A stretch of 64,000 nucleotides of DNA from Bugula neritina (Eukaryota > Animalia > Bryozoa): assembly GCA_964035545.1 (NCBI GenBank), contig OZ037773.1:10445751-10509750 (forward strand), read 5' to 3'. The notes under the pieces were generated by a model. That model did no database searches. It was given only the letters and a program-made list of their open reading frames with translations, and was not told where the DNA came from. Positions within the stretch are counted from its first letter, which is position 1; each line of letters opens with the position of its first letter. The position numbers were made by a program, and so were the translations under genes. Shown piece after piece: positions 1 to 64,000 of this stretch.

Positions 1-234
1 GGTTATAATTGCTCCTGTGCCTCATTAGAAAAGTTTTTAGTTTGCTTTAAAAACAACCTTTTCTCTCTCAGGGTTCATACAGGGATAATGACTATAAACT
101 TGCGTGACTTTTTTATATCACTTCATAATATTATATATAGCCTTTTTTTAGATGTTGATTTTTAAAAATGTAAGAAATTGTTTTATTCTATATTCTTGAA
201 TCTTACTTTTATTCAGATAAGGTTGCTGCAAGTC

Positions 235-3200
235 TTATCTATGTTCTGCATTATTACCCTCTGCATCTAGTGTTCCTGTAAAAGAAATTAACATTTCAAT
301 TAATTTCTTTGCAGCAGTCTGCCTATGAGGTCAAAAACTATTCTCAAAAAAAATGTTTTTGCTATATTGACTGAACTTATAAGGATTATAAATAGCAATT
401 ATGCATAATTATGACACCTAGTGTGACACCTAGAGTGACACTTGTGATACCTAATGCGGCAGCTAGTAGTGTGACGCTTGTTGTGACGCTTAGTATGACT
501 GGCTTCATGTCGCTTTAAATACAGTTTATTCTCAATCACAGTAAACAACTTTAATTCAAAGCAATAAACTAAAATAATAATTTTGTATAAATATATTATA
601 TAAGATTTAAGTATTTCACAAGTATCATAGGTATTTACAGGCATGCAGCCACAAGTCTGTAGAATTCTTACATCATATATAAAATCTATCAAATTTTTAG
701 GAAACCATTCCAGGGTTCTTCTACTGCTCCTATTTCCAGGTTTATACGAGTAATACTTTATATTTTAGCTAGTTTTTTGGAATTGTTAAGCACTAATCAT
801 TTACCAGTTCTGGCTTCATCTGCTTCTTTCTCTCCATCTTCAGCCGTTTGCTGTGATTGTTTAACAACCACACGTATGTTCTGTACATACAAATAGGAAT
901 ATGTTATATGAGATGATCAATAGGAACAATTTATACACACTATAAACAGGTAGCCTACATTAAAATGTTATGCACTTATTCATTACAACAAATTTACATT
1001 AATGCAGTTTTAAAACTGCTGAATCCTAAGTTTTTTTATGCTTTAGTTACAATAGAAAGATGCAGTAAATTTTATTATGATATATGGCTATTATTTGTAT
1101 TGGAACAAAACTTTGCTCTTTTAATTTCATAGTGATTATAAATACTATAAATGCTTTCCCTGAACTATTTTTAAAAAGAATTTTACAATTATCGCGTTTA
1201 TATAACAGTTTGCGTTTAATCCAAATATTTACTGGGTGATATACTTAAGTCTGACCAAACTTTAGAAAAGAAAATCATTACTATTTTATTATACGTACAA
1301 TTGTAGAATAATAGCTATAAAAATATTTTTCAAGAAAAAATACATGCTAGAAGCACGTGAGGGTGATTTTATACAACACATTAAACTAGTTCCAGCAACC
1401 GCTTATAACACATGTCAGCTTATTATTTTAAACAACTTATTTAAATTGAAAAACTTGCTTAGCTTTAAAAATTATACCTTCATCTCCCAATCTATATCAT
1501 CCTGGGTTTGTTCAAGCTGTTTAAAAGTTTTAGATCTCATCTCTTCTTCCAACTTTTGCTCTTTCAACGTCTGTATATGCCCCCTAGCAATCTTGGTTCT
1601 TTCAGCTATTCTATCTCGAGCGTCCATAATATCTTCTTGCAGGTCACGATACTGTCCATCAAGTTTTCTATAACTTAATCTTTCATTATCCAACTTTTGC
1701 TGCAGATCTCTGTTTAAATAGATCAGTAACCGATTACTTACAATTACATTAACAATCTAACTGTAGTAACAGAGTTGTGCTAAACGTAAAAACCCTCCTG
1801 TTCATGCAGTCACTATTGCTATAAATTAGAGACAATATATAGGTATATAAAACTAAACTTCAACTTTCCTATTTTCAACATCTAAATGTATACATATTTC
1901 ATCTATGTGACTATTTATACTCGTACTTAGTAAAAATAAAATATTATAAACAATGTATATCAGAAAAACAAAAAAATAATTTGGAAAATGTGAAAACGTA
2001 TTAAAACATACTCTATTTCTATTTGTAGTTCTTTTCTTTCTTCAACACTTAATTTAGGTTCTTCAGCTTCTCTTTCTCTTTCTGCTATTATCCTAAAATA
2101 GTAAAGATTAGTGAAGACAACTTAATGATATTTTATTCAACTTGAGAAACAAATTATTGGACAATCTTAAAATTTTTTCATTGTGAATATGTTTATAAAT
2201 TCAATTTTGCTACAATTGCCTTATTATTATATGATTAGTTTTAATTATCGTCTCCAACCTAATTTTATGGAAAGCTTTGTACTGCTAATTTCAATTAGCT
2301 GCAAAATGAATTCTTTGACTTTTTATAGAAGTTTGTTTAATTTTAGTTTCAACTAAATTGAACCCATTTTATCTTGATATTATACTGCATGTCTAGAATT
2401 AAATCAAGATTGCTTATAGAGGCTATATTTTTATCCCAGGTTATCATATTTATAGAATAAACATAAAAAGAGAATTTTCCCAGCTAACAAGTTATTATTG
2501 AGTTTACACGCATGTAATATGTTGATTAGGAAATCACGACTACATTGAAATACCTCATATTAGCATCAGTATCATATAATATTAACAGATAAAGACTAGA
2601 TTCCACTCAGCTAAACAACATATTTGCATAAATTATATATTATTATGCTAAGCACTGCATCTCAATATGACAGGTTATGCGCAGATAAAAGGAAAACATT
2701 GATGTGGAATTGTTTTCGTATACTATATTAGTTATATTTCTGCCATTTTACTGGGCATGTCAGCAAAATTTAATTAATAATTATACTAAGAAGTTATGTG
2801 CTAACACTATAGTTTCGTACGATATATAATATATATATAATTTATAAAGTTAAATCCTGCTTTGTCAGAAAGTTTGATAATTCTTGGATGTAATACATTA
2901 ACATTGTTGGTGCAAATACAGCCAAATTCCCAACTTAACCCCAAACCCCATAACCATAGCCAAATGTAACTATACTTGGCTCCATCAGAAGTACTTTTAT
3001 TGGCACTTGAGCAGTTTAATCTTGATACTCCTTTCACTATGCACCATCCTTAGATAAGATGTAGGATCAAATTATAAACAAACAATGCTAAGCTATTTTG
3101 ACATCCTATAAAAAGCTATAGAATAACAGAAGTTTAATTAGATATAGATAGCACTGTATAATTATAGCTTTTTCATCAAGAGAAGACTAAATATTGTTTA

Positions 3201-4252
3201 TGCATCATATGTTAGAAAAAACACGTACTTTGTATAAGTTTCTAATATTTTCAAGAGTGTTTCAAAATCTTTTGTTGGCTGCATGTATTTCTTAAGTTTC
3301 TCCTCTTTCTACAATTACATAATAAGAGTAGGTTGTATCACATAATAATTGTTATAAATAATTATTATGAGTTGTGGCCTAACCTTAATATGTTGTAAAC
3401 TAGCCAACAAACAATTATAGTAATTTATTATCCGTAGAATAATCTTGCCTTATTTTTTTTTTCTAGACAAAAGCAATCTTTTGTCTCGATTAATTTTTTT
3501 GAAATTTCGGCATAGAAATCTAGAAAATTACATCTTTCATCTTCATCATCGAAGCTGTGAGAGGTTTTTTTGTGAACAATCTTATGCCGTGTGTCTCTGA
3601 AGTTTTTAATTTTCTTAGATTTTTCATCTTGGCTTAAAAATCCATCTGGTACCTTTTGAATGAGTTCGTCATAGTGCTTGTCATATATGATGAATATCCA
3701 TTCATGCATCAGTTCCAGGACAATCTCGTTCAATTCATCCTGGGTTGACGTTTGAAACCTTCTATTAGACAGTTTAGCAGGGACTGCCTCATTCTCAAAC
3801 CATTCAAAAGAACCTATGTCATCATCGGTGTAGAGTTTGTTTTGATAAGCTTTTGCTCTATTGTAGTGATTATGCAGCACTTTTTGGAAAAGTGCTGCCA
3901 GCTTTGGTGTCTTCAATCCTAAGGGACAACTTTCTGAAACCTGTCTTTTTATGAAGACTGTTTTTTGCAACTCCCCCAATTTATTTTTTACTCGATTTGC
4001 ATCTTTGTTGCAGCTATGATAAATATCCCAAACAATGGACTGGATGAGCAAAGATTCCAATTTACCAGCCAAAATGACAGCCACAGACAGGTCTGTCCAT
4101 CCTTTTAATCTGCTAGTGAGATCTTCTGCAGTACACCCTGATTGACTAGTCTGAGATTCTTGAGTAGCTGTAGAAACTTGTTTTGGTCTGTTAGTAAAAT
4201 TTTGAGCAATTACATTAGCCCAAGTTCCAGAAGCCCCTTGCTGGCTCATCAT
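235..4252 (-). CDS. HEPN-like domain + coiled-coil protein, paralog A (~437 aa; coding exons 4252-3449, 3308-3229, 2092-2012, 1709-1478, 880-805, 275-235)
   Basis: The 276-aa ORF (3428-4258) and 73-aa ORF (1472-1693) join in frame through phase-compatible splice sites (first intron AAG|GCAAGA GC-AG, the rest GT-AG). The same exon structure recurs in paralog C. Motifs GKLESLL and RDTRHKIVH (3589-3572); later exons are E/K/R/Q heptad-rich. The last exon is the least certain. Confidence 0.8.
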
Positions 4253-4475
4253 GACCAAACTGGTGAATTGATGAGTATACCACGAAAACTTTAGTCATCC
4301 GCTAAAGTATCTAAAATATAAACAATTTGTTTCCACATTTACGTAAATATTATTATTATATAAATATGTGCTCCCTGTGCATTCTCTGTTTGAAATAAAG
4401 TTTCATTATTTACCTATATTCATACTGGAATAAAAGCAGACACATCCTTTTGTTTTCAGCCATGTAATTAAAGTT

Positions 4476-7085
4476 AGACTATACAGTACATTACTTGTAT
4501 ATATGGTAATACTACAGACTATACAGTACATCACTTGTATATGGTAATACTACAGACTATACAGTACATCACTTGTATATGGTAATACTACAGACTATAC
4601 AGTAAATCACTTGTATATGGTAATACTACAGACTATACAGTACATCACTTGTATATAGTAATACTACAGACTATACAGTACATCACTTGTATATGGTAAT
4701 ACTACAGAATATACAGTACATTACTTGTATATGGTAATACTACAGACTATACAGTACATCACTTGTATATGGTAATACTACATACTATACAGTACATCAC
4801 TTGTATCTGGTAATACTACAGACTATACAGTACATCACTTGTATATGGTAATACTACAGACTATACAGTACATCACTTGTATATAGTAATACTACAGACT
4901 ATACAGTACATCACTTGTATATGGTAATACTACAGACTATACAGTACATCACTTGTATATGGTAATACTACAGACTATACAGTATATCACTTGTATATGG
5001 TAATACTACAGACTATACAGTACATCACTTGTATATGGTAATACTACAGACTATACAGTACATTACTTGTATATGGTAATACTACAGACTATACAGTACA
5101 TCACTTGTATATGGTAATACTACAGACTATACAGTACATCACTTGTATCTGGTAATACTACAGACTATACAGTACATCACTTGTATATGGTAATACTACA
5201 GACTATACAGTACATTACTTGTATATGGTAATACTACAGACTATACAGTACATCACTTGTATCTGGTAATACTACAGACTATACAGTACATCACTTGTAT
5301 ATGGTAATACTACAGAATATACAGTATATCACTTGTATATGGTAATACTACAGATTATACAGTACATCACTTGTATATGGTAATACTACATACTATACAG
5401 TACATCACTTGTATATGGTAATACTACAGACTATACAGTACATCACTTGTATATGGTAATACTACAGACTATACAGTACATTACTTGTATATGGTAATAC
5501 TACAGACTATACAGTAAATCACTTGTATATGGTAATACTACAGACTATACAGTACATCACTTGTATATGGTAGTACTACAGACTATACAGTACATCACTT
5601 GTATATGGTAATACTGCAGACTATACAGTACATCACTTGTATATGGTAATACTACAGACTATACAGTACATCACTTGTATATGGTAATACTACAGACTAT
5701 ACAGTACATCACTTGTATATGGTAATACTACAGACTATACAGTACATCACTTGTATATGGTAATACTACAGACTATACAGTACATCACTTGTATATGGTA
5801 ATACTACAGACTATACAGTACATCACTTGTATATGGTAATACTACATACTATACAGTACATTGCTGTATATGGTAATACTACAGACTATACAGTACATCA
5901 CTTGTATATGGTAATACTACATATTATACAGTACATCACTTGTATATGGTAATATTACAGACTATACAGTACATCACTTGTATATGGTAATACTACAGAC
6001 TATGCAGTACATCACTTGTACATGGTAATACTACAGACTATACAGTACATCACTTGTATATGGTAATACTACAGACTATACAGTACATCACTTGTATATG
6101 GTAATACTACAGACTATACAGTACATCACTTGTATATGGTAATACTACAGACTATGCAGTACATCACTTGTATATGGTAATACTACAGACTATACAGTAC
6201 ATCACTTGTATATGGTAATACTACAGACTATACAGTACATCACTTGTATATGGTAATACTACAGACTATACAGTACATCACTTGTATATGGTAATACTAC
6301 AGACTATACAGTACATCACTTGTATCTGGTAATACTACAGACTATACAGTACATCACTTGTATATGGTAATACTACAGACTATACAGTACATCACTTGTA
6401 TATGGTAATACTACAGACTATGCAGTACATCACTTGTATATGGGTAATAGTACAGACTATACAGTACATCACTTGTATATGGTAATACTACAGACTATAC
6501 AGTACATCACTTGTATATGGTAATACTACAGACTATACAGTACATCACTTGTATATGGTAATACTACAGACTATACAGTACATCACTTGTATATGGTAAT
6601 ACTACAGAATATACAGTACATCACTTGTATATGGTAATACTACAGACTATACAGTACATCACTTGTATATGGTAATACTACAGACTATACAGTACATCAC
6701 TTGTATATGGTAATACTACAGACTATACAGTACATCACTTGTATATGGTAATACTACAGACTATACAGTACATCACTTGTATATGGTAATACTACAGACT
6801 ATACAGTATATCACTTGTATATGGTATTACTACAGACTATACAGTATATCACTTGTATATGGTAATACTACAGACTATACAGTACATCACTTGTATATGG
6901 TAATACTACAGACTATACAGTACATCACTTGTATATGGTAATACTACAGACTATACAGTACATCACTTGTATATGGTAATACTACAGACTATACAGTACA
7001 TCACTTGTATATGGTAATACTACAGACTATACAGTACATCACTTGTATATGGTAATACTACAGACTATACAGTAAAATACAGACT
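4476..7085. repeat. 38-bp minisatellite (GACTATACAGTACATCACTTGTATATGGTAATACTACA), about 68 units, in intron 1 of paralog A
   Basis: Contiguous tandem units with point variants and no spacers. Confidence 0.97.
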
Positions 7086-7361
7086 GTACAAGCAGAGAGG
7101 AAGTTTCTACCAAACATAAAACATCACCTTAACATATTGGAAATACAGTCTGACAAAAACAAATCTCATTAAATGATAATTCTTCTCCATTATGGCATAT
7201 TTCATAATATAGTGTAAGTACTAAAGAGGTTAGGTGAAGAAACGAGATGTCAGACTCTCAGATATTTTACATAAGCAGCATATACTAAATATGCATCATA
7301 TAACTTATAATCTTATTCGGTAACTTTCTGGTGGCACAGTAAAATAACTGCTGAATCTTAC

Positions 7362-7460
7362 CTTTAGAAGTTTGAGCTGTCAACTTTCATCTACTCTCCG
7401 TGAAGTGGCACTGCAGTAGTAGATACAAGAGTAGTTATAGTCTGGCTAAACCAATCAAAT
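7362..7460 (-). promoter_or_regulatory. Putative non-coding first exon and promoter of the HEPN-like gene
   Basis: Minus-strand donor AAG|GTAAGA at 7361, with a CCAAT-like motif (aaccaatca) near 7449-7457. The block is conserved in unit B (~42450-42545) and unit C (~60122-60218). Confidence 0.45.
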
Positions 7461-7846
7461 GACCTGCTCTTCGTATTACTCCGCACTAGTATTGTTGCCT
7501 TAACAGATCACATTTCACTCAAGTCATATTGCCAAGCATAGAATAGTTTATTGACTATGATAAAAATAAAAAGAGTAACAAAACAGTTTTGTAGAACCAC
7601 TATGTGATTAGATATCCTTAGTTTTATCTTGTCATATGTTTGCGGCATAAACAGTAAAAAGGGCAGATATGAACTGCCACAACTATGTTTTTGTCATCTC
7701 ATTGTTCGAAGTTAATCGAATGCATAATACGTTGTTTTATGGATTGCTTCATTCATTCTATAATACTTCTATAGGTAACTCCACTGCCGGCAATTATTTG
7801 TTTAATAAAATAACCTGTAGTTGTGCAGCTATGAAGCTATATATAC

Positions 7847-8590
7847 TGTAAACTATCATCCCTGGTTTGTAAACAGGCACAATGTGGTCTTCAGTCTCTA
7901 CTGATGTTTTATTGGTAAAACTGTCGTGAAAACTACAATTAATGAAATTGTGAATATGCTATAATGAATGATAATATGTGATAAAACTTTTATCAGTGAT
8001 AATTTGACACTAACTAATAAGCTTCAAATAAAGAACAAGTCTTGCTATAAAAATCAGTATACACCATCTAAATTATTAAAATTGATATTAAAAAAGGATA
8101 ATACAAATGCCATAAATGATTGTCAAAAATACTACAATAGCAATAATTACCTTGTTAGACCATCCAGGAATGGAGCTTATAACTTTGATGTTAATGTAGT
8201 AGGTATTTATTCTCTACTTTGACAATATTGATTTAAATGCAACAAAATATTTAATATAACATAAGTGAAAAGTTACTCAGCAGTTTATGCTACATGTTAG
8301 CTGACTGAAAGTGTAGCATAGAATGAGAGCTGAGAGTAAAATATACTTCAATGGATGAATCATTTCAGGAAGCTGATGGTGTAAAAAACTATTTATATAA
8401 CTTAGTCATAGTGAAATCATACACATGAGGAAATCTTGTTGACTTTCGTGTGCAAATTTGTCATAGCTATAAAAGCAAAACAGCTACATATACATGACTA
8501 ATGTAATGGTTTTCTAATTATGGGCACGTTGGTTAACTTTGTTTGTTTTGATGAGAGCAAGAAATTTCACTGGCATTCCAATTAATTACA
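7847..8590 (-). repeat. 3' LTR of BEL/Pao element (744 bp)
   Basis: Direct repeat of 15720-16463; TG...CA ends. Confidence 0.97.
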
Positions 8591-8637
8591 CTCCCACCTG
8601 AAATTTCTAAAAGTGACTTGTAATTTTGAATGTATGT

Positions 8638-11600
8638 TTAGCTCGATCGGACTAGTACAACTAATTTTGATATTGGTCGAATTAAATAGACTCTTTTATT
8701 GGAGTCTTTGGGGTATGTTTTACTACCAACAAGCACCCTAACTGATCTAACAACGCTGTCATGAGACAGGTTGCATTCTACGACACGTGCTAAAGGCCAC
8801 TGATTTCTTACTGTATTGTCATCACACAGTAGAACGATATCCCCCACCTTGATCTCTGGTACTTTATTTACCCATTTTTGCCGCGACTGTAAATAAAGCA
8901 AGTATTGCTTGCGCCAGCGTGTCCAAAATTCATTTGCCAACTGCTGGACCACTCTCCAACGCTTCCTCGCATATATGTCTGCCTCTTCAAATGTGCTTGG
9001 AGGTGGTAGAACAACGTCAGACTTCATAGTCAACAACATGTTTGGGGTGATTGGAAGCATGTCATCAGTTGTTGAGGTTAATGGGCGACAGTTTATGATG
9101 GCCATCACTTCATAAAACAAAGTTCGTAGCAAAGAGGTAGAGAGCCTCCCACCATGTCTCGTTCCAAGGCCTTGTAGCACAGAGCGGATAGTCCTTATCT
9201 GCCTTTCCCACACTCCTCCAAAATTGCTAGAGTGAGGAGGGTTGAAATTCATTGTGATGTTCATAGATTTAAGTTTGCTGTCGGTCCCATCACTTTGTAG
9301 AAGACTCGCGGCACCAATGAAGTTGGTACCTTGGTCTGATTGAATTGTCTGAATTGGACCCCTAATGGCTACCACAGTCCTGATAGCGTTTATAAAGCTG
9401 TCAGTAGTCATGTCCTCTAAAAGTTCAATGTGAACAGCTCGTGAGGCCATACATGTGACTATCAAGCCATATCGTTTCGATTCCTTTCTACCATCCTTGA
9501 CAATAAAAGGGCCGAAACAATCTAATCCACAGTGGGTGAAAGGAGGGGCTTTGTTAACTCTCACTGATGGTAATGTTGCCATTTGTGGTGTCAAGGGTTT
9601 AGCTTTGATTCTTTTACATGTTACACAGAGACGTAGCTTTGATGAAATTGTGGATTTACCACCAATGATCCAAAATCCCTGTGATCTTATTTTAGACAGA
9701 GTATACTCTAAGCCAAGGTGTCCTAGTTTTGCATGTGTGTCATTTATGATAAGCGTAGTGAGATGACTATGCTTAGGTAAGAGTAAAGGATGTTTTTCTT
9801 CGAATGATAGCAATTTACTGTTTTGTAGCCTTCCTCCCACCCTGAGTAGACCCGCCTTATCTAGAAATGGGCATAGTTTTGCAATGGAGCTATGCTTAGA
9901 TGTAGTCTGAGTTTGTTGGAGTTGCTTGATTTCTAGAGTGAAGAATTCTGATTGAACTGACTTGACCAAAGAGTGTAACGCTTTTTGGCGTTTCTCTTGC
10001 TGAGTGAGAGGGGTTTTGCATAGTGCTGTTTGGATTCTAGCAATAACCTTAAGAGTGTAATCTAGGTTAGAGAAAATGGTTATACGCTGACTAAGAGGAG
10101 CAAGGATGTGTTGAGTGGCTAATGCAACTTTCACTTCTTGATCGTCATGTGAGTTGATGAATTTTTTCTGATGAGGGAGTATGAGAGGTTCATTCCACAA
10201 GAAGTCTGGTCCTGTGAACCAAATGCACTCAGGAGAGAAAATTTGCTTTGGTGATAACCCACGTGATGCATGATCTGCAGGGTTGAGTTTAGTTGGGACA
10301 TGAAACCAGTTGTCGGCATTGGAGCCGTCACGGATTTGCTGAACTCGATTTGCAACAAATGTGTGATATCTAGCCTGTGTGTTCTTTATATAACCAAGAA
10401 CTACTTCTGAGTCAGAATAAAAGTACTGAGCTACATTGTCCATACCTAGCTCTTCTGCTGCCTTGAGGCTTAAATCTACAGCCCCACGTGCTGCTTGAAG
10501 TTCCAATCTGGGAACAGTAATAGCTTTGAGCGGAGTGACACGACCTTTGCTACAGATTAAAGCAACATGCACACGTTTGGCTGGGCTTACAAATCGCAAG
10601 TAGGAGCATTGGCCGTAGCCCGTTGTACTCGCGTCGCTAAAGGTATGGAGCTCAACCTTAGCAGGTGTTCCAAATGATGATGGTACGTAGTTTCTAGGAA
10701 TTGATAGGTGTTCAAGATCTTTGAGGCTTTGTTTCCATGGCAACCATTTTGCCAGCATGCTTTCATCTAAAGGATCATCCCAGTCTAAATGTTTTCTGCA
10801 AAGATCTTGGAGAACCATTTTACCTTGCAGTATAACCGGTGATATGAGGCCAAGTGGATCAAAGACCGAGGCTACATTTGAGAGCACACCTCGTCTAGTG
10901 TTGGGCTTATCAGCGAGATTAACTTGAAACTGAAAGGAATCTTGCTCAGAATTCCACATCAATCCCAAAGTTCTTTCAGTTGGAAGACAGTCAGAGTTTA
11001 GGTCAAGATCATGCAGAGTTGCAGATTGTTCAGATTTGGGGAATGAATTTAATACTTCTTTCTCGTTAGAAAGAATCTTGTGCAAGTGTACTTTACCTTG
11101 TTGGCAAATTCTCATTGCCTCAGTGAGTACTTTTGTTGCAGATGTTGCGTCAGGCATACTAAGCAAGCCGTCATCCACATAGAACTGATTTCTAATGAAG
11201 TTTCGGGCTTGTTGACTTGATGGATCATCTGTGCTGTATTGGTCAGCCAGATAACGTAGGCCATATGTTGCACATGCAGGAGACGAGGTCGCTCCAAACA
11301 CATGCACTTTCATGCGGAACACTGCTATTTCACCACGTTCATCTAGCCAGAAAAATCGGAGATAATCTGTATCTTCCGTTGCAACACGAAATTGGTGAAA
11401 CATTCGCTCAATATCACATGTAACAGCAATCTGTTCCTGGCGGAAGCGAAGGAGGATACCAGTTAGACTGTTTAGATAATCTGGACCTGTCATGAGATAG
11501 TCGTTTATGCACTTTCCATCTGTCTTTGCAGCACCATCGAAGACTACTCTAATCTTGCCTGGCTTCTTTGGATGCCATACCTCGAAATGTGGTATGTACC

Positions 11601-14600
11601 ATGTGCTGTCCTCATGGCTAGCTAAGCCTTGTGGAACTATTTCAGCCTCACCCTTGCTAATGAGGTCTTCCATGAACTTTTTGTACTGATTTTCCAAGTT
11701 TTGATTCTTAGAGAACTTTTTCAGTAGTGAATTGAATCGGTTTTTTGCTGTTTTAAAACTGTTATTTCGTGGTGGTTTGTGTTTGAAAGGTAGAGGCATG
11801 GTGACATGACCATCAATGATCTTTGTTTCTTGTTTCATGAGAGACAAAAATGCTCGGTCTTCTACAGAAGCCGCTTCTTTGTCTGTTACACATTCCTTGA
11901 AATCTTGAGCCAATATATTTATTATTTTGTTAATTTGTTTTGATGTTTCAGTTTGGCATTTGAAAGATACTGTGGTTTTAGCTTTCTTGGGTGAATGAGT
12001 TACGGTTTTATTGACTATTGTTGTTTTGCTGCCTGAATTGTCATCATGTGTGTTATTTGTAGCTAGACTACCCATGATAACCCACCCTAGGTCAGTACGT
12101 ACGCCAAATGGTTCATCGTCTGCGTCGTTTCCCACTACTACCTCTCTAGGTTTGAAGGCTAATGGGCAGTTGCCTCCAATGAGTAGACCTACTGAAATGT
12201 TTTGTCCCTTGACCATGTTTTTTGCCAAGTCTTGTAAATGTGGCCAGGCGGTAAGAGCACCCGCCTGTGGAATAGACTCATACTTAGCAGGTATTTCTTC
12301 TGCAGAATACACATTAGGAAGTTTCACCTCCTTATTGCAGCTATATCCTTTGATAATTAGGTCATCGGTTACCATTGTATCTAGCTCAAAGTTTTGGTGT
12401 GTCATTGTTGCCATTGGCAGTTTAGTTGGTTTTTTGGTGCATGTGAGTTGTTCAACAATAGAATTGGTTATATAACATGAGTCGCTGCCTGAGTCAAGGT
12501 TGGCATATGTTAATACTTTTGTATGTGGATCTTTGACAGAAGAAACCCAAACAGGAAGAGTCATAGACATGAGTGTTTGTGATGTATTTATGGAAAGATT
12601 ATTGCATACTGTGCTATCTTTATTTTGGTTTGAACATTGCATTTTACTTTCATCTGCTTGCTTTGTGGGTTGAGATGTGTATTTCTGGTGAAATATTGTG
12701 GGATGAGCTTGCTTACATGTCTCACATACTGGTTTCATGTTGCAGTTTTTGTAACTGTGACCGCTTACGGCACATTTGAAACATAAGCTGTTGCTAGCAA
12801 GGAAGTCATTTACTTGTTGAGCAGAAAGTTTTGCTAAATTCCAGCAGTGAGCAGTGTGGTGTTTCCATCTGGGTTTTTTGTTTGAGAGGCAGTATGCACA
12901 TTCTGGTTCTTTTCTCTGCTTTTGGTCAAATGACAGGCTGTTTTGTTGTTTTGCTGACTGGCTGTCAGTGTGTTGTGACTTATTAGCATGTTTTTGTTGA
13001 TTTTTGACTAATTCTGAAGTTTTTGAAACTATTGGTGTTGGTAATGTTGTTTCAGATTTTAATGTAATTGAGTGTTTGCTGTTGTTTTGTTTGGTGATTG
13101 GCTTGAATGCAGTTTTACTGGACCCACTTTTATATTTTTCTCTCAAATTGCTACAAGAAATTTTAGCCTCATGTGCTACAAAGTCTGCAAATTTATGAAA
13201 GGAAGGGAACACTTTTCTCTTTTCCTCCTCTGCAATGGCATGTCTTAACCATCGTTCTTGAAGGTTGTTGGGCAGAACACTCGCTAGCTTTTTGTTCTCC
13301 CGTTTTCTGTCCAGGACTTTTAAACCAGATATCTGCCTTGAGGCAGATAGACATTGGTTTAAGAAGTAACTGTAACTCTTGAGAGATTTGGCATCAGTTA
13401 CTCTAGGCCATGCTTCTAGTCGGTCTAGAAACTGCTCTTCAATCAGCTCTTCCGAACCAAACTCAGTTTCGAGAGCATGTAATGCATCTTGATACGCATT
13501 TGAACTTTGCAATGAAAAATAGCCCCTTATAGCCTGCTTGGCATCGCCATCCACATACTCTCTCAACAAATGGAGCTTCTGTAAATCGGTATATGGACAA
13601 GAACCAATCAAACCATCAAAGGCCAGCTTCCAATCTGCGTACTCAAGCGGATCACCAGTAAACTTGTCAGGAGTGGGAAGATGATTGGCTTGCATTGTCA
13701 TAGCGGCGGCCATTGAGTCACCTATACTCTTCCCTATAGCAGCAGAGAAATCTGTAGTGGTCAGATTGGTAAGTGGGTTAGGTGATTGCAAGTGTGTATG
13801 TGTGGGATGAGTATTTTGGTGTGTGGGAAGATGAGCAGCTGAGTTGACTTGTGGATATTGTTCATAAGGATCTTTGTGGATACCTGGGCTTTGGTGAGGC
13901 AACTCCTCCTTAGTCATTAAAGACTGCTTTATATCGTGAGCTGGTTGACCTCCAGTTGATGGGAATTGATTTGAGAGGTCAATATGATGTGGAGAATGCA
14001 GAAATGGTGAAGGCTTCGATGAGTTATGAGATGCTCTAGAAGGGGGTCTCATGAGAGTATCTCTAAGCTCAGTTTCAAGCTCATCGTCTAGGGCTTGCTG
14101 AAATGCATTTAGCTGAGCTTTCTCTGCATCGATTTCAGCTTTGAGTTTCAGCTCGGCAATGTGGCCTTTGCGAGTGAGGATTTGCTCTTTGTGCTTGAGC
14201 TCAAGACGCTGTATTTCCTCTTCAACCTGCCGAGCTTCACACTCTGCTTGAAACTTTGCTTCAGCAGCAGCAACTTTAGCCGCAGATTTAGCTAATTGAG
14301 CTTTATAGTATGATGCGTTAGATTTGGAAGATCTAGATGTACCAGTAGTTCTTGTTTTCCAAGAACCACTAGCGGAATCAGGTGCATGAGATGAGGATAT
14401 GTCACTAGCTCCAGAATGTCTAGAATTGCCAATATGGTGACTAGAATGATGAGATTTCTTTGACTTGGAGTGATTAGATTGATAATCAGAACTATGTACG
14501 CTGACGGATTTGGCAGGCCCAGCGCGTTCCGACTCAACTGAATTTTTTGACTTACTCGAGGAATGACTAGCATGCGATTTGACAATTTTTGAATTATCTG

Positions 14601-15006
14601 AGGGAGGGATGGATGGTAACACGCGAGATCTTACATCAACTTTTGCTATTTTGAAAGTGCTATTTTCGCCGTCAGAACTATTGGCGTCCATTTCATGAAG
14701 CCAATGCTCAAGTTTTGTTAAAATAGTTTTTCTATCGCCTGCAATACGATCAAATTCACGCAGTATATTTCGCAGCTTCTCCTCACTTATACCTAAACCG
14801 CGAGCTTCTGTTAAATGTTGTTCGGCTTCTTGTACAGTTTGATTGTTTAGAAGCTGTTTTCGCAGCTCTTTTGCGCGAATTAATGTAATGTTGTCCGCCA
14901 ATTCTCGAGTTACTAGCAAATGGAATTCACTAATAATTTCTAATGATATTTTTATATGCTCTAAGTGTTGCTGAACACGCAGCCGTGCGCTATGATAATG
15001 ACTCAT
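8638..15006 (-). CDS. BEL/Pao gag-pol polyprotein (2122 aa): gag, three Cys/His knuckles, aspartic protease, RT, RNase H, integrase
   Basis: Motifs FTGDPLEYADW (Pao gag), CAYC..HHTAHC / CFKCAVSGHSYKNC / CETCKQAHPTIFH, LDSGS, KIRVVFD...YVDD, HTFSDAS...PRLEL...NPAD, H..H..C..C plus DCFGP/SDQGTNF/GGVWER, and a C-terminal WPLARV domain. No internal stops. Confidence 0.97.
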   Translation of the reverse strand: MSHYHSARLRVQQHLEHIKISLEIISEFHLLVTRELADNITLIRAKELRKQLLNNQTVQEAEQHLTEARGLGISEEKLRNILREFDRIAGDRKTILTKLEHWLHEMDANSSDGENSTFKIAKVDVRSRVLPSIPPSDNSKIVKSHASHSSSKSKNSVESERAGPAKSVSVHSSDYQSNHSKSKKSHHSSHHIGNSRHSGASDISSSHAPDSASGSWKTRTTGTSRSSKSNASYYKAQLAKSAAKVAAAEAKFQAECEARQVEEEIQRLELKHKEQILTRKGHIAELKLKAEIDAEKAQLNAFQQALDDELETELRDTLMRPPSRASHNSSKPSPFLHSPHHIDLSNQFPSTGGQPAHDIKQSLMTKEELPHQSPGIHKDPYEQYPQVNSAAHLPTHQNTHPTHTHLQSPNPLTNLTTTDFSAAIGKSIGDSMAAAMTMQANHLPTPDKFTGDPLEYADWKLAFDGLIGSCPYTDLQKLHLLREYVDGDAKQAIRGYFSLQSSNAYQDALHALETEFGSEELIEEQFLDRLEAWPRVTDAKSLKSYSYFLNQCLSASRQISGLKVLDRKRENKKLASVLPNNLQERWLRHAIAEEEKRKVFPSFHKFADFVAHEAKISCSNLREKYKSGSSKTAFKPITKQNNSKHSITLKSETTLPTPIVSKTSELVKNQQKHANKSQHTDSQSAKQQNSLSFDQKQRKEPECAYCLSNKKPRWKHHTAHCWNLAKLSAQQVNDFLASNSLCFKCAVSGHSYKNCNMKPVCETCKQAHPTIFHQKYTSQPTKQADESKMQCSNQNKDSTVCNNLSINTSQTLMSMTLPVWVSSVKDPHTKVLTYANLDSGSDSCYITNSIVEQLTCTKKPTKLPMATMTHQNFELDTMVTDDLIIKGYSCNKEVKLPNVYSAEEIPAKYESIPQAGALTAWPHLQDLAKNMVKGQNISVGLLIGGNCPLAFKPREVVVGNDADDEPFGVRTDLGWVIMGSLATNNTHDDNSGSKTTIVNKTVTHSPKKAKTTVSFKCQTETSKQINKIINILAQDFKECVTDKEAASVEDRAFLSLMKQETKIIDGHVTMPLPFKHKPPRNNSFKTAKNRFNSLLKKFSKNQNLENQYKKFMEDLISKGEAEIVPQGLASHEDSTWYIPHFEVWHPKKPGKIRVVFDGAAKTDGKCINDYLMTGPDYLNSLTGILLRFRQEQIAVTCDIERMFHQFRVATEDTDYLRFFWLDERGEIAVFRMKVHVFGATSSPACATYGLRYLADQYSTDDPSSQQARNFIRNQFYVDDGLLSMPDATSATKVLTEAMRICQQGKVHLHKILSNEKEVLNSFPKSEQSATLHDLDLNSDCLPTERTLGLMWNSEQDSFQFQVNLADKPNTRRGVLSNVASVFDPLGLISPVILQGKMVLQDLCRKHLDWDDPLDESMLAKWLPWKQSLKDLEHLSIPRNYVPSSFGTPAKVELHTFSDASTTGYGQCSYLRFVSPAKRVHVALICSKGRVTPLKAITVPRLELQAARGAVDLSLKAAEELGMDNVAQYFYSDSEVVLGYIKNTQARYHTFVANRVQQIRDGSNADNWFHVPTKLNPADHASRGLSPKQIFSPECIWFTGPDFLWNEPLILPHQKKFINSHDDQEVKVALATQHILAPLSQRITIFSNLDYTLKVIARIQTALCKTPLTQQEKRQKALHSLVKSVQSEFFTLEIKQLQQTQTTSKHSSIAKLCPFLDKAGLLRVGGRLQNSKLLSFEEKHPLLLPKHSHLTTLIINDTHAKLGHLGLEYTLSKIRSQGFWIIGGKSTISSKLRLCVTCKRIKAKPLTPQMATLPSVRVNKAPPFTHCGLDCFGPFIVKDGRKESKRYGLIVTCMASRAVHIELLEDMTTDSFINAIRTVVAIRGPIQTIQSDQGTNFIGAASLLQSDGTDSKLKSMNITMNFNPPHSSNFGGVWERQIRTIRSVLQGLGTRHGGRLSTSLLRTLFYEVMAIINCRPLTSTTDDMLPITPNMLLTMKSDVVLPPPSTFEEADIYARKRWRVVQQLANEFWTRWRKQYLLYLQSRQKWVNKVPEIKVGDIVLLCDDNTVRNQWPLARVVECNLSHDSVVRSVRVLVGSKTYPKDSNKRVYLIRPISKLVVLVRSS

Positions 15007-15719
15007 AGGCTACTGAATTTGAGTGCCAGCCAATGAAATTAATTGCTCTCAAAAAGTTTCTAATGTATGATTGTGCAATAGTGCATGCAAAACTAAGTAG
15101 TATTTGTCTAATATATGTAGCTGAATTTGAAAATTGAATACTGCACCTACTTGCAGTATAAGACTGCCTCTATATGTATGATTTCACTATTACACAAGTA
15201 AATTTGATACCTAGTGTCAGTGATAAATAATATAAAGAACAGATTTACAGAATGAGTATAAGGAAATGATTCCCTATGACTACAAAAAGACAAATATTTT
15301 CAATATTACAATACCCAGAAAAGAAATTATTTTTTAATCAAGTCTTGTGTGATAAAAAATAGTTTCTGTGTAATGTTTGATCAAAGCTAGCAACGTTCTA
15401 CTGAATTCCAATGAGTCTGATACTGCTAATTTGTGTGATTAGCAGTGAATGAATTCTTAGAAGTAATGGTTACTTAGCTGTAACTTGTATGTATGACAGG
15501 AGTGTGAGTGCTGGTTACTATAGTGGTTGGCAGTGTAGCTATTGTTGACAATGCTGGAGACTTGGCAGTAGAGTTGATGGATGCTATACTGATCTAACAA
15601 TGCTGAGGCTGGATCGGTAGTTGTCTTTTCTAGCTGCTGTTTGTCTCGCTGGTCTCAAGTTAGCGCAAGCCACTGGTTATAGGATTAGCAAGCTGTTTAC
15701 TCCAGTCACAAGTTTTCAC

Positions 15720-16463
15720 TGTAAACTATCATCCCTGGTTTGTAAACAGGCACAATGTGGTCTTCAGTCTCTACTGATGTTTTATTGGTAAAACTGTCGT
15801 GAAAACTACAATTAATGAAATTGTGAATATGCTATAATGAATGATAATATGTGATAAAACTTTTATCAGTGATAATTTGACACTAACTAATAAGCTTCAA
15901 ATAAAGAACAAGTCTTGCTATAAAAATCAGTATACACCATCTAAATTATTAAAATTGATATTAAAAAAGGATAATACAAATGCCATAAATGATTGTCAAA
16001 AATACTACAATAGCAATAATTACCTTGTTAGACCATCCAGGAATGGAGCTTATAACTTTGATGTTAATGTAGTAGGTATTTATTCTCTACTTTGACAATA
16101 TTGATTTAAATGCAACAAAATATTTAATATAACATAAGTGAAAAGTTACTCAGCAGTTTATGCTACATGTTAGCTGACTGAAAGTGTAGCATAGAATGAG
16201 AGCTGAGAGTAAAATATACTTCAATGGATGAATCATTTCAGGAAGCTGATGGTGTAAAAAACTATTTATATAACTTAGTCATAGTGAAATCATACACATG
16301 AGGAAATCTTGTTGACTTTCGTGTGCAAATTTGTCATAGCTATAAAAGCAAAACAGCTACATATACATGACTAATGTAATGGTTTTCTAATTATGGGCAC
16401 GTTGGTTAACTTTGTTTGTTTTGATGAGAGCAAGAAATTTCACTGGCATTCCAATTAATTACA
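15720..16463 (-). repeat. 5' LTR of BEL/Pao element (744 bp)
   Basis: Direct repeat of 7847-8590; minus-strand AATAAA at about 15781-15786. Confidence 0.97.
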
Positions 16464-19400
16464 TATACTGTATACAAGATAGTATATTGTATACCTGTAT
16501 AACTATATATACTATATACAAGACAATACATTGTATATCTGTATAACTATATATACTGTATACAAGACAGTACATTGTATATCTGTATAACTATATATAT
16601 ACTGTATACAAGATAGTACATTATATATCTGTATAACTATATATACTGTATACAAGACAGTACACTGTATATCTGTATAACTATATATACTGTATACAAG
16701 ACAGTACATTGTATATCTGTATAACTATATATACTGTATACAAGACAGTACATTGTATATCTGTATAACTATATATACTGTATACAAGACAGTACACTGT
16801 ATATCTGTATAACTATATATACTGTATACAAGACAGTACATTGTATATCTGTATAACTATATATACTGTATACAAGACAGTACATTGTATATCTGTATAA
16901 CTATATATACTGTATACAAGACAGTACATTGTATATCTGTATAACTATATATACTGTATACAAGACAGTACACTGTATATCTGTATAACTATATATACTG
17001 TATACAAGACAGTACACTGTATATCTGTATAACTATATATACTGTATACAAGACAGTACATTGTATATCTGTATAACTATATATACTGTATACAAGACAG
17101 TACATTGTATATCTGTATAACTATATATACGGTATACAAGACAGTACACTGTATATCTGTATAACTATATATACTGTATACAAGACAGTACATTGTATAT
17201 CTGTATAACTATATATACTGTATACAAGACAGTACACTGTATATCTATATAACTATATATACTGTATACAAGACAGTATACTGTATATCTGTATAACTAT
17301 ATATACTGTATACAAGACAGTACACTGTATATCTGTATAACTATATATACTGTATACAAGACAGTACACTGTATATCTGTATAACTATATATACTGTATA
17401 CAGTACATTGTATATCTGTATAACTATATATACTGTATACAAGACAGTACATTGTATATCTGTATAACTATATATACTGTATACAAGACAGTACATTGTA
17501 TATCTGTATAACTATATATACTGTATACAAGGCAGTACATTGTATATCTGTATAACTATATATACGGTATACAATACACTGTATATCTGTATAACTATAT
17601 ATATACTGTATACAATACAGTACATTGTATATCTGTATAACTATATATACTATATACAAGACAGTACATTGTATATCTGTATAACTATATATACTGTATA
17701 CAAGATAGTACATTGTATATCTGTATAACTATATATATTGTATACAAGACAGTACATTGTATATCTGTATAACTATATATACTGTATACAAGACAGTACA
17801 TTGTATATCTGTATAACTATATATACTGTATACAAGACAGTACATTGTATATCTGTATAACTATATATACTGTATACAAGATAGTACATTGTATATCTGT
17901 ATAACTATATATATTGTATACAAGACAGTACATTGTATATCTGTATAACTATATATACTGTATATACAAGACAGTACATTGTATATCTGTATAACTATAT
18001 ATACTGTATACAAGACAGTACATTGTATATCTGTATAACTATATATACTGTATACAAGACAGTACATTGTGTATCTGTATAACTATATATACTGTATACA
18101 AGACAGTACATTGTATATCTATATAACTATATATACTGTATACAAGACAGTACATTGTATATCTGTATAACTATATATACTGTACACAAGACAGTACATT
18201 GTATATCTGTATAATTATATATACTGTATACAAGACAGTACATTGTATATCTGTATAACTATATATACTGTATACAAGACAGTACATTGTATATCTGTAT
18301 AACTATATATACTATATACAAGACAGTACACTGTATATCTGTATAACTATATATACTGTATGCAAGACAGTACACTGTATATCTGTATAACTATATATAC
18401 TGTATACAATACACTGTATATCTGTATAACTATATATACTGTATACAAGACAGTACATTGTATATCTGTATAACTATATATACTGTATACAAGACAGTAC
18501 ATTGTATATCTGAATAACTATATATACTGTATACAAGACAGTACATTGTATATCTGTATAACTATATATACTGTATACAAGACAGTACATTGTATATCTG
18601 TATAACTATATATACTGTATACAGTACAGTACATTGTATATCTGTATAACTATATATACTGTATACAAGACAGTACATTGTATATCTGTATAACTATATA
18701 TACTATATACAAGACAGTACACTGTATATCTGTATAACTATATATACTGTATACAAGACAGTACATTGTATATCTGTATAACTATATATACTGTATACAA
18801 GACAGTACATTGTATATCTGAATAACTATATATACTGTATACAAGACAGTACATTGTATATCTGTATAACTATATATACTGTATACAAGACAGTACATTG
18901 TATATCTGTATATAATTATATATACTGTATACAAGACAATACATTGTATATCTGTATAACTATATATACGGTATACAAGACAGTACATTGTATATCTGTA
19001 TAACTATATATACGGTATACAAGACAGTACATTGTATATCTGTATAACTATATATACTGTATACAAGACAGTACATTGTATATCTGTATAACTATATATA
19101 CTATATACAAGACAGTACACTGTATATCTGTATAACTATATATACTGTATACAAGACAGTACATTGTATATCTGTATAACTATATATACTGTATACAATA
19201 CACTGTATATCTGTATAACTATATATACTGTATACAAGACAGTACATTGTATATCTGTATAACTATATATACTGTATACAAGACAGTATATTGTATATCT
19301 GTATAACTATATATACTGTATACAAGACAGTACACTGTATATCTGTATAACTATATATACTGTATACAAGACAGTACATTGTATATCTGTATAACTATAT

Positions 19401-19650
19401 ATACTGTATACAAGACAGTACATTGTATATCTGTATAACTATATATACGGTATACAAGACAGTATATTGTATATCTGTATAACTATATATACTGTACACA
19501 AGACAGTACATTGTATATCTGTATAACTATATATACTGTATACAAGACAGTACACTGTATATCTGTATAACTATATATATACTGTATACAAGACAGTACA
19601 CTGTATATCTGTATAACTATATATACTGTATACTAGACAGTACATTGTAT
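16464..19650. repeat. 44-bp minisatellite (CTGTATAACTATATATACTGTATACAAGACAGTACATTGTATAT), about 72 units
   Basis: Contiguous tandem units; the BEL element is inserted in the first unit. Confidence 0.97.
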
Positions 19651-19766
19651 GTTTCAGTTGTAATCTGAGTAAAACTGCTTTCAACTGCATAATGTATGAA
19701 TTGATTGTCAAGTATTGACATAGTAATCAATAAATGCTGCAGAGAGAGGAATTTATCTGAATATAA

Positions 19767-20084
19767 GGGGAGTCCCCCTGCATACTATTGTCTAACCTGA
19801 CCAGGTATTTACTCTCATAATAATCTATACAATTTGCAGTCAGCAGTTCAAATAATATATAACAATAGAGCCTTTCTATTGCTGATGTCAGCATGCACAT
19901 ATCACATTAACTTTTGATATTATCACATTTACACTATAGCTATATATGCTATTGCTATATAAATAATGCTATTATCCTATCCTATAACTATTGATTCTCC
20001 AGTATATCATTTTACAGAGTTTAGTCTTTACTTGTTGTCTGAGTAAATAAAAGGGGCACTTTACCTGAAAGTAAGGGGGTCCCC
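19767..20084. promoter_or_regulatory. Pair of kB-consensus-like GC-rich sites (GGGGAGTCCCCC 19767-19778; GGGGGTCCCC 20075-20084)
   Basis: Both match GGGRNWYYCC. Conserved at 43644, 43942, 45497, 49348 (variant), 61479 and 61779. Function is inferred only. Confidence 0.3.
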
Positions 20085-20210
20085 TGTATACATCATCATA
20101 TGACTTATATACTCTCAGTCTATCAGTATAAGTATACATTTTCTTATCAATATGAGTTCTACTTAGTCACTGGAGAGTTTTATTTGATGTCTGCATAACA
20201 TTAAATATAC

Positions 20211-20632
20211 TTCTGCAGTGAATTACACTACATATTTCTGCAGTGAATTACATTACATATTTCTACAGTGAATTACATTACATGTTATTTCTGCAGTGAA
20301 TTACACTACATATTTCTGCAGTGAATTACATTACATATTTCTACAGTGAATTACATTACATGTTATTTCTGCAGTGAATTACACTACATATTTCTGCAGT
20401 GAATTACATTACATATTTCTACATTGAATTACATTACATGTTATTTCTGCAGTAAATTACACTACATATTTCTGCAGTGAATTACATTACATATTTCTGC
20501 AGTGAATTACATTGCATATTTCTGCAGTGAATTACACTACATATTTCTGCAGTTAATTACACTACATATTTCTACAGTGAATTACATTACATATTTCTAC
20601 AGTGAATTACATTACATGTTATTTCTGCAGTG
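20211..20632. repeat. 25-bp minisatellite (TTCTGCAGTGAATTACACTACATAT)
   Basis: Tandem units; paralogous arrays at 49492-50006 and (degenerate) 61915-62190. Confidence 0.9.
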
Positions 20633-21419
20633 TCATATACTCTAAACAGCTAATGGATTCTACATATTGCCATATAAAGCTGCTAAAGTACAATATCAAC
20701 CTATATGTATGGCTCCAGCAGCAGGTCTAACCTCTGTATAGTTTATGGCAGCAAGTGCTGTTAAAAGATGACTTTAGCTACTAGTGAGTAAGAATTACAA
20801 TATTTCTACCTGATTCTGAAATATTGCCAACACTTACCAACAAAACCTTTGACTAAACTGTCATTACTATGTACAGCAGTTTGGAATAGCTAGATATACA
20901 TTCTCATTAGGTTGATACATGCTAATACAAATCATATAATACAATGATATACTTTGCATCAACTATGAGTAAGTGTAGATGTGTATATACTCTGTATTTT
21001 ATGTGTAAGTGTAGATATGTATATACTCTGTATTTTATGAGTAAGTGTAGATATCTATATACTATTGTATCATATGAGTGAGTGTATATATGTATATACT
21101 ACTGTATCTATTTTATATAGAACTTTTTGAAATTACAGTGGAATAGAAGATATGATGTTTTTTCAAATTACTACATAACTTGAGCAGCTGTAACTAATTG
21201 CTTGCTTTTGTAAAATTAAGTGGAAAACTAACTTTATGCTCTACTGATCACTACTACTAAATGTATGAGCCTGTGCTATCTGTTAAGTTCCAGGTACTCT
21301 CTATAATACTAATATCCTATATTGATATACTAACAGACACTGATAGTACTAATATCTTATATGATATGAGGGAAATATCATATCTAAGATGATATATTAC
21401 TACTGGTTTTCTGTTCCAG

Positions 21420-22739
21420 GGGTGTTCACGGGGTACAGCGCCCTCTCCTGGGCTCTGAGCATACCCGAGGACGGGAAGGTTGTAGCACTCGATGTGTCAG
21501 AGGAAGGCGCATCTATCGGGAAGCCATTTTGGAAAGAGGCGGGTGTCGAACATAAGATAGATCTGAGAATAGCTCCGGCTAACAAATCCCTCCATAAGTT
21601 TCTGCGTATTCCAATTCACACTCCTTTATTTTTATTCTCTTGGAGTTATGCTATCTCTCTATATTTACTCTCACTCTGTTGGAGTTATACTCCCTTACTA
21701 GGTTACTTTGTACACACAATGCAACAAAACTCTTATAAAAGGCTATTGAGAAATAAAGCAATATTGTTAAATCTTAAAAGCTGGTGCAATATCACTAGAA
21801 GTTGTCCTCACTTGTCTTACAGAAGAGATGCTAGACTCGGGAGAGGGTGGGTCATATGACTTCATGTACATTGATGCTGACAAGGAAGGCTATGATACGT
21901 ACTATGAACTCGGACTAAAACTCCTACGAGCTGGCGGAGTCATTGCAATTGACAATGTAAGCTAAGCAGTGTAACTATCTAAAGTATCACAACTGTAATG
22001 TGTCACACTGAATTGTAATGTGTCACACTGTATTGTAATGTGTCACACTGTATTGTAATGTGTCACACTGAACTGTAATGTGTCATACTGTATTGTAATA
22101 CGTCGCAATAACTCCAATGTGTCACATGATCATGTCTGATTGATAAACTAGAAACTAAATAGTTTGTATTTCATATTATATGCAGGAAAAACTATTTATG
22201 TTTTGGAATAATATAATTTATTAATTATTATTATTAATATAATTTATGAGTCATACATAACAGGATGTAGACTTGCTGAAATAGACCTATTAGCTATGTT
22301 TATACAGCAGTTTACAATACTTTTAGTTATCTAAACTCTATATGTTTTTTGTCACGCAAATGAAACTGCAGGAAATAAAATTTATTTTGTATCACAGTCA
22401 TGGTAAGTTTATTCCTCAAAAAGTAAACTCGAAATTTAGGTTATAAGAGAACTTAATTATGTATAAATACTGAAGGTTAACTATTTATGCTAAAAAAACT
22501 AAAATGGTGAACTAACATAGAATGGTGGCAAAGCTCAAACATGCAAGATTTACATTTTTACTAATTTAAAATAATTTAATTTGCAGACCTGGTTTTTCGG
22601 CACCTTAGTGGATACAAGTATTAAAAACGAAGGGGTACAAGTACTTCGTGCCCTGAACGAGAAAATTAGAGAAGATGCAAAGGTAACAGCTGTTATGGTG
22701 AATGCAGGAGACGGCATTTTTCTGTGTCTTAAAAATTGA
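21420..22739 (+). pseudogene. Class I SAM-dependent O-methyltransferase (COMTD1/CCoAOMT-like), 3' exons only (21420-21593, 21823-21956, 22587-22739)
   Basis: GVFTGYSAL...VVALD...AGVEHKIDLRIAPA; YDFMYIDADK...YYE...LLRAGGVIAIDN; LNEKIRED...GDGIFLC. The first donor reads ATAAGT instead of GTAAGT, and no N-terminal exons were found upstream. Confidence 0.8.
22015..22127. repeat. 20-bp minisatellite (TGTAATGTGTCACACTGTAT), about 5 units
   Basis: Tandem repeat in a methyltransferase intron. Confidence 0.8.
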
Positions 22740-23943
22740 ACTTTGCAAGTGGATTTCCAAAACAATGTCTGGCCAGTATAAATGTGATAGCTTTAGTATA
22801 TTATTTAGTAATCTTGTTGAGTTGTGTGGTTTGTGTCAGTATAAGTAAGTAGATGTAGTAGATATCTGTAGCTGGAGTTACAATTATTAGTGTATATATA
22901 CAAGTAACAAGTGAAATAGGTATAGAAATTAGGTCAAGTACATGTGTAATTTAGGTCATTGTTTCTTCTGAAGTCATGTTTCTTATTTGTGTCAGTTAAT
23001 TGCATTGTCCTATGTCTTATGTATTAATTAGTAGTGTATTGTCATATAGCGTTTTAATCTCAGTATAGTTATGCTACAGCAAATTTTTCTTGTTTTTGTT
23101 ATATTACTTTTTACTACCAATTTAATGCAAGCAACTAACGCCTCTTATCATATGTATAGTTACATGCAATAAATTGATTCAAATATGAATATAAGAGGCC
23201 TACGTACATGTAGGCAATCCTATTTTCCTGTGGATAATAGACTGGGTTACTTAGTTCACCTCTCGTCTTTGCTTGTCTATCTGTCTGTCTGTCTGTTTGT
23301 CTGTCTGTAAGCTCACTAATTGGTACCTTTCTAGAATGTGCAGAAGATGTAGTTTCTGTTTTAATTGCTGTTACTTATTTAATTAAGAAAAGAAAATTAA
23401 ATCATAACTTGATACTTTAAACACTGTTGGTCACTGCAGACATTAAATTGATTTTCAATTTATATAAATAACTCTGCCATAATTATTATGCTCTGCATTA
23501 GTTGACCCGACCAAACTCAGTTGCTTTCTCGTATAATTGTGGTTGCGAAATGTGTACCTCAGAGTTGTCCTCTCTCTACAAAACCTTCAACCAAATTAAG
23601 TAGATATTTTTTCGTTAGTGTTGACTTTGAAAACTAAAAAAAAAATTTTTTTAATTGATTTGTAATTAATTTTATTTTTATAATTTTTTTCTGTGCAAGT
23701 ATGAGTGTAAAAATGTCGCACTGAAACAATGCCGGAGGGTTTCCTAACCAGATATATTCCGGAGTAAGCTAAGGCTTTAGGATTTATAATATTATTAACA
23801 TAATTAGATTACTTTTATGAAATTTAATTCGAATATATATTATCAAATATGTAATAAAATGTTAAAATTTAGTTAAATTTATTACTAAACGCATGCTCTA
23901 GACTAAGTTAATAAATGCAGTCTTAATTACGTAATTTTAATTT

Positions 23944-24202
23944 GGTAGTAGCACTAGTTCTAGTAGTAGTAGTAGTAGTAATACTAATACTAACAGTAGT
24001 ACTATTACTACTAGTAGTAGTACTACAAGTACTAGTAGTACTAGTACTTGCAGTACCACTACTAATACTACTAGTACTACTACTACTACTAATACTAATA
24101 CTAGTACTCAACAGTACTAGTAGTAGTACTAGTAGTATTACTATTACTACTACTACTACTACTAATACTAGTAGTAATACTATTAGTATTAGTATTACTA
24201 AT
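23944..24202. repeat. Degenerate (TAG/TAC/TAA)n trinucleotide microsatellite
   Basis: Low-complexity triplet repeat. Confidence 0.9.
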
Positions 24203-25049
24203 ACATTGTTACCTGTTCATTGTGTAAATAATTTGCCTCCACTTTACTATCAAATTGATATTATGATTATGATTAATCTAAAGCGTGTAGTTTTATTATT
24301 TTTCCATAATAATATTATATAGTTTCAATTTCTATTTAGTTATTTACCAATGTGATTATGATTATCATTGTCATTATGAGTAATTTCTAATTATCTAGAC
24401 TATTGATAAAAATTAAAATTAAATCTTTAATTGTTACTGATAATGTGAATTTCAAAGTATGCGATAACTTTATAATATTAGAATGATGAATTAATTTCTT
24501 GATACTTTTGCGTTAAACTGATAGTGACACTGAGATACCAGACGGTTGGTGATGATGGCCTCTACAAGAATCGAAACAGACAGTTTCGGAGAGATTACCG
24601 TACCAAACTGCAAGCTGTATGGCGCCAACACAGCCAGGTCTCTCACTAACTTCAAGATTGGTGACCATCGAGATCTCATGCCAGTGAGTTGGTCTCCTTT
24701 GTCACGTTTAGTACTAGTAACTGTTCTCAGCTACTTACTTTGTGTTTTAATATTTGCTACCCTTTGCTCTATGACTGTACTAGTAGCTTAGCATTGCATG
24801 CTAATTGGTTGTAACAATTTGCACTAGGTTAATCTCTGTATCAGCAATAACTATGTACTGTACCAGGCTGAAGTTGTATTCGTTGCTATAGCAACTGTTA
24901 CCATGACTACTAATTAACAGATTGAAGTTGTGAGATGCTTAGCATTACTCAAGAGGGCATCTGCAGAAGTGAACAGAGAGTTTGGTCTGAGGGAAGACAT
25001 TGCAGATCTGATTGTTCAGGCGTCTCAGGAGGTAAGTGCAGGTAACTTG

Positions 25050-25335
25050 CTCACCTGTGTACTACTCACCTGTACAGTACTCACCTGTATACTACTCACC
25101 TGTATACTCTCTACCTGTGAACTACTCACTTGTATACTACTCACCTGTGTACTACTCACCTGTATACTACTCACCTGTACACTACTCACCTGTATACTAC
25201 TTACCTGTACACTACTCACCTGTACACTACTCACCTGTATACTACTCACCTGTACACTACTCACCTGTATACTACTCACCTGTATACTACTCACCTGTAC
25301 ACTACTTACCTGTATACTACTCACCTGTACACTAC
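25050..25335. repeat. 15-bp minisatellite (ACTACTCACCTGTAY)
   Basis: Tandem units in a fumarase intron. Confidence 0.92.
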
Positions 25336-25344
25336 TCTCTACAC

Positions 25345-25955
25345 ACTCTCTGCTCACTCTACATCTCTCTGCTGACTCTACATCTTTCTGCTCACTCTAC
25401 ATCTCTCTGCTCACTCTACATCTCTCTGCTCACTCTACATCTCTCTGCTGACTCTACATCTCTCTGCTCACTCTACATCTCTCTGCTCACTCTACATCTC
25501 TCTGCTCACTCTACATCTCTCTGCTCACTCTACATCTCTCTGCTCACTCTACATCTCTCTGCTCACTCTACATCTCTCTGCTCACTCTCTCTGCTTACTC
25601 TACATCTCTCTGCTGACTCTACATCTTTCTGCTCACTCTACATCTCTCTGCTCACTCTACATCTCTCTGCTCACTCTACATCTCTCTGCTGACTCTACAT
25701 CTCTCTGCTCACTCTACATCTCTCTGCTCACTCTACATCTCTCTGCTCACTCTACATCTCTCTGCTCACTCTACATCCCTCTGCTGACTCTACATCTCTC
25801 TGCTGACTCTACATCTCTCTGTTGACTCTACATCTCTCTGCTGACTCTACATCTCTCTGCTCACTCTACATCTCTCTGCTCACTCTCTCTGCTGACTCTA
25901 CATCTCTCAGCTGACTCTACATCTCTCTGCTGACAACATCTCTCTGCTCACTCTA
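25345..25955. repeat. 19-bp minisatellite (CTCTACATCTCTCTGCTCA)
   Basis: Tandem units directly abutting the 15-bp array. Confidence 0.92.
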
Positions 25956-26717
25956 GTCTAGAGGTACAAACCTGAGTGAATCATCTGTGATGTCATTCAC
26001 ACCGTTTGTCGCTCCACTATTGCAGGAAATGACATCAGATTGCTAGCTTCAGGTCCACGGTGCGGTATTGGGGAGTTGATTCTACCAGAGAATGAGCCGG
26101 GGAGTAGCATAATGCCCGATAGGTACTCAGTTAGCTGGTAGGTACTCAGTCTACACTTCTGAGGCACAGTATTAGGCTGTCTATTATTTTACTATTTCAA
26201 TGTATTTTATCTACTAGTTATGTGTGTATTACTTGTGTTCTAATTGTCTTAGTGACTTGAGTGTAATGCATAAGTTTATATATTGTTATAAACTGTGTTA
26301 CCAGGCAAAGTCAATCCTACTCAGTGCGAGTCACTCACAATGATATGTGCCCAGGTAATGGGTAACAACACAGCCGTGACCTTCGGTGGCAGTCAAGGTC
26401 ATTGTGAACTGAATGTATTCCGTCCGATGATCATTTCGAATATCTTACAGAGTGTTCGGCTCATTTCCTCTGGCTGTGTTTCCTTCACAGACAAGTGCAT
26501 TGTGGGTAGGTGTTGGTATGTGATAACTTGGTGATGTCATCCCTAGCTACTCTGTATTCATGTGACACTGTATATCATGTGATGACAACTCCTACTATCT
26601 GTTTGCTGCCGTATTCCAGGTATGGAGGTCAACAGAGATAGAATACAATCCCATCTCAACCAGTCTCTCATGTTGGTGACAGCTTTGAATAGTCACTTGG
26701 GGTAAGTTTATCACTGC

Positions 26718-27422
26718 ATAGTAACACTACACAGTAACACTACATAGTAACACTACACAGTAACACTACATAGTAACACTACATAGTAACGCTACACAGT
26801 AACACTACACAGTAACACTACACAGTAACACTACATAGTAACACTACACAGTAACACTACACAGTAACACTACATAGTAACACTACATAGTAACACTACA
26901 CAGTAACACTACACAGTATACACTACACAGTAACACTACACAGTAACACTACACAATAACACTACACAGTAACACTACACAGTAACACTACATAGTAACA
27001 CTACACAGTAACACTACACAGTAACACTACACAGTAACACTACACAGTAACACTACACAGTAACACTACACAGTAACACTACACAGTAACACTACATAGT
27101 AACACTACACAGTAACACTACACAGTAACACTACACAGTAACACTACACAGTAACACTACACAGTAACACTACATAGTAACACTACACAGTAACACTACA
27201 TAGTAACACTACACAGTAACACTACACAGTAACACTACACAGTAACACTACATAGTAACACTACATAGTAACACTACACAGTAACACTACACAGTAACAC
27301 TACACAGTAACACTACACAGTAACACTACACAGTAACACTACACAGTAACACTACACAGTAACACTACATAGTAACACTACACAGTAACACTACATAGTA
27401 ACACTGCATAGTAACACTACAC
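26718..27422. repeat. 13-bp minisatellite (AGTAACACTACAY)
   Basis: Tandem units in the last fumarase intron. Confidence 0.95.
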
Positions 27423-27854
27423 TGCATAGCAGAGTAAGTTAGGGTTTATCTCCCTTGTATAACTTTCTATTACAGGTATGACAAGGCCTGCTCTATTGCT
27501 AAACACGCTCATAGAAATAAACATACACTGAAAGAATCAGCCTTAGAACTTGGGCTATTAACTGAGAGAGAGTTTGATGAGTGGGTATGCCCCGAACTTA
27601 TGATATCTCCTAAGCCATGAGATCTCATGCTAAATTTACTCTATCTCTTCCACAGTATTATTACATTAGTATGCTATATACTAGTTTATTATTCTGTATA
27701 TAGAGAGTAGATAACTCTAGGTATAGGTCTCGGTATTATTGTTTACAGAATATAACAAATATGTTTATCTGTTTCCTTGGTGCTGGAAGTGGGACTTTTA
27801 TATGTTGTCGTGTTTTATAGTCTTTAAGTATGCATCATATTTCCTCTTGTATCA

Positions 27855-28045
27855 TGTTTTACTAGTATAGACTGTGTTCCTGTGTTTTACTACTAGTATA
27901 TACTGTGTTCCTGTGTTTTACTACTAGTATAGTCTGTGGTCCTGTGTTTTACTACTAGTATAGACTGTGTTCCTGTGTTTTACTACTAGTATAGTCTGTG
28001 TTCCCATGTTTTACTACTAGTATAGTCTGTTTTCCTATGTTTTAT
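27855..28045. repeat. ~31-bp minisatellite (TGTTTTACTACTAGTATAGTCTGTGTTCCTG); paralog at ~51150-51330
   Basis: Tandem units downstream of the fumarase stop codon in both duplicates. Confidence 0.85.
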
Positions 28046-28595
28046 AGCCTACGTTCTCAACCAAAGCATTTTATTTATTATCTAGCCAAGTATTTTACTA
28101 TTGTGTCAAATAAACTGCTAGAAACACCTTTTCTGTTGTTCTATTATTAGATGTGACTGCATAACACAGCCTCCATAACCAACTAAAATATACAAGTCAT
28201 AATTTCCCTTCACCCAGTTTATTTTATAAAAATTTTGTGAAGAAAAAGGATAAATACAATAACAGTGTAGCAACTTGAAATACACACACTCGCACGCTGA
28301 ATAGAACACACGCACATATATATTTATAGATAATATTCTGCATGTATTCATCACCCTAATTAAAATGTATTATGGATTATTAATATAATATAGTTATACA
28401 TGCAAATTGTTTAATCAGCCAGCTATAGGTTCTCTCTGCTTATGTCATACTAATTCTACTGTATGATAGGAACAGTAGCTCAATATCTATTTCTCCTCCA
28501 AAATATCTCTATTCTACAAAACACCAGAGAAGTGTTGCATTATGGGTAGCAATGCATTGTAATGCTGCAAAGCATTATGACTAAACTATATAGCA

Positions 28596-28717
28596 TGCAC
28601 GCACGCGCGCGCACGCACGCACGCACGCACGCATGCACACACACACAACACACACACACACACAACACACACACAACACACACACACACAACACACACAC
28701 ACACAACACACACACAC

Positions 28718-28811
<94 letters not shown>
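28596..28811. repeat. (GCAC)n/(CA)n microsatellite
   Basis: Simple repeat. Confidence 0.97.
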
Positions 28812-28815
<4 letters not shown>

Positions 28816-30946
28816 TATCTCAGTATTCATCTTCAGGGTTTGAACAAATTGAAAGTAGTTAAATATTAGTTTGCGTAATTAGCATAGAGTAAGTAATTTT
28901 AAATTTCATTTATTCTCTAGAAATTTGTTTAGTTTATTGTAGTGAATTTTGCTAGTTCACTATTATGTTGGGGTTAATTATGCACAATTACCACGCCAGG
29001 TTCAAGTAGATAAGAAGGGTTTATTTAATACAATTATATAACAGTAAGATAAAACGGGTACAACAATAACTATTACTATCATTACATAATTAGAGCAATA
29101 TAATTCACAACTATAATCAAGTGGGTCCCAAGCTGCTCTGCCAGCTAGCAGTTAGCGTGCTACCTTAACGCATGTAGCCACGCCCAGTCCTCAGAGGTAG
29201 CGTGCCTGATTGGCTCCCACACATCAGGCCACTGTCGGCCTAGCCAGTCGATGTCGACCTAACCACAGAATGTCGACCTAGTCACAGAATGTCGACCTAG
29301 CCTTACTGTCACTAATTAGAGTATACCGCTTCGATATACTCTACTATTAAAATCCATTACACTCGCCACACCTATCGAAAGGTATACTCTCATTATTAGA
29401 TGTGGCCGAGTTACCAAAAAGAAAAGGAACATATACAATAAAACGTGTGTACACCACCAAAGGCAATGCAAAATAATGAAATAAAACATATATAAGACAT
29501 GTGTACATCACCAAAATACTGTAAAATAAAGGAAAGAAAACCGTATACAAAACTTGTGTACACCACCAAACACAAATGAAATGAAATAAAAGAGCATGCA
29601 CCGGCCTACATTTTTGATATTCAAAAATAGGCAGCTGCGCTATGACACTCACACAGTCAAAGCCAAGCACGCGTCGGTCGACGCTCTTACTCCACAGGAG
29701 TCAGGCAGTAAAATATGTCCGACTGATATTGTCAGTCGGAGAAGAAAAAGATGACTTGCCAGGGCACCATCAAGGTCACGTTGGTTCACTCTATTTCCAG
29801 TGGATCATGCCGACAGAGGCAAAAGGCTCCCGGTCGAAGAAAAGGAAAAGAGTATGCAGCCGGACAAGACAATTATGGCTAACTATTGATGTATGCCACG
29901 TGCAGGCTAGCCGGCAGGGTAGGTGTCGTCGTAAGGAAGAAGAAGAAGACGAATGACTATCCCAGTATCGATGATACATTTTAGTTAGTCTCCTGACATC
30001 TATTATTTATAGTATTATTTATCCGTGTCGACGGTCCATGCAGTATTATTATTATTATGATTATATTAATTATCGACCCGTCCGACTGTCAGTCTCCAAG
30101 TACGATGGTGGACTACTGTTCATGTGCGATGTATCTCTCCAGATACTACGTCTGTCTATCGAGCCAGCAGAGAAAGATGTGGGGCACCATCTGCCACGTC
30201 AGCCACCGGTTCCGCTGTGATGTCTCTTCAAGAGTCAAGGAAGCTACTGTCATCTGTCGACTGTTGACCAAGGGGGTGACTGCGTGACAGTGGTGCCAGG
30301 AATTGTGTGCCCGCTCTGCAAGGAAAAAGTTTCACCTGTAACAGAATACCAGAGACTGTTAGAGGGGTTTTCACCGGGTCAGTACGACACCGACACTGAG
30401 TCCGGCAGTCTGACTCTCCTGATTACCAGAATCAGCTAGTCGACTGCTCCGCTCTAGTCGTCAGTGAAATCATCTGACTAGAAAACCAGCCTTATCGTTA
30501 TGATAAAGCGAGACTTATTTTATAGCTACTAGAATTCTACTTCCTAAAAAATAGAATTATGCTAGTAGACTTACCATAGGATCAGCCCTGACGTTAGTCT
30601 ACTGTCCACTAAGGCTTATTAGATAGCCACACTGCCAAGCACATGCTCGCACCCCGGCAGTTGTTACTGAAAAGAACGCTCTACGTAGTGAAAGTGATTA
30701 CATAATCACCTTGTACTAGTGAGCTGGCTTTGTTCTTTTCAGTTTCTCTCGGTAGTGTTATTATTTTCCACTACCGAGACTGCAATTCTCAGTTGTGTTC
30801 CCCTGATTGGGGCCACAACTCTCAATTGCTGGATGTGCTCGCTGATGTTACAATATTATTACTAAATATTCTTACACCAGCGAGCCGACAGTTCACAGTT
30901 GCATTTCCTTGTATCTAGGTCTTGCAACTCTCAACTGCCCGTCCCC

Positions 30947-33900
30947 TCAGATTTCTTTTATGATAGCTGACGGATGTTTTTCCACTGCATCACACAAGAA
31001 ATCTTTTAAATAAGATGGAGGCGCCCTAGTACATTGACTACGTTCCAACTGTACTGGGGAATGTGCTGCTGCTGGCGACTCTACCACCACGGGTGGTGTC
31101 GCCAGTACAGGGGGGTCCACCAGTACGGGTGGTGCCTCCCTAGCTGCCTCTTCCTCATGAATTTGAGGAATTACCATCTCGCTTGGGGGGTTACACCTGT
31201 CGGCCCGCTCCACTGGTGGTGGTGCCGGCTCAGACAGGTCTTCTGGAGTGTCGGCCTCCTCCTCCTGGGGTGGAGGTGGCCCGGGCGGGTCGGCGGCCGT
31301 GTCGGCCGCTCCCTCCTGATCCGGCAGTATCTCTTCCACATCTCTATACGCCATGCCTCGCCCTCTCATGGTAGGGCGACGCGCTGGCTCTAAGAGTGGG
31401 GGAGCTTGGCCCGCCGCATCAGGGCTCGCCCAATAAAGTTTCAAGCGTGCCTCATTCTGAACTGACACTTGTCCAGAGCGTTCCACCTTATACGTGTGAT
31501 TTTCCATCACCTCAATCACGCAATAAGGACCCACGAACTTCGGCTGCAACTTAGCCGCCTGTCCGCGCCGCCGGCGACGACTGGTCATCCAGACCCAGTC
31601 TCCCACCTTGTACAAAGGTGGGTCGTCAGAGTCACCACTCCTGACTTGCCATTGCTGCTCACGTAGCACTTCGTGAGCTGTCCTCATACGCTTCACGAGC
31701 TCATCCACATAATCGTGAACATTGCTCTCCGGAGCCGGAACATGATAGGTCACGTGCTCAGGAACCCTAGTTTCTCTCCCCAGCATGAGAAAGTTAGGGG
31801 TCTCCAGTGTACTGGAGTGAGGGGTACTACGGTAGGCTCGCATGATTTGCGGCAGCACCGTGGGTATCCCAGATCAACTCCCGCCTCAGAGCAGACGGGC
31901 AGACTACCCTCTCCCGTTCACTGCGACTGGTGCCGGCTGCTAACGTTATCGTCAGCAGCCCATCGCTGTTAAACCGGAGGGAGTCCCAGCGATCACAGAA
32001 GTACTTGAACTCAGCACTCTTCACCCGCTGTTCGGCCTCACTCGGCCGCCGTCCCTCATTCATGGCCCGGACTAAGTCGGCTACTACCCCTGGTAGCGTA
32101 GCCTGGAGCCGACACAGCTCCCTGACGTTTCTGAGTAATGCGGGGTTTGCGTGAAGGTTGTTAACAGCTTCATTGGGGGGGTCGGACCGAAGCAATCCTT
32201 CCTCCCAGCTGTATACCCCCGCTTTCCCCAGCTGTTCCTCAACGTCCGAGCGAGGGGGTCCACCATCCCTACGCTCTAAGCCTTGGCATTGCTTACACCC
32301 ATCTGCCTGGCGGCGGCTGAGTCCGTCGGCATTGCCGTGTTTCTTACCGGGTCGATGCTCGATCCGATAAGAAAACTCAGCCAGGATCTCCAGCCATCGT
32401 GCCACCTGGCTTGATGGTTCAGCCCGTCGACACAGCCATATCAAAGACGCATGATCCGTCCGTAGCCGGAATGAGCGCCCATATAGATATGGTCTGAAGT
32501 GTTTGACCGCCTTAACTACTGCCAGGAGTTCTCTCCTGGTTGTACAGTAGTTCTTTTCAGGTGCCAACAGGGCTTTACTATAGTAAGCCACCACCACCTC
32601 GCGGCCATCTTGGACCTGCGATAGCACAGCCCCCACATTATGGTTACTGGCATCAGTATCCAAAATGTACTCCTTCGCGGGGTCGGGATACGCCAAGATG
32701 GGTGCTTCCACCAGGCGATCCTTCAGGTGGTCAAATGCCTTCTGCTCAGCCTGAGTCCACTGCCAATGCACCCCCTTTGCTATCAGCCGATTTAACGGCT
32801 GTGCAATCCCTGCAAAGTCCGGTACGTACTGCCGATAGTACCCAACCAGCCCCAGGAATGCCCGCAACTCGGGGAGGTCGACAGGGACAGCCCAGTCCCT
32901 CACAGCCCGTACCTTCTCGGGGTCGGTGGCGACCCCGTCTCGGCCAACTACATGACCCAGGTACTTCACCTCGCGCTGCAATAACGCACACTTAGAGGGC
33001 TTGAGCTTCAGACCAGCAGCTCAAAGTCTGTCAAACACCTCTCTTAGCCGACTGACATGAGTGCCGAAGTCGGGGGAGATGACAATGACATCATCGAGAT
33101 AGATGAGCAAGGTCTTCCAGTGCAGCCCACTCAGGACCTGCTCCATGAGTCGCTGGAATGTGGCCGGAGCGGACGTAAGTTCGAACGGCAACACCTTCCA
33201 TTTCCAGAGCCCATCCCGCGTAATAAACGCGGCCTTGTCCTGTGCTTCAGGACTCAGGGGCACCTGCCAATACCCGCTGAGCAAGTCCAACGTGCTGAAG
33301 AACTTGCTACCAGCCAGGGCATCTAGCGACTCATCGATCTTAGGAAGGGGGTAAGCATCCTGGATGGTCACGCTGTTCAGCCTGCGATAATCAACGCAAA
33401 ACCTCCAGCTCCCATCTTTTTTCCGAACCAGGACAACTGGAGAACTCCAGGCCCCATGGCCTGGCTCAATCAGGTCCCGGCTCAGAAGGTCTTGCACCTG
33501 TCGGCTCACCTCACTTTCCTTCTCAGGACCTAACCGGCGTGTCGGCTGCCGAATAGGCACCGTTCCCGCCGCCAGGGGTATCTCATGACAGACAGCCTTC
33601 GTCAGACCCATGTCATGCTCGCCGCAACTGAACACGTCCTTGTACTCAGAGAGGAGCTGCGCCATCACCAGGCGTTCCCGCTTACTCTCACAGCCATCAC
33701 AGGCATTCCCGTACAATTCTGCTACGTGCTCAGGCACCGGCCCCCTGCCGTCACTAGTGGGTATCCTCCGGGCGTCGTCCGCTGTTTCCAGCGCGGGCCC
33801 CACATCCTCCTCCTGCACGGAGTGGAACTTTCCCACTAGTGACCCAGCCGGCAATTCTACCGGCTCCGTGAAAGGATTTACGCACTGGACTAGGAACTCC

Positions 33901-34885
33901 CCCCGCTCATCCAGTCTATTCAGACTGTTAGCGAGCTGGACGGCCCCCAGCGCACCTTCCACCACTCCTAACTCGGAGATTTCACTACAGTTCACTCTGC
34001 AGCGAACTGTAGCCCGAGAGCGCCCAGGTACAGTACAACGCTGTACCACCTGCACTCCCCCCACCAAGGGTCGGCCAAATCGGTTGACACAGACCAGCTC
34101 ACGCCCGGCCATCACCACTGCAGACTTGCTAAAGTCAATGTGGCACCTGTGTCGCTGCAGAAATGGCATGCCCAAGATGGCATCCTCCTTGAGTTGACTG
34201 ACAATGAAGGTCTCGCTGATCACCTGATCACGGACTCTTCCAGTCAACTCCACTACCCCATAGAAAGGAATACATGAACCGTCCGCCAACGTACCATGTT
34301 CCCCATCATATGGTTCCAGGCTAGCCCTGTCTCTAGCACTGAGTGTGTCAAACAGACGCCGACTCAGTAGATTTGTGGTACACCCAGTATCCAACAGGAA
34401 GGTGACAGCTTTGCCAGCAAGTTTGCCGGGGAGGAAATAGCTGCTTCCATATGGCTGGGCGCTCACTGAGCGGTTCGTCGCTTGAGGCGACACCTCGTGT
34501 GCGTGGAGTTGGGAATGCGCCTGTGCTTTGGGTTTGTGAGGGCGTCGTCGACGTTGTCGGGGCAAGTAGGGTACATCTCGGTCCTGCTCACACACGGGCG
34601 GCCGAGTGTATGCTCGGTCTTGTGCTCGTGTGGGCGACCGAGGGAAATCCCTGTCTTGCTCCCATTCGTCGTACACTTCCTCATTAGGCAAACCTTCAAA
34701 GCGGTTTTTGAGTACCCAAGCCGAAGGTTCTGGCGGGCCTTGCGGCCGACTAACTCTCCTTGGGGCTTGCCACTCTGGCGAAGGCGGCCTCCTCACCCGG
34801 TTGGGTTTGGGCCTTGGCCTCTGCCTGGGAGGGTTAAACCAGGGCCCACGGTCGGCGGAAGTTACCGTGGGCCATTGCCGTTTAA
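30947..34885 (-). pseudogene. Gypsy pol (PR, RT, RNase H, truncated integrase)
   Basis: LLDTGC; WSSPVVLV.KKDGSWRFCVDYR; YLDD; DTDAS...RRELLA...TDH...NADGLSR. In-frame TGA at 33021-33023 (RL*AAGLKLKPSKC). A deletion near 31860 fuses the start of the integrase HHCC region (LIWDTH) to the end of the core (LPQIMRAYRSTPH). Confidence 0.92.
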
Positions 34886-35737
34886 CTGCCTCCCCCTGCC
34901 ATGGGGGCAACTTCGTATGAAGTGCCCGCCACTACCACAGCCCCAGCATACTCTGGGGCGCCGCCTCTCGTCGACATTCGTCGGCAACCCTCGGGGTCTC
35001 TCGACTGTCGACTGCTGGCGTAGCTGCCTGATCTCGGCCAACAGCTCCCGAACCAGACTCGTGGTCAAGTCAGTTGGTTCATCGGCTGCTGCCGTAGCGA
35101 CATGCACAGCTGTCTTTGCCGGCGACGTCGACATGTCGTCGTCGGCTCCGACTTGCTGTATTGCCGTACCAGGCCGGCACGTACTGTCGGCTTGGAAATA
35201 TGCATTCCCAAGCCTTAGAGCTCTCTCCATAGTCTCAACCTCGGCCACCAACAGATGTTGTTTCAGCCCGAGGTTGTTAATCGACTGGAGGAATGCGTCC
35301 AGTGCCAGACTCTGTCGACTGTCGGCAGGCAAGTCGCCATAGGCGACTTGTGCCAGTCGTTCGACTACAGTGGCGTGCTCTCGCAGATTAGTCTTTGGAT
35401 TTCTCCTTAGACTCTGCAATTGCACGCGGGCATCTCGAGCGGTTAACCCGAACCTGGCTTGTAGTGCCTCTAATATGTCGTCAACGTCCTGGCCTATCCC
35501 ATAAGGTTTGGCCGGCCCCGTCAGACATAACCGTAGCTGGATTAGAGTAACCCTGGGCGGCCATCTGCAGATGGCCGCCACATCACTGAACTCAGTGATG
35601 AATTGCTCCACATCTTCTTCTCCTGAGAAGATGGGAGCCCGCAAGTGGTACCTGTCCATAGGCAGCGCTGGGCCGCCTATGTAATCTTCCTCTACTGCTG
35701 CCGGTTCATGTCGGGGCTCATCGACACCGTCGGCCAT
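34862..35737 (-). CDS. Gypsy gag (291 aa) with CCHC knuckle
   Basis: APIFSGEEDVEQFI...; CWGCGSGGHFIRSC; overlaps pol at a G-TTA-AAC slippery site (~34880-34886). Confidence 0.92.
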   Translation of the reverse strand: MADGVDEPRHEPAAVEEDYIGGPALPMDRYHLRAPIFSGEEDVEQFITEFSDVAAICRWPPRVTLIQLRLCLTGPAKPYGIGQDVDDILEALQARFGLTARDARVQLQSLRRNPKTNLREHATVVERLAQVAYGDLPADSRQSLALDAFLQSINNLGLKQHLLVAEVETMERALRLGNAYFQADSTCRPGTAIQQVGADDDMSTSPAKTAVHVATAAADEPTDLTTSLVRELLAEIRQLRQQSTVERPRGLPTNVDERRRPRVCWGCGSGGHFIRSCPHGRGRQLNGNGPR

Positions 35738-35775
35738 CTTCTTATTCCCTGGCTAGGGGCATCGGCATAAATTAG

Positions 35776-35793
35776 ATCCCACCGCTGCCACCA
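35776..35793 (-). promoter_or_regulatory. Primer-binding site complementary to tRNA-Leu 3' end
   Basis: Minus strand reads TGGTGGCAGCGGTGGGAT, 1 nt from the 5' LTR. It is complementary to the eukaryotic tRNA-Leu 3' end (...ATCCCACCGCTGCCA+CCA). Confidence 0.9.
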
Positions 35794-36524
35794 CTGTAGT
35801 GAATTTTGCTAGTTCACTATTATGTTGGGGTTAATTATGCACAATTACCACGCCAGGTTCAAGTAGATAAGAAGGGTTTATTTAATACAATTATATAACA
35901 GTAAGATAAAACGGGTACAACAATAACTATTACTATCATTACATAATTAGAGCAATATAATTCACAACTATAATCAAGTGGGTCCCAAGCTGCTCTGCCA
36001 GCTAGCAGTTAGCGTGCTACCTTAACGCATGTAGCCACGCCCAGTCCTCAGAGGTAGCGTGCCTGATTGGCTCCCACACATCAAGCCACTGTCGGCCTAG
36101 CCAGCCGATGTCGACCTAACCACAGAATGTCGACCTAGTCACAGAATGTCGACCTAGCCGTACTGTCACTAATTAGAGTATACCGTTTCGATATACTCTA
36201 CTATTAAAATCCATTACACTATGTCATGTTTTTACTCTGAAGAATAAAATTTCAAATTACATGAAATTGTTTTTTCTAGTAATTCAGATATATCTTCTCT
36301 AACGAAAGTTTTTACTAGTACTGTCACTACTTCAAAGTCAAAGGTGAGATTCTTTAAACATTTAAATGTTATTTGTCATGTTATGTATGTTGAAGAATAA
36401 CCAACATGTTACAGATAGTTGGTACGAAGGTGTTTCCGTATTGGGTGAACATATTTTAGAACATTCAAGATTATACTACCTGTATAGTGATGTTATTACT
36501 TGAATAGTTGAATAGTTCATCACA

Positions 36525-38885
<2,361 letters not shown>

Positions 38886-38938
38886 GATATACCATCAGCT
38901 TATATTTGATGATCTAAATTCAAATCAAAAGATGAATG

Positions 38939-41900
38939 TACAGAATATACAGTACATCACTTGTATGTGGTAATACTGCAGACTATACAGTACATCACTT
39001 GTATATGGTAATACTACAGACTATACAGTACATCACTTGTATATGGTAATACTACAGACTATACAGTACATCACTTGTATATGGTAATACTACAGAATAT
39101 ACAGTACATCACTTGTATATGGTAATACTACAGAATATACAGTACATCACTTGTATATGGTAATACTACAGAATATACAGTACATCACTTGTATATGGTA
39201 ATACTACAGACTATACAGTACATCACTTGTATATGGTAATACTACAGAATATACAGTACATCACTTGTATATGGTAATACTACAGAATATACAGTACATC
39301 ACTTGTATATGGTAATACTACAGACTATACAGTACATCACTTGTATATGGTAATACTACATACTATACAGTACATCACTTGTAGGGGTAACGGGGGCACA
39401 ACGGGCCGAATTTTGCATTTGTTGCTCTCATTCGTCTGTTTTCCAAGTTACTAGTTCAATAATTTCTAGTCGTAATGCTGCATCTGTTGTCTATTACAGG
39501 TACCAGTTTGTTGTTTCTATCTCTCTCACAACTTTCAGAATAATGAAATTTTCATGACGAAAAAATTGGCCCATTGTGCCCCGGTACCGGGGTACAATGG
39601 GCCACTGGGTGGGACACAACAAATATATTGAAATTTTGCGTATTTTGTTACACCTGATCTTTATTTATTTAATATTACAAATAAATAAAGATACTCTTTC
39701 AGATCTACAGCAAAATTCATGTTTTAGCTGTACAGTTTGTGCCACTACGAATAGGAGAGGAAGGCAAAATCAAATGCGCGTCACTCGGTTCTGCAGTGCC
39801 ATTACCATTACTGTTTAAAACTAAAAATGTTTTGTTATTTTCACTTCAGAGCAACGTTTATTAAAAAAAACTTTACTAACATGTACTACAAAATTCTGAG
39901 TGAACTTTTTTCTATGAACTGTAGCTAAAGTGCATGCATGGCTTCCGTTTGTGACTGGAGTTCGGAAGGGAGAGGGGGGAGCAAATGAGCAAATCACAAT
40001 TTATTTTAGTCAAATACATATATATTCTCTTAATGGTGTAATATATAATGATTATCATGACTATGTACTAGTAGCAACAGCAGAGTGTTTTGTATTATGT
40101 ATAAAATGGCAAAGCTTTAACCTCACCAGATGTATGTATTATGGGAGCTTCACCTTGTAGTTTGGTAGTCTTACCATGAAGTCTTTGATATTTTACAAAA
40201 AGGTCAGAAATGGCTATATTTAAAGATTTTAGTAACAGTTCAACCAACTTTTTGGGCAAACAAACTAATAACAGTGATCAGGGTGCAATAATCAGGTGGC
40301 CCATTGTGCCCCATTCAGCGTGGCCCATTGTGCCCCGTGTGGCCAAATTGAAAATAAATGTGCCTCAAGGAAAATTTATTTCAGTGTCTGCTGTTATACT
40401 AGTTAAGCAATGTAGAAACAAGCAATGGCAACAATCTCAGTAAAATCTAGGCTTCTTGCCTTTGAGTGTAAAAAGTTATAAGGCTTTAACGACATCCTAA
40501 AAAAATTACAAAAAGTAGGTAAAAACAGTTTTTTACTCGCCTTTTCAACACGTATGTTCCGCAAGTGTTGAAACTACAAAGGCTGAATGATTATGTCAAT
40601 ATCTTTTTATGAAAAAAAATTCACAACTCTAAGTCAATAAGTTCTCTCACAATTTGGCTGGCTTTTTGTACCCCTATGACCGTTGTGCCCCCGTTACCCC
40701 TATATGGTAATACTACAGACTATACAGTACATCACTTCTATATGGGTAATACTACAGACTATACAGTACATCACTTGTATATGGTAATACTACAGACTAT
40801 ACAGTACATCACTTGTATATGGTAATACTACAGACTATACAGTACATCACTTCTATATGGGTAATACTACAGACTATACAGTACATCACTTGTATATGGT
40901 AATACTACAGACTATACAGTACATCACTTGTATATGGTAATACTACAGACTATACAGTACATCACTTGTATCTGGTAATACTACAGACTATACAGTACAT
41001 CACTTGTATATGGTAATACTACATACTATACAGTACATCACTTGTATATGGTAATACTACAGACTATACAGTACATCACTTCTATATGGGTAATACTACA
41101 GACTATACAGTACATCACTTGTATATGGTAATACTACAGACTATACAGTACATCACTTGTATATGGTAGTACTACAGACTATACAGTACATCACTTGTAT
41201 ATGGTAATACTACATACTATACAGTACATCACTTGTATCTGGTAATACTACAGACTATACAGTACATCACTTGTATATGGTAATACTACAGACTATACAG
41301 TACATCACTTGTATATGGTAATACTACAGACTATACAGTACATCACTTGTATATGGTAATACTACAGAATATACAGTACATCACTTGTATCTGGTAATAC
41401 TACAGACTATACAGTACATCACTTGTATATGGTAATACTACATACTATACAGTACATCACTTGTATATGGTAATACTACATACTATACAGTACATCACTT
41501 GTATATGGTAATACTACATACTATACAGTACATCACTTGTATCTGGTAATACTACAGACTATACATTACATCACTTGTATCTGGTAATACTACAGACTAT
41601 ACAGTACATCACTTGTATATGGTAATACTACAGACTATACAGTACATCACTTGTATATGGTAATACTACAGACTATACAGTACATCACTTGTATATGGTA
41701 ATACTACAGACTATACAGTATATCACTTGTATATGGTAATACTACAGACTATACAGTACATTACTTGTATATGGTAATACTACAGACTATACAGTACATC
41801 ACTTGTATATGGTAATACTACAGACTATACAGTACATCACTTGTATATGGTAATACTACAGACTATACAGTACATCACTTGTATATGGTAATACTACAGA

Positions 41901-42150
41901 CTATACAGTATATCACTTGTATATGGTAATACTACAGACTATACAGTACATCACTTGTATATGGTAATACTACAAACTATACAGTACATCACTTGTATAT
42001 GGTAATACTACAGACTATACAGTACATCACTTGTATATGGTAATACTACAGACTATACAGTACATCACTTGTATATGGTAATACTACAGACTATACAGTA
42101 CATCACTTGTATATGGTAATACTACAGACTATACAGTACATCACTTGTGT
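38939..42150. repeat. 38-bp minisatellite of unit B (about 50 units), interrupted by a MITE
   Basis: Same consensus as 4476-7085. Confidence 0.96.
39384..40700. mobile_element. Non-autonomous TIR DNA transposon (MITE), Tc1/mariner/pogo-type TA TSD
   Basis: 21-bp TIR GGGGTAACGGGGGCACAACGG (39384-39404 / 40680-40700). TA duplication confirmed against the satellite unit as empty site. Internal TGGCCCATTGTGCCCC repeats; no transposase ORF. Confidence 0.9.
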
Positions 42151-42923
42151 ATGTATAGAAACTATTTGTACAAACTGAGAGGAAGTTTCTAGAACTTCTA
42201 CCAAACACAAAGCATCACCTTAACTCAGTACCACCCATTGGAAAAACAGTCTGACAAACACAAATCACATTAAATGATAATTCTTCTCCATTATTGCATG
42301 TTTCATAATATAGTGTGAGTACTGAAGGGTTAGGTGCATAAATGAGATGTCAGACTCTCAGATACTTTACATAAATAAACATCATATAGCTTATAATCTT
42401 ATTCAGTACCTTTCTGGTGGCACAATAAAATAACTGCTGAATCATACCTATTTAGAAGTTTGAGCTGTCAACTTTTATCTGCTCTCCGTGAAGTGTCACT
42501 GCAGTAGTAGATACATGAGTAGTTATATTCTTGTTAAACCAATCAAATGACATGCTCTTCATATTCCTCCGCACTAGTATTGTTACCTTAACAAATCACA
42601 TTTCACTCAAGGAATATTGTCAAGCATAGAATCGTTTATTGACTATGATGAAAATAAACAGAGTAACAAAACAGTTTTGTAGAGCCACTATATGATAAGA
42701 TATCCTTAGTTTTATCTTGTCATATGTTTGCGGCATAAACAGTAAAAATAGCAGATATGAACTGCCACGTCTATGTTTTTGTCACTTCATTGTTCGAAGT
42801 TAATCAAATGCATAATACGTTGTTTTATGGGTTGTTTTATTCATTCTATGATACTCCTATATGTGTCTCCACTGCTGGCCATTATTTGTTTAGTATAATA
42901 ATCTCTATTTATGCAGCCTTGAA

Positions 42924-43533
42924 GCTATATATACTGTATATACAAGACAGTACATTGTATATCTGTATATAACTATATATACTGTATACAAGACAGTACA
43001 TTGTATATCTGTATATAACTATATATACTGTATACAAGACAGTACATTGTATATCTGTATAACTATATATACTGTATATACAAGACAGTACACTGTATAT
43101 CTGTATAACTATATATACTGTATACAATACAGTACATTGTATATCTGTATAACTATATATACTGTATACAAGACAGTACATTGTATATCTGTATAACTAT
43201 ATATATATATATTGCATACAAGACAGTACATTGTATATCTGTATAACTATATATACTGTATACAATACAGTACATTGTATATCTGTATAACTATATACAC
43301 TGTATACAAGACAGTACACTGTATATATGTATGTCTATATATACTGTATATACAATACAGTACATTGTATATCTGTATAACTATATATACTGTATACAAA
43401 ACAGTACACTGTATATCTGTATAACTATATATACTGTATACAAGACAATACATTGTATATCTGTATAACTATATATACTGTATACAAGACAGTACACTGT
43501 ATATCTGTATAACTATATATACTGTATACAAGA
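42924..43533. repeat. 44-bp minisatellite of unit B (about 13 units)
   Basis: Same consensus as 16464-19650. Confidence 0.93.
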
Positions 43534-44170
43534 CGGTTGTATTATTAGTAGAACTGCTGTCAACTGCATAATGTATGAATTGAGTGACAAGTATCGACAT
43601 AGTAATCAATAAATGCTGCAGAGAGAAGTTTATCTGAATATAAGGGGAGTCCCCCTGCATACTATTGTCTAACCTGATCAGGTATTTACTCTCATAGTAA
43701 TCTATACAGATGAGCAGTTCAAATAATATATAACAATAGAACCTTTCTATTACTGATGTCAGCATGCACATATCACATTAACTTGTGATATTATCACTTT
43801 TAGACTATGACTATATGCTATTTTTATAACTAACGCTATTACCCTACCCTATAACTATTGATTATCCAGTGTATCCTTTTACAGAGTTTAGCCTTTACTT
43901 GTTGTTTGAGTAAATAAAGGGGGCACCTTACCTGAAAGTAAGGGGGGTCCCCTGTATACATCATCATATGACTTATATACTCTCAGTCTATCAGTATAAG
44001 TATACATTTTCTTATCAATATGAGTTCTACTTATAGTCACTGGAGAGTTTTATTTTATATCTGCATTACATTGAATATATTTCTGTAGTTGATTATATTA
44101 CATATTTCTGCGGTTGCAGAGTGCATATATGCTCATACACTACTAACATGTTATATCTGACATATCTTAT

Positions 44171-45430
44171 TGTAATATTGCAAAGATTTGCAGTTCAATC
44201 AGAAGCAACACAACTCCTATGCTACGCATTGCTACACTAGCTTAGTCATTAGAGTTGATCCTGACGAGACGCGAAGTTACCTTCCAACCTAATCACAATG
44301 ATATCATATGGATTGGTTAATGATCATCTGATCATCCTTGCATTAGAACAGCTGCGCACTTATAGAAAGACTATGATGCGCCAGCCCCACGCCGTCTTAG
44401 AGTAGATCTGGCTTAACTAAGTAGTTTGTGTTCATGCTAACAATTATGTAGTTTACTATTTCTTGTAACGTTTTCACCTACAATTATATAATTTGTGTAC
44501 AGTTAATCTTCTCTCTATACTCGACATTCTGAATTGTTAATCTGAAAGCATCTTATCTTAAATATCCACACATATTGTGAACCTTATAAATTCACAACAG
44601 TGATGACAGTAGTGAAATGAATTTAAGACTGATGCTCCTGACCAAGGAGTAGAAGAGTATGGCAAGTGAAGACTATAGAGGCGCCTTTCATCCAAAGCTG
44701 ATTGAAGACAAACCGGCAGCTGTGGAGGATATCATAGGCGACACATGGACAGGTATTATTTGCGGGTTCCCACCTTCTGCGAAGAGAAAGATGTGGAGCA
44801 ATTTATTGCTGCGTTCAGCGATGTGGCAGCCATCTGTAGATGTCACTCTGATATAGTTGCGGCTATCTCTGAGAGGAACAGCCAAACCTTACGGTATCAG
44901 CCCGGTATCTTCGAGGCATTGAGAGACTGGTTTGGGCGCACTGCTCAAGATGTGTGTGTAAAGTTACAAGGCGTGATCCTAAAGCACTCTTGAGAGAACA
45001 CGCAACTGTAGTTGAACGGCTGGTGCAAGTCGCTTATGGCGATTTGCCGGTAGAAGGCCGGACGAGTTCAGTGCTAGAGGCGTTTCTCCAGCCGGTCAAC
45101 AGCATCTGCTTGAAAAGGTATTTGCTGGTAGCCAAACTTGACACAATGGAGAGGGCCCTTCAATTTGGAAATGCCTATTTCTAAGCCGATAGCACATGTC
45201 GGCCTGGGGTGAACGCGCAGCAAGTGGAGGCTGGCAACAAGTTGAGTACAAGTTTGGTCAAGGAGCTCCTGATCAAAATTAGGTATCTGCGACAACAGCC
45301 AGTCGCCGACAGCCTTTTCAGCTGTTGGCAGACATCCCGTAGTTGTTGGGGGTGTGGTAGTGGAGAACATTTCCTTAGAAGCTGTCCCTACAGTGAGAGG
45401 AAACGGTTAAACCTCGACGGCCCATAGGCC
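44171..45430 (+). mobile_element. Degenerate 5' fragment of a related Gypsy element (probable LTR ~44171-44599, decayed PBS, frameshifted gag)
   Basis: MDRYYLRVPTF..EKDVEQFI..FSDVAAICR, LREHATVVERL.QVAYGDLP and CWGCGSGEHFLRSCP align with the gag at 34862-35737. TGATGACAGTAGTG (44601-44614) resembles the Leu PBS. The LTR left boundary is uncertain. Confidence 0.85.
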
Positions 45431-45675
45431 TCAGTTCATATATATTTGACTATACTAAATGCTGCAGAGAGAGGAATTTATATGAATAATATACAAGGGG
45501 AGTCCCCTTGGCATACTATTGTCTAACCTGACCAGGTATTTACTCTCATAATAATCTATACAATTTGCAGTCAGCAGTTCAAATAATGTATAACAATAGA
45601 ACCTTTCTATTGCTGATGTCAGCATGCACATATCACATTAACTTTTGATATTATCACATTTACACTATGGCTATA

Positions 45676-48600
45676 TAGTCTAGAAGTAACCTCCCAAAAA
45701 GTGCTCAAAAAATTGGCTTATTACACTTTACTAGGTGGCCACTCAAAAAAAGTTGTTTTTAGATCAAAATTTTGTGCTGATTCTGAATCTACAAACTCTA
45801 GAATTCTATCTCTACCCAAACTCAAGATATTGCAAAAAACAAATCGGCATTTGTGAATTGTGCAAAATAGTATCCAATTTTATCAAGCTATCTTGAAGAA
45901 AAAATATTTGTTAAAATACCAAAAATAATTGCCTCTTACTTAGAATTCTATGCTGATACTGAATTTAAAGACTGCAAGAGGCTATCTCAAATTATAACCA
46001 AGTTGTTTATATAAACATATATAGTCTAGAAGTAACCTCCCAAAAAGTGCTCAAAAAATTGGCTTATTACACTTTACTAAATGGCCACTCAAAAAAAGTT
46101 GTTTTTAGATCAGAATTTTGTGCTGATTCTGAATCTACAAACTTTAAAATTCTATCTCTACCCAAACTCAAGTTATTGCAAAAAACAAATCGACATTTTA
46201 GATGGGTGATAAAAAGAAATGTGGATTGTGCAAAATAGTATCCAATTTTATCAAGCTATCTTGAAGAAAAAATATTTGCTGAAATACCAAAAATAATTGC
46301 CTCTTACTTAGAATTCTATGCTGATATTGAATTTATAAAGACTGCAAGACACTATCTCAAATTAAAACCAAGTTGTTTATATAAACATATGTGTTTGTTA
46401 TGAATCGACATATATTGCATGAGGCATAAGCATGCAGAATAATCATGTATGACCAAGCTATTTATACAAAAATAAAAACAAAGTCATGCTGATGTGTGAA
46501 AAAACTATATTATTTATAAAATTATAGTACAAAATAAATGTTGAAATGAATAAGTATTGAAATCTTTTGAGCTCAGCCCAAGTGAACCATTTGCTATAGT
46601 CTGTGGGTAGCCGTTGAACGTCTGCAAAAATCAACAAGATTTTGTAAAATTATTTAGAGGAACAGAAGCATGACAGATTATCAAAATCAAATTGGTTGCA
46701 GCAAAATATATAACAAATGTCTAAAAATAGTGCTTTATTATGAAAAAGTATTCTCGTCACCATTGTCACTGCCATCAGTCTCATCAGTTTTATCCCCAAT
46801 ATAGAGCTTCTTCTCAGACAATCCTTACATTGACAAACATCAGTGTATGCACTGCATTTGAGACTTCTGACATCCACATCTTGATATGTTGCAGCTGGTC
46901 TTACAGGAGCAGTTTAAACTTTGCAATATACATGTTCAGGTACGGAAGCTTGAATCTTTTTATAATATTCTGGGGGTAATGCATCAATATAGGCTGTTGT
47001 CACTCTTCTCCAAATGGCTGCCTGATAATTTGCTCTTTTTACATGCAAATTTAATTCATCATTTGTTGGAGGCAAACTCTATTAAGTTATTTTAGACGGT
47101 GAACGAAATACAGAGTATCAGACATTATCTATATATGGATTTCCTGCTCCATAAAGCTTATAGACAAATTGTTCTACTTCAGCCGCTGTGATTGCTTACA
47201 GCTTAAAATACTTCCCAAGGTGTTCAAAGTTTCCCATACATTATGGATATTTTCTCAAAAAAGAGTAGGCTGTGCGCTATCATTTTCCATAAAAAGCACT
47301 ATAGTCGAATAAAAACCTGTTAAAGCATGAAATCTACCAAGTGCTGCACACAACTGTGGTCTGGATTTATTTGCTGCAATGTTGACATCCAAATATCTAT
47401 AATATGATTATGGTTTCCTCCCAGATAGACACTATTTTTATTTTGTTACCATATATATTAATATTACCTATATAACTGATGAATTGATTGCTAATATGCT
47501 AATAGCTATATGTAGCTAATACATATACTAATACTAATACTAATACTAATATAGTAATACATTAATAATAGACACTATCTTTAATGGATACTTAATAGCA
47601 AAATATATTTTCAAACATCAGACAAGATGTATAAAATAATATACAAAATTAAAAGTTAATGCAAATCAAAAAAATTTATTTATGTGCTAAATAACAAGCA
47701 ATTGATCCAAGTTTATTTAAATATACATATATTTCAATAATATTAAAATAAGTTGCACATGAAAATACATTTTACCAAAATAAATAACTAGCGTCTAAAT
47801 AGGAACTTTAGTCTAGCCTCTATCTGGCATGACACCATGATTACCACACCAGTGAAAAAAAAATTGGTAAGAAAGTAATGTTTTGCAAATAGCGAGACTT
47901 AGGATGAAAGATTGAGATTTGATTATTACACGTGAGATTATGATGTTCATAAGATATTTTGCATGTAACAAAGTTTGTGTATCTGCTTCCTCATGATCTA
48001 ATTGTAAGCATTTGAGTTCTGCTTTCTTAGGAATTCCACCATGTTTGGTAAAATTGTAGCGAACGCAATTTTTTTTGGTATGCATCAACTATAATAACCA
48101 TATTGTTCTCTAAAATATTTTTACTCCATGTTTCACGAAAAAATGCACCAGTCTCAAACTCAGCTTATTTTATTTGCTGATAAGAAATTATTATTTTTGT
48201 AACAAATGGCACACATGAAAAAAGTACATGCCTATGATTTTTGAATGAGGCAGCCCAAGATCATTTTTCTAATGGGTGGTCTAAACTTAACCATATATAT
48301 TAAACATTATAGGAAAGCTTTAGGGTATTTCTTCTGAGATAAATTGGCTCTATAGTCATTATATCAAGATAGTATAAAAATATGCATTTTAACCAATAGC
48401 ATTGTTTTAAAAACCAGATTGCTTATGTATATATAGTTCAGCCTAAATTTATTAGCAAAGCTCAATTGTACACATTTAAAATATTATCTTCCGGAGTCCA
48501 GATCAACTAGCTCATGCTTCTCATTACTTTTTTGTAAAAGTAGTTATTATATAATAAAAACGGTGAAGAAAATCATTATCAGACACAGCTTTACTTATAA

Positions 48601-49213
48601 TTCGCCTTTTTTATAGCCGTTCAATAATAATGTTTGCCTTATAACTAATAAACCCATTCCTTTGTTTGTTTTCGTCCAAATAATCCACTTTTTTCAGATT
48701 TTTTCACAAGAAAATCACTAGAAATAAACTCAGAGAAGTGAAAAACACATCTATGATTATCTGCAAGAGTTTTTGCTTGTATATATAATAAACTAGCTTC
48801 AATAATTTCAAGGTAATATTTAATAGATTTGGACAAAGTTGTGGGGAAACAACTCCTGTAACATTTAAAAGAGTTTTTGTGATTAACCGGGTGAACAGAA
48901 AAATTTAGAGTTGTTATAAAAGAAAAGTGAAAAAAGTATCTATAATTATTAGCAAATTTATTTTGCTTATATAAAATAAATTAGCTTAAATAATTCTAAA
49001 ATATTTAGCCGATTCACAAAAACGTTGAGAGAAAACAACTCCTGATTAATTTTAAAAGTTTGAAGCGTTTTTGTGGCTAACTGGGTGCACAGAACAGTCT
49101 AGAGTTTTCACAGATTAATTAGGACCCTTCAAACTTTCTATTTCTAAAAAAATTGCGTGGCCACCCCTCGAAGTGTAATGAGTGAAAGATAATTGGAGGT
49201 TACTTCTAGACTA
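45676..49213 (-). mobile_element. Decayed Academ-type (XPG/PIN-containing) DNA transposon with duplicated left end
   Basis: 19-bp TIR TAGTCTAGAAGTAACCTCC (45676-45694, second copy at 46022; right end 49195-49213). 3-bp ATA TSD supported by the paralogous empty site at ~43810. Minus-strand remnants HEEADTQTLLHA (47813-48088), RFHALTG (~47320) and CSAYTDVCQCKDC (46650-46877). Confidence 0.75.
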
Positions 49214-49491
49214 ATATGCTATTTTTATAACTAATGCTATTACCCTACCCTATCCTATAACTATTGATTATCCAGTGTATCCTTTTACAGAGTTTAGCCT
49301 TTACTGGTTGTTTAAGTAAATAAAAAGGGCACCTTACCTGAAAGTAAGGGGGGTTCCCTGTATATATATCATCATGTGACTTATACATACACTCAGTCTA
49401 TCAGTATAAGTATACATTTTCTTATCAATATGAGTTCTACTTAGTCACTAGCTGGAGAGTTTTATTTTATATCTGCATAACATTGAATATA

Positions 49492-50006
49492 TTTCTGCAG
49501 TGAATTACACTACATATTTCTGCAGTGAATTACATTGCATATTTCTGCAGTGAATTACACTACATATTTCTGCAGTGAATTACACTACATATTTCTGCAG
49601 TGAAATACACTACATATATTTCTGCAGTTAATTACACTACATATTTCTGCAGTTAATTACAGTAAATATTTCTGCAGCTAATTACACTACATACTTCTGC
49701 AGTAAATTACACTACATATTTCTGCAGTTATTTACACTACATATTTCTGCAGTGAATTACACTACATATTTCTGCAGTGAATTACACTACATACTTCTGC
49801 AGTGAAATACACTACATATATTTCTGCAGCTAATTACACTACATACTTCTGCAGTAAATTACACTACATATTTCTGCAGTTAATTACACTACATATTTCT
49901 GCAGTGAATTACACTACATACTTCTGCAGTTAATTACACTACATACTTCTGCAGTTAATTACAATACATATTTCTGCAGTGAATTACACTACATATTTCT
50001 GCAGTG
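49492..50006. repeat. 25-bp minisatellite (unit B copy)
   Basis: Same consensus as 20211-20632. Confidence 0.9.
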
Positions 50007-50291
50007 TCATAGCTGAATAGCTAAAGAATGTTACATATTACCATAGAAAGTTGCTGAGGTACAATATCAACCTATGTATAGTTTATGGCAGCAAGTTCTG
50101 TTAAAAGATGACTTTAGCTACTGGTGAGTAGGAATTGCAATATTTCTACCTGATTCTGAAATATTGCCAACACTTACCAACAAAACCTTTGGCTAAACTG
50201 TCATTACTATATACAGCAGTTTAGAATAGAATATATACATTCTCAATAGGTTGATATACGCTATTACAAATCATATAATACAATGATTTAC

Positions 50292-50682
50292 TTTGTATCC
50301 TATGTGTAAGTGTAGATATGTATATACATTGTATTTTATGAGTAAGTGTATATATGTATATACTTTGTATCCTGTGAGTAAGTGTAGATATGTATACACT
50401 CTGTATTTTATGTGTAAGTGTATATATGTATATACTTTGTATCCTGTGGGTAAGTGTAGATATGTATATACTCTGTATTTTATGTGTAAGTGTATATATG
50501 TATATACTTTGTATCCTGTGATTAAGTGTAGATATGTATATACTCTGTATTTTATGTGTAAGTGTATATGTATATACTTTGTATCCTGTGAGCAAGTGTA
50601 GATATGTATATACTCTGTATTTTATGTGTAAGTGTATATATGTATATACTTTGTATCCTGTGAGTAAGTGTAGATATGTATA
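50292..50682. repeat. 36-bp minisatellite with alternating variants (72-bp higher-order dimer); shorter copy at ~20965-21110
   Basis: AGTAAGTGTA(G/T)ATATGTATATACT(C/T)TGTAT(TTTATG/CCTGTG), with the variants alternating. Confidence 0.88.
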
Positions 50683-50829
50683 TCAAGAGTTGTCTCACCT
50701 ACCACATCAATTGATAACTTTGCTAATAGTTTTAGTTACACACACAACTCCACATCACAGTTTTCCATCTCCACACTAGATAGCATAGTAAGTTAGGGCT
50801 TATCTCCCCTGTATAACTTTCTATTGCAG

Positions 50830-50974
50830 GTATGACAAGGCCTGCTCTATTGCTAAACATGCTCATAGAAATAAACTTACACTGAAAGAAGCAGCCTTAG
50901 AACTTGGTCTATTAACTGAGAGTGAGTTTGATGAGTAGGTACGCCTCGAACTCATGATATCTCCTAAGCCATGA
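50830..50974 (+). pseudogene. FH: Isolated last exon of fumarase (second copy) with nonsense codon
   Basis: Near-identical to 27476-27620; TGG>TAG at 50937-50939. Upstream exons are absent. Confidence 0.9.
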
Positions 50975-52022
50975 GATCTCATACTAAATTTACCCTATTT
51001 CTTCCACAGTATTGTTGCATTAGTATGCTATATACTAGTTTATTATTCTGTATATAGAGAGTAGACAACTCTAGGTATAGGTCTCAGTATTATTGTTTAC
51101 AGAATATAGCAAATATGTTTATCTGTTTCCTTGGTGCTGCATTTTAATTACTATTAGTATAGTCTGTGTTCCTGTGTTTTACTAGTATAGTCTGTGTTCC
51201 TGTGTTTTACTAGTGTAGTCTGTGTTTCTGTGTTTTACTACTAGTATAGTCTGTGTTCCTGTGTTTTACTACTAGTATAGTCTGTGTTCCTGTGTTTTAC
51301 TATTAGTATAGTCTGTGTTCCTATGTTTTATAGTCTACGTTCTCAAACAAAGCATTTTATTTATTATCTAGCCAAATATTTTACTATTGTGTCAAATAAA
51401 CGGTGAGAGACATCTTCTCTGCTGTTATATTAATAGATGTGACTGCATAACACAGCCTCCATAACCAACTAAAGTATACAAGTCATAACCTTCCCATCAC
51501 CCAGTTTATTTTCTAATAATTTTGTGAAGAAAAAGCATAAGTATAAAAACAGTGTAGTATATATAATAGCAAATATTATTATCATTTCTTTCCTTTTTCT
51601 GATGGGCATTTACAAACAAAACTGTTAGCAGTAAAATGTCTTTGATTTTAACAGTTACATTTTATCTATAGTTCTATATATTATATTATGTATTTATGGA
51701 TAATATTCTGTATTCACTAACACTGATTATAATGTATTATGGATTGTTAATAAATCATATATAATCGTATGTCAGACTGTAAACACTCAGCAATACTAAT
51801 AGTTGAAACAGTTTTATATATTGTGTCATCAGCCAGCTATATGTGCCAAGATCATAAACTGTCCTTGATGATGTCATACAGGAACAGTGGTTAGGCTTTA
51901 CTTTCTCTCATATAAGTCCGGTCAATCTATGAAATATAATGAAGATATTGCATTGTGGGTAAAATATATTACACTCTTTTACAATATTATAATAGAGTGT
52001 CTTTCTATTTTAATTATATAAA

Positions 52023-52140
52023 GCAGCCGTGGTCTAGGGGTTAGAGTGCTGTTTTAGTGAACCTGAAGTTATGGGTTCGAACTCAACAAAGACCATTGGT
52101 GATGTTAGTATGAGCATCTGGTTATAATTGCTTACGTCTC
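52023..52140 (+). mobile_element. tRNA-derived SINE relic
   Basis: A-box-like TGGTCTAGGGG and B-box GGTTCGAACTC, followed by a non-tRNA body. Its tail (GGTTATAATTGCT) is also seen at positions 1-13 in unit A. Confidence 0.6.
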
Positions 52141-52314
52141 ACATTAGAAGAAAATTTAGTTTCCTTCAAAAAGAAACTTTTTTCAGGGGGTTCATACAGG
52201 GATATTTACTATAAGTTTGCGTGACTTTTTTATATAGCTCTATATTATTATATAGAGCTATATTATTATATAGAGCTATATATTATTATATAGAGCTATA
52301 TTAGATGTTGATTT

Positions 52315-55300
52315 TTAAAACCACATTTTGTTTCTGTTAATCTTACTTTGATTAAGATTAAGTTGCTGCTCTTCTGCATCATCATCCTCTGCACCTGCTA
52401 TTCACGTAAAAGAAATTATTTTCATTATATTTTTAAAACAACAATATTCTCAAAGCAATAAATTGAAGTAACAATTTTTGTGTAGTTATATAGAATTTAA
52501 GTATTTCACAAGTTTCGCACGTATTTAAGGGTATGCAGCCACAAGTCTGTACAATTATTACATTATAAACTCCATCAATTTTTTATGAAAGCATTCCAAG
52601 GTTCTAGACGTATAGCACTTTATATTTTAGCTATTGTTCAGTACTGTTAAACACTAATCTTTTACCAGCTTTGCCTGCATCTGCTCCTTTGCTCCCTCCT
52701 TCACTTTCACTCACTTCCTGTGGTTTTTTCACAACCACACCTATGTTCTGTACATACGAATAGGAATAAGTTAAATGAGATGATCACTAGACACAGTTTA
52801 TACACACTAAACAGGTAACCTATGGTAAAATTATATGCGTTTAATTATTACGACACTATTAGCAAAATTACATAATTTTAGTTTTAAACCTTTCAAATGT
52901 TAGATTTCTTGACCCAGGTAGTTACAATAATACAGTACTTGTATGACACAATTAATTTTATAATGATTATAACTATTTATATTTAAACAAAGCCATTCTT
53001 ATTTACCTTCATATTAAATAGGTACTATAAAGACTTATATAAATGTTTTATGCTTTTTGAAAAAGAATTTTACAATTATCTTGTTTACATAGCATTTTGT
53101 ATTTAATTCAAATATTTACTGAGTGATATACTCAAGTTCTCACCAAACTTTAGAAAAAAAATCGATGCTATTTATACGTAGAATTGTAGAATAACAGCTA
53201 CAAAAAAGTTTTTCAAGAAAAAATACTTGCTTGGGGCACAAAAGAGTGATTTTATACAACACAATAAATTAGTTCCAGCAACTGCTGTTGCAGCCATTCC
53301 TTATAAGGACATATAACACATGTCAGCTTATTATTTTAAGCATCTTATTCGGAGAAAAAAAACTTTATTAGAATTAAAAAATATACCTTCATCTCCTGAT
53401 CTATATCATCCTGGGTTTGCTCAAGCAGTTTAAAAGTTTCAGTTTTTATCTCTCTTCCCAACGTTTGCTCTTTCAATGTCTTTATGTGCTCCCTGGCAAT
53501 CTTGGTTTTTCCACTTATGTTAGTATGAGCTTTCTTAGCATTTTTAAGAAGCTCAAGATATTCTCTAGTAAGTTCTCCAGATTTTAATCTTTCTCTTGCC
53601 ATCTCTTGCTTCAGATTTCTGTTTAAATAGATTATTAATCCTTTACTTACAATTACATATTAACAATCTAATTGTAGTAACAGAGTTGTGTTGAATGTAA
53701 AAACCCTCCTGTTCAGTCACTATTAGAGACAATATATAGGTATATAAAACTAAACTTAAACTTGTTGAGTTTCAACATCTAAATGTGTATATATTTTATC
53801 TATGTGACTATTTATACTCGTACTTAGTAAAAATAAAATATCACAAACAATGTATACTAGAAAAACAAAAATAATCAAGAAAATGTGAAAAAAATATTAA
53901 AACATACTCTATTTCTCTTTGTAGTTCTTCTCTTTTTTCAACACTTAATTTAGGTTCTTCAGCTTTTCTTTCTCTTTCTGCTATCATCCTAAAATAGTAA
54001 AGATTAGTGAAGACAGCTTTAATAAGATTTTATTCAACTTAAGAAACAAATTATTTGGCATTTTTTCATAGAACAGATGGATAATCTTAAAAATTATTCA
54101 TTATGAATATGTCTATAATTTCAGTTTTGCTACAATTGCCTTATTATAATAATATGATTAGCCTTCATTTTCTGTCTCCCACCTATAATTTTTAAACTGC
54201 AGGCTATATGAAAAGTTTTGTACTGCTAGTTTCAATTAAATGAAAATGAATTCTTTGATTTTTTAGAAGTTCGTTTAATTTTTGTTCCAACGAAATTGAA
54301 TCCATATAGGCCTTTTATCTTTATATATTATACTGTCTAGAATAAAATCAAGATTGCTAGAAGTTATATATTTATATCCCCGATCATCATATTTCTAGAA
54401 CAAACATAAAGAGAGAATTTCCCCACCTAACAAGCTATTAAGTTTACACACGTAATATGTTGATTAGTATATCATGACTATATATATCGAAAGACCTCAT
54501 ATTAGCACCTGCATCATATCATATCATATTATATCATATAAACTAGATTCCGCTCAGCTAATTGTGTAATAAGAAGTTTTGGCTAAACAAAGTGTTTGCA
54601 TAAATTATATATTATTATGCTATAGGCACTGCATCTCAATATGACAGGACATGCACAGATATAAGGAATACATTGATGTGAAATTGTCTCCTACTGTAAT
54701 AGTATTTCTGCCATTTAAGCTAAATTTAATTATTAATTATACTAAGTAACAGTGTGCTGAAATTGTAGTTTTACATGTCATGTATAATATATATAATTCA
54801 TACAATTAAATCCTAAATAAAAGTTTGATAATTCTTGGATGTAAAATATTAGCATTGTTGGTGAAAGAACAGCCAAATTCCCAAATCCCTAACTTAGCCC
54901 CACATAACCATAGCCAAATGTAACTGTACTTGGGTCTATCAGAAGTACTTTTATTTACACAATCAATTTAGTTCTGGTAAACTTTCCACTCTGCACCATT
55001 TTTATAGCAGTAATATCAAATTGTAAATAAACATTGCTAGGCCATATTGACATCCTAAACAGGCTATATAATAACAGAAATTTAACGAGATACAGATAGC
55101 ACTGTATAATTAGCTTTTTTATCAATAGCTGAGAAGACTAAATACTTTTTATACATCTTATTTAAGAAAAACACGTACTCTGTGTAAGTTTCTAATACAC
55201 TCAAGAGCGTTTGAAAATCTTTTTTTGGCTGCATGTATTTCTGAAATCTGTCCTCTATCTACAATTATATTATTAGTAGGTCAGTTATAATAAATATTTG

Positions 55301-56242
55301 CAATAACTAGGAGTGGCCTAACGACAGTAAATTTAATATTTCATAAATTGACAAACTCAAAAGGTAAATTACTACTGTGTAAAATAATCTTGCCTTATCT
55401 TTATCTTTTAAACAAAAGCAATCTTTTTCTTTGATAATCAGTGTTGAAATTCTTTTATAGAACGCTAAAAAATCATCTTTTTCTTGCTCTTTCTGGAACT
55501 TATGAATTGTTCTACAGTGAACAATCCTATTTCTTATCGTTCTAAATTCATCTGTGGTGAGTTTTGTTTTAAATTCCTTTAAAAAATCTTGTGGTACTCT
55601 ACTAATAATTTCGTTATAGTGCCTGGAACAAATTACAGATACCCATTCATGCATCAGCCCCAGAGCCGTCTCTTTCAATTCCGCCTTGTCTGATGGTCGA
55701 TAGCCTGCTTTTGAAAATTTTTCATAAGTTTCAAAGTTTTCAAACCAATCAAAATGAGTTGTTTCTAGGTGATAGCGCCTACCATTAAATCGTTCTGATT
55801 TATAATCACGAAGCAGTTCTCTCAAAGGTTCAGCTAGTCTTGATGTCTTATTTTTTAAGACTAAAGCATCACAATCTTTCTTTTGGTAATATATTTTTAG
55901 GACTGCTGTTTGGAACTCCTTCATGCTTTTTAATATTTTGTCTGCATTTTCCTTGCATTGATCATAAATATCCCAAACAATGTACTGGGTCAGCAAAGAT
56001 TCCATTTTACCAACTAAAATCACTGCCAACGACAGGTCCGTCCATTCTGCTTTTATTCTGTTAAGATCTTTTGCAGTAGGCTCTGGTTGGCTAGTCTGGG
56101 ATTCTTGAGTACCTCTGGACTCTTGTACAGGTTGACTGGGCTGGGATCTCTGAGCAAGTCTGCGCGCAGGCCCTGGTACTCGTGTTTGCTCAGGAAGAGG
56201 CCAATCATCAACATTTAAATCTGAAGCCCCTTGCTGGCTCAT
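52315..56242 (-). CDS. HEPN-like domain + coiled-coil protein, paralog C (exons 56242-55394, 55258-55179, 53988-53908, 53618-53387, 52747-52666, 52394-52315)
   Basis: The 323-aa and 85-aa ORFs join through the same splice sites as paralog A, including the GC donor. Motifs GKMESLL and RTIRNRIVH (55534-55517). The last exon uses a shifted acceptor and is less certain. Confidence 0.8.
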
Positions 56243-56452
56243 GCTGACAGGAATGGTGAACTGATGAGTGTACGGCACAAACTACAGTGATCCACTGAAA
56301 TATCTAAAATATAAAATTTACTTAAAAATTATTATTAAATATAAATATGGTATCTAGTGCATTATCTGTTTGAAATAAAGTTTCGTTATTTACATATTCA
56401 TACTGCAATAGCAACAAACACATATTTTGTGTTCAGCAATATATTTTAAGAT

Positions 56453-59400
56453 AGATTATACAGTACATCACTTGTATATGGGTAATACTACAGACTATAC
56501 AGTACATCACTTGTATATGGTAATACTATAGATTATACAGTACATCACTTGTATATGGTAATACTACATACTATACAGTATATCACTTGTATATGGTAAT
56601 ACTACAGACTATACAGTACATCACTTGTATATGGTAATACTACAGAATATACAGTACATTACTTGTATATGGTAATACTACAGAATATACAGTACATTAC
56701 TTGTATATGGTATTACTACAGACTATACAGTACATCACTTGTATATGGTAATACTACAGACTATACAGTACATCACTTGTATATGGTAATACTACAGACT
56801 ATACAGTACATTACTTGTATATGATAATACTACAGACTATACAGTACATCACTTGTATATGGTAATACTACAGACTATACAGTACATCACTTGTATATGG
56901 TAATACTACAGACTATACAGTACATCACTTGTATATGGTAATACTACAGACTATACAGTACATCACTTGTATATGGTAATACTACAGAATATACAGTACA
57001 TCACTTGTATATGGTAATACTACATACTATACAGTACATCACTTGTATATGGGTAATACTACAGACTATACAGTACATCACTTGTACATGGTAATACTAC
57101 AGACTATACAGTACATCACTTGTATAGGGTAATACTACAGATTATACAGTACATCACTTGTATATGGTATTACTACATACTATACAGTATATCACTTGTA
57201 TATGGTAATACTACAGACTATACAGTATATCACTTGTATATGGTAATACTACAGAATATACAGTACATCACTTGTATATGGTATTGCTACAGACTATACA
57301 GTACATCACTTGTATATGGTAATACTACACAGACTATACAGTACATCACTTGTATATGGTAATACTACATACTATACAGTACATCACTTGTATATGGTAA
57401 TACTACAGACTATACAGTACATCACTTGTATATGGTAATACTACAGACTATACAGTACATCACTTGTATATGGTAATACTACAGACTATACAGTACATCA
57501 CTTGTATATGGTAATACTACAGAATATACAGTACATTACTTGTATATGGTAATACTACAGAATATACAGTACATTACTTGTATATGGTATTACTACAGAC
57601 TATACAGTACATCACTTGTATATGGTAATACTACAGACTATACAGTACATCACTTGTATATGGTAATACTACAGACTATACAGTACATTACTTGTATATG
57701 ATAATACTACAGACTATACAGTACATCACTTGTATATGGTAATACTACAGACTATACAGTATATCACTTGTATATGGTAATACTACATACTATACAGTAT
57801 ATCACTTGTATATGGTAATACTACATACTATACAGTACATCACTTGTATATGGTAATACTACAGACTATACAGTACATCACTTGTATATGGTATTACTAC
57901 AGACTATACAGTATATCACTTGTATATGGTAATACTACAGACTATACAGTATATCACTTGTATATGGTAATACTACATACTATACAGTACATCACTTGTA
58001 TATGGTAATACTACAGACTATACAGTACATCACTTGTATATGGTAATACTACAGAATATACAGTACATCACTTGTATATGGTAATACTACAGACTATACA
58101 GTACATCACTTGTATATGGTATTACTACAGACTATACAGTATATCACTTGTATATGGTAATACTACAGACTATACAGTACATCACTTGTATATGGTAATA
58201 CTACAGACTATACAGTACATCACTTGTATGTGGTAATACTACAGACTATACAGTACATCACTTGTATATGGTAATACTACAGGCTATACAGTACATCACT
58301 TGTATATGATAATACTACAGACTATACAGTACATCACTTGTATATGGTAATACTACAGACTATGCAGTACATCACTTGTATATGGTAATACTACAGACTA
58401 TACAGTACATCACTTGTATATGGTAATACTACAGACTATACAGTACATTACTTGTATATGGTAATACTACAGACTATACAGTACATCACTTGTATATGGT
58501 ATTACTACAGACTGTACAGTATATCACTTGTATATGGTAATACTACAGACTATACAGTACATCACTTGTATATGGTAATACTACAGACTATGCAGTACAT
58601 CACTTGTATATGGTAATACTACAGACTATACAGTACATCACTTGTATATGGTAATACTACAGACTATACAGTACATTACTTGTATATGGTAATACTACAG
58701 ACTATACAGTACATCACTTGTATATGGTATTACTACAGACTGTACAGTATATCACTTGTATCTGGTAATACTACAGACTATACAGTACATCACTTGTATA
58801 TGGTAATACTACATACTATACAGTACATTACTTGTATATGGTAATACTACAGACTATACAGTACATCACTTGTATATGGTATTACTACAGACTGTACAGT
58901 ATATCACTTGTATATGGTAATACTACAGACTATACAGTACATTACTTGTATATGGTAATACTACATACTATACAGTACATCACTTGTATATGATAATACT
59001 ACAGACTATACAGTACATCACTTGTATATGGTAATACTACAGACTATACAGTACATCACTTGTATATGGTATTACTACAGACTGTACAGTATATCACTTG
59101 TATATGGTAATACTACAGACTATACAGTACATTACTTGTATATGATAATACTACAGACTATACAGTATATCACTTGTATATGGTAATACTACAGACTATA
59201 CAGTACATCACTTGTATATGGTAATACTACAGACTATACAGTACATCACTTGTATATGATAATACTACAGACTATACAGTACATCACTTGTATATGGTAA
59301 TACTACAGACTATACAGTACATCACTTGTATATGGTAATACTACATACTATACAGTATATCACTTGTATATGGTAATACTACAGACTATACAGTACATCA

Positions 59401-59820
59401 CTTGTATATGGTAATACTACAGACTATACAGTACATCACTTGTATATGGTAATACTACAGACTATACAGTACATCACTTGTATATGGTAATACTACAGAC
59501 TATACAGTACATCACTTGTATATGGTAATACTACAGACTATACAGTACATCACTTGTATATGGTAATACTACAGACTATACAGTACATCACTTGTATATG
59601 GTAATACTACAGACTATACAGTACATCACTTGTATATGGTAATACTACAGACTATACAGTACATCACTTGTATATGGGTAATACTACAGACTATACAGTA
59701 CATCACTTGTATATGGTAATACTACAGACTATACAGTACATCACTTGTATATGGTAATACTACAGACTATACAGTACATCACTTGTATATGGTATTACTA
59801 CAGACTATACAGTAAAATAC
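56453..59820. repeat. 38-bp minisatellite of unit C (about 88 units)
   Basis: Same consensus as the other two arrays. Confidence 0.97.
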
Positions 59821-62464
59821 AGACTATTTGTACAAACAGAGAGGAAGTCTCTAGAGTTTCTACCAAACATAAAACACCACCTTAACTTAGTACTTGGTTT
59901 TCGAAATACAGTCTGAAAATAAGATTGTCATCAATTGATAATTTATCTCCATTATTGCATATTTCATAATATAGTGTGATTACTAAAAGGTTAGGTGAAG
60001 AAACAAGTTGTCAGACTCTCAGATATTCTACATAAGCAGCATATACTAAATATGCATCATATAACTTATAATCTTATTCGGTAACTTCCTGGTGGCACAG
60101 GAAGAGAACTGCTGAATCTTACCTTTAGAAGTTTGAGCTGTCAACTTGATCGACTCTCTGTGAAGTGGCACTGAAGTAGTAGATACGTGAGTAGTTATAG
60201 TCTGGCTAAACCAATCAAATGACCTGCTATTCGTGTTACTCCGCACTAGTACTGTTACCTTAGCGGATCACATTTCACTCAAGGAAGATTGTTAAGCATA
60301 GAATATAGTTTATTGACTATGATAAAATAAAAAGAGGAGCAAAACGATTATGTAAAAACCAATATATGATCAGATATCCTTAGCTTTATCGTGTCATACA
60401 TTTGCGGCATAAACTGTAAAAGGGCTGATATGAACGACTACGTCTATCTTGTTGTCATTTCATTGTTCGGAGTAAATCGAATGTAATACATTGTTTTACA
60501 GATTGCTTTACTCATTCTATAATATTGCTATAGGTGGTTCTACTGCCGGCGATTATTTGTTTAATAAGATAACCTTTATTTATGCAGCCATAAAGCTATA
60601 TATACTGTACACTGTATGACTAGCATGTATCTCTGATATTAGATAATGTGGCTCCACTATTTTGTACTATATGATACTCTCATCTAGATATCTCACACTC
60701 AACAGATTAGTACACGTGTACTGAATATATACAGTATACAGCTGATGACACTGTATGTGAAGAAGTAAAGGGGTGTGCCTGGGGGTTGTATAAGGGGTGT
60801 GTCTGAGAGGGTGTGTCTAAGGAGGTGTGTCTTAGGGGAGATGTCTGATGCGTATAACAGCTCCTAGACAGCAAATTTCCACTGCCAAGGTGCTGACTAT
60901 AGGAGATATATATAACTTGTATGAACACTCAGTATCTGTACAAAGCAGCTGTCATCATAACATAATTAATATGCAGGTGACTAGGATTACCAGCTGAAGG
61001 GGGTACGTGAAGGAGCCCGTAATTCTGTACATAATGCACTGTATAGATTATATAGACTGAGTAGACACTGATGTAGTATTATATTGTATACAAATATAGT
61101 GCTGTGTAAATTAGGAGAGCATTACAATATGAACTACTTTACAGTTTCTCTAGAAATGAAATTATTGGGTTCACTCGTATATACCAGATCAAATAAGATG
61201 GTCACATGACTAAACACAGGATGTAGTTGTTATCCCAGGTGTAGTGATATACGCTCTATAACATGTAATTTAGTTAACTCTATATATAATATCTTATATA
61301 TTTACTACGATATACTATTATTTAATATATTATAGATTCAACTCTATGTTTTAGAGAACTGTTTCAGTTGTTATCTTAGTAGAACTGCTGTCAATTCTGC
61401 ATAATGTATGAATTGATTGTCAAGTATTGACATAGTAATCAATAAATGCTGCGGAGAGAGGAATTTATATGAATATAAGGGGAGTCCCCCTGCATACTAT
61501 TGTCTAACCTCACCAGGTATTTACTCTCATAATAATCTACACAATTTGCAGTGAGTAGTTCAAATAATATATAACAATAAAGCCTTTCTATTGCTGATGT
61601 TATAACATGCACATATCACATTAATTTTTAATATTATTGTGTTCACAATACAGTTATATGCTATTGTTATAAATGATGTTTAATATTGATTATCCAGTGT
61701 ATCATTAATTGCCTTTTATTGATTTTAGCCTTTACTTATTGTTTGAGTAAATAAAAGGGGCACCTTACCTGAAAGTAAGGGGGTCCCCTCTATACATCAT
61801 CATATGACTCACATACTCTCAGTCTATCAGTATAAGTATACATTTTCTTATCAATATGAGTTCTACTTAGTCACTGGAGAGTTATATTTTATATTTGCAT
61901 AGTGTTGAACATACTTCTGCAGTGAACTATATTACATTTTATTTCTGCAGTTAATCACTTTACATATATCTGCAGTTAATGTCACTACATCCTTCTGCAG
62001 TGAATGCCACTATACATACCTCTGCAGTTAATTTTACAATATATTTTATTTCTGCAGTTAATTACTTTACATATTTCTGCAGTTAATGTCACTACATCCT
62101 TCTGCAGTGAATGCCACTATACATACCTCTGCAGTTAATTTTACAATATATTTTATTTCTGCAGTTAATTACATAACATATTTCTGCAGTTGCAGTGTGC
62201 ATATATATACTCACATACTATACTATAGCATGTTATATCTGACATATCATATTGTAATATATTACATCATGTAACACAATATACATGATGTAATCCCATA
62301 ACACAATGCATTGAAAAAAAAACTCAAAGTGTTTAATATTTTAAATAGCTTAGTATTTTATTTTTTTAATTGTGTCAAGTAACTAATAATCTCTGTCACA
62401 CACATCACTTTAGTTGGTTATGTTTTCTTGTTTACTTCTTCATGTAGCCAATTTTTTTCTGTAA

Positions 62465-62653
62465 CAACTGTAGTATGTGTAGGCACTGTTGTAAGTAGAA
62501 ACTGTAGTACGTGTAGCAACTGCTGTACATGTAGCAATTACTGTAGTATATGTGTAGAAACTGTTGTAAGTAGAAACTGTTGTAAGTAGCAACTGTTGTA
62601 CATGTAGCAACTGTAGTACGTGTAGCAACTGCATGTAGTACGTGTAGCAACTG
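62465..62653. repeat. Degenerate GTAGCAACTGTAGTACGT-type minisatellite
   Basis: Imperfect tandem repeat downstream of the right-end gene. Confidence 0.75.
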
Positions 62654-62655
62654 CC

Positions 62656-63491
62656 TTACACTGGTCCCAGACCGTGGTATTTGCTATTGCTGTTCTCCTC
62701 AACGTGTATCTTTACTGTCTCTGTGTACCTGCCTCTTATCTCTGCCATACTGATGAAAGAGCGCATACTCTCGTCTACCAGACCACTCTTCAACGCTGCC
62801 GCTATGTTGTTGTGACCACTTTCTATCAGCTGCCTCCGCACCGTCTTAGCAGACAGCTGCAGCAGCTCGTTTCTCTGATATTGTGTTTTTATAAACTCTA
62901 AAGCCTTTTCTTCAACTTCATGCTGGCTGCGAGCTTTAGCCAAGTCTTCATCCGAAACAACATGACCGTTAGCGAATGAAGAGGCCAGAATTCTGTGTAA
63001 GGAAAACGACTAACTTAACGCAATTCAATAATGTCATAAGTTAACATAGTTCAGTGATATTGTAAGTCATAACAAATGTACTATGTATCTTGCAAGCGAA
63101 TTCTTACAAGTCAGATTTTTCAAAAGAATTAGGCCTGATAGAAAACTGTGTAAAAACTTTAGTTTGTAAAATGACCTCTAAATATAGTATATTATTACCT
63201 TTATCTTAAACAATTGAATTTTATCAATATTGTCTGTTATAATCAATGTAATGTACCACATGCAACCACTGTATAATTGGTGTCACATGCAATCACTATG
63301 CAATTGGTGTCACATGCAACTAGTATACACTGAAAATCACACCATATATGACTTCTAACTAAGGACTACCTTATGAGACCATCTTTGACTTCAGGTGCGC
63401 ATGGGTAGACCTCAATGGAGCCATCGGCTCTAGAAATCCCACAATGCTTCAGCTCAGTGGCTGACTTGATGCCAAAGTATACCGTATAAAG
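62656..63491 (-). CDS. Uncharacterised protein, last two coding exons (63491-63370, 62992-62656); possible death-domain-like fold; possible start ATG at 63689-63687
   Basis: GC-richer open exons with phase-compatible AG/GT sites give LYTVYFGIKS...DGLIR|ILASSF...EDLAKARSQHEVEEKALEFIKTQYQRNELLQLSAKTVRRQLIESGHNNIAAALK...GPV*. Confidence 0.6.
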
Positions 63492-64000
63492 CTGTAAACA
63501 TGTCATATGAGTTTTATATATATTATAACTGTAAACATGTACCACCAGTGGCTATAACATAGGTATAGAAATTATCCTATCTTGCATATATACAGTATAG
63601 TAATATACATTATATAGCTGCAATATGTAAGTGTAAATCACAAATGAAGCCAACATAGAAAATACTCAAAATCATAGTATTCTCACCATTCACAAGTCTA
63701 TATTGCATGACGAGATAATTCCAAATATGTTTATGTCAATTCGAGTTTTTATTATAACAAAATTTATTTTAAATAAATAAATTATTATAGGCTCATGTAG
63801 ACTCTAATTATGTTTTCAGTGTTATTTGAAATACATTATAGTATAATCTAAAAGAACACATTTCATGTCTTTAATTAAAATAAACTTAAAAGGAAACTTG
63901 AAGTTATATTCTAAGAAATGCACAGGATAGACTTGAAAATAACTTAAAATAGACAGAGCGGGTTGTTGTTATACAACTGAGTGAACAAATATATGTAGTA

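What the first reader, a model, noticed from the sequence alone, without database searches (positions are those of the whole stretch)
235..56242. Tandem family of three uncharacterised animal HEPN-like RNase / coiled-coil genes: candidate innate-immune or toxin effector cluster
Seen: three intron-containing paralogs, with B especially divergent, share an N-terminal helix WTDL(S/A)(V/L)AV.L..K.E(S/A)L(L/F) and R-x-x-R-[N/H]-x-I-V-H (RHKIVH 3589-3572, RNNIVH 38345-38328, RNRIVH 55534-55517; the ATT GTT CAC codons are invariant). They also share F/Y-[D/E]-W-x-E-N, L-[M/I]-H-E-[W/F] and H-x-F...FL..Y, followed by E/K/Q-rich heptad exons. Established: HEPN RNases (Cas13, Csm6, RNase L/Ire1 KEN, Swt1, DZIP3-like) use an Rx4-6H motif, often R-N-x3-H, plus an upstream conserved Glu, and act as dimers. 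Inference: this is a lineage-expanded HEPN endoribonuclease with a coiled coil for oligomerisation. It has no obvious sensor domain, so activation would have to come from the variable insert or a partner.
Basis: partly seen in the sequence, partly recalled or inferred. Interest (0 to 1): 0.88.

Follow-up and report, generated by a model that had tools for sequence, protein, structure and literature searches.

The report
Fast-evolving HEPN-like RNase gene trio

Summary
Three minus-strand, intron-containing paralogs share a ~225-aa all-helical domain with an invariant R-[N/H]-x-I-V-H motif at the stated coordinates. A has first exon 3449-4252, B 38208-38885 and C 55394-56242.

The HEPN reading is supported by several weak but concordant lines.
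- R and H are invariant in 15 family members.
- The motif lies at the end of the predicted third core helix, and an acidic residue lies in the second. This matches the published HEPN description.
- Protein-language-model neighbours of C and B are HEPN clusters.
- Sub-threshold Pfam and PADLOC hits fall on HEPN families.

No curated family threshold is reached, and DZIP3-like HEPN is not matched.

The family is tiny. It has three copies in this genome and 11 clusters among 1.8 billion proteins, all traced ones from a likely Bugula neritina sample. A sister family 1.5 Mb away is transcribed and spliced at the equivalent exon boundary.

The domain evolves fast (dN/dS about 0.8-1.4), with a hypervariable helical insert.

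RNase activity, dimerisation, the coiled-coil role, expression and an immune function remain untested. I class it as a new variant of a known kind, of moderate interest.

The parts
3449..4252 (-). Paralog A, exon 1. It encodes a short S/Q-rich N-terminus plus the whole HEPN-like domain, and ends at a GC donor (AAG|GCAAGA).
   Evidence: ORF; exon end read; alignment; genome profile match E 7.6e-101.
797..3308 (-). Paralog A, exons 2-5 with their introns: 3308-3229, 2092-2012, 1709-1478 and 880-797 (stop at 799-797). They encode a charged, heptad-like helical tail. The model is 426 aa.
   Evidence: Splice sites and phases; heptad script. There is no RNA evidence.
3572..3589 (-). Rx4H motif of A (RHKIVH).
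   Evidence: R and H invariant.
3830..4029 (-). Hypervariable patch of A (about aa 74-140), in the helical insert between core helices 2 and 3.
   Evidence: 60-78% identity to the orthologous contig, with a 36-nt indel, against 92-96% in the introns. dN 0.36 and dS 0.36.
38208..38885 (-). Paralog B, exon 1. It encodes the HEPN-like domain without the S/Q-rich N-terminus and ends at a GT donor.
   Evidence: E 1.6e-70.
37101..38079 (-). Paralog B, exons 2 and 3 (38079-37997 and 37284-37101) with intron 2. The model is at least 315 aa and the 3' end is unresolved.
38328..38345 (-). Rx4H motif of B (RNNIVH).
55394..56242 (-). Paralog C, exon 1. It encodes an S/Q/P-rich N-terminus plus the HEPN-like domain and ends at a GC donor.
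   Evidence: E 1.2e-107.
52631..55258 (-). Paralog C, exons 2-5 with their introns: 55258-55179, 53988-53908, 53618-53387 and 52747-52631. The model is 452 aa.
55517..55534 (-). Rx4H motif of C (RNRIVH).
4476..7074 (.). 38-bp satellite array about 220 bp upstream (5') of the start codon of A. Arrays of the same unit lie 5' of B (38939-39383 and 40701-42153) and of C (56453-59814).
   Evidence: At 92% identity or more the unit occurs only at this locus in the genome. It is also present upstream of the orthologous contigs.

Best explanation
The three genes encode a lineage-restricted, fast-evolving branch of the HEPN superfamily.

Architecture of each protein:
- A and C have an optional disordered S/Q/P-rich N-terminus.
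- A ~225-aa HEPN-type helical bundle follows. A first hairpin carries the conserved acidic residue (WTDL..AV.L.GK.E).
- A ~110-aa helical insert comes next. It includes a hypervariable hairpin and the conserved W-x-E-N and L-M-H-E elements.
- A second hairpin carries R-[N/H]-x-I-V-H-x4-H-x-F at the end of core helix 3.
- Small exons encode a C-terminal charged helical tail of about 90-170 aa.

Inferred mechanism: a metal-independent endoribonuclease. Its active site would form when two HEPN domains pair, as in other HEPN RNases, with the helical tail helping self-association and the variable insert or a partner controlling activity or target choice.

Tandem duplication, dN/dS near or above 1 and the hypervariable insert suggest a role in a genetic conflict. 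Candidates are antiviral or anti-transposon defence, or another self/non-self system.

Shown: paralogy, motif invariance, HEPN-like predicted fold, narrow distribution and fast evolution.

Inferred: RNase activity, dimerisation, the coiled-coil function and the biological role.
For: - R183 and H188 (C-domain numbering) are invariant in 15 sequences that fall to 20% identity. H193 and F195 are also invariant, and the residue after R is N or H. PMC3710099 names this pattern as the HEPN signature.
- In two AlphaFold models (pLDDT 75.6 and 78.2, pTM 0.78 and 0.76) the motif lies at the end of a helix and the start of the loop before the last long helix. The conserved E/D lies in the second helix, and a large insert separates the two hairpins. 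The paper describes the same layout for HEPN domains.
- The nearest named language-model clusters are HEPN_Swt1 (0.90) and STY4199 for C. For B they are Csm6-HEPN, RnlA/LsoA, RiboL-PSP, DUF4145 and Cas13a (0.82-0.86).
- Sub-threshold profile hits fall on HEPN_Apea, RiboL-PSP, Cthe2314, DUF4145, CARF_HEPN and Cas13c.
- Open frames and canonical splice signals are kept across five exons in A and C.
- The sister family is homologous over 199 columns (hhalign 95.8%, E 7.6e-9). It is transcribed and spliced at the equivalent exon-1 end.
- Distant paralogs elsewhere have lost R or H, so their invariance here looks selected.
- dN/dS is 1.2-1.4 for A, 0.8 for B and 1.1 for C against contigs of the related sample. 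Exon 1 of A is 84% identical against 92-96% for its introns.
Against: - No Pfam, NCBIfam or PADLOC model reaches a curated or convincing threshold. The best HEPN hit is 13.6 bits against a cut-off of 24.4.
- Foldseek against the PDB and both Atlas shape searches found nothing.
- No RNA run holds these genes.
- The homodimer prediction gave no answer.
- dN/dS near 1 is also what relaxed constraint gives. The excess over 1 rests on few substitutions and I did not test its significance.
- The Ex3[KR] form of the acidic motif is complete only in B and in the sister family.
- No sensor, partner or antitoxin-like gene lies beside the genes.
Confidence: 0.6

Rival explanations
1. The domain is HEPN-derived but not an enzyme. 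It would serve as a binding or adaptor module, like the HEPN domain of sacsin or the R/H-less paralogs elsewhere in this genome, with the R and H kept for ligand or RNA binding.
For: Non-catalytic HEPN domains are well known (PMC3710099). Distant paralogs in the same genome have lost the motif yet stay open. No activity data exist.
Against: R, the following polar residue and H are invariant across 15 fast-evolving sequences. The upstream acidic residue is kept as E or D. Together this is the catalytic pattern.
Confidence: 0.15
2. It is not HEPN at all. It would be a new all-helical domain whose R-x4-H resemblance is convergent or coincidental, for example a metal- or ligand-binding bundle that uses the two histidines.
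Against: Weak signals from independent methods all point to HEPN and to nothing else. Helix order, motif position and insert position match the published HEPN description.
Confidence: 0.12
3. The genes are decaying or non-functional duplicates that drift neutrally in a repeat-rich, transposon-invaded region.
For: dN/dS is about 1. There is no RNA evidence. The 3' end of B is unresolved and an LTR element lies about 0.9 kb downstream of its third exon. A and C have non-canonical GC donors.
Against: A and C keep open frames across five exons with matching phases. Core residues are invariant across 15 sequences at 20-59% identity, which neutral drift would not preserve. Counterpart contigs in the related sample also carry open first exons. 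The sister family is expressed.
Confidence: 0.08

Closest known systems
DZIP3/hRUL138-like HEPN domains (Pfam PF18738), expanded in oysters, pearl oysters and cnidarians
   Same: Both are animal HEPN domains with an Rx4H motif, usually with N after R. Both occur in lineage-specific tandem expansions and are proposed to degrade viral or transposon RNA (PMC3710099; PMC9646362).
   Different: None of the 15 family members matches PF18738, even at E 10. The same model does find one true DZIP3-like domain elsewhere in this genome. There are no NACHT, Death, TPR or RING fusions. Instead there is a ~110-aa helical insert and a charged helical tail. The subfamily has only three copies.
Minimal prokaryotic HEPN proteins and HepT toxins of HEPN-MNT pairs (2hsb AF_0298, 1wwp, 7ae2, 8xdj)
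   Same: These are the best structural matches. They cover nearly the whole small HEPN chain and span the model from first to last helix. They share the Rx4H position.
   Different: Those proteins have about 120-140 aa, no large insert and no tail, and are paired with an MNT antitoxin gene. No such partner is seen here. Sequence identity is 8-13%.
Effector HEPN RNases that act as dimers (RNase L/Ire1 KEN, Csm6, Cas13, Swt1, Las1)
   Same: They share the catalytic motif type and are expected to need two HEPN domains facing each other. Csm6, Las1, Swt1 and Cas13-like chains appear among the structural and language-model neighbours.
   Different: Those enzymes carry a sensor or guide module, such as ankyrin-pseudokinase, CARF or a crRNA-binding lobe. 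These proteins have none, so the trigger is unknown.
Sister family in the same genome (G000:C9 8.86-9.02 Mb; L007:323-1042) and its R/H-less relatives on C6 and C8
   Same: It is homologous over the whole domain. It has the same single-exon domain, the same exon-1 end, and a charged tail in the transcript P0014.
   Different: Identity is about 18-20%. Some members have lost R or H. First-reader notes (unchecked by me) say some lie beside propeller genes.

Membership tests
HEPN superfamily (Pfam clan level) | Rx4-6H motif with a polar residue (N, D or H) after R, placed at the end of core helix 3 and the start of the loop to helix 4 | tested here: met
   R-[N/H]-x-I-V-H has R and H invariant in 15 sequences. 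In the models, R lies in the helix at 176-186 (C) or 160-172 (P0008), and a long last helix follows. The criterion is taken from PMC3710099.
HEPN superfamily (Pfam clan level) | [quoted passage not shown] | tested here: met
HEPN superfamily (Pfam clan level) | Conserved acidic residue in helix 2, typically within Ex3[KR] | tested here: inconclusive
   E or D is conserved in G-K-x-[ED] of the second helix in every window-family member. The following K/R at +4 is present only in B-like members and the sister family.
HEPN superfamily (Pfam clan level) | Significant sequence-profile match to a curated HEPN family | tested here: not met
   The best hits are HEPN_Apea at 13.6 bits (cut-off 24.4), RiboL-PSP at E 0.12, Cthe2314 at E 0.037, PADLOC CARF_HEPN at E 8.6e-4 and Cas13c at E 2.3e-3. 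Each hits only one or two members.
HEPN superfamily (Pfam clan level) | Metal-independent RNase activity from a composite dimer site | not testable with these tools
   The homodimer job returned no verdict. No biochemical data exist.
DZIP3/hRUL138-like HEPN (PF18738) | Match to the family profile | tested here: not met
   No member matches at E up to 10. The same profile scores 74 bits on another locus of this genome.
Swt1-like HEPN (PF18731) | Match to the family profile or a clear structural match | tested here: inconclusive

The most novel reading that the evidence does not exclude
The locus is a hypervariable self/non-self or selfish 'killer' system of a colonial animal. A constitutively oligomeric HEPN RNase would have its variable helical insert set partner or target specificity, with old allelic lineages maintained by balancing selection. 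That would explain why exon 1 of A is more diverged than its introns even at synonymous sites (dS 0.36 in the insert against about 0.04-0.08 intron divergence).
Probability: 0.07. Interest if true: 0.85.

Novelty: new variant of a known kind. Interest (0 to 1): 0.5.

Why it matters
HEPN RNases are central effectors of prokaryotic defence (Cas13, Csm6, abortive infection, toxin-antitoxin pairs) and of vertebrate RNase L. In invertebrates they are known mainly as annotated DZIP3-like domains.

This locus shows that further HEPN branches, invisible to current profile libraries, exist and evolve quickly in a little-studied phylum. It offers a small, sensor-less protein of about 430 aa in which activation of an animal HEPN RNase could be studied.

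If activity and induction are confirmed, it would add an RNA-degrading arm to bryozoan innate immunity. It would also supply a new profile for annotating such genes.

Tried and rejected
- Foldseek against the PDB with both models gave no match below E 0.4.
- Atlas shape searches with both models gave TM 0.34 or less and unrelated families.
- A PDB sequence search with the family profile gave only chance-level matches. One was to bacterioferritin around the motif, and I take it as coincidence.
- NCBIfam gave scattered single hits of no meaning.
- The homodimer prediction (two copies of the C domain) gave no verdict, score 0.00. It is not evidence either way.
- The RNA run search found no RNA holder. 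Laying the one DNA holder's contigs confirmed the assembly of gene A at zero differences. It added only a second, diverged contig over 851-1854 that is most simply the paralog C region, so it says nothing on alleles.
- Three word-index protein searches and one exhaustive HMMER search found no relatives outside a handful of short contigs.
- The first hhalign of A3 against the sister family was circular, because P0012 was in both alignments. I replaced it with the non-circular A2 against A5.
- I could not find the last exon of B by comparison with the related contig.
- I rejected a transposon origin for the genes. They lie outside both LTR elements and have host-like GC content.
Full report
**1. 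What is there**

The window is AT-rich (about 30% GC) apart from two retroelements. Three long minus-strand ORFs carry the hexapeptides RHKIVH, RNNIVH and RNRIVH at exactly the coordinates given. This motif class occurs nowhere else in the six-frame translation.

Each ORF is a first exon. B ends at GAG|GTATAT. A and C both end at AAG|GCAAGA, a GC donor.

Downstream exons were found by conservation among A, B and C and by splice signals.
- A: 4252-3449, 3308-3229, 2092-2012, 1709-1478 and 880-797, giving 426 aa.
- C: 56242-55394, 55258-55179, 53988-53908, 53618-53387 and 52747-52631, giving 452 aa.
- B: 38885-38208, 38079-37997 and 37284-37101, giving at least 315 aa.

All junctions keep the frame. 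B lacks the small exon 3 of A and C. The tails are rich in E, K, Q, R and D and have heptad-like spacing by a simple script. That is only weak evidence for a coiled coil.

**2. How big and how wide the family is**

A family profile finds only these three loci in the 216-Mb genome. An exhaustive HMMER search of 1.84 billion cluster representatives finds 11 proteins. All are short ORFs of the exon-1 type.

Every one I traced lies on small contigs of JGI sample 3300003318, and one also in a Logan run. Those contigs are labelled AY690838, which is the GenBank accession of the Bugula neritina mitochondrial genome. I therefore infer that the sample, and by its 4-8% intron divergence this genome too, is a Bugula-type bryozoan.

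Two more word-index searches, one with a broad alignment, again returned only such contigs.

**3. Is it HEPN?**

No curated profile reaches threshold. Foldseek and the Atlas shape searches are blank. Several independent weak signals nevertheless agree.

(a) In 15 sequences that fall to 20% identity, the invariant columns are D15, L142, R183, H188, H193 and F195. The residue after R is N or H. PMC3710099 gives Rx4-6H with N, D or H after R as the superfamily signature. It adds an upstream acidic residue, which here is the conserved E/D of G-K-x-E.

(b) Two AlphaFold models were built: C domain pLDDT 75.6, and the compact member P0008 pLDDT 78.2. Both show a first hairpin, a large helical insert, then a helix that ends with the motif, a loop and a long last helix. 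[quoted passage not shown] It places the acidic residue in helix 2 and describes frequent inserts between helices 2 and 3.

(d) Language-model neighbours are HEPN_Swt1 (0.90) and STY4199 for C. For B they are Csm6-HEPN, RnlA/LsoA, RiboL-PSP, DUF4145 and Cas13a.

(e) The weak Pfam and PADLOC hits fall on HEPN_Apea, RiboL-PSP, Cthe2314, DUF4145, CARF_HEPN and Cas13c.

I put the probability of true HEPN homology at about 0.85, and of an active RNase at about 0.6.

It is not a DZIP3-like HEPN by the profile test. None of the 15 members matches PF18738, while that profile finds another locus of this genome at 74 bits.

**4. Relatives in the same genome**

An earlier first-reader note led me to an ORF 1.5 Mb upstream (L007:323-1042). 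It carries E-x3-R and R-N-N-I-V-H. With P0012-P0015 it forms a sister family that is homologous over 199 columns (hhalign 95.8%, E 7.6e-9, non-circular test).

One member, P0014, comes from a 1.1-kb Logan contig. That contig aligns to the genome in three blocks and skips two introns, so it is a spliced transcript. Its first exon ends at the equivalent point and is followed by a charged helical tail. This supports the gene architecture by analogy, but it does not show expression of A, B or C.

The sister profile also finds weaker tandem clusters on C6 (15.63-15.65 Mb), C8 (8.23-8.25 Mb) and C9. In the C6 and C8 copies and one C9 copy that I inspected, R or H is replaced while the frames stay open. 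Against that background, the strict retention of R and H in the window's family looks selected.

**5. Evolution**

Contigs of the related sample give counterparts of A (L008, L009) and B (L010) and a C-like copy (L011).

For A, the domain part of exon 1 is 84% identical, while intron 1 is 96% and intron 2 is 92%. The excess is concentrated at 4029-3830, which is aa 74-140 of the insert (60-78% identity and a 36-nt indel). There is a smaller spot just before the motif.

dN/dS values are as follows.
- A: 1.2-1.4.
- B: 0.8.
- C against L011: 1.1.
- A outside the insert: dN 0.124, dS 0.068. This dS is close to the intron divergence.
- A inside the insert: both about 0.36.

The excess over 1 rests on few substitutions and I did not test its significance. 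The raised synonymous rate in the insert could come from gene conversion, old alleles or alignment error. The safe statement is weak overall constraint, a few strictly kept core sites and a hypervariable insert. This pattern is typical of conflict genes but is not proof of one.

A against C shows the same contrast: exon-1 domain 64% against introns 2-3 at 83-89%.

**6. Context**

The genes sit in tandem segmental duplications that repeat the same series of satellites, with 38-, 44-, 25-, 36- and 31-bp units.

A 38-bp array starts about 55-220 bp upstream of each start codon. At 92% identity or more it occurs only at this locus. It also lies upstream of the related contigs.

No sensor, antitoxin-like or nucleotidyltransferase gene lies next to the paralogs. 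The intervening genes are an O-methyltransferase-like exon, fumarase-like exons and two LTR retroelements.

**7. Mechanism and verdict**

The most likely reading is a sensor-less HEPN endoribonuclease that needs self-association to form its active site. The helical tail and the variable insert are the candidates for assembly and control, and the role would be in defence or another genetic conflict.

The shown steps are paralogy, motif invariance, HEPN-like predicted fold, narrow distribution and fast evolution. The inferred steps are catalysis, dimerisation, tail function, expression and biological role. The homodimer job gave no verdict and no RNA data exist for these genes.

Lineage-specific HEPN expansions in invertebrates are already described (PMC3710099, PMC9646362), so the kind is known. 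The family itself, its architecture and its phylum are new. I rate it a new variant of a known kind, interest 0.5.

Operator notes: read laying was given 3,771 letters. The two LTR retroelements were only described.

Noticed in passing
window 4476-7074, 38939-39383, 40701-42153, 56453-59814: A 38-bp satellite (12 to 88 copies per array, 95-97% matches) begins 55-220 bp upstream of the start codon of each paralog. At 92% identity or more it is found nowhere else in the 216-Mb genome. It is also present upstream of the related-sample contigs at 94-98% identity. Whether it has a regulatory role or is a by-product of unequal crossing-over is unknown.
   Followed up: partly
window 7845-16463: A BEL/Pao-type LTR retrotransposon has 746-bp LTRs that are 100% identical (7845-8590 and 15718-16463) and one uninterrupted 2122-aa gag-pol ORF (8638-15006, minus strand). 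It is a very young insertion between the 38-bp and 44-bp arrays of unit A. I only described it.
   Followed up: partly
window 28938-36220: A Gypsy-like LTR element has 51-57% GC in a 30% GC genome. Its 426-bp LTRs are 99% identical (28938-29363 and 35795-36220), and its gag, PR-RT, RNase H and integrase frames are split into four ORFs. It lies about 0.9 kb downstream of exon 3 of paralog B and is absent from the corresponding contig of the related sample (L010). It may therefore have disturbed the 3' end of B. The GC contrast suggests a recent arrival.
   Followed up: partly
window 44745-45427 (+): Short broken ORFs resemble the gag of the GC-rich Gypsy-like element. This is probably a decayed fragment of a related copy.
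   Followed up: no
window 16456-21108, 27860-28044, 42925-43534, 49489-51330, 61936-62191: The same ordered series of 44-, 25-, 36- and 31-bp tandem arrays recurs between the paralogs. The duplicated unit is therefore much larger than the gene.
   Followed up: partly
window 21389-21859 (+) and 24546-26534 (+): There is an O-methyltransferase-like exon, and exons of a fumarase/aspartase-type lyase whose introns are filled with 13-, 15- and 19-bp microsatellites. I judged these from the ORF translations only.
   Followed up: no
G000:C9 8.86-9.02 Mb (L007, L020, L021); G000:C6 15.63-15.65 Mb (L013-L016); G000:C8 8.23-8.25 Mb and 7.18 Mb (L017-L019, L022): These are distant relatives of the window's family. 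Three are sister-family genes: two (L007, L020) keep R-N-x-[IV]-V-H, and one (L021) has lost the H. The C6 and C8 tandem clusters are open ORFs of 164 aa or more (263 aa for the one complete copy, L014; search frames 266-287 aa) in which the Rx4H position reads R-[IM]-K-E-D-V-[QL]-N, so the H is lost.
   Followed up: partly
window 3448/3449 and 55393/55394: Intron 1 of A and C starts with GC (AAG|GCAAGA), while B has a normal GT donor at the same position. Several related-sample copies read through the same GCAAGA.
   Followed up: partly
P0001 residues about 35-95, and window 56081-56242 and 4136-4252: The N-terminal S/Q/P-rich segment of the A and C type proteins varies in length through tandem peptide repeats. 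P0001 has three copies of a 15-aa unit. B-type proteins lack the segment.
   Followed up: no

What the first reader, a model, noticed from the sequence alone, without database searches (positions are those of the whole stretch)
3449..4252. HEPN-like exon is much more diverged than the flanking introns (paralog A vs C): signature of diversifying selection
Seen: introns and intergenic DNA of A and C align almost base for base (e.g. 1712-2010 vs 53620-53907, by eye roughly 85-90% identical), and the small coiled-coil exons are nearly identical. The middle of the large exon (between IVWDIY and the R..R..IVH motif) is only about 30% identical in amino acids, carries indels, and stays in frame. Inference: strong positive selection on a specificity or inhibitor-evasion surface, as in arms-race genes. 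The alternative is gene conversion homogenising everything except this exon.
Basis: partly seen in the sequence, partly recalled or inferred. Interest (0 to 1): 0.78.

Follow-up and report, generated by a model that had tools for sequence, protein, structure and literature searches.

The report
Mosaic, fast-evolving bryozoan HEPN gene pair
Two neighbouring copies of a bryozoan RNase-like (HEPN) gene carry old, very different versions of their first exon on an otherwise recently shared gene body, a patchwork made by exchange between copies plus selection for protein diversity, as in venom and MHC gene families.

Summary
Between paralogs A (1-4500) and C (52100-56500), exon 1 is 64% identical in DNA and 41% in protein, against 83-89% for introns 2-3 and 78-80% for introns 4-5. 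Two details are wrong: intron 1 is as diverged as the exon (64-66%), and coiled-coil exons 4 and 5 are only 75-76% identical.

Fourfold sites differ at 16 of 37 positions against 7 expected from the introns (p=6e-4).

Four relatives from an outside Bugula-type sample give conflicting trees, each with 100% bootstrap. Exon 1 plus intron 1 groups C with P0002.

Diversifying selection is supported separately:
- family-wide omega is about 1;
- M2a beats M1a (LRT 48, p=3e-11), with 19% of codons at omega about 4;
- exon 4 (5' half) has omega 3.3;
- dN between A and its nearest relative is twice the intron distance.

Recombination weakens the site-model test. This is a new member of a known kind of evolution, in an undescribed HEPN-like family. 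The scan had noted other HEPN families in this genome, but not this one.

The parts
3449..4249 (-). Paralog A, exon 1 (267 codons): disordered N-terminal tail plus HEPN-like helical domain. It ends at a GC-AG donor (AAG|GCAAGA).
   Evidence: ORF and splice signals. The AlphaFold model is all-helical, and its best fold matches (Z 5-7) are enriched in HEPN domains.
3809..4015 (-). Hypervariable helical insert of A (about aa 79-147), between the first core helix and the W-x-E-N motif.
   Evidence: Identity between sequence types falls to 0.38-0.60 here. Even A vs A' falls to 0.50-0.67, with a 36-nt indel. Nine of the 13 sites with NEB P>0.9 in the all-columns analysis lie here.
3572..3589 (-). 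R221-x4-H226, the HEPN-type catalytic motif at the end of a predicted helix.
   Evidence: R and H are invariant in all 7 aligned members. The helix spans 210-225 in the model. Site 223, inside the motif, has NEB P=0.95 for omega>1.
3309..3448 (-). A intron 1, part of the old diverged block.
   Evidence: A-C identity is 0.64-0.66, against 0.96 for A-A'. There are two intron-1 types: the A type, and the C type shared by C, P0003 and P0004 at 0.89-0.92.
3229..3308 (-). A exon 2 (80 nt).
   Evidence: Splice sites and open frame. A-C identity 0.84.
2012..2092 (-). A exon 3 (81 nt), start of the coiled coil.
   Evidence: A-C identity is 0.94 but A-A' only 0.82, because the 3' part of A' exon 3 resembles P0002.
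1478..1709 (-). A exon 4 (232 nt), coiled coil.
   Evidence: A-C identity is 0.76. The 5' half has dS 0.17, dN 0.55, omega 3.25.
805..880 (-). A exon 5 (76 nt).
   Evidence: A-C omega 2.7.
234..275 (-). A, probable last exon with the stop codon (acidic tail).
   Evidence: Reading-frame continuation. This exon is uncertain. C lacks the matching AG acceptor.
55394..56242 (-). Paralog C, exon 1 (283 codons), C-type HEPN-like exon.
   Evidence: Its closest relatives are P0003 and P0002 (dS 0.28-0.34), not A (dS 0.61).
52666..55258 (-). Paralog C, exons 2-5 and introns 2-4. This 3' backbone groups with A.
   Evidence: C exons are 55258-55179, 53988-53908, 53618-53387 and 52747-52666. Trees of intron 3 alone and of exon 3 to exon 4 give (A,C|P0002,P0004) at 100% bootstrap.
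38208..38885 (-). Paralog B, exon 1 (226 codons). An old third member, used here as a control.
   Evidence: 25-29% aa identity to the others. Against its counterpart P0007, exon identity is 0.92, intron 1 is 0.946, and omega is 0.76.
37997..38076 (-). Paralog B, exon 2.
   Evidence: tblastn match to A and C exon 2. Splice sites.
4476..7074 (.). 38-bp satellite just 5' of gene A. The same satellite lies at 38939-42153 (5' of B) and 56453-59814 (5' of C).
   Evidence: Tandem Repeats Finder. It is also present 5' of A' in the outside sample.

Best explanation
A, B and C are three units of a satellite-flanked tandem array. The genome's size and chromosome number match the published Bugula neritina assembly. 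Each unit encodes a protein of roughly 430 aa, modelled in full only for A: a HEPN-like putative RNase domain in exon 1, followed by a coiled coil.

The exon/intron contrast between A and C is mainly a difference in age. Exon 1 together with intron 1 (about 3320-4228 in A) exists as old sequence types: an A type, a C type and a P0004 type, with synonymous distance about 0.6-0.7 between them. The rest of the gene (exon 2 onward) was exchanged or homogenised between copies much later by gene conversion or unequal crossover, with distance about 0.1-0.25. C is therefore a C-type 5' block on an A-like 3' backbone. Shorter patches have also moved between copies inside exons.

On top of this, the protein is under diversifying selection. 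About a fifth of codons have omega about 3-4. They lie in the helical insert, around the R-x4-H motif, and probably in the coiled-coil exons 4-5. This selection probably also keeps the exon-1 types from being homogenised.

Shown here: the divergence figures, the conflicting trees, the mosaicism and the site-model result. Inferred: that selection is what protects exon 1, that the protein is an active RNase, and that the family serves defence or another genetic conflict.
For: 1. dS is raised in A-C exon 1: 0.60-0.65 against an intron distance of about 0.19-0.2. Fourfold sites differ at 16 of 37 against 7.0 expected (p=6e-4). Neutral sites of the exon 1 + intron 1 block differ at 0.364 against 0.177 elsewhere (p=4.5e-8).
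2. Internal control: among C, P0002 and P0003, exon-1 dS (0.28-0.34) equals the intron-2 distance (0.22-0.32). Exons therefore do not mutate faster in general.
3. Exons 2-5 of A-C have dS 0.14, matching the introns.
4. Trees conflict. Exon 1 + intron 1 gives (C,P0002|A,P0004) at 100%, with an A-type branch of 0.32. Intron 3 alone, and exon 3 to exon 4, give (A,C|P0002,P0004) at 100%. Intron 2 is nearly a star.
5. Exon 1 is itself a mosaic, and a PHI-like test gives p<0.0005. A' exon 3 carries a P0002-like patch in A-type flanks.
6. Selection: M0 omega 0.96; M2a vs M1a LRT 48.2 (p=3e-11), 16.3 without the hypervariable columns, and 20.3 for the C-terminal part alone. Between A and A', codon positions 1+2 differ at 0.158 against 0.084 for noncoding DNA (p=4e-6), and the C-terminal part has omega 3.1. 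The 5' half of exon 4 has omega 3.25.
7. ORFs are intact in all 14 exon-1 sequences seen (A, B, C and P0001-P0011), and splice signals are conserved in the seven copies examined.
8. HEPN features are present: an invariant R-x4-H at the end of a helix, a polar residue after the R, an acidic residue in the first core helix, and HEPN-enriched fold matches (criteria from PMC3710099).
Against: No pairwise omega is significantly above 1; the best p values are 0.054. The site-model tests assume a single tree, and recombination, which is demonstrated here, is known to inflate them. Alignment in the hypervariable part is uncertain. The codon models were my own implementation, not PAML.

It is unknown whether the outside copies are orthologs, alleles or paralogs, or which sibling species they come from. 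The direction and timing of the exchanges are not resolved.

The structure model is weak (mean pLDDT 58), and no Pfam HEPN model reaches its threshold (best E=0.08). No expression data were available.
Confidence: 0.7

Rival explanations
1. One reading: A and C duplicated recently, at the age given by the introns, and strong positive selection alone drove exon 1 apart.
For: Exon 1 is far more diverged than introns 2-5. Site models favour a class with omega>1. dN exceeds the intron distance.
Against: dS in exon 1 (0.6) is three times the intron distance, and omega is about 0.75. Fourfold sites are in excess. Noncoding intron 1 is equally diverged. C's exon 1 is closer to P0002 and P0003 than to A, while its 3' part is closest to A.
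Confidence: 0.08
2. The gene has the same mosaic history, but the high protein divergence reflects relaxed constraint (omega near 1) and not positive selection. The variable parts are simply tolerant linkers.
For: M0 omega is 0.96. Pairwise omega values of 0.6-1.2 are not significantly different from 1. Recombination and alignment error can create false omega>1 classes.
Against: All copies keep long open frames, splice sites and about 28 invariant residues. M2a beats M1a, which already allows a neutral class, also outside the hypervariable region and in the C-terminal part analysed alone. dN in A-A' and in exon 4 exceeds both local dS and the intron distance.
Confidence: 0.17
3. An exon-targeted mutational process raises both dS and dN in the coding exons. 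Candidates are error-prone repair or mutagenic conversion of the kind speculated for venom genes.
For: Both site classes are raised in A-C exon 1 and in the A-A' hypervariable segment (dS 0.43, dN 0.38). Divergence changes sharply at the intron 3 / exon 4 junction.
Against: Within the C type, exon dS equals the intron distance. Exons 2-5 of A-C have dS equal to the introns. Intron 1 shares the excess. The discordant trees point to exchange of existing sequence, not new mutation. In B vs its counterpart the exon is not more diverged than the introns.
Confidence: 0.05

Closest known systems
[quoted passage not shown] Sources: PMC2474615, PMC2711939, PMC6609765.
   Same: These are tandem multigene families with introns more conserved than coding exons and Ka/Ks around or above 1. 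Short exon segments are replaced by very different sequence while the flanks stay similar. The A vs A' hypervariable segment and the A' exon 3 patch look like this.
   Different: The protein here is an intracellular-looking HEPN-like domain plus coiled coil, not a secreted toxin; no hydrophobic signal-like stretch is evident at the N-terminus by eye, and this was not tested. A large part of the exon excess here is shown to come from discordant ancestry, meaning recombination between old types. The venom papers mostly did not resolve that point.
[quoted passage not shown] This rests on my own knowledge (Cereb, Hughes and Yang 1997; Bergstrom et al. 1998) and was not checked here.
   Same: Exon lineages are older than the surrounding introns. 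There is interlocus or interallelic conversion, mosaic exons, and diversifying selection on a recognition surface. Sequence types are shared across genomes: A type and C type each occur in both samples.
   Different: These are paralogs in an invertebrate array, not known to be alleles. No population data were available, so balancing selection is not shown. The molecule is unrelated.
DZIP3/hRUL138-like HEPN expansions in lophotrochozoans, for example the pearl oyster (PMC9646362).
   Same: These are invertebrate HEPN genes with an intact R-x4-H motif, arranged in tandem clusters. Copy number differs strongly between haplotypes or genomes (here 3 against at least 11). An immune role has been proposed for them.
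   Different: No member here matches PF18738 even at E<=1. The architecture here is HEPN plus coiled coil, without NACHT. The family is tiny and was seen only in Bugula-type samples.
HEPN superfamily RNases as defined by Anantharaman et al. 2013 (PMC3710099).
   Same: Shared features are an R-x4-H at the end of a helix with N or H after the R, an acidic residue in the first core helix, a helical bundle with a large insert, and rapid sequence evolution typical of conflict systems.
   Different: No curated HEPN model reaches significance. The fold evidence is at noise-level Z values. RNase activity is untested.

Membership tests
HEPN superfamily | R-x4-6-H motif at the end of helix 3 / start of the following loop | tested here: met
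   R221-x4-H226 (A numbering) is invariant in all 7 aligned members and visible in P0005-P0011. The model has a helix at 210-225 followed by a loop. Criterion from PMC3710099.
HEPN superfamily | Polar residue (N, D or H) immediately after the conserved R | tested here: met
   H in A and P0004; N in A', C, P0002, P0003 and B.
HEPN superfamily | Conserved acidic residue in the N-terminal helix (often E-x3-K/R) | tested here: met
   E or D at A position 65, two residues after invariant K63, in all seven members. The full E-x3-K form is seen only in B.
HEPN superfamily | Four-helix up-and-down bundle fold | tested here: inconclusive
   The AlphaFold2 model has pLDDT 58 and pTM 0.58 and is all-helical. 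Foldseek finds nothing at E<=0.001. VIA-align Z values of 5-7 include many HEPN folds: 2hsb, 3o10, 4pqz, 6tug, 8oz7, 8vz6, 1wwp, 1ufb, 1jog, and the MtlR-family entries 3brj and 3c8g. Z values below 8 are common for helical models.
HEPN superfamily | Significant match to a curated HEPN profile | tested here: not met
   The best hits are PF18739 HEPN_Apea (E=0.079, 13.8 bits against a cutoff of 24.4) and PF18735 (E=0.24). A PDB profile search found nothing at E<=10.
DZIP3/hRUL138-like HEPN (PF18738) | Match to PF18738 | tested here: not met
   Not listed for any of the 7 members at E<=1.
Exon-hypervariable, intron-conserved multigene families (venom-type accelerated evolution) | Intron distance below exon dS and dN, Ka/Ks about 1 or more, tandem paralogs | tested here: met
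   A-C: intron distance about 0.19, dS 0.6, dN 0.47. Family M0 omega 0.96. The paralogs sit in a tandem array.
Old exon lineages in homogenised backbones (MHC-like concerted evolution) | Strongly supported discordance between the exon tree and the intron / 3'-part tree | tested here: met
   (C,P0002|A,P0004) at 100% against (A,C|P0002,P0004) at 100%. PHI-like test p<0.0005.
Old exon lineages in homogenised backbones (MHC-like concerted evolution) | Balancing selection maintaining the types within populations | not testable with these tools
   No population or haplotype sample was available. The only evidence is that A-type and C-type exons occur in both genomes.

The most novel reading that the evidence does not exclude
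The array encodes a bryozoan-specific intracellular RNase arsenal for antiviral, anti-transposon or other conflict functions. Its recognition surfaces are the helical insert, the rim of the R-x4-H site and the coiled coil. These surfaces would be diversified by an MHC-like mechanism: old exon-1 'type cassettes' are kept apart by selection and reshuffled among satellite-flanked tandem copies by short-tract gene conversion, with large copy-number differences between genomes. That would be a germline cassette-diversification scheme for an innate nuclease effector in an animal.
Probability: 0.25. Interest if true: 0.7.

Novelty: new member of a known kind. Interest (0 to 1): 0.45.

Why it matters
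Coding DNA more diverged than its introns is a classic flag for arms-race genes. This case shows that the flag can be misleading. Most of the A-C contrast comes from recombination placing old exon types on a young backbone, and only part of it comes from selection.

The gene family itself appears undescribed. A profile search of 1.84 billion representative proteins found only 10 relatives, all from JGI/IMG or Logan records; the five whose contigs were looked up come from one JGI sample (3300003318) and one sequencing run (SRR4020083). The family joins a HEPN-type nuclease motif to a coiled coil in a phylum whose immunity is almost unknown. If the proteins are active RNases, they are good candidates for bryozoan innate defence or genetic-conflict factors, and a compact system for studying how gene conversion and selection interact.

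Tried and rejected
- The repeat finder on the whole window was swamped by the 38-bp satellite, so I used BLAST and MAFFT in scripts instead.
- I considered that intron similarity might come from a shared transposon. This is rejected: introns 1-2 occur only at A and C in the genome.
- The 86-94% match between the 3' flank of A and 23415-28156 is built partly of genome-wide repeats, so it was not used as evidence.
- I considered a generally faster exon mutation rate. This is rejected by the C/P0002/P0003 control and by exons 2-5.
- A scan of metagenome contigs with family patterns found no relative.
- No informative hit came from Pfam, a PDB sequence profile or Foldseek against the PDB. The ESM Atlas gave only weak HEPN/DUF4145-like leads at 0.87-0.88.
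- No nucleotide similarity was found between the gene body of B and that of A or C. B is an old member and was used only as a control.
- I could not identify the outside sample. SRR4020083 and JGI 3300003318 are not named in the Bugula metagenome paper that I checked.
- No search or fold was run on a joined (spliced) protein. Exon 1 was searched by reference. The small exons were joined only inside scripts, to keep the reading frame for dN/dS.

Full report
**Setting**

The window is AT-rich eukaryotic DNA (about 30% GC) at G000:C9:10445751-10509750, from a 216,009,554-bp assembly. The size and chromosome count match the published Bugula neritina genome (216.00 Mb, 9 chromosomes; PMC11480708). 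Earlier notes of this scan give the same name. I did not verify the species by a marker gene.

**Gene structure**

Three minus-strand ORFs share a domain:
- A, 4258-3428
- B, 38885-38127
- C, 56278-55307

For A, a six-exon model keeps an open frame through canonical splice sites: 4249-3449, 3308-3229, 2092-2012, 1709-1478, 880-805 and 275-about 234. Intron 1 is the exception, with a GC-AG donor that is conserved in A, A', C, P0003 and P0004.

The product is about 430 aa. It has a disordered tail, a helical domain of about 220 aa carrying an invariant R-x4-H, a coiled coil (exons 2-4/5) and a short acidic end.

C has the same exons at matching positions. B has at least exon 2.

Each gene has the same 38-bp satellite just upstream (4476-7074, 38939-42153, 56453-59814). 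44-bp and 25-bp satellites follow in the same order, so this is a three-unit tandem array.

**The observation**

A (1-4500) and C (52100-56500) are collinear.

| Feature | A-C identity |
|---|---|
| 5' flank | 0.82 |
| exon 1 | 0.64 (middle 0.59) |
| intron 1 | 0.64-0.66 |
| exon 2 | 0.84 |
| intron 2 | 0.83 |
| exon 3 | 0.94 |
| intron 3 | 0.89 |
| exon 4 | 0.76 |
| intron 4 | 0.78 |
| exon 5 | 0.75 |
| intron 5 | 0.80 |

The core observation is real: the exon is much more diverged than most introns, with indels that keep the frame. Two details are wrong. Intron 1 is as diverged as the exon, and exons 4-5 are not nearly identical. The introns are unique to A and C in the genome.

For exon 1 of A vs C, Nei-Gojobori gives dS 0.60-0.65, dN 0.47-0.48 and omega 0.73-0.80. 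Sliding windows and fixed partitions give omega 0.4-1.8, never significantly above 1.

To avoid artefacts of path counting, I looked only at fourfold sites in codons whose first two bases are unchanged. 16 of 37 differ, against 7.0 expected from noncoding sites of matched base composition (p=6e-4).

Adding intron 1, neutral sites in the block differ at 0.364 against 0.177 in the remaining noncoding DNA (p=4.5e-8).

**More copies**

Word-based and profile searches found relatives only in JGI/IMG and Logan records. The five whose contigs were looked up (P0001-P0004 and P0007) lie in JGI sample 3300003318; P0001 also lies in run SRR4020083:
- P0001 = A' (72% aa identity to A in the family alignment)
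- P0002 and P0003 (C type)
- P0004 (its own type)
- P0007 (counterpart of B)
- P0005, P0006 and P0008-P0011

The reference genome has only A, B and C.

**Pairwise results**

- Exon-1 dS is 0.6-0.8 between A type and the others.
- Exon-1 dS is 0.57-0.67 between P0004 and the C type.
- Within the C type, exon-1 dS is only 0.28-0.34. That equals their intron-2 distance (0.22-0.32), so exons do not mutate faster in general.
- Intron 2 is nearly star-like among all non-B copies (identity 0.74-0.83).
- Intron 1 falls into an A type and a C type: 0.89-0.96 identity within a type among A/A' and among C, P0003 and P0004 (P0002 is a more distant C-type member, 0.78-0.83), and 0.64-0.70 between types.

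**Recombination**

Trees conflict, each with full support:
- Exon 1 + intron 1 gives (C,P0002|A,P0004) at 100%, with a long A-type branch (0.32).
- Intron 3 alone, and exon 3 to exon 4, give (A,C|P0002,P0004) at 100%.

Exons 2-5 of A vs C have dS 0.14, like the introns.

Inside exon 1, P0004 and C are visible mosaics, and a PHI-like permutation test gives p<0.0005. A' exon 3 carries a P0002-like patch (0.86 identity) within A-like flanks (0.95).

The A vs A' hypervariable segment has dS 0.43 and dN 0.38 next to stretches with dS 0.06. It looks like an imported segment. Its donor was not found.

A and C therefore carry different old 5' blocks (about 3320-4228 in A) on a recently shared 3' backbone.

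**Selection**

I wrote Goldman-Yang type codon models (F3x4) and fitted them to six copies.

| Data set | Result |
|---|---|
| All 255 ungapped codons | M0 omega 0.96; M2a vs M1a LRT 48.2 (p=3e-11); 19% of codons at omega 3.9 |
| Without the hypervariable columns | LRT 16.3 (p=3e-4) |
| Hypervariable part alone | LRT 21.9 |
| C-terminal part alone | LRT 20.3 |
| N-terminal part alone | LRT 1.2 |

Sites with posterior above 0.9 in either the all-columns or the no-hypervariable analysis (A numbering) are 18, 79, 86, 96, 97, 105, 108, 109, 112, 126, 147, 157, 198, 212 and 223. Site 223 lies inside the R-x4-H motif.

Independent support:
- A vs A' has introns 0.92-0.96 identical, but codon positions 1+2 differ at 0.158 against 0.084 for noncoding DNA (p=4e-6). 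Fourfold sites fit the introns (8 of 64 observed, 5.8 expected).
- The C-terminal part of A vs A' has Sd 2.3 and Nd 31.7, omega 3.1 (p=0.054).
- The 5' half of exon 4 in A vs C has omega 3.25 (p=0.054).

Control: in B vs P0007 the exon (0.92) is not more diverged than intron 1 (0.946) or the downstream DNA (0.867), with omega 0.76.

Caveats: recombination and alignment uncertainty inflate site-model tests, and no pairwise omega is significantly above 1.

**What the protein is**

No curated family matches. The best is HEPN_Apea at E=0.08, and PDB sequences gave nothing.

The AlphaFold2 model is weak (pLDDT 58, pTM 0.58) and all-helical. R221-H226 sits at the end of helix 210-225, which is where HEPN domains carry the motif (PMC3710099). 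Foldseek found nothing. The exhaustive aligner gave Z values of 5-7 with many HEPN folds among the top 50, which is suggestive but within the noise for helical bundles.

I call the domain HEPN-like with intact catalytic-type residues. RNase activity is inferred.

The variable middle corresponds to two long helices inserted after the first core helix.

**Comparison with known cases**

The pattern matches venom gene families, which have conserved introns, fast exons and switched exon segments (PMC2474615, PMC2711939, PMC6609765). From my own knowledge it also matches MHC genes with old exon lineages in homogenised introns.

Invertebrate HEPN expansions with copy-number variation and a proposed immune role are known in the pearl oyster (PMC9646362), but this family does not match that Pfam model.

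**Verdict**

It is a new member of a known kind of evolutionary pattern, in an apparently undescribed and lineage-restricted HEPN-like family.

No database search or structure prediction was run on a joined, spliced protein.

Noticed in passing
window 4476-7074, 38939-42153, 56453-59814; L003:1-75, L004:1-254: The same 38-bp satellite sits 50-230 bp upstream of the start codon of all three paralogs, and of the A-like copy in the outside sample. 44-bp and 25-bp satellites follow in the same order in each unit. The satellites may drive unequal crossover, or may act near the promoter.
   Followed up: partly
window 3447-3448, 55392-55393; L007, L008, L009 exon-1 ends: Intron 1 uses a GC donor (AAG|GCAAGA) in A, A', C, P0003 and P0004. 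P0002 and B use GT at the same place.
   Followed up: partly
window 30947-35737: A Ty3/gypsy-like retroelement with 51-57% GC sits in a genome of about 30% GC, inside the B unit. Its ORFs are long (629, 384, 303 and 291 aa). I only observed it.
   Followed up: no
window 8638-15006: A BEL/Pao-type retrotransposon has one uninterrupted 2122-aa ORF between the 38-bp and 44-bp satellites of the A unit. I only observed it.
   Followed up: no
G000 whole genome vs JGI 3300003318: The reference assembly holds 3 family members. JGI/IMG records (JGI 3300003318 for the five copies traced) hold at least 11, including B-like forms with long low-complexity inserts (P0011). This is a large copy-number difference or rapid turnover.
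   Followed up: partly
window 52390-52420: C has ACGT where A has the ACAG acceptor of its last small exon, so the C-terminal tails of A and C probably differ.
   Followed up: no
L007:317-1357 (P0002): The N-terminal tail of P0002 contains three tandem copies of a roughly 15-aa proline/glutamine/serine-rich unit that is single or absent in the other copies. The disordered tail changes length by repeat gain and loss.
   Followed up: no
G000:C8:8249824-8250165 and G000:C9:9019180-9019317: The family profile gives weak hits (E 0.003-0.008) over the R-x4-H region at these two places. They may be distant HEPN relatives elsewhere in the genome, and one is about 1.4 Mb from the window.
   Followed up: no
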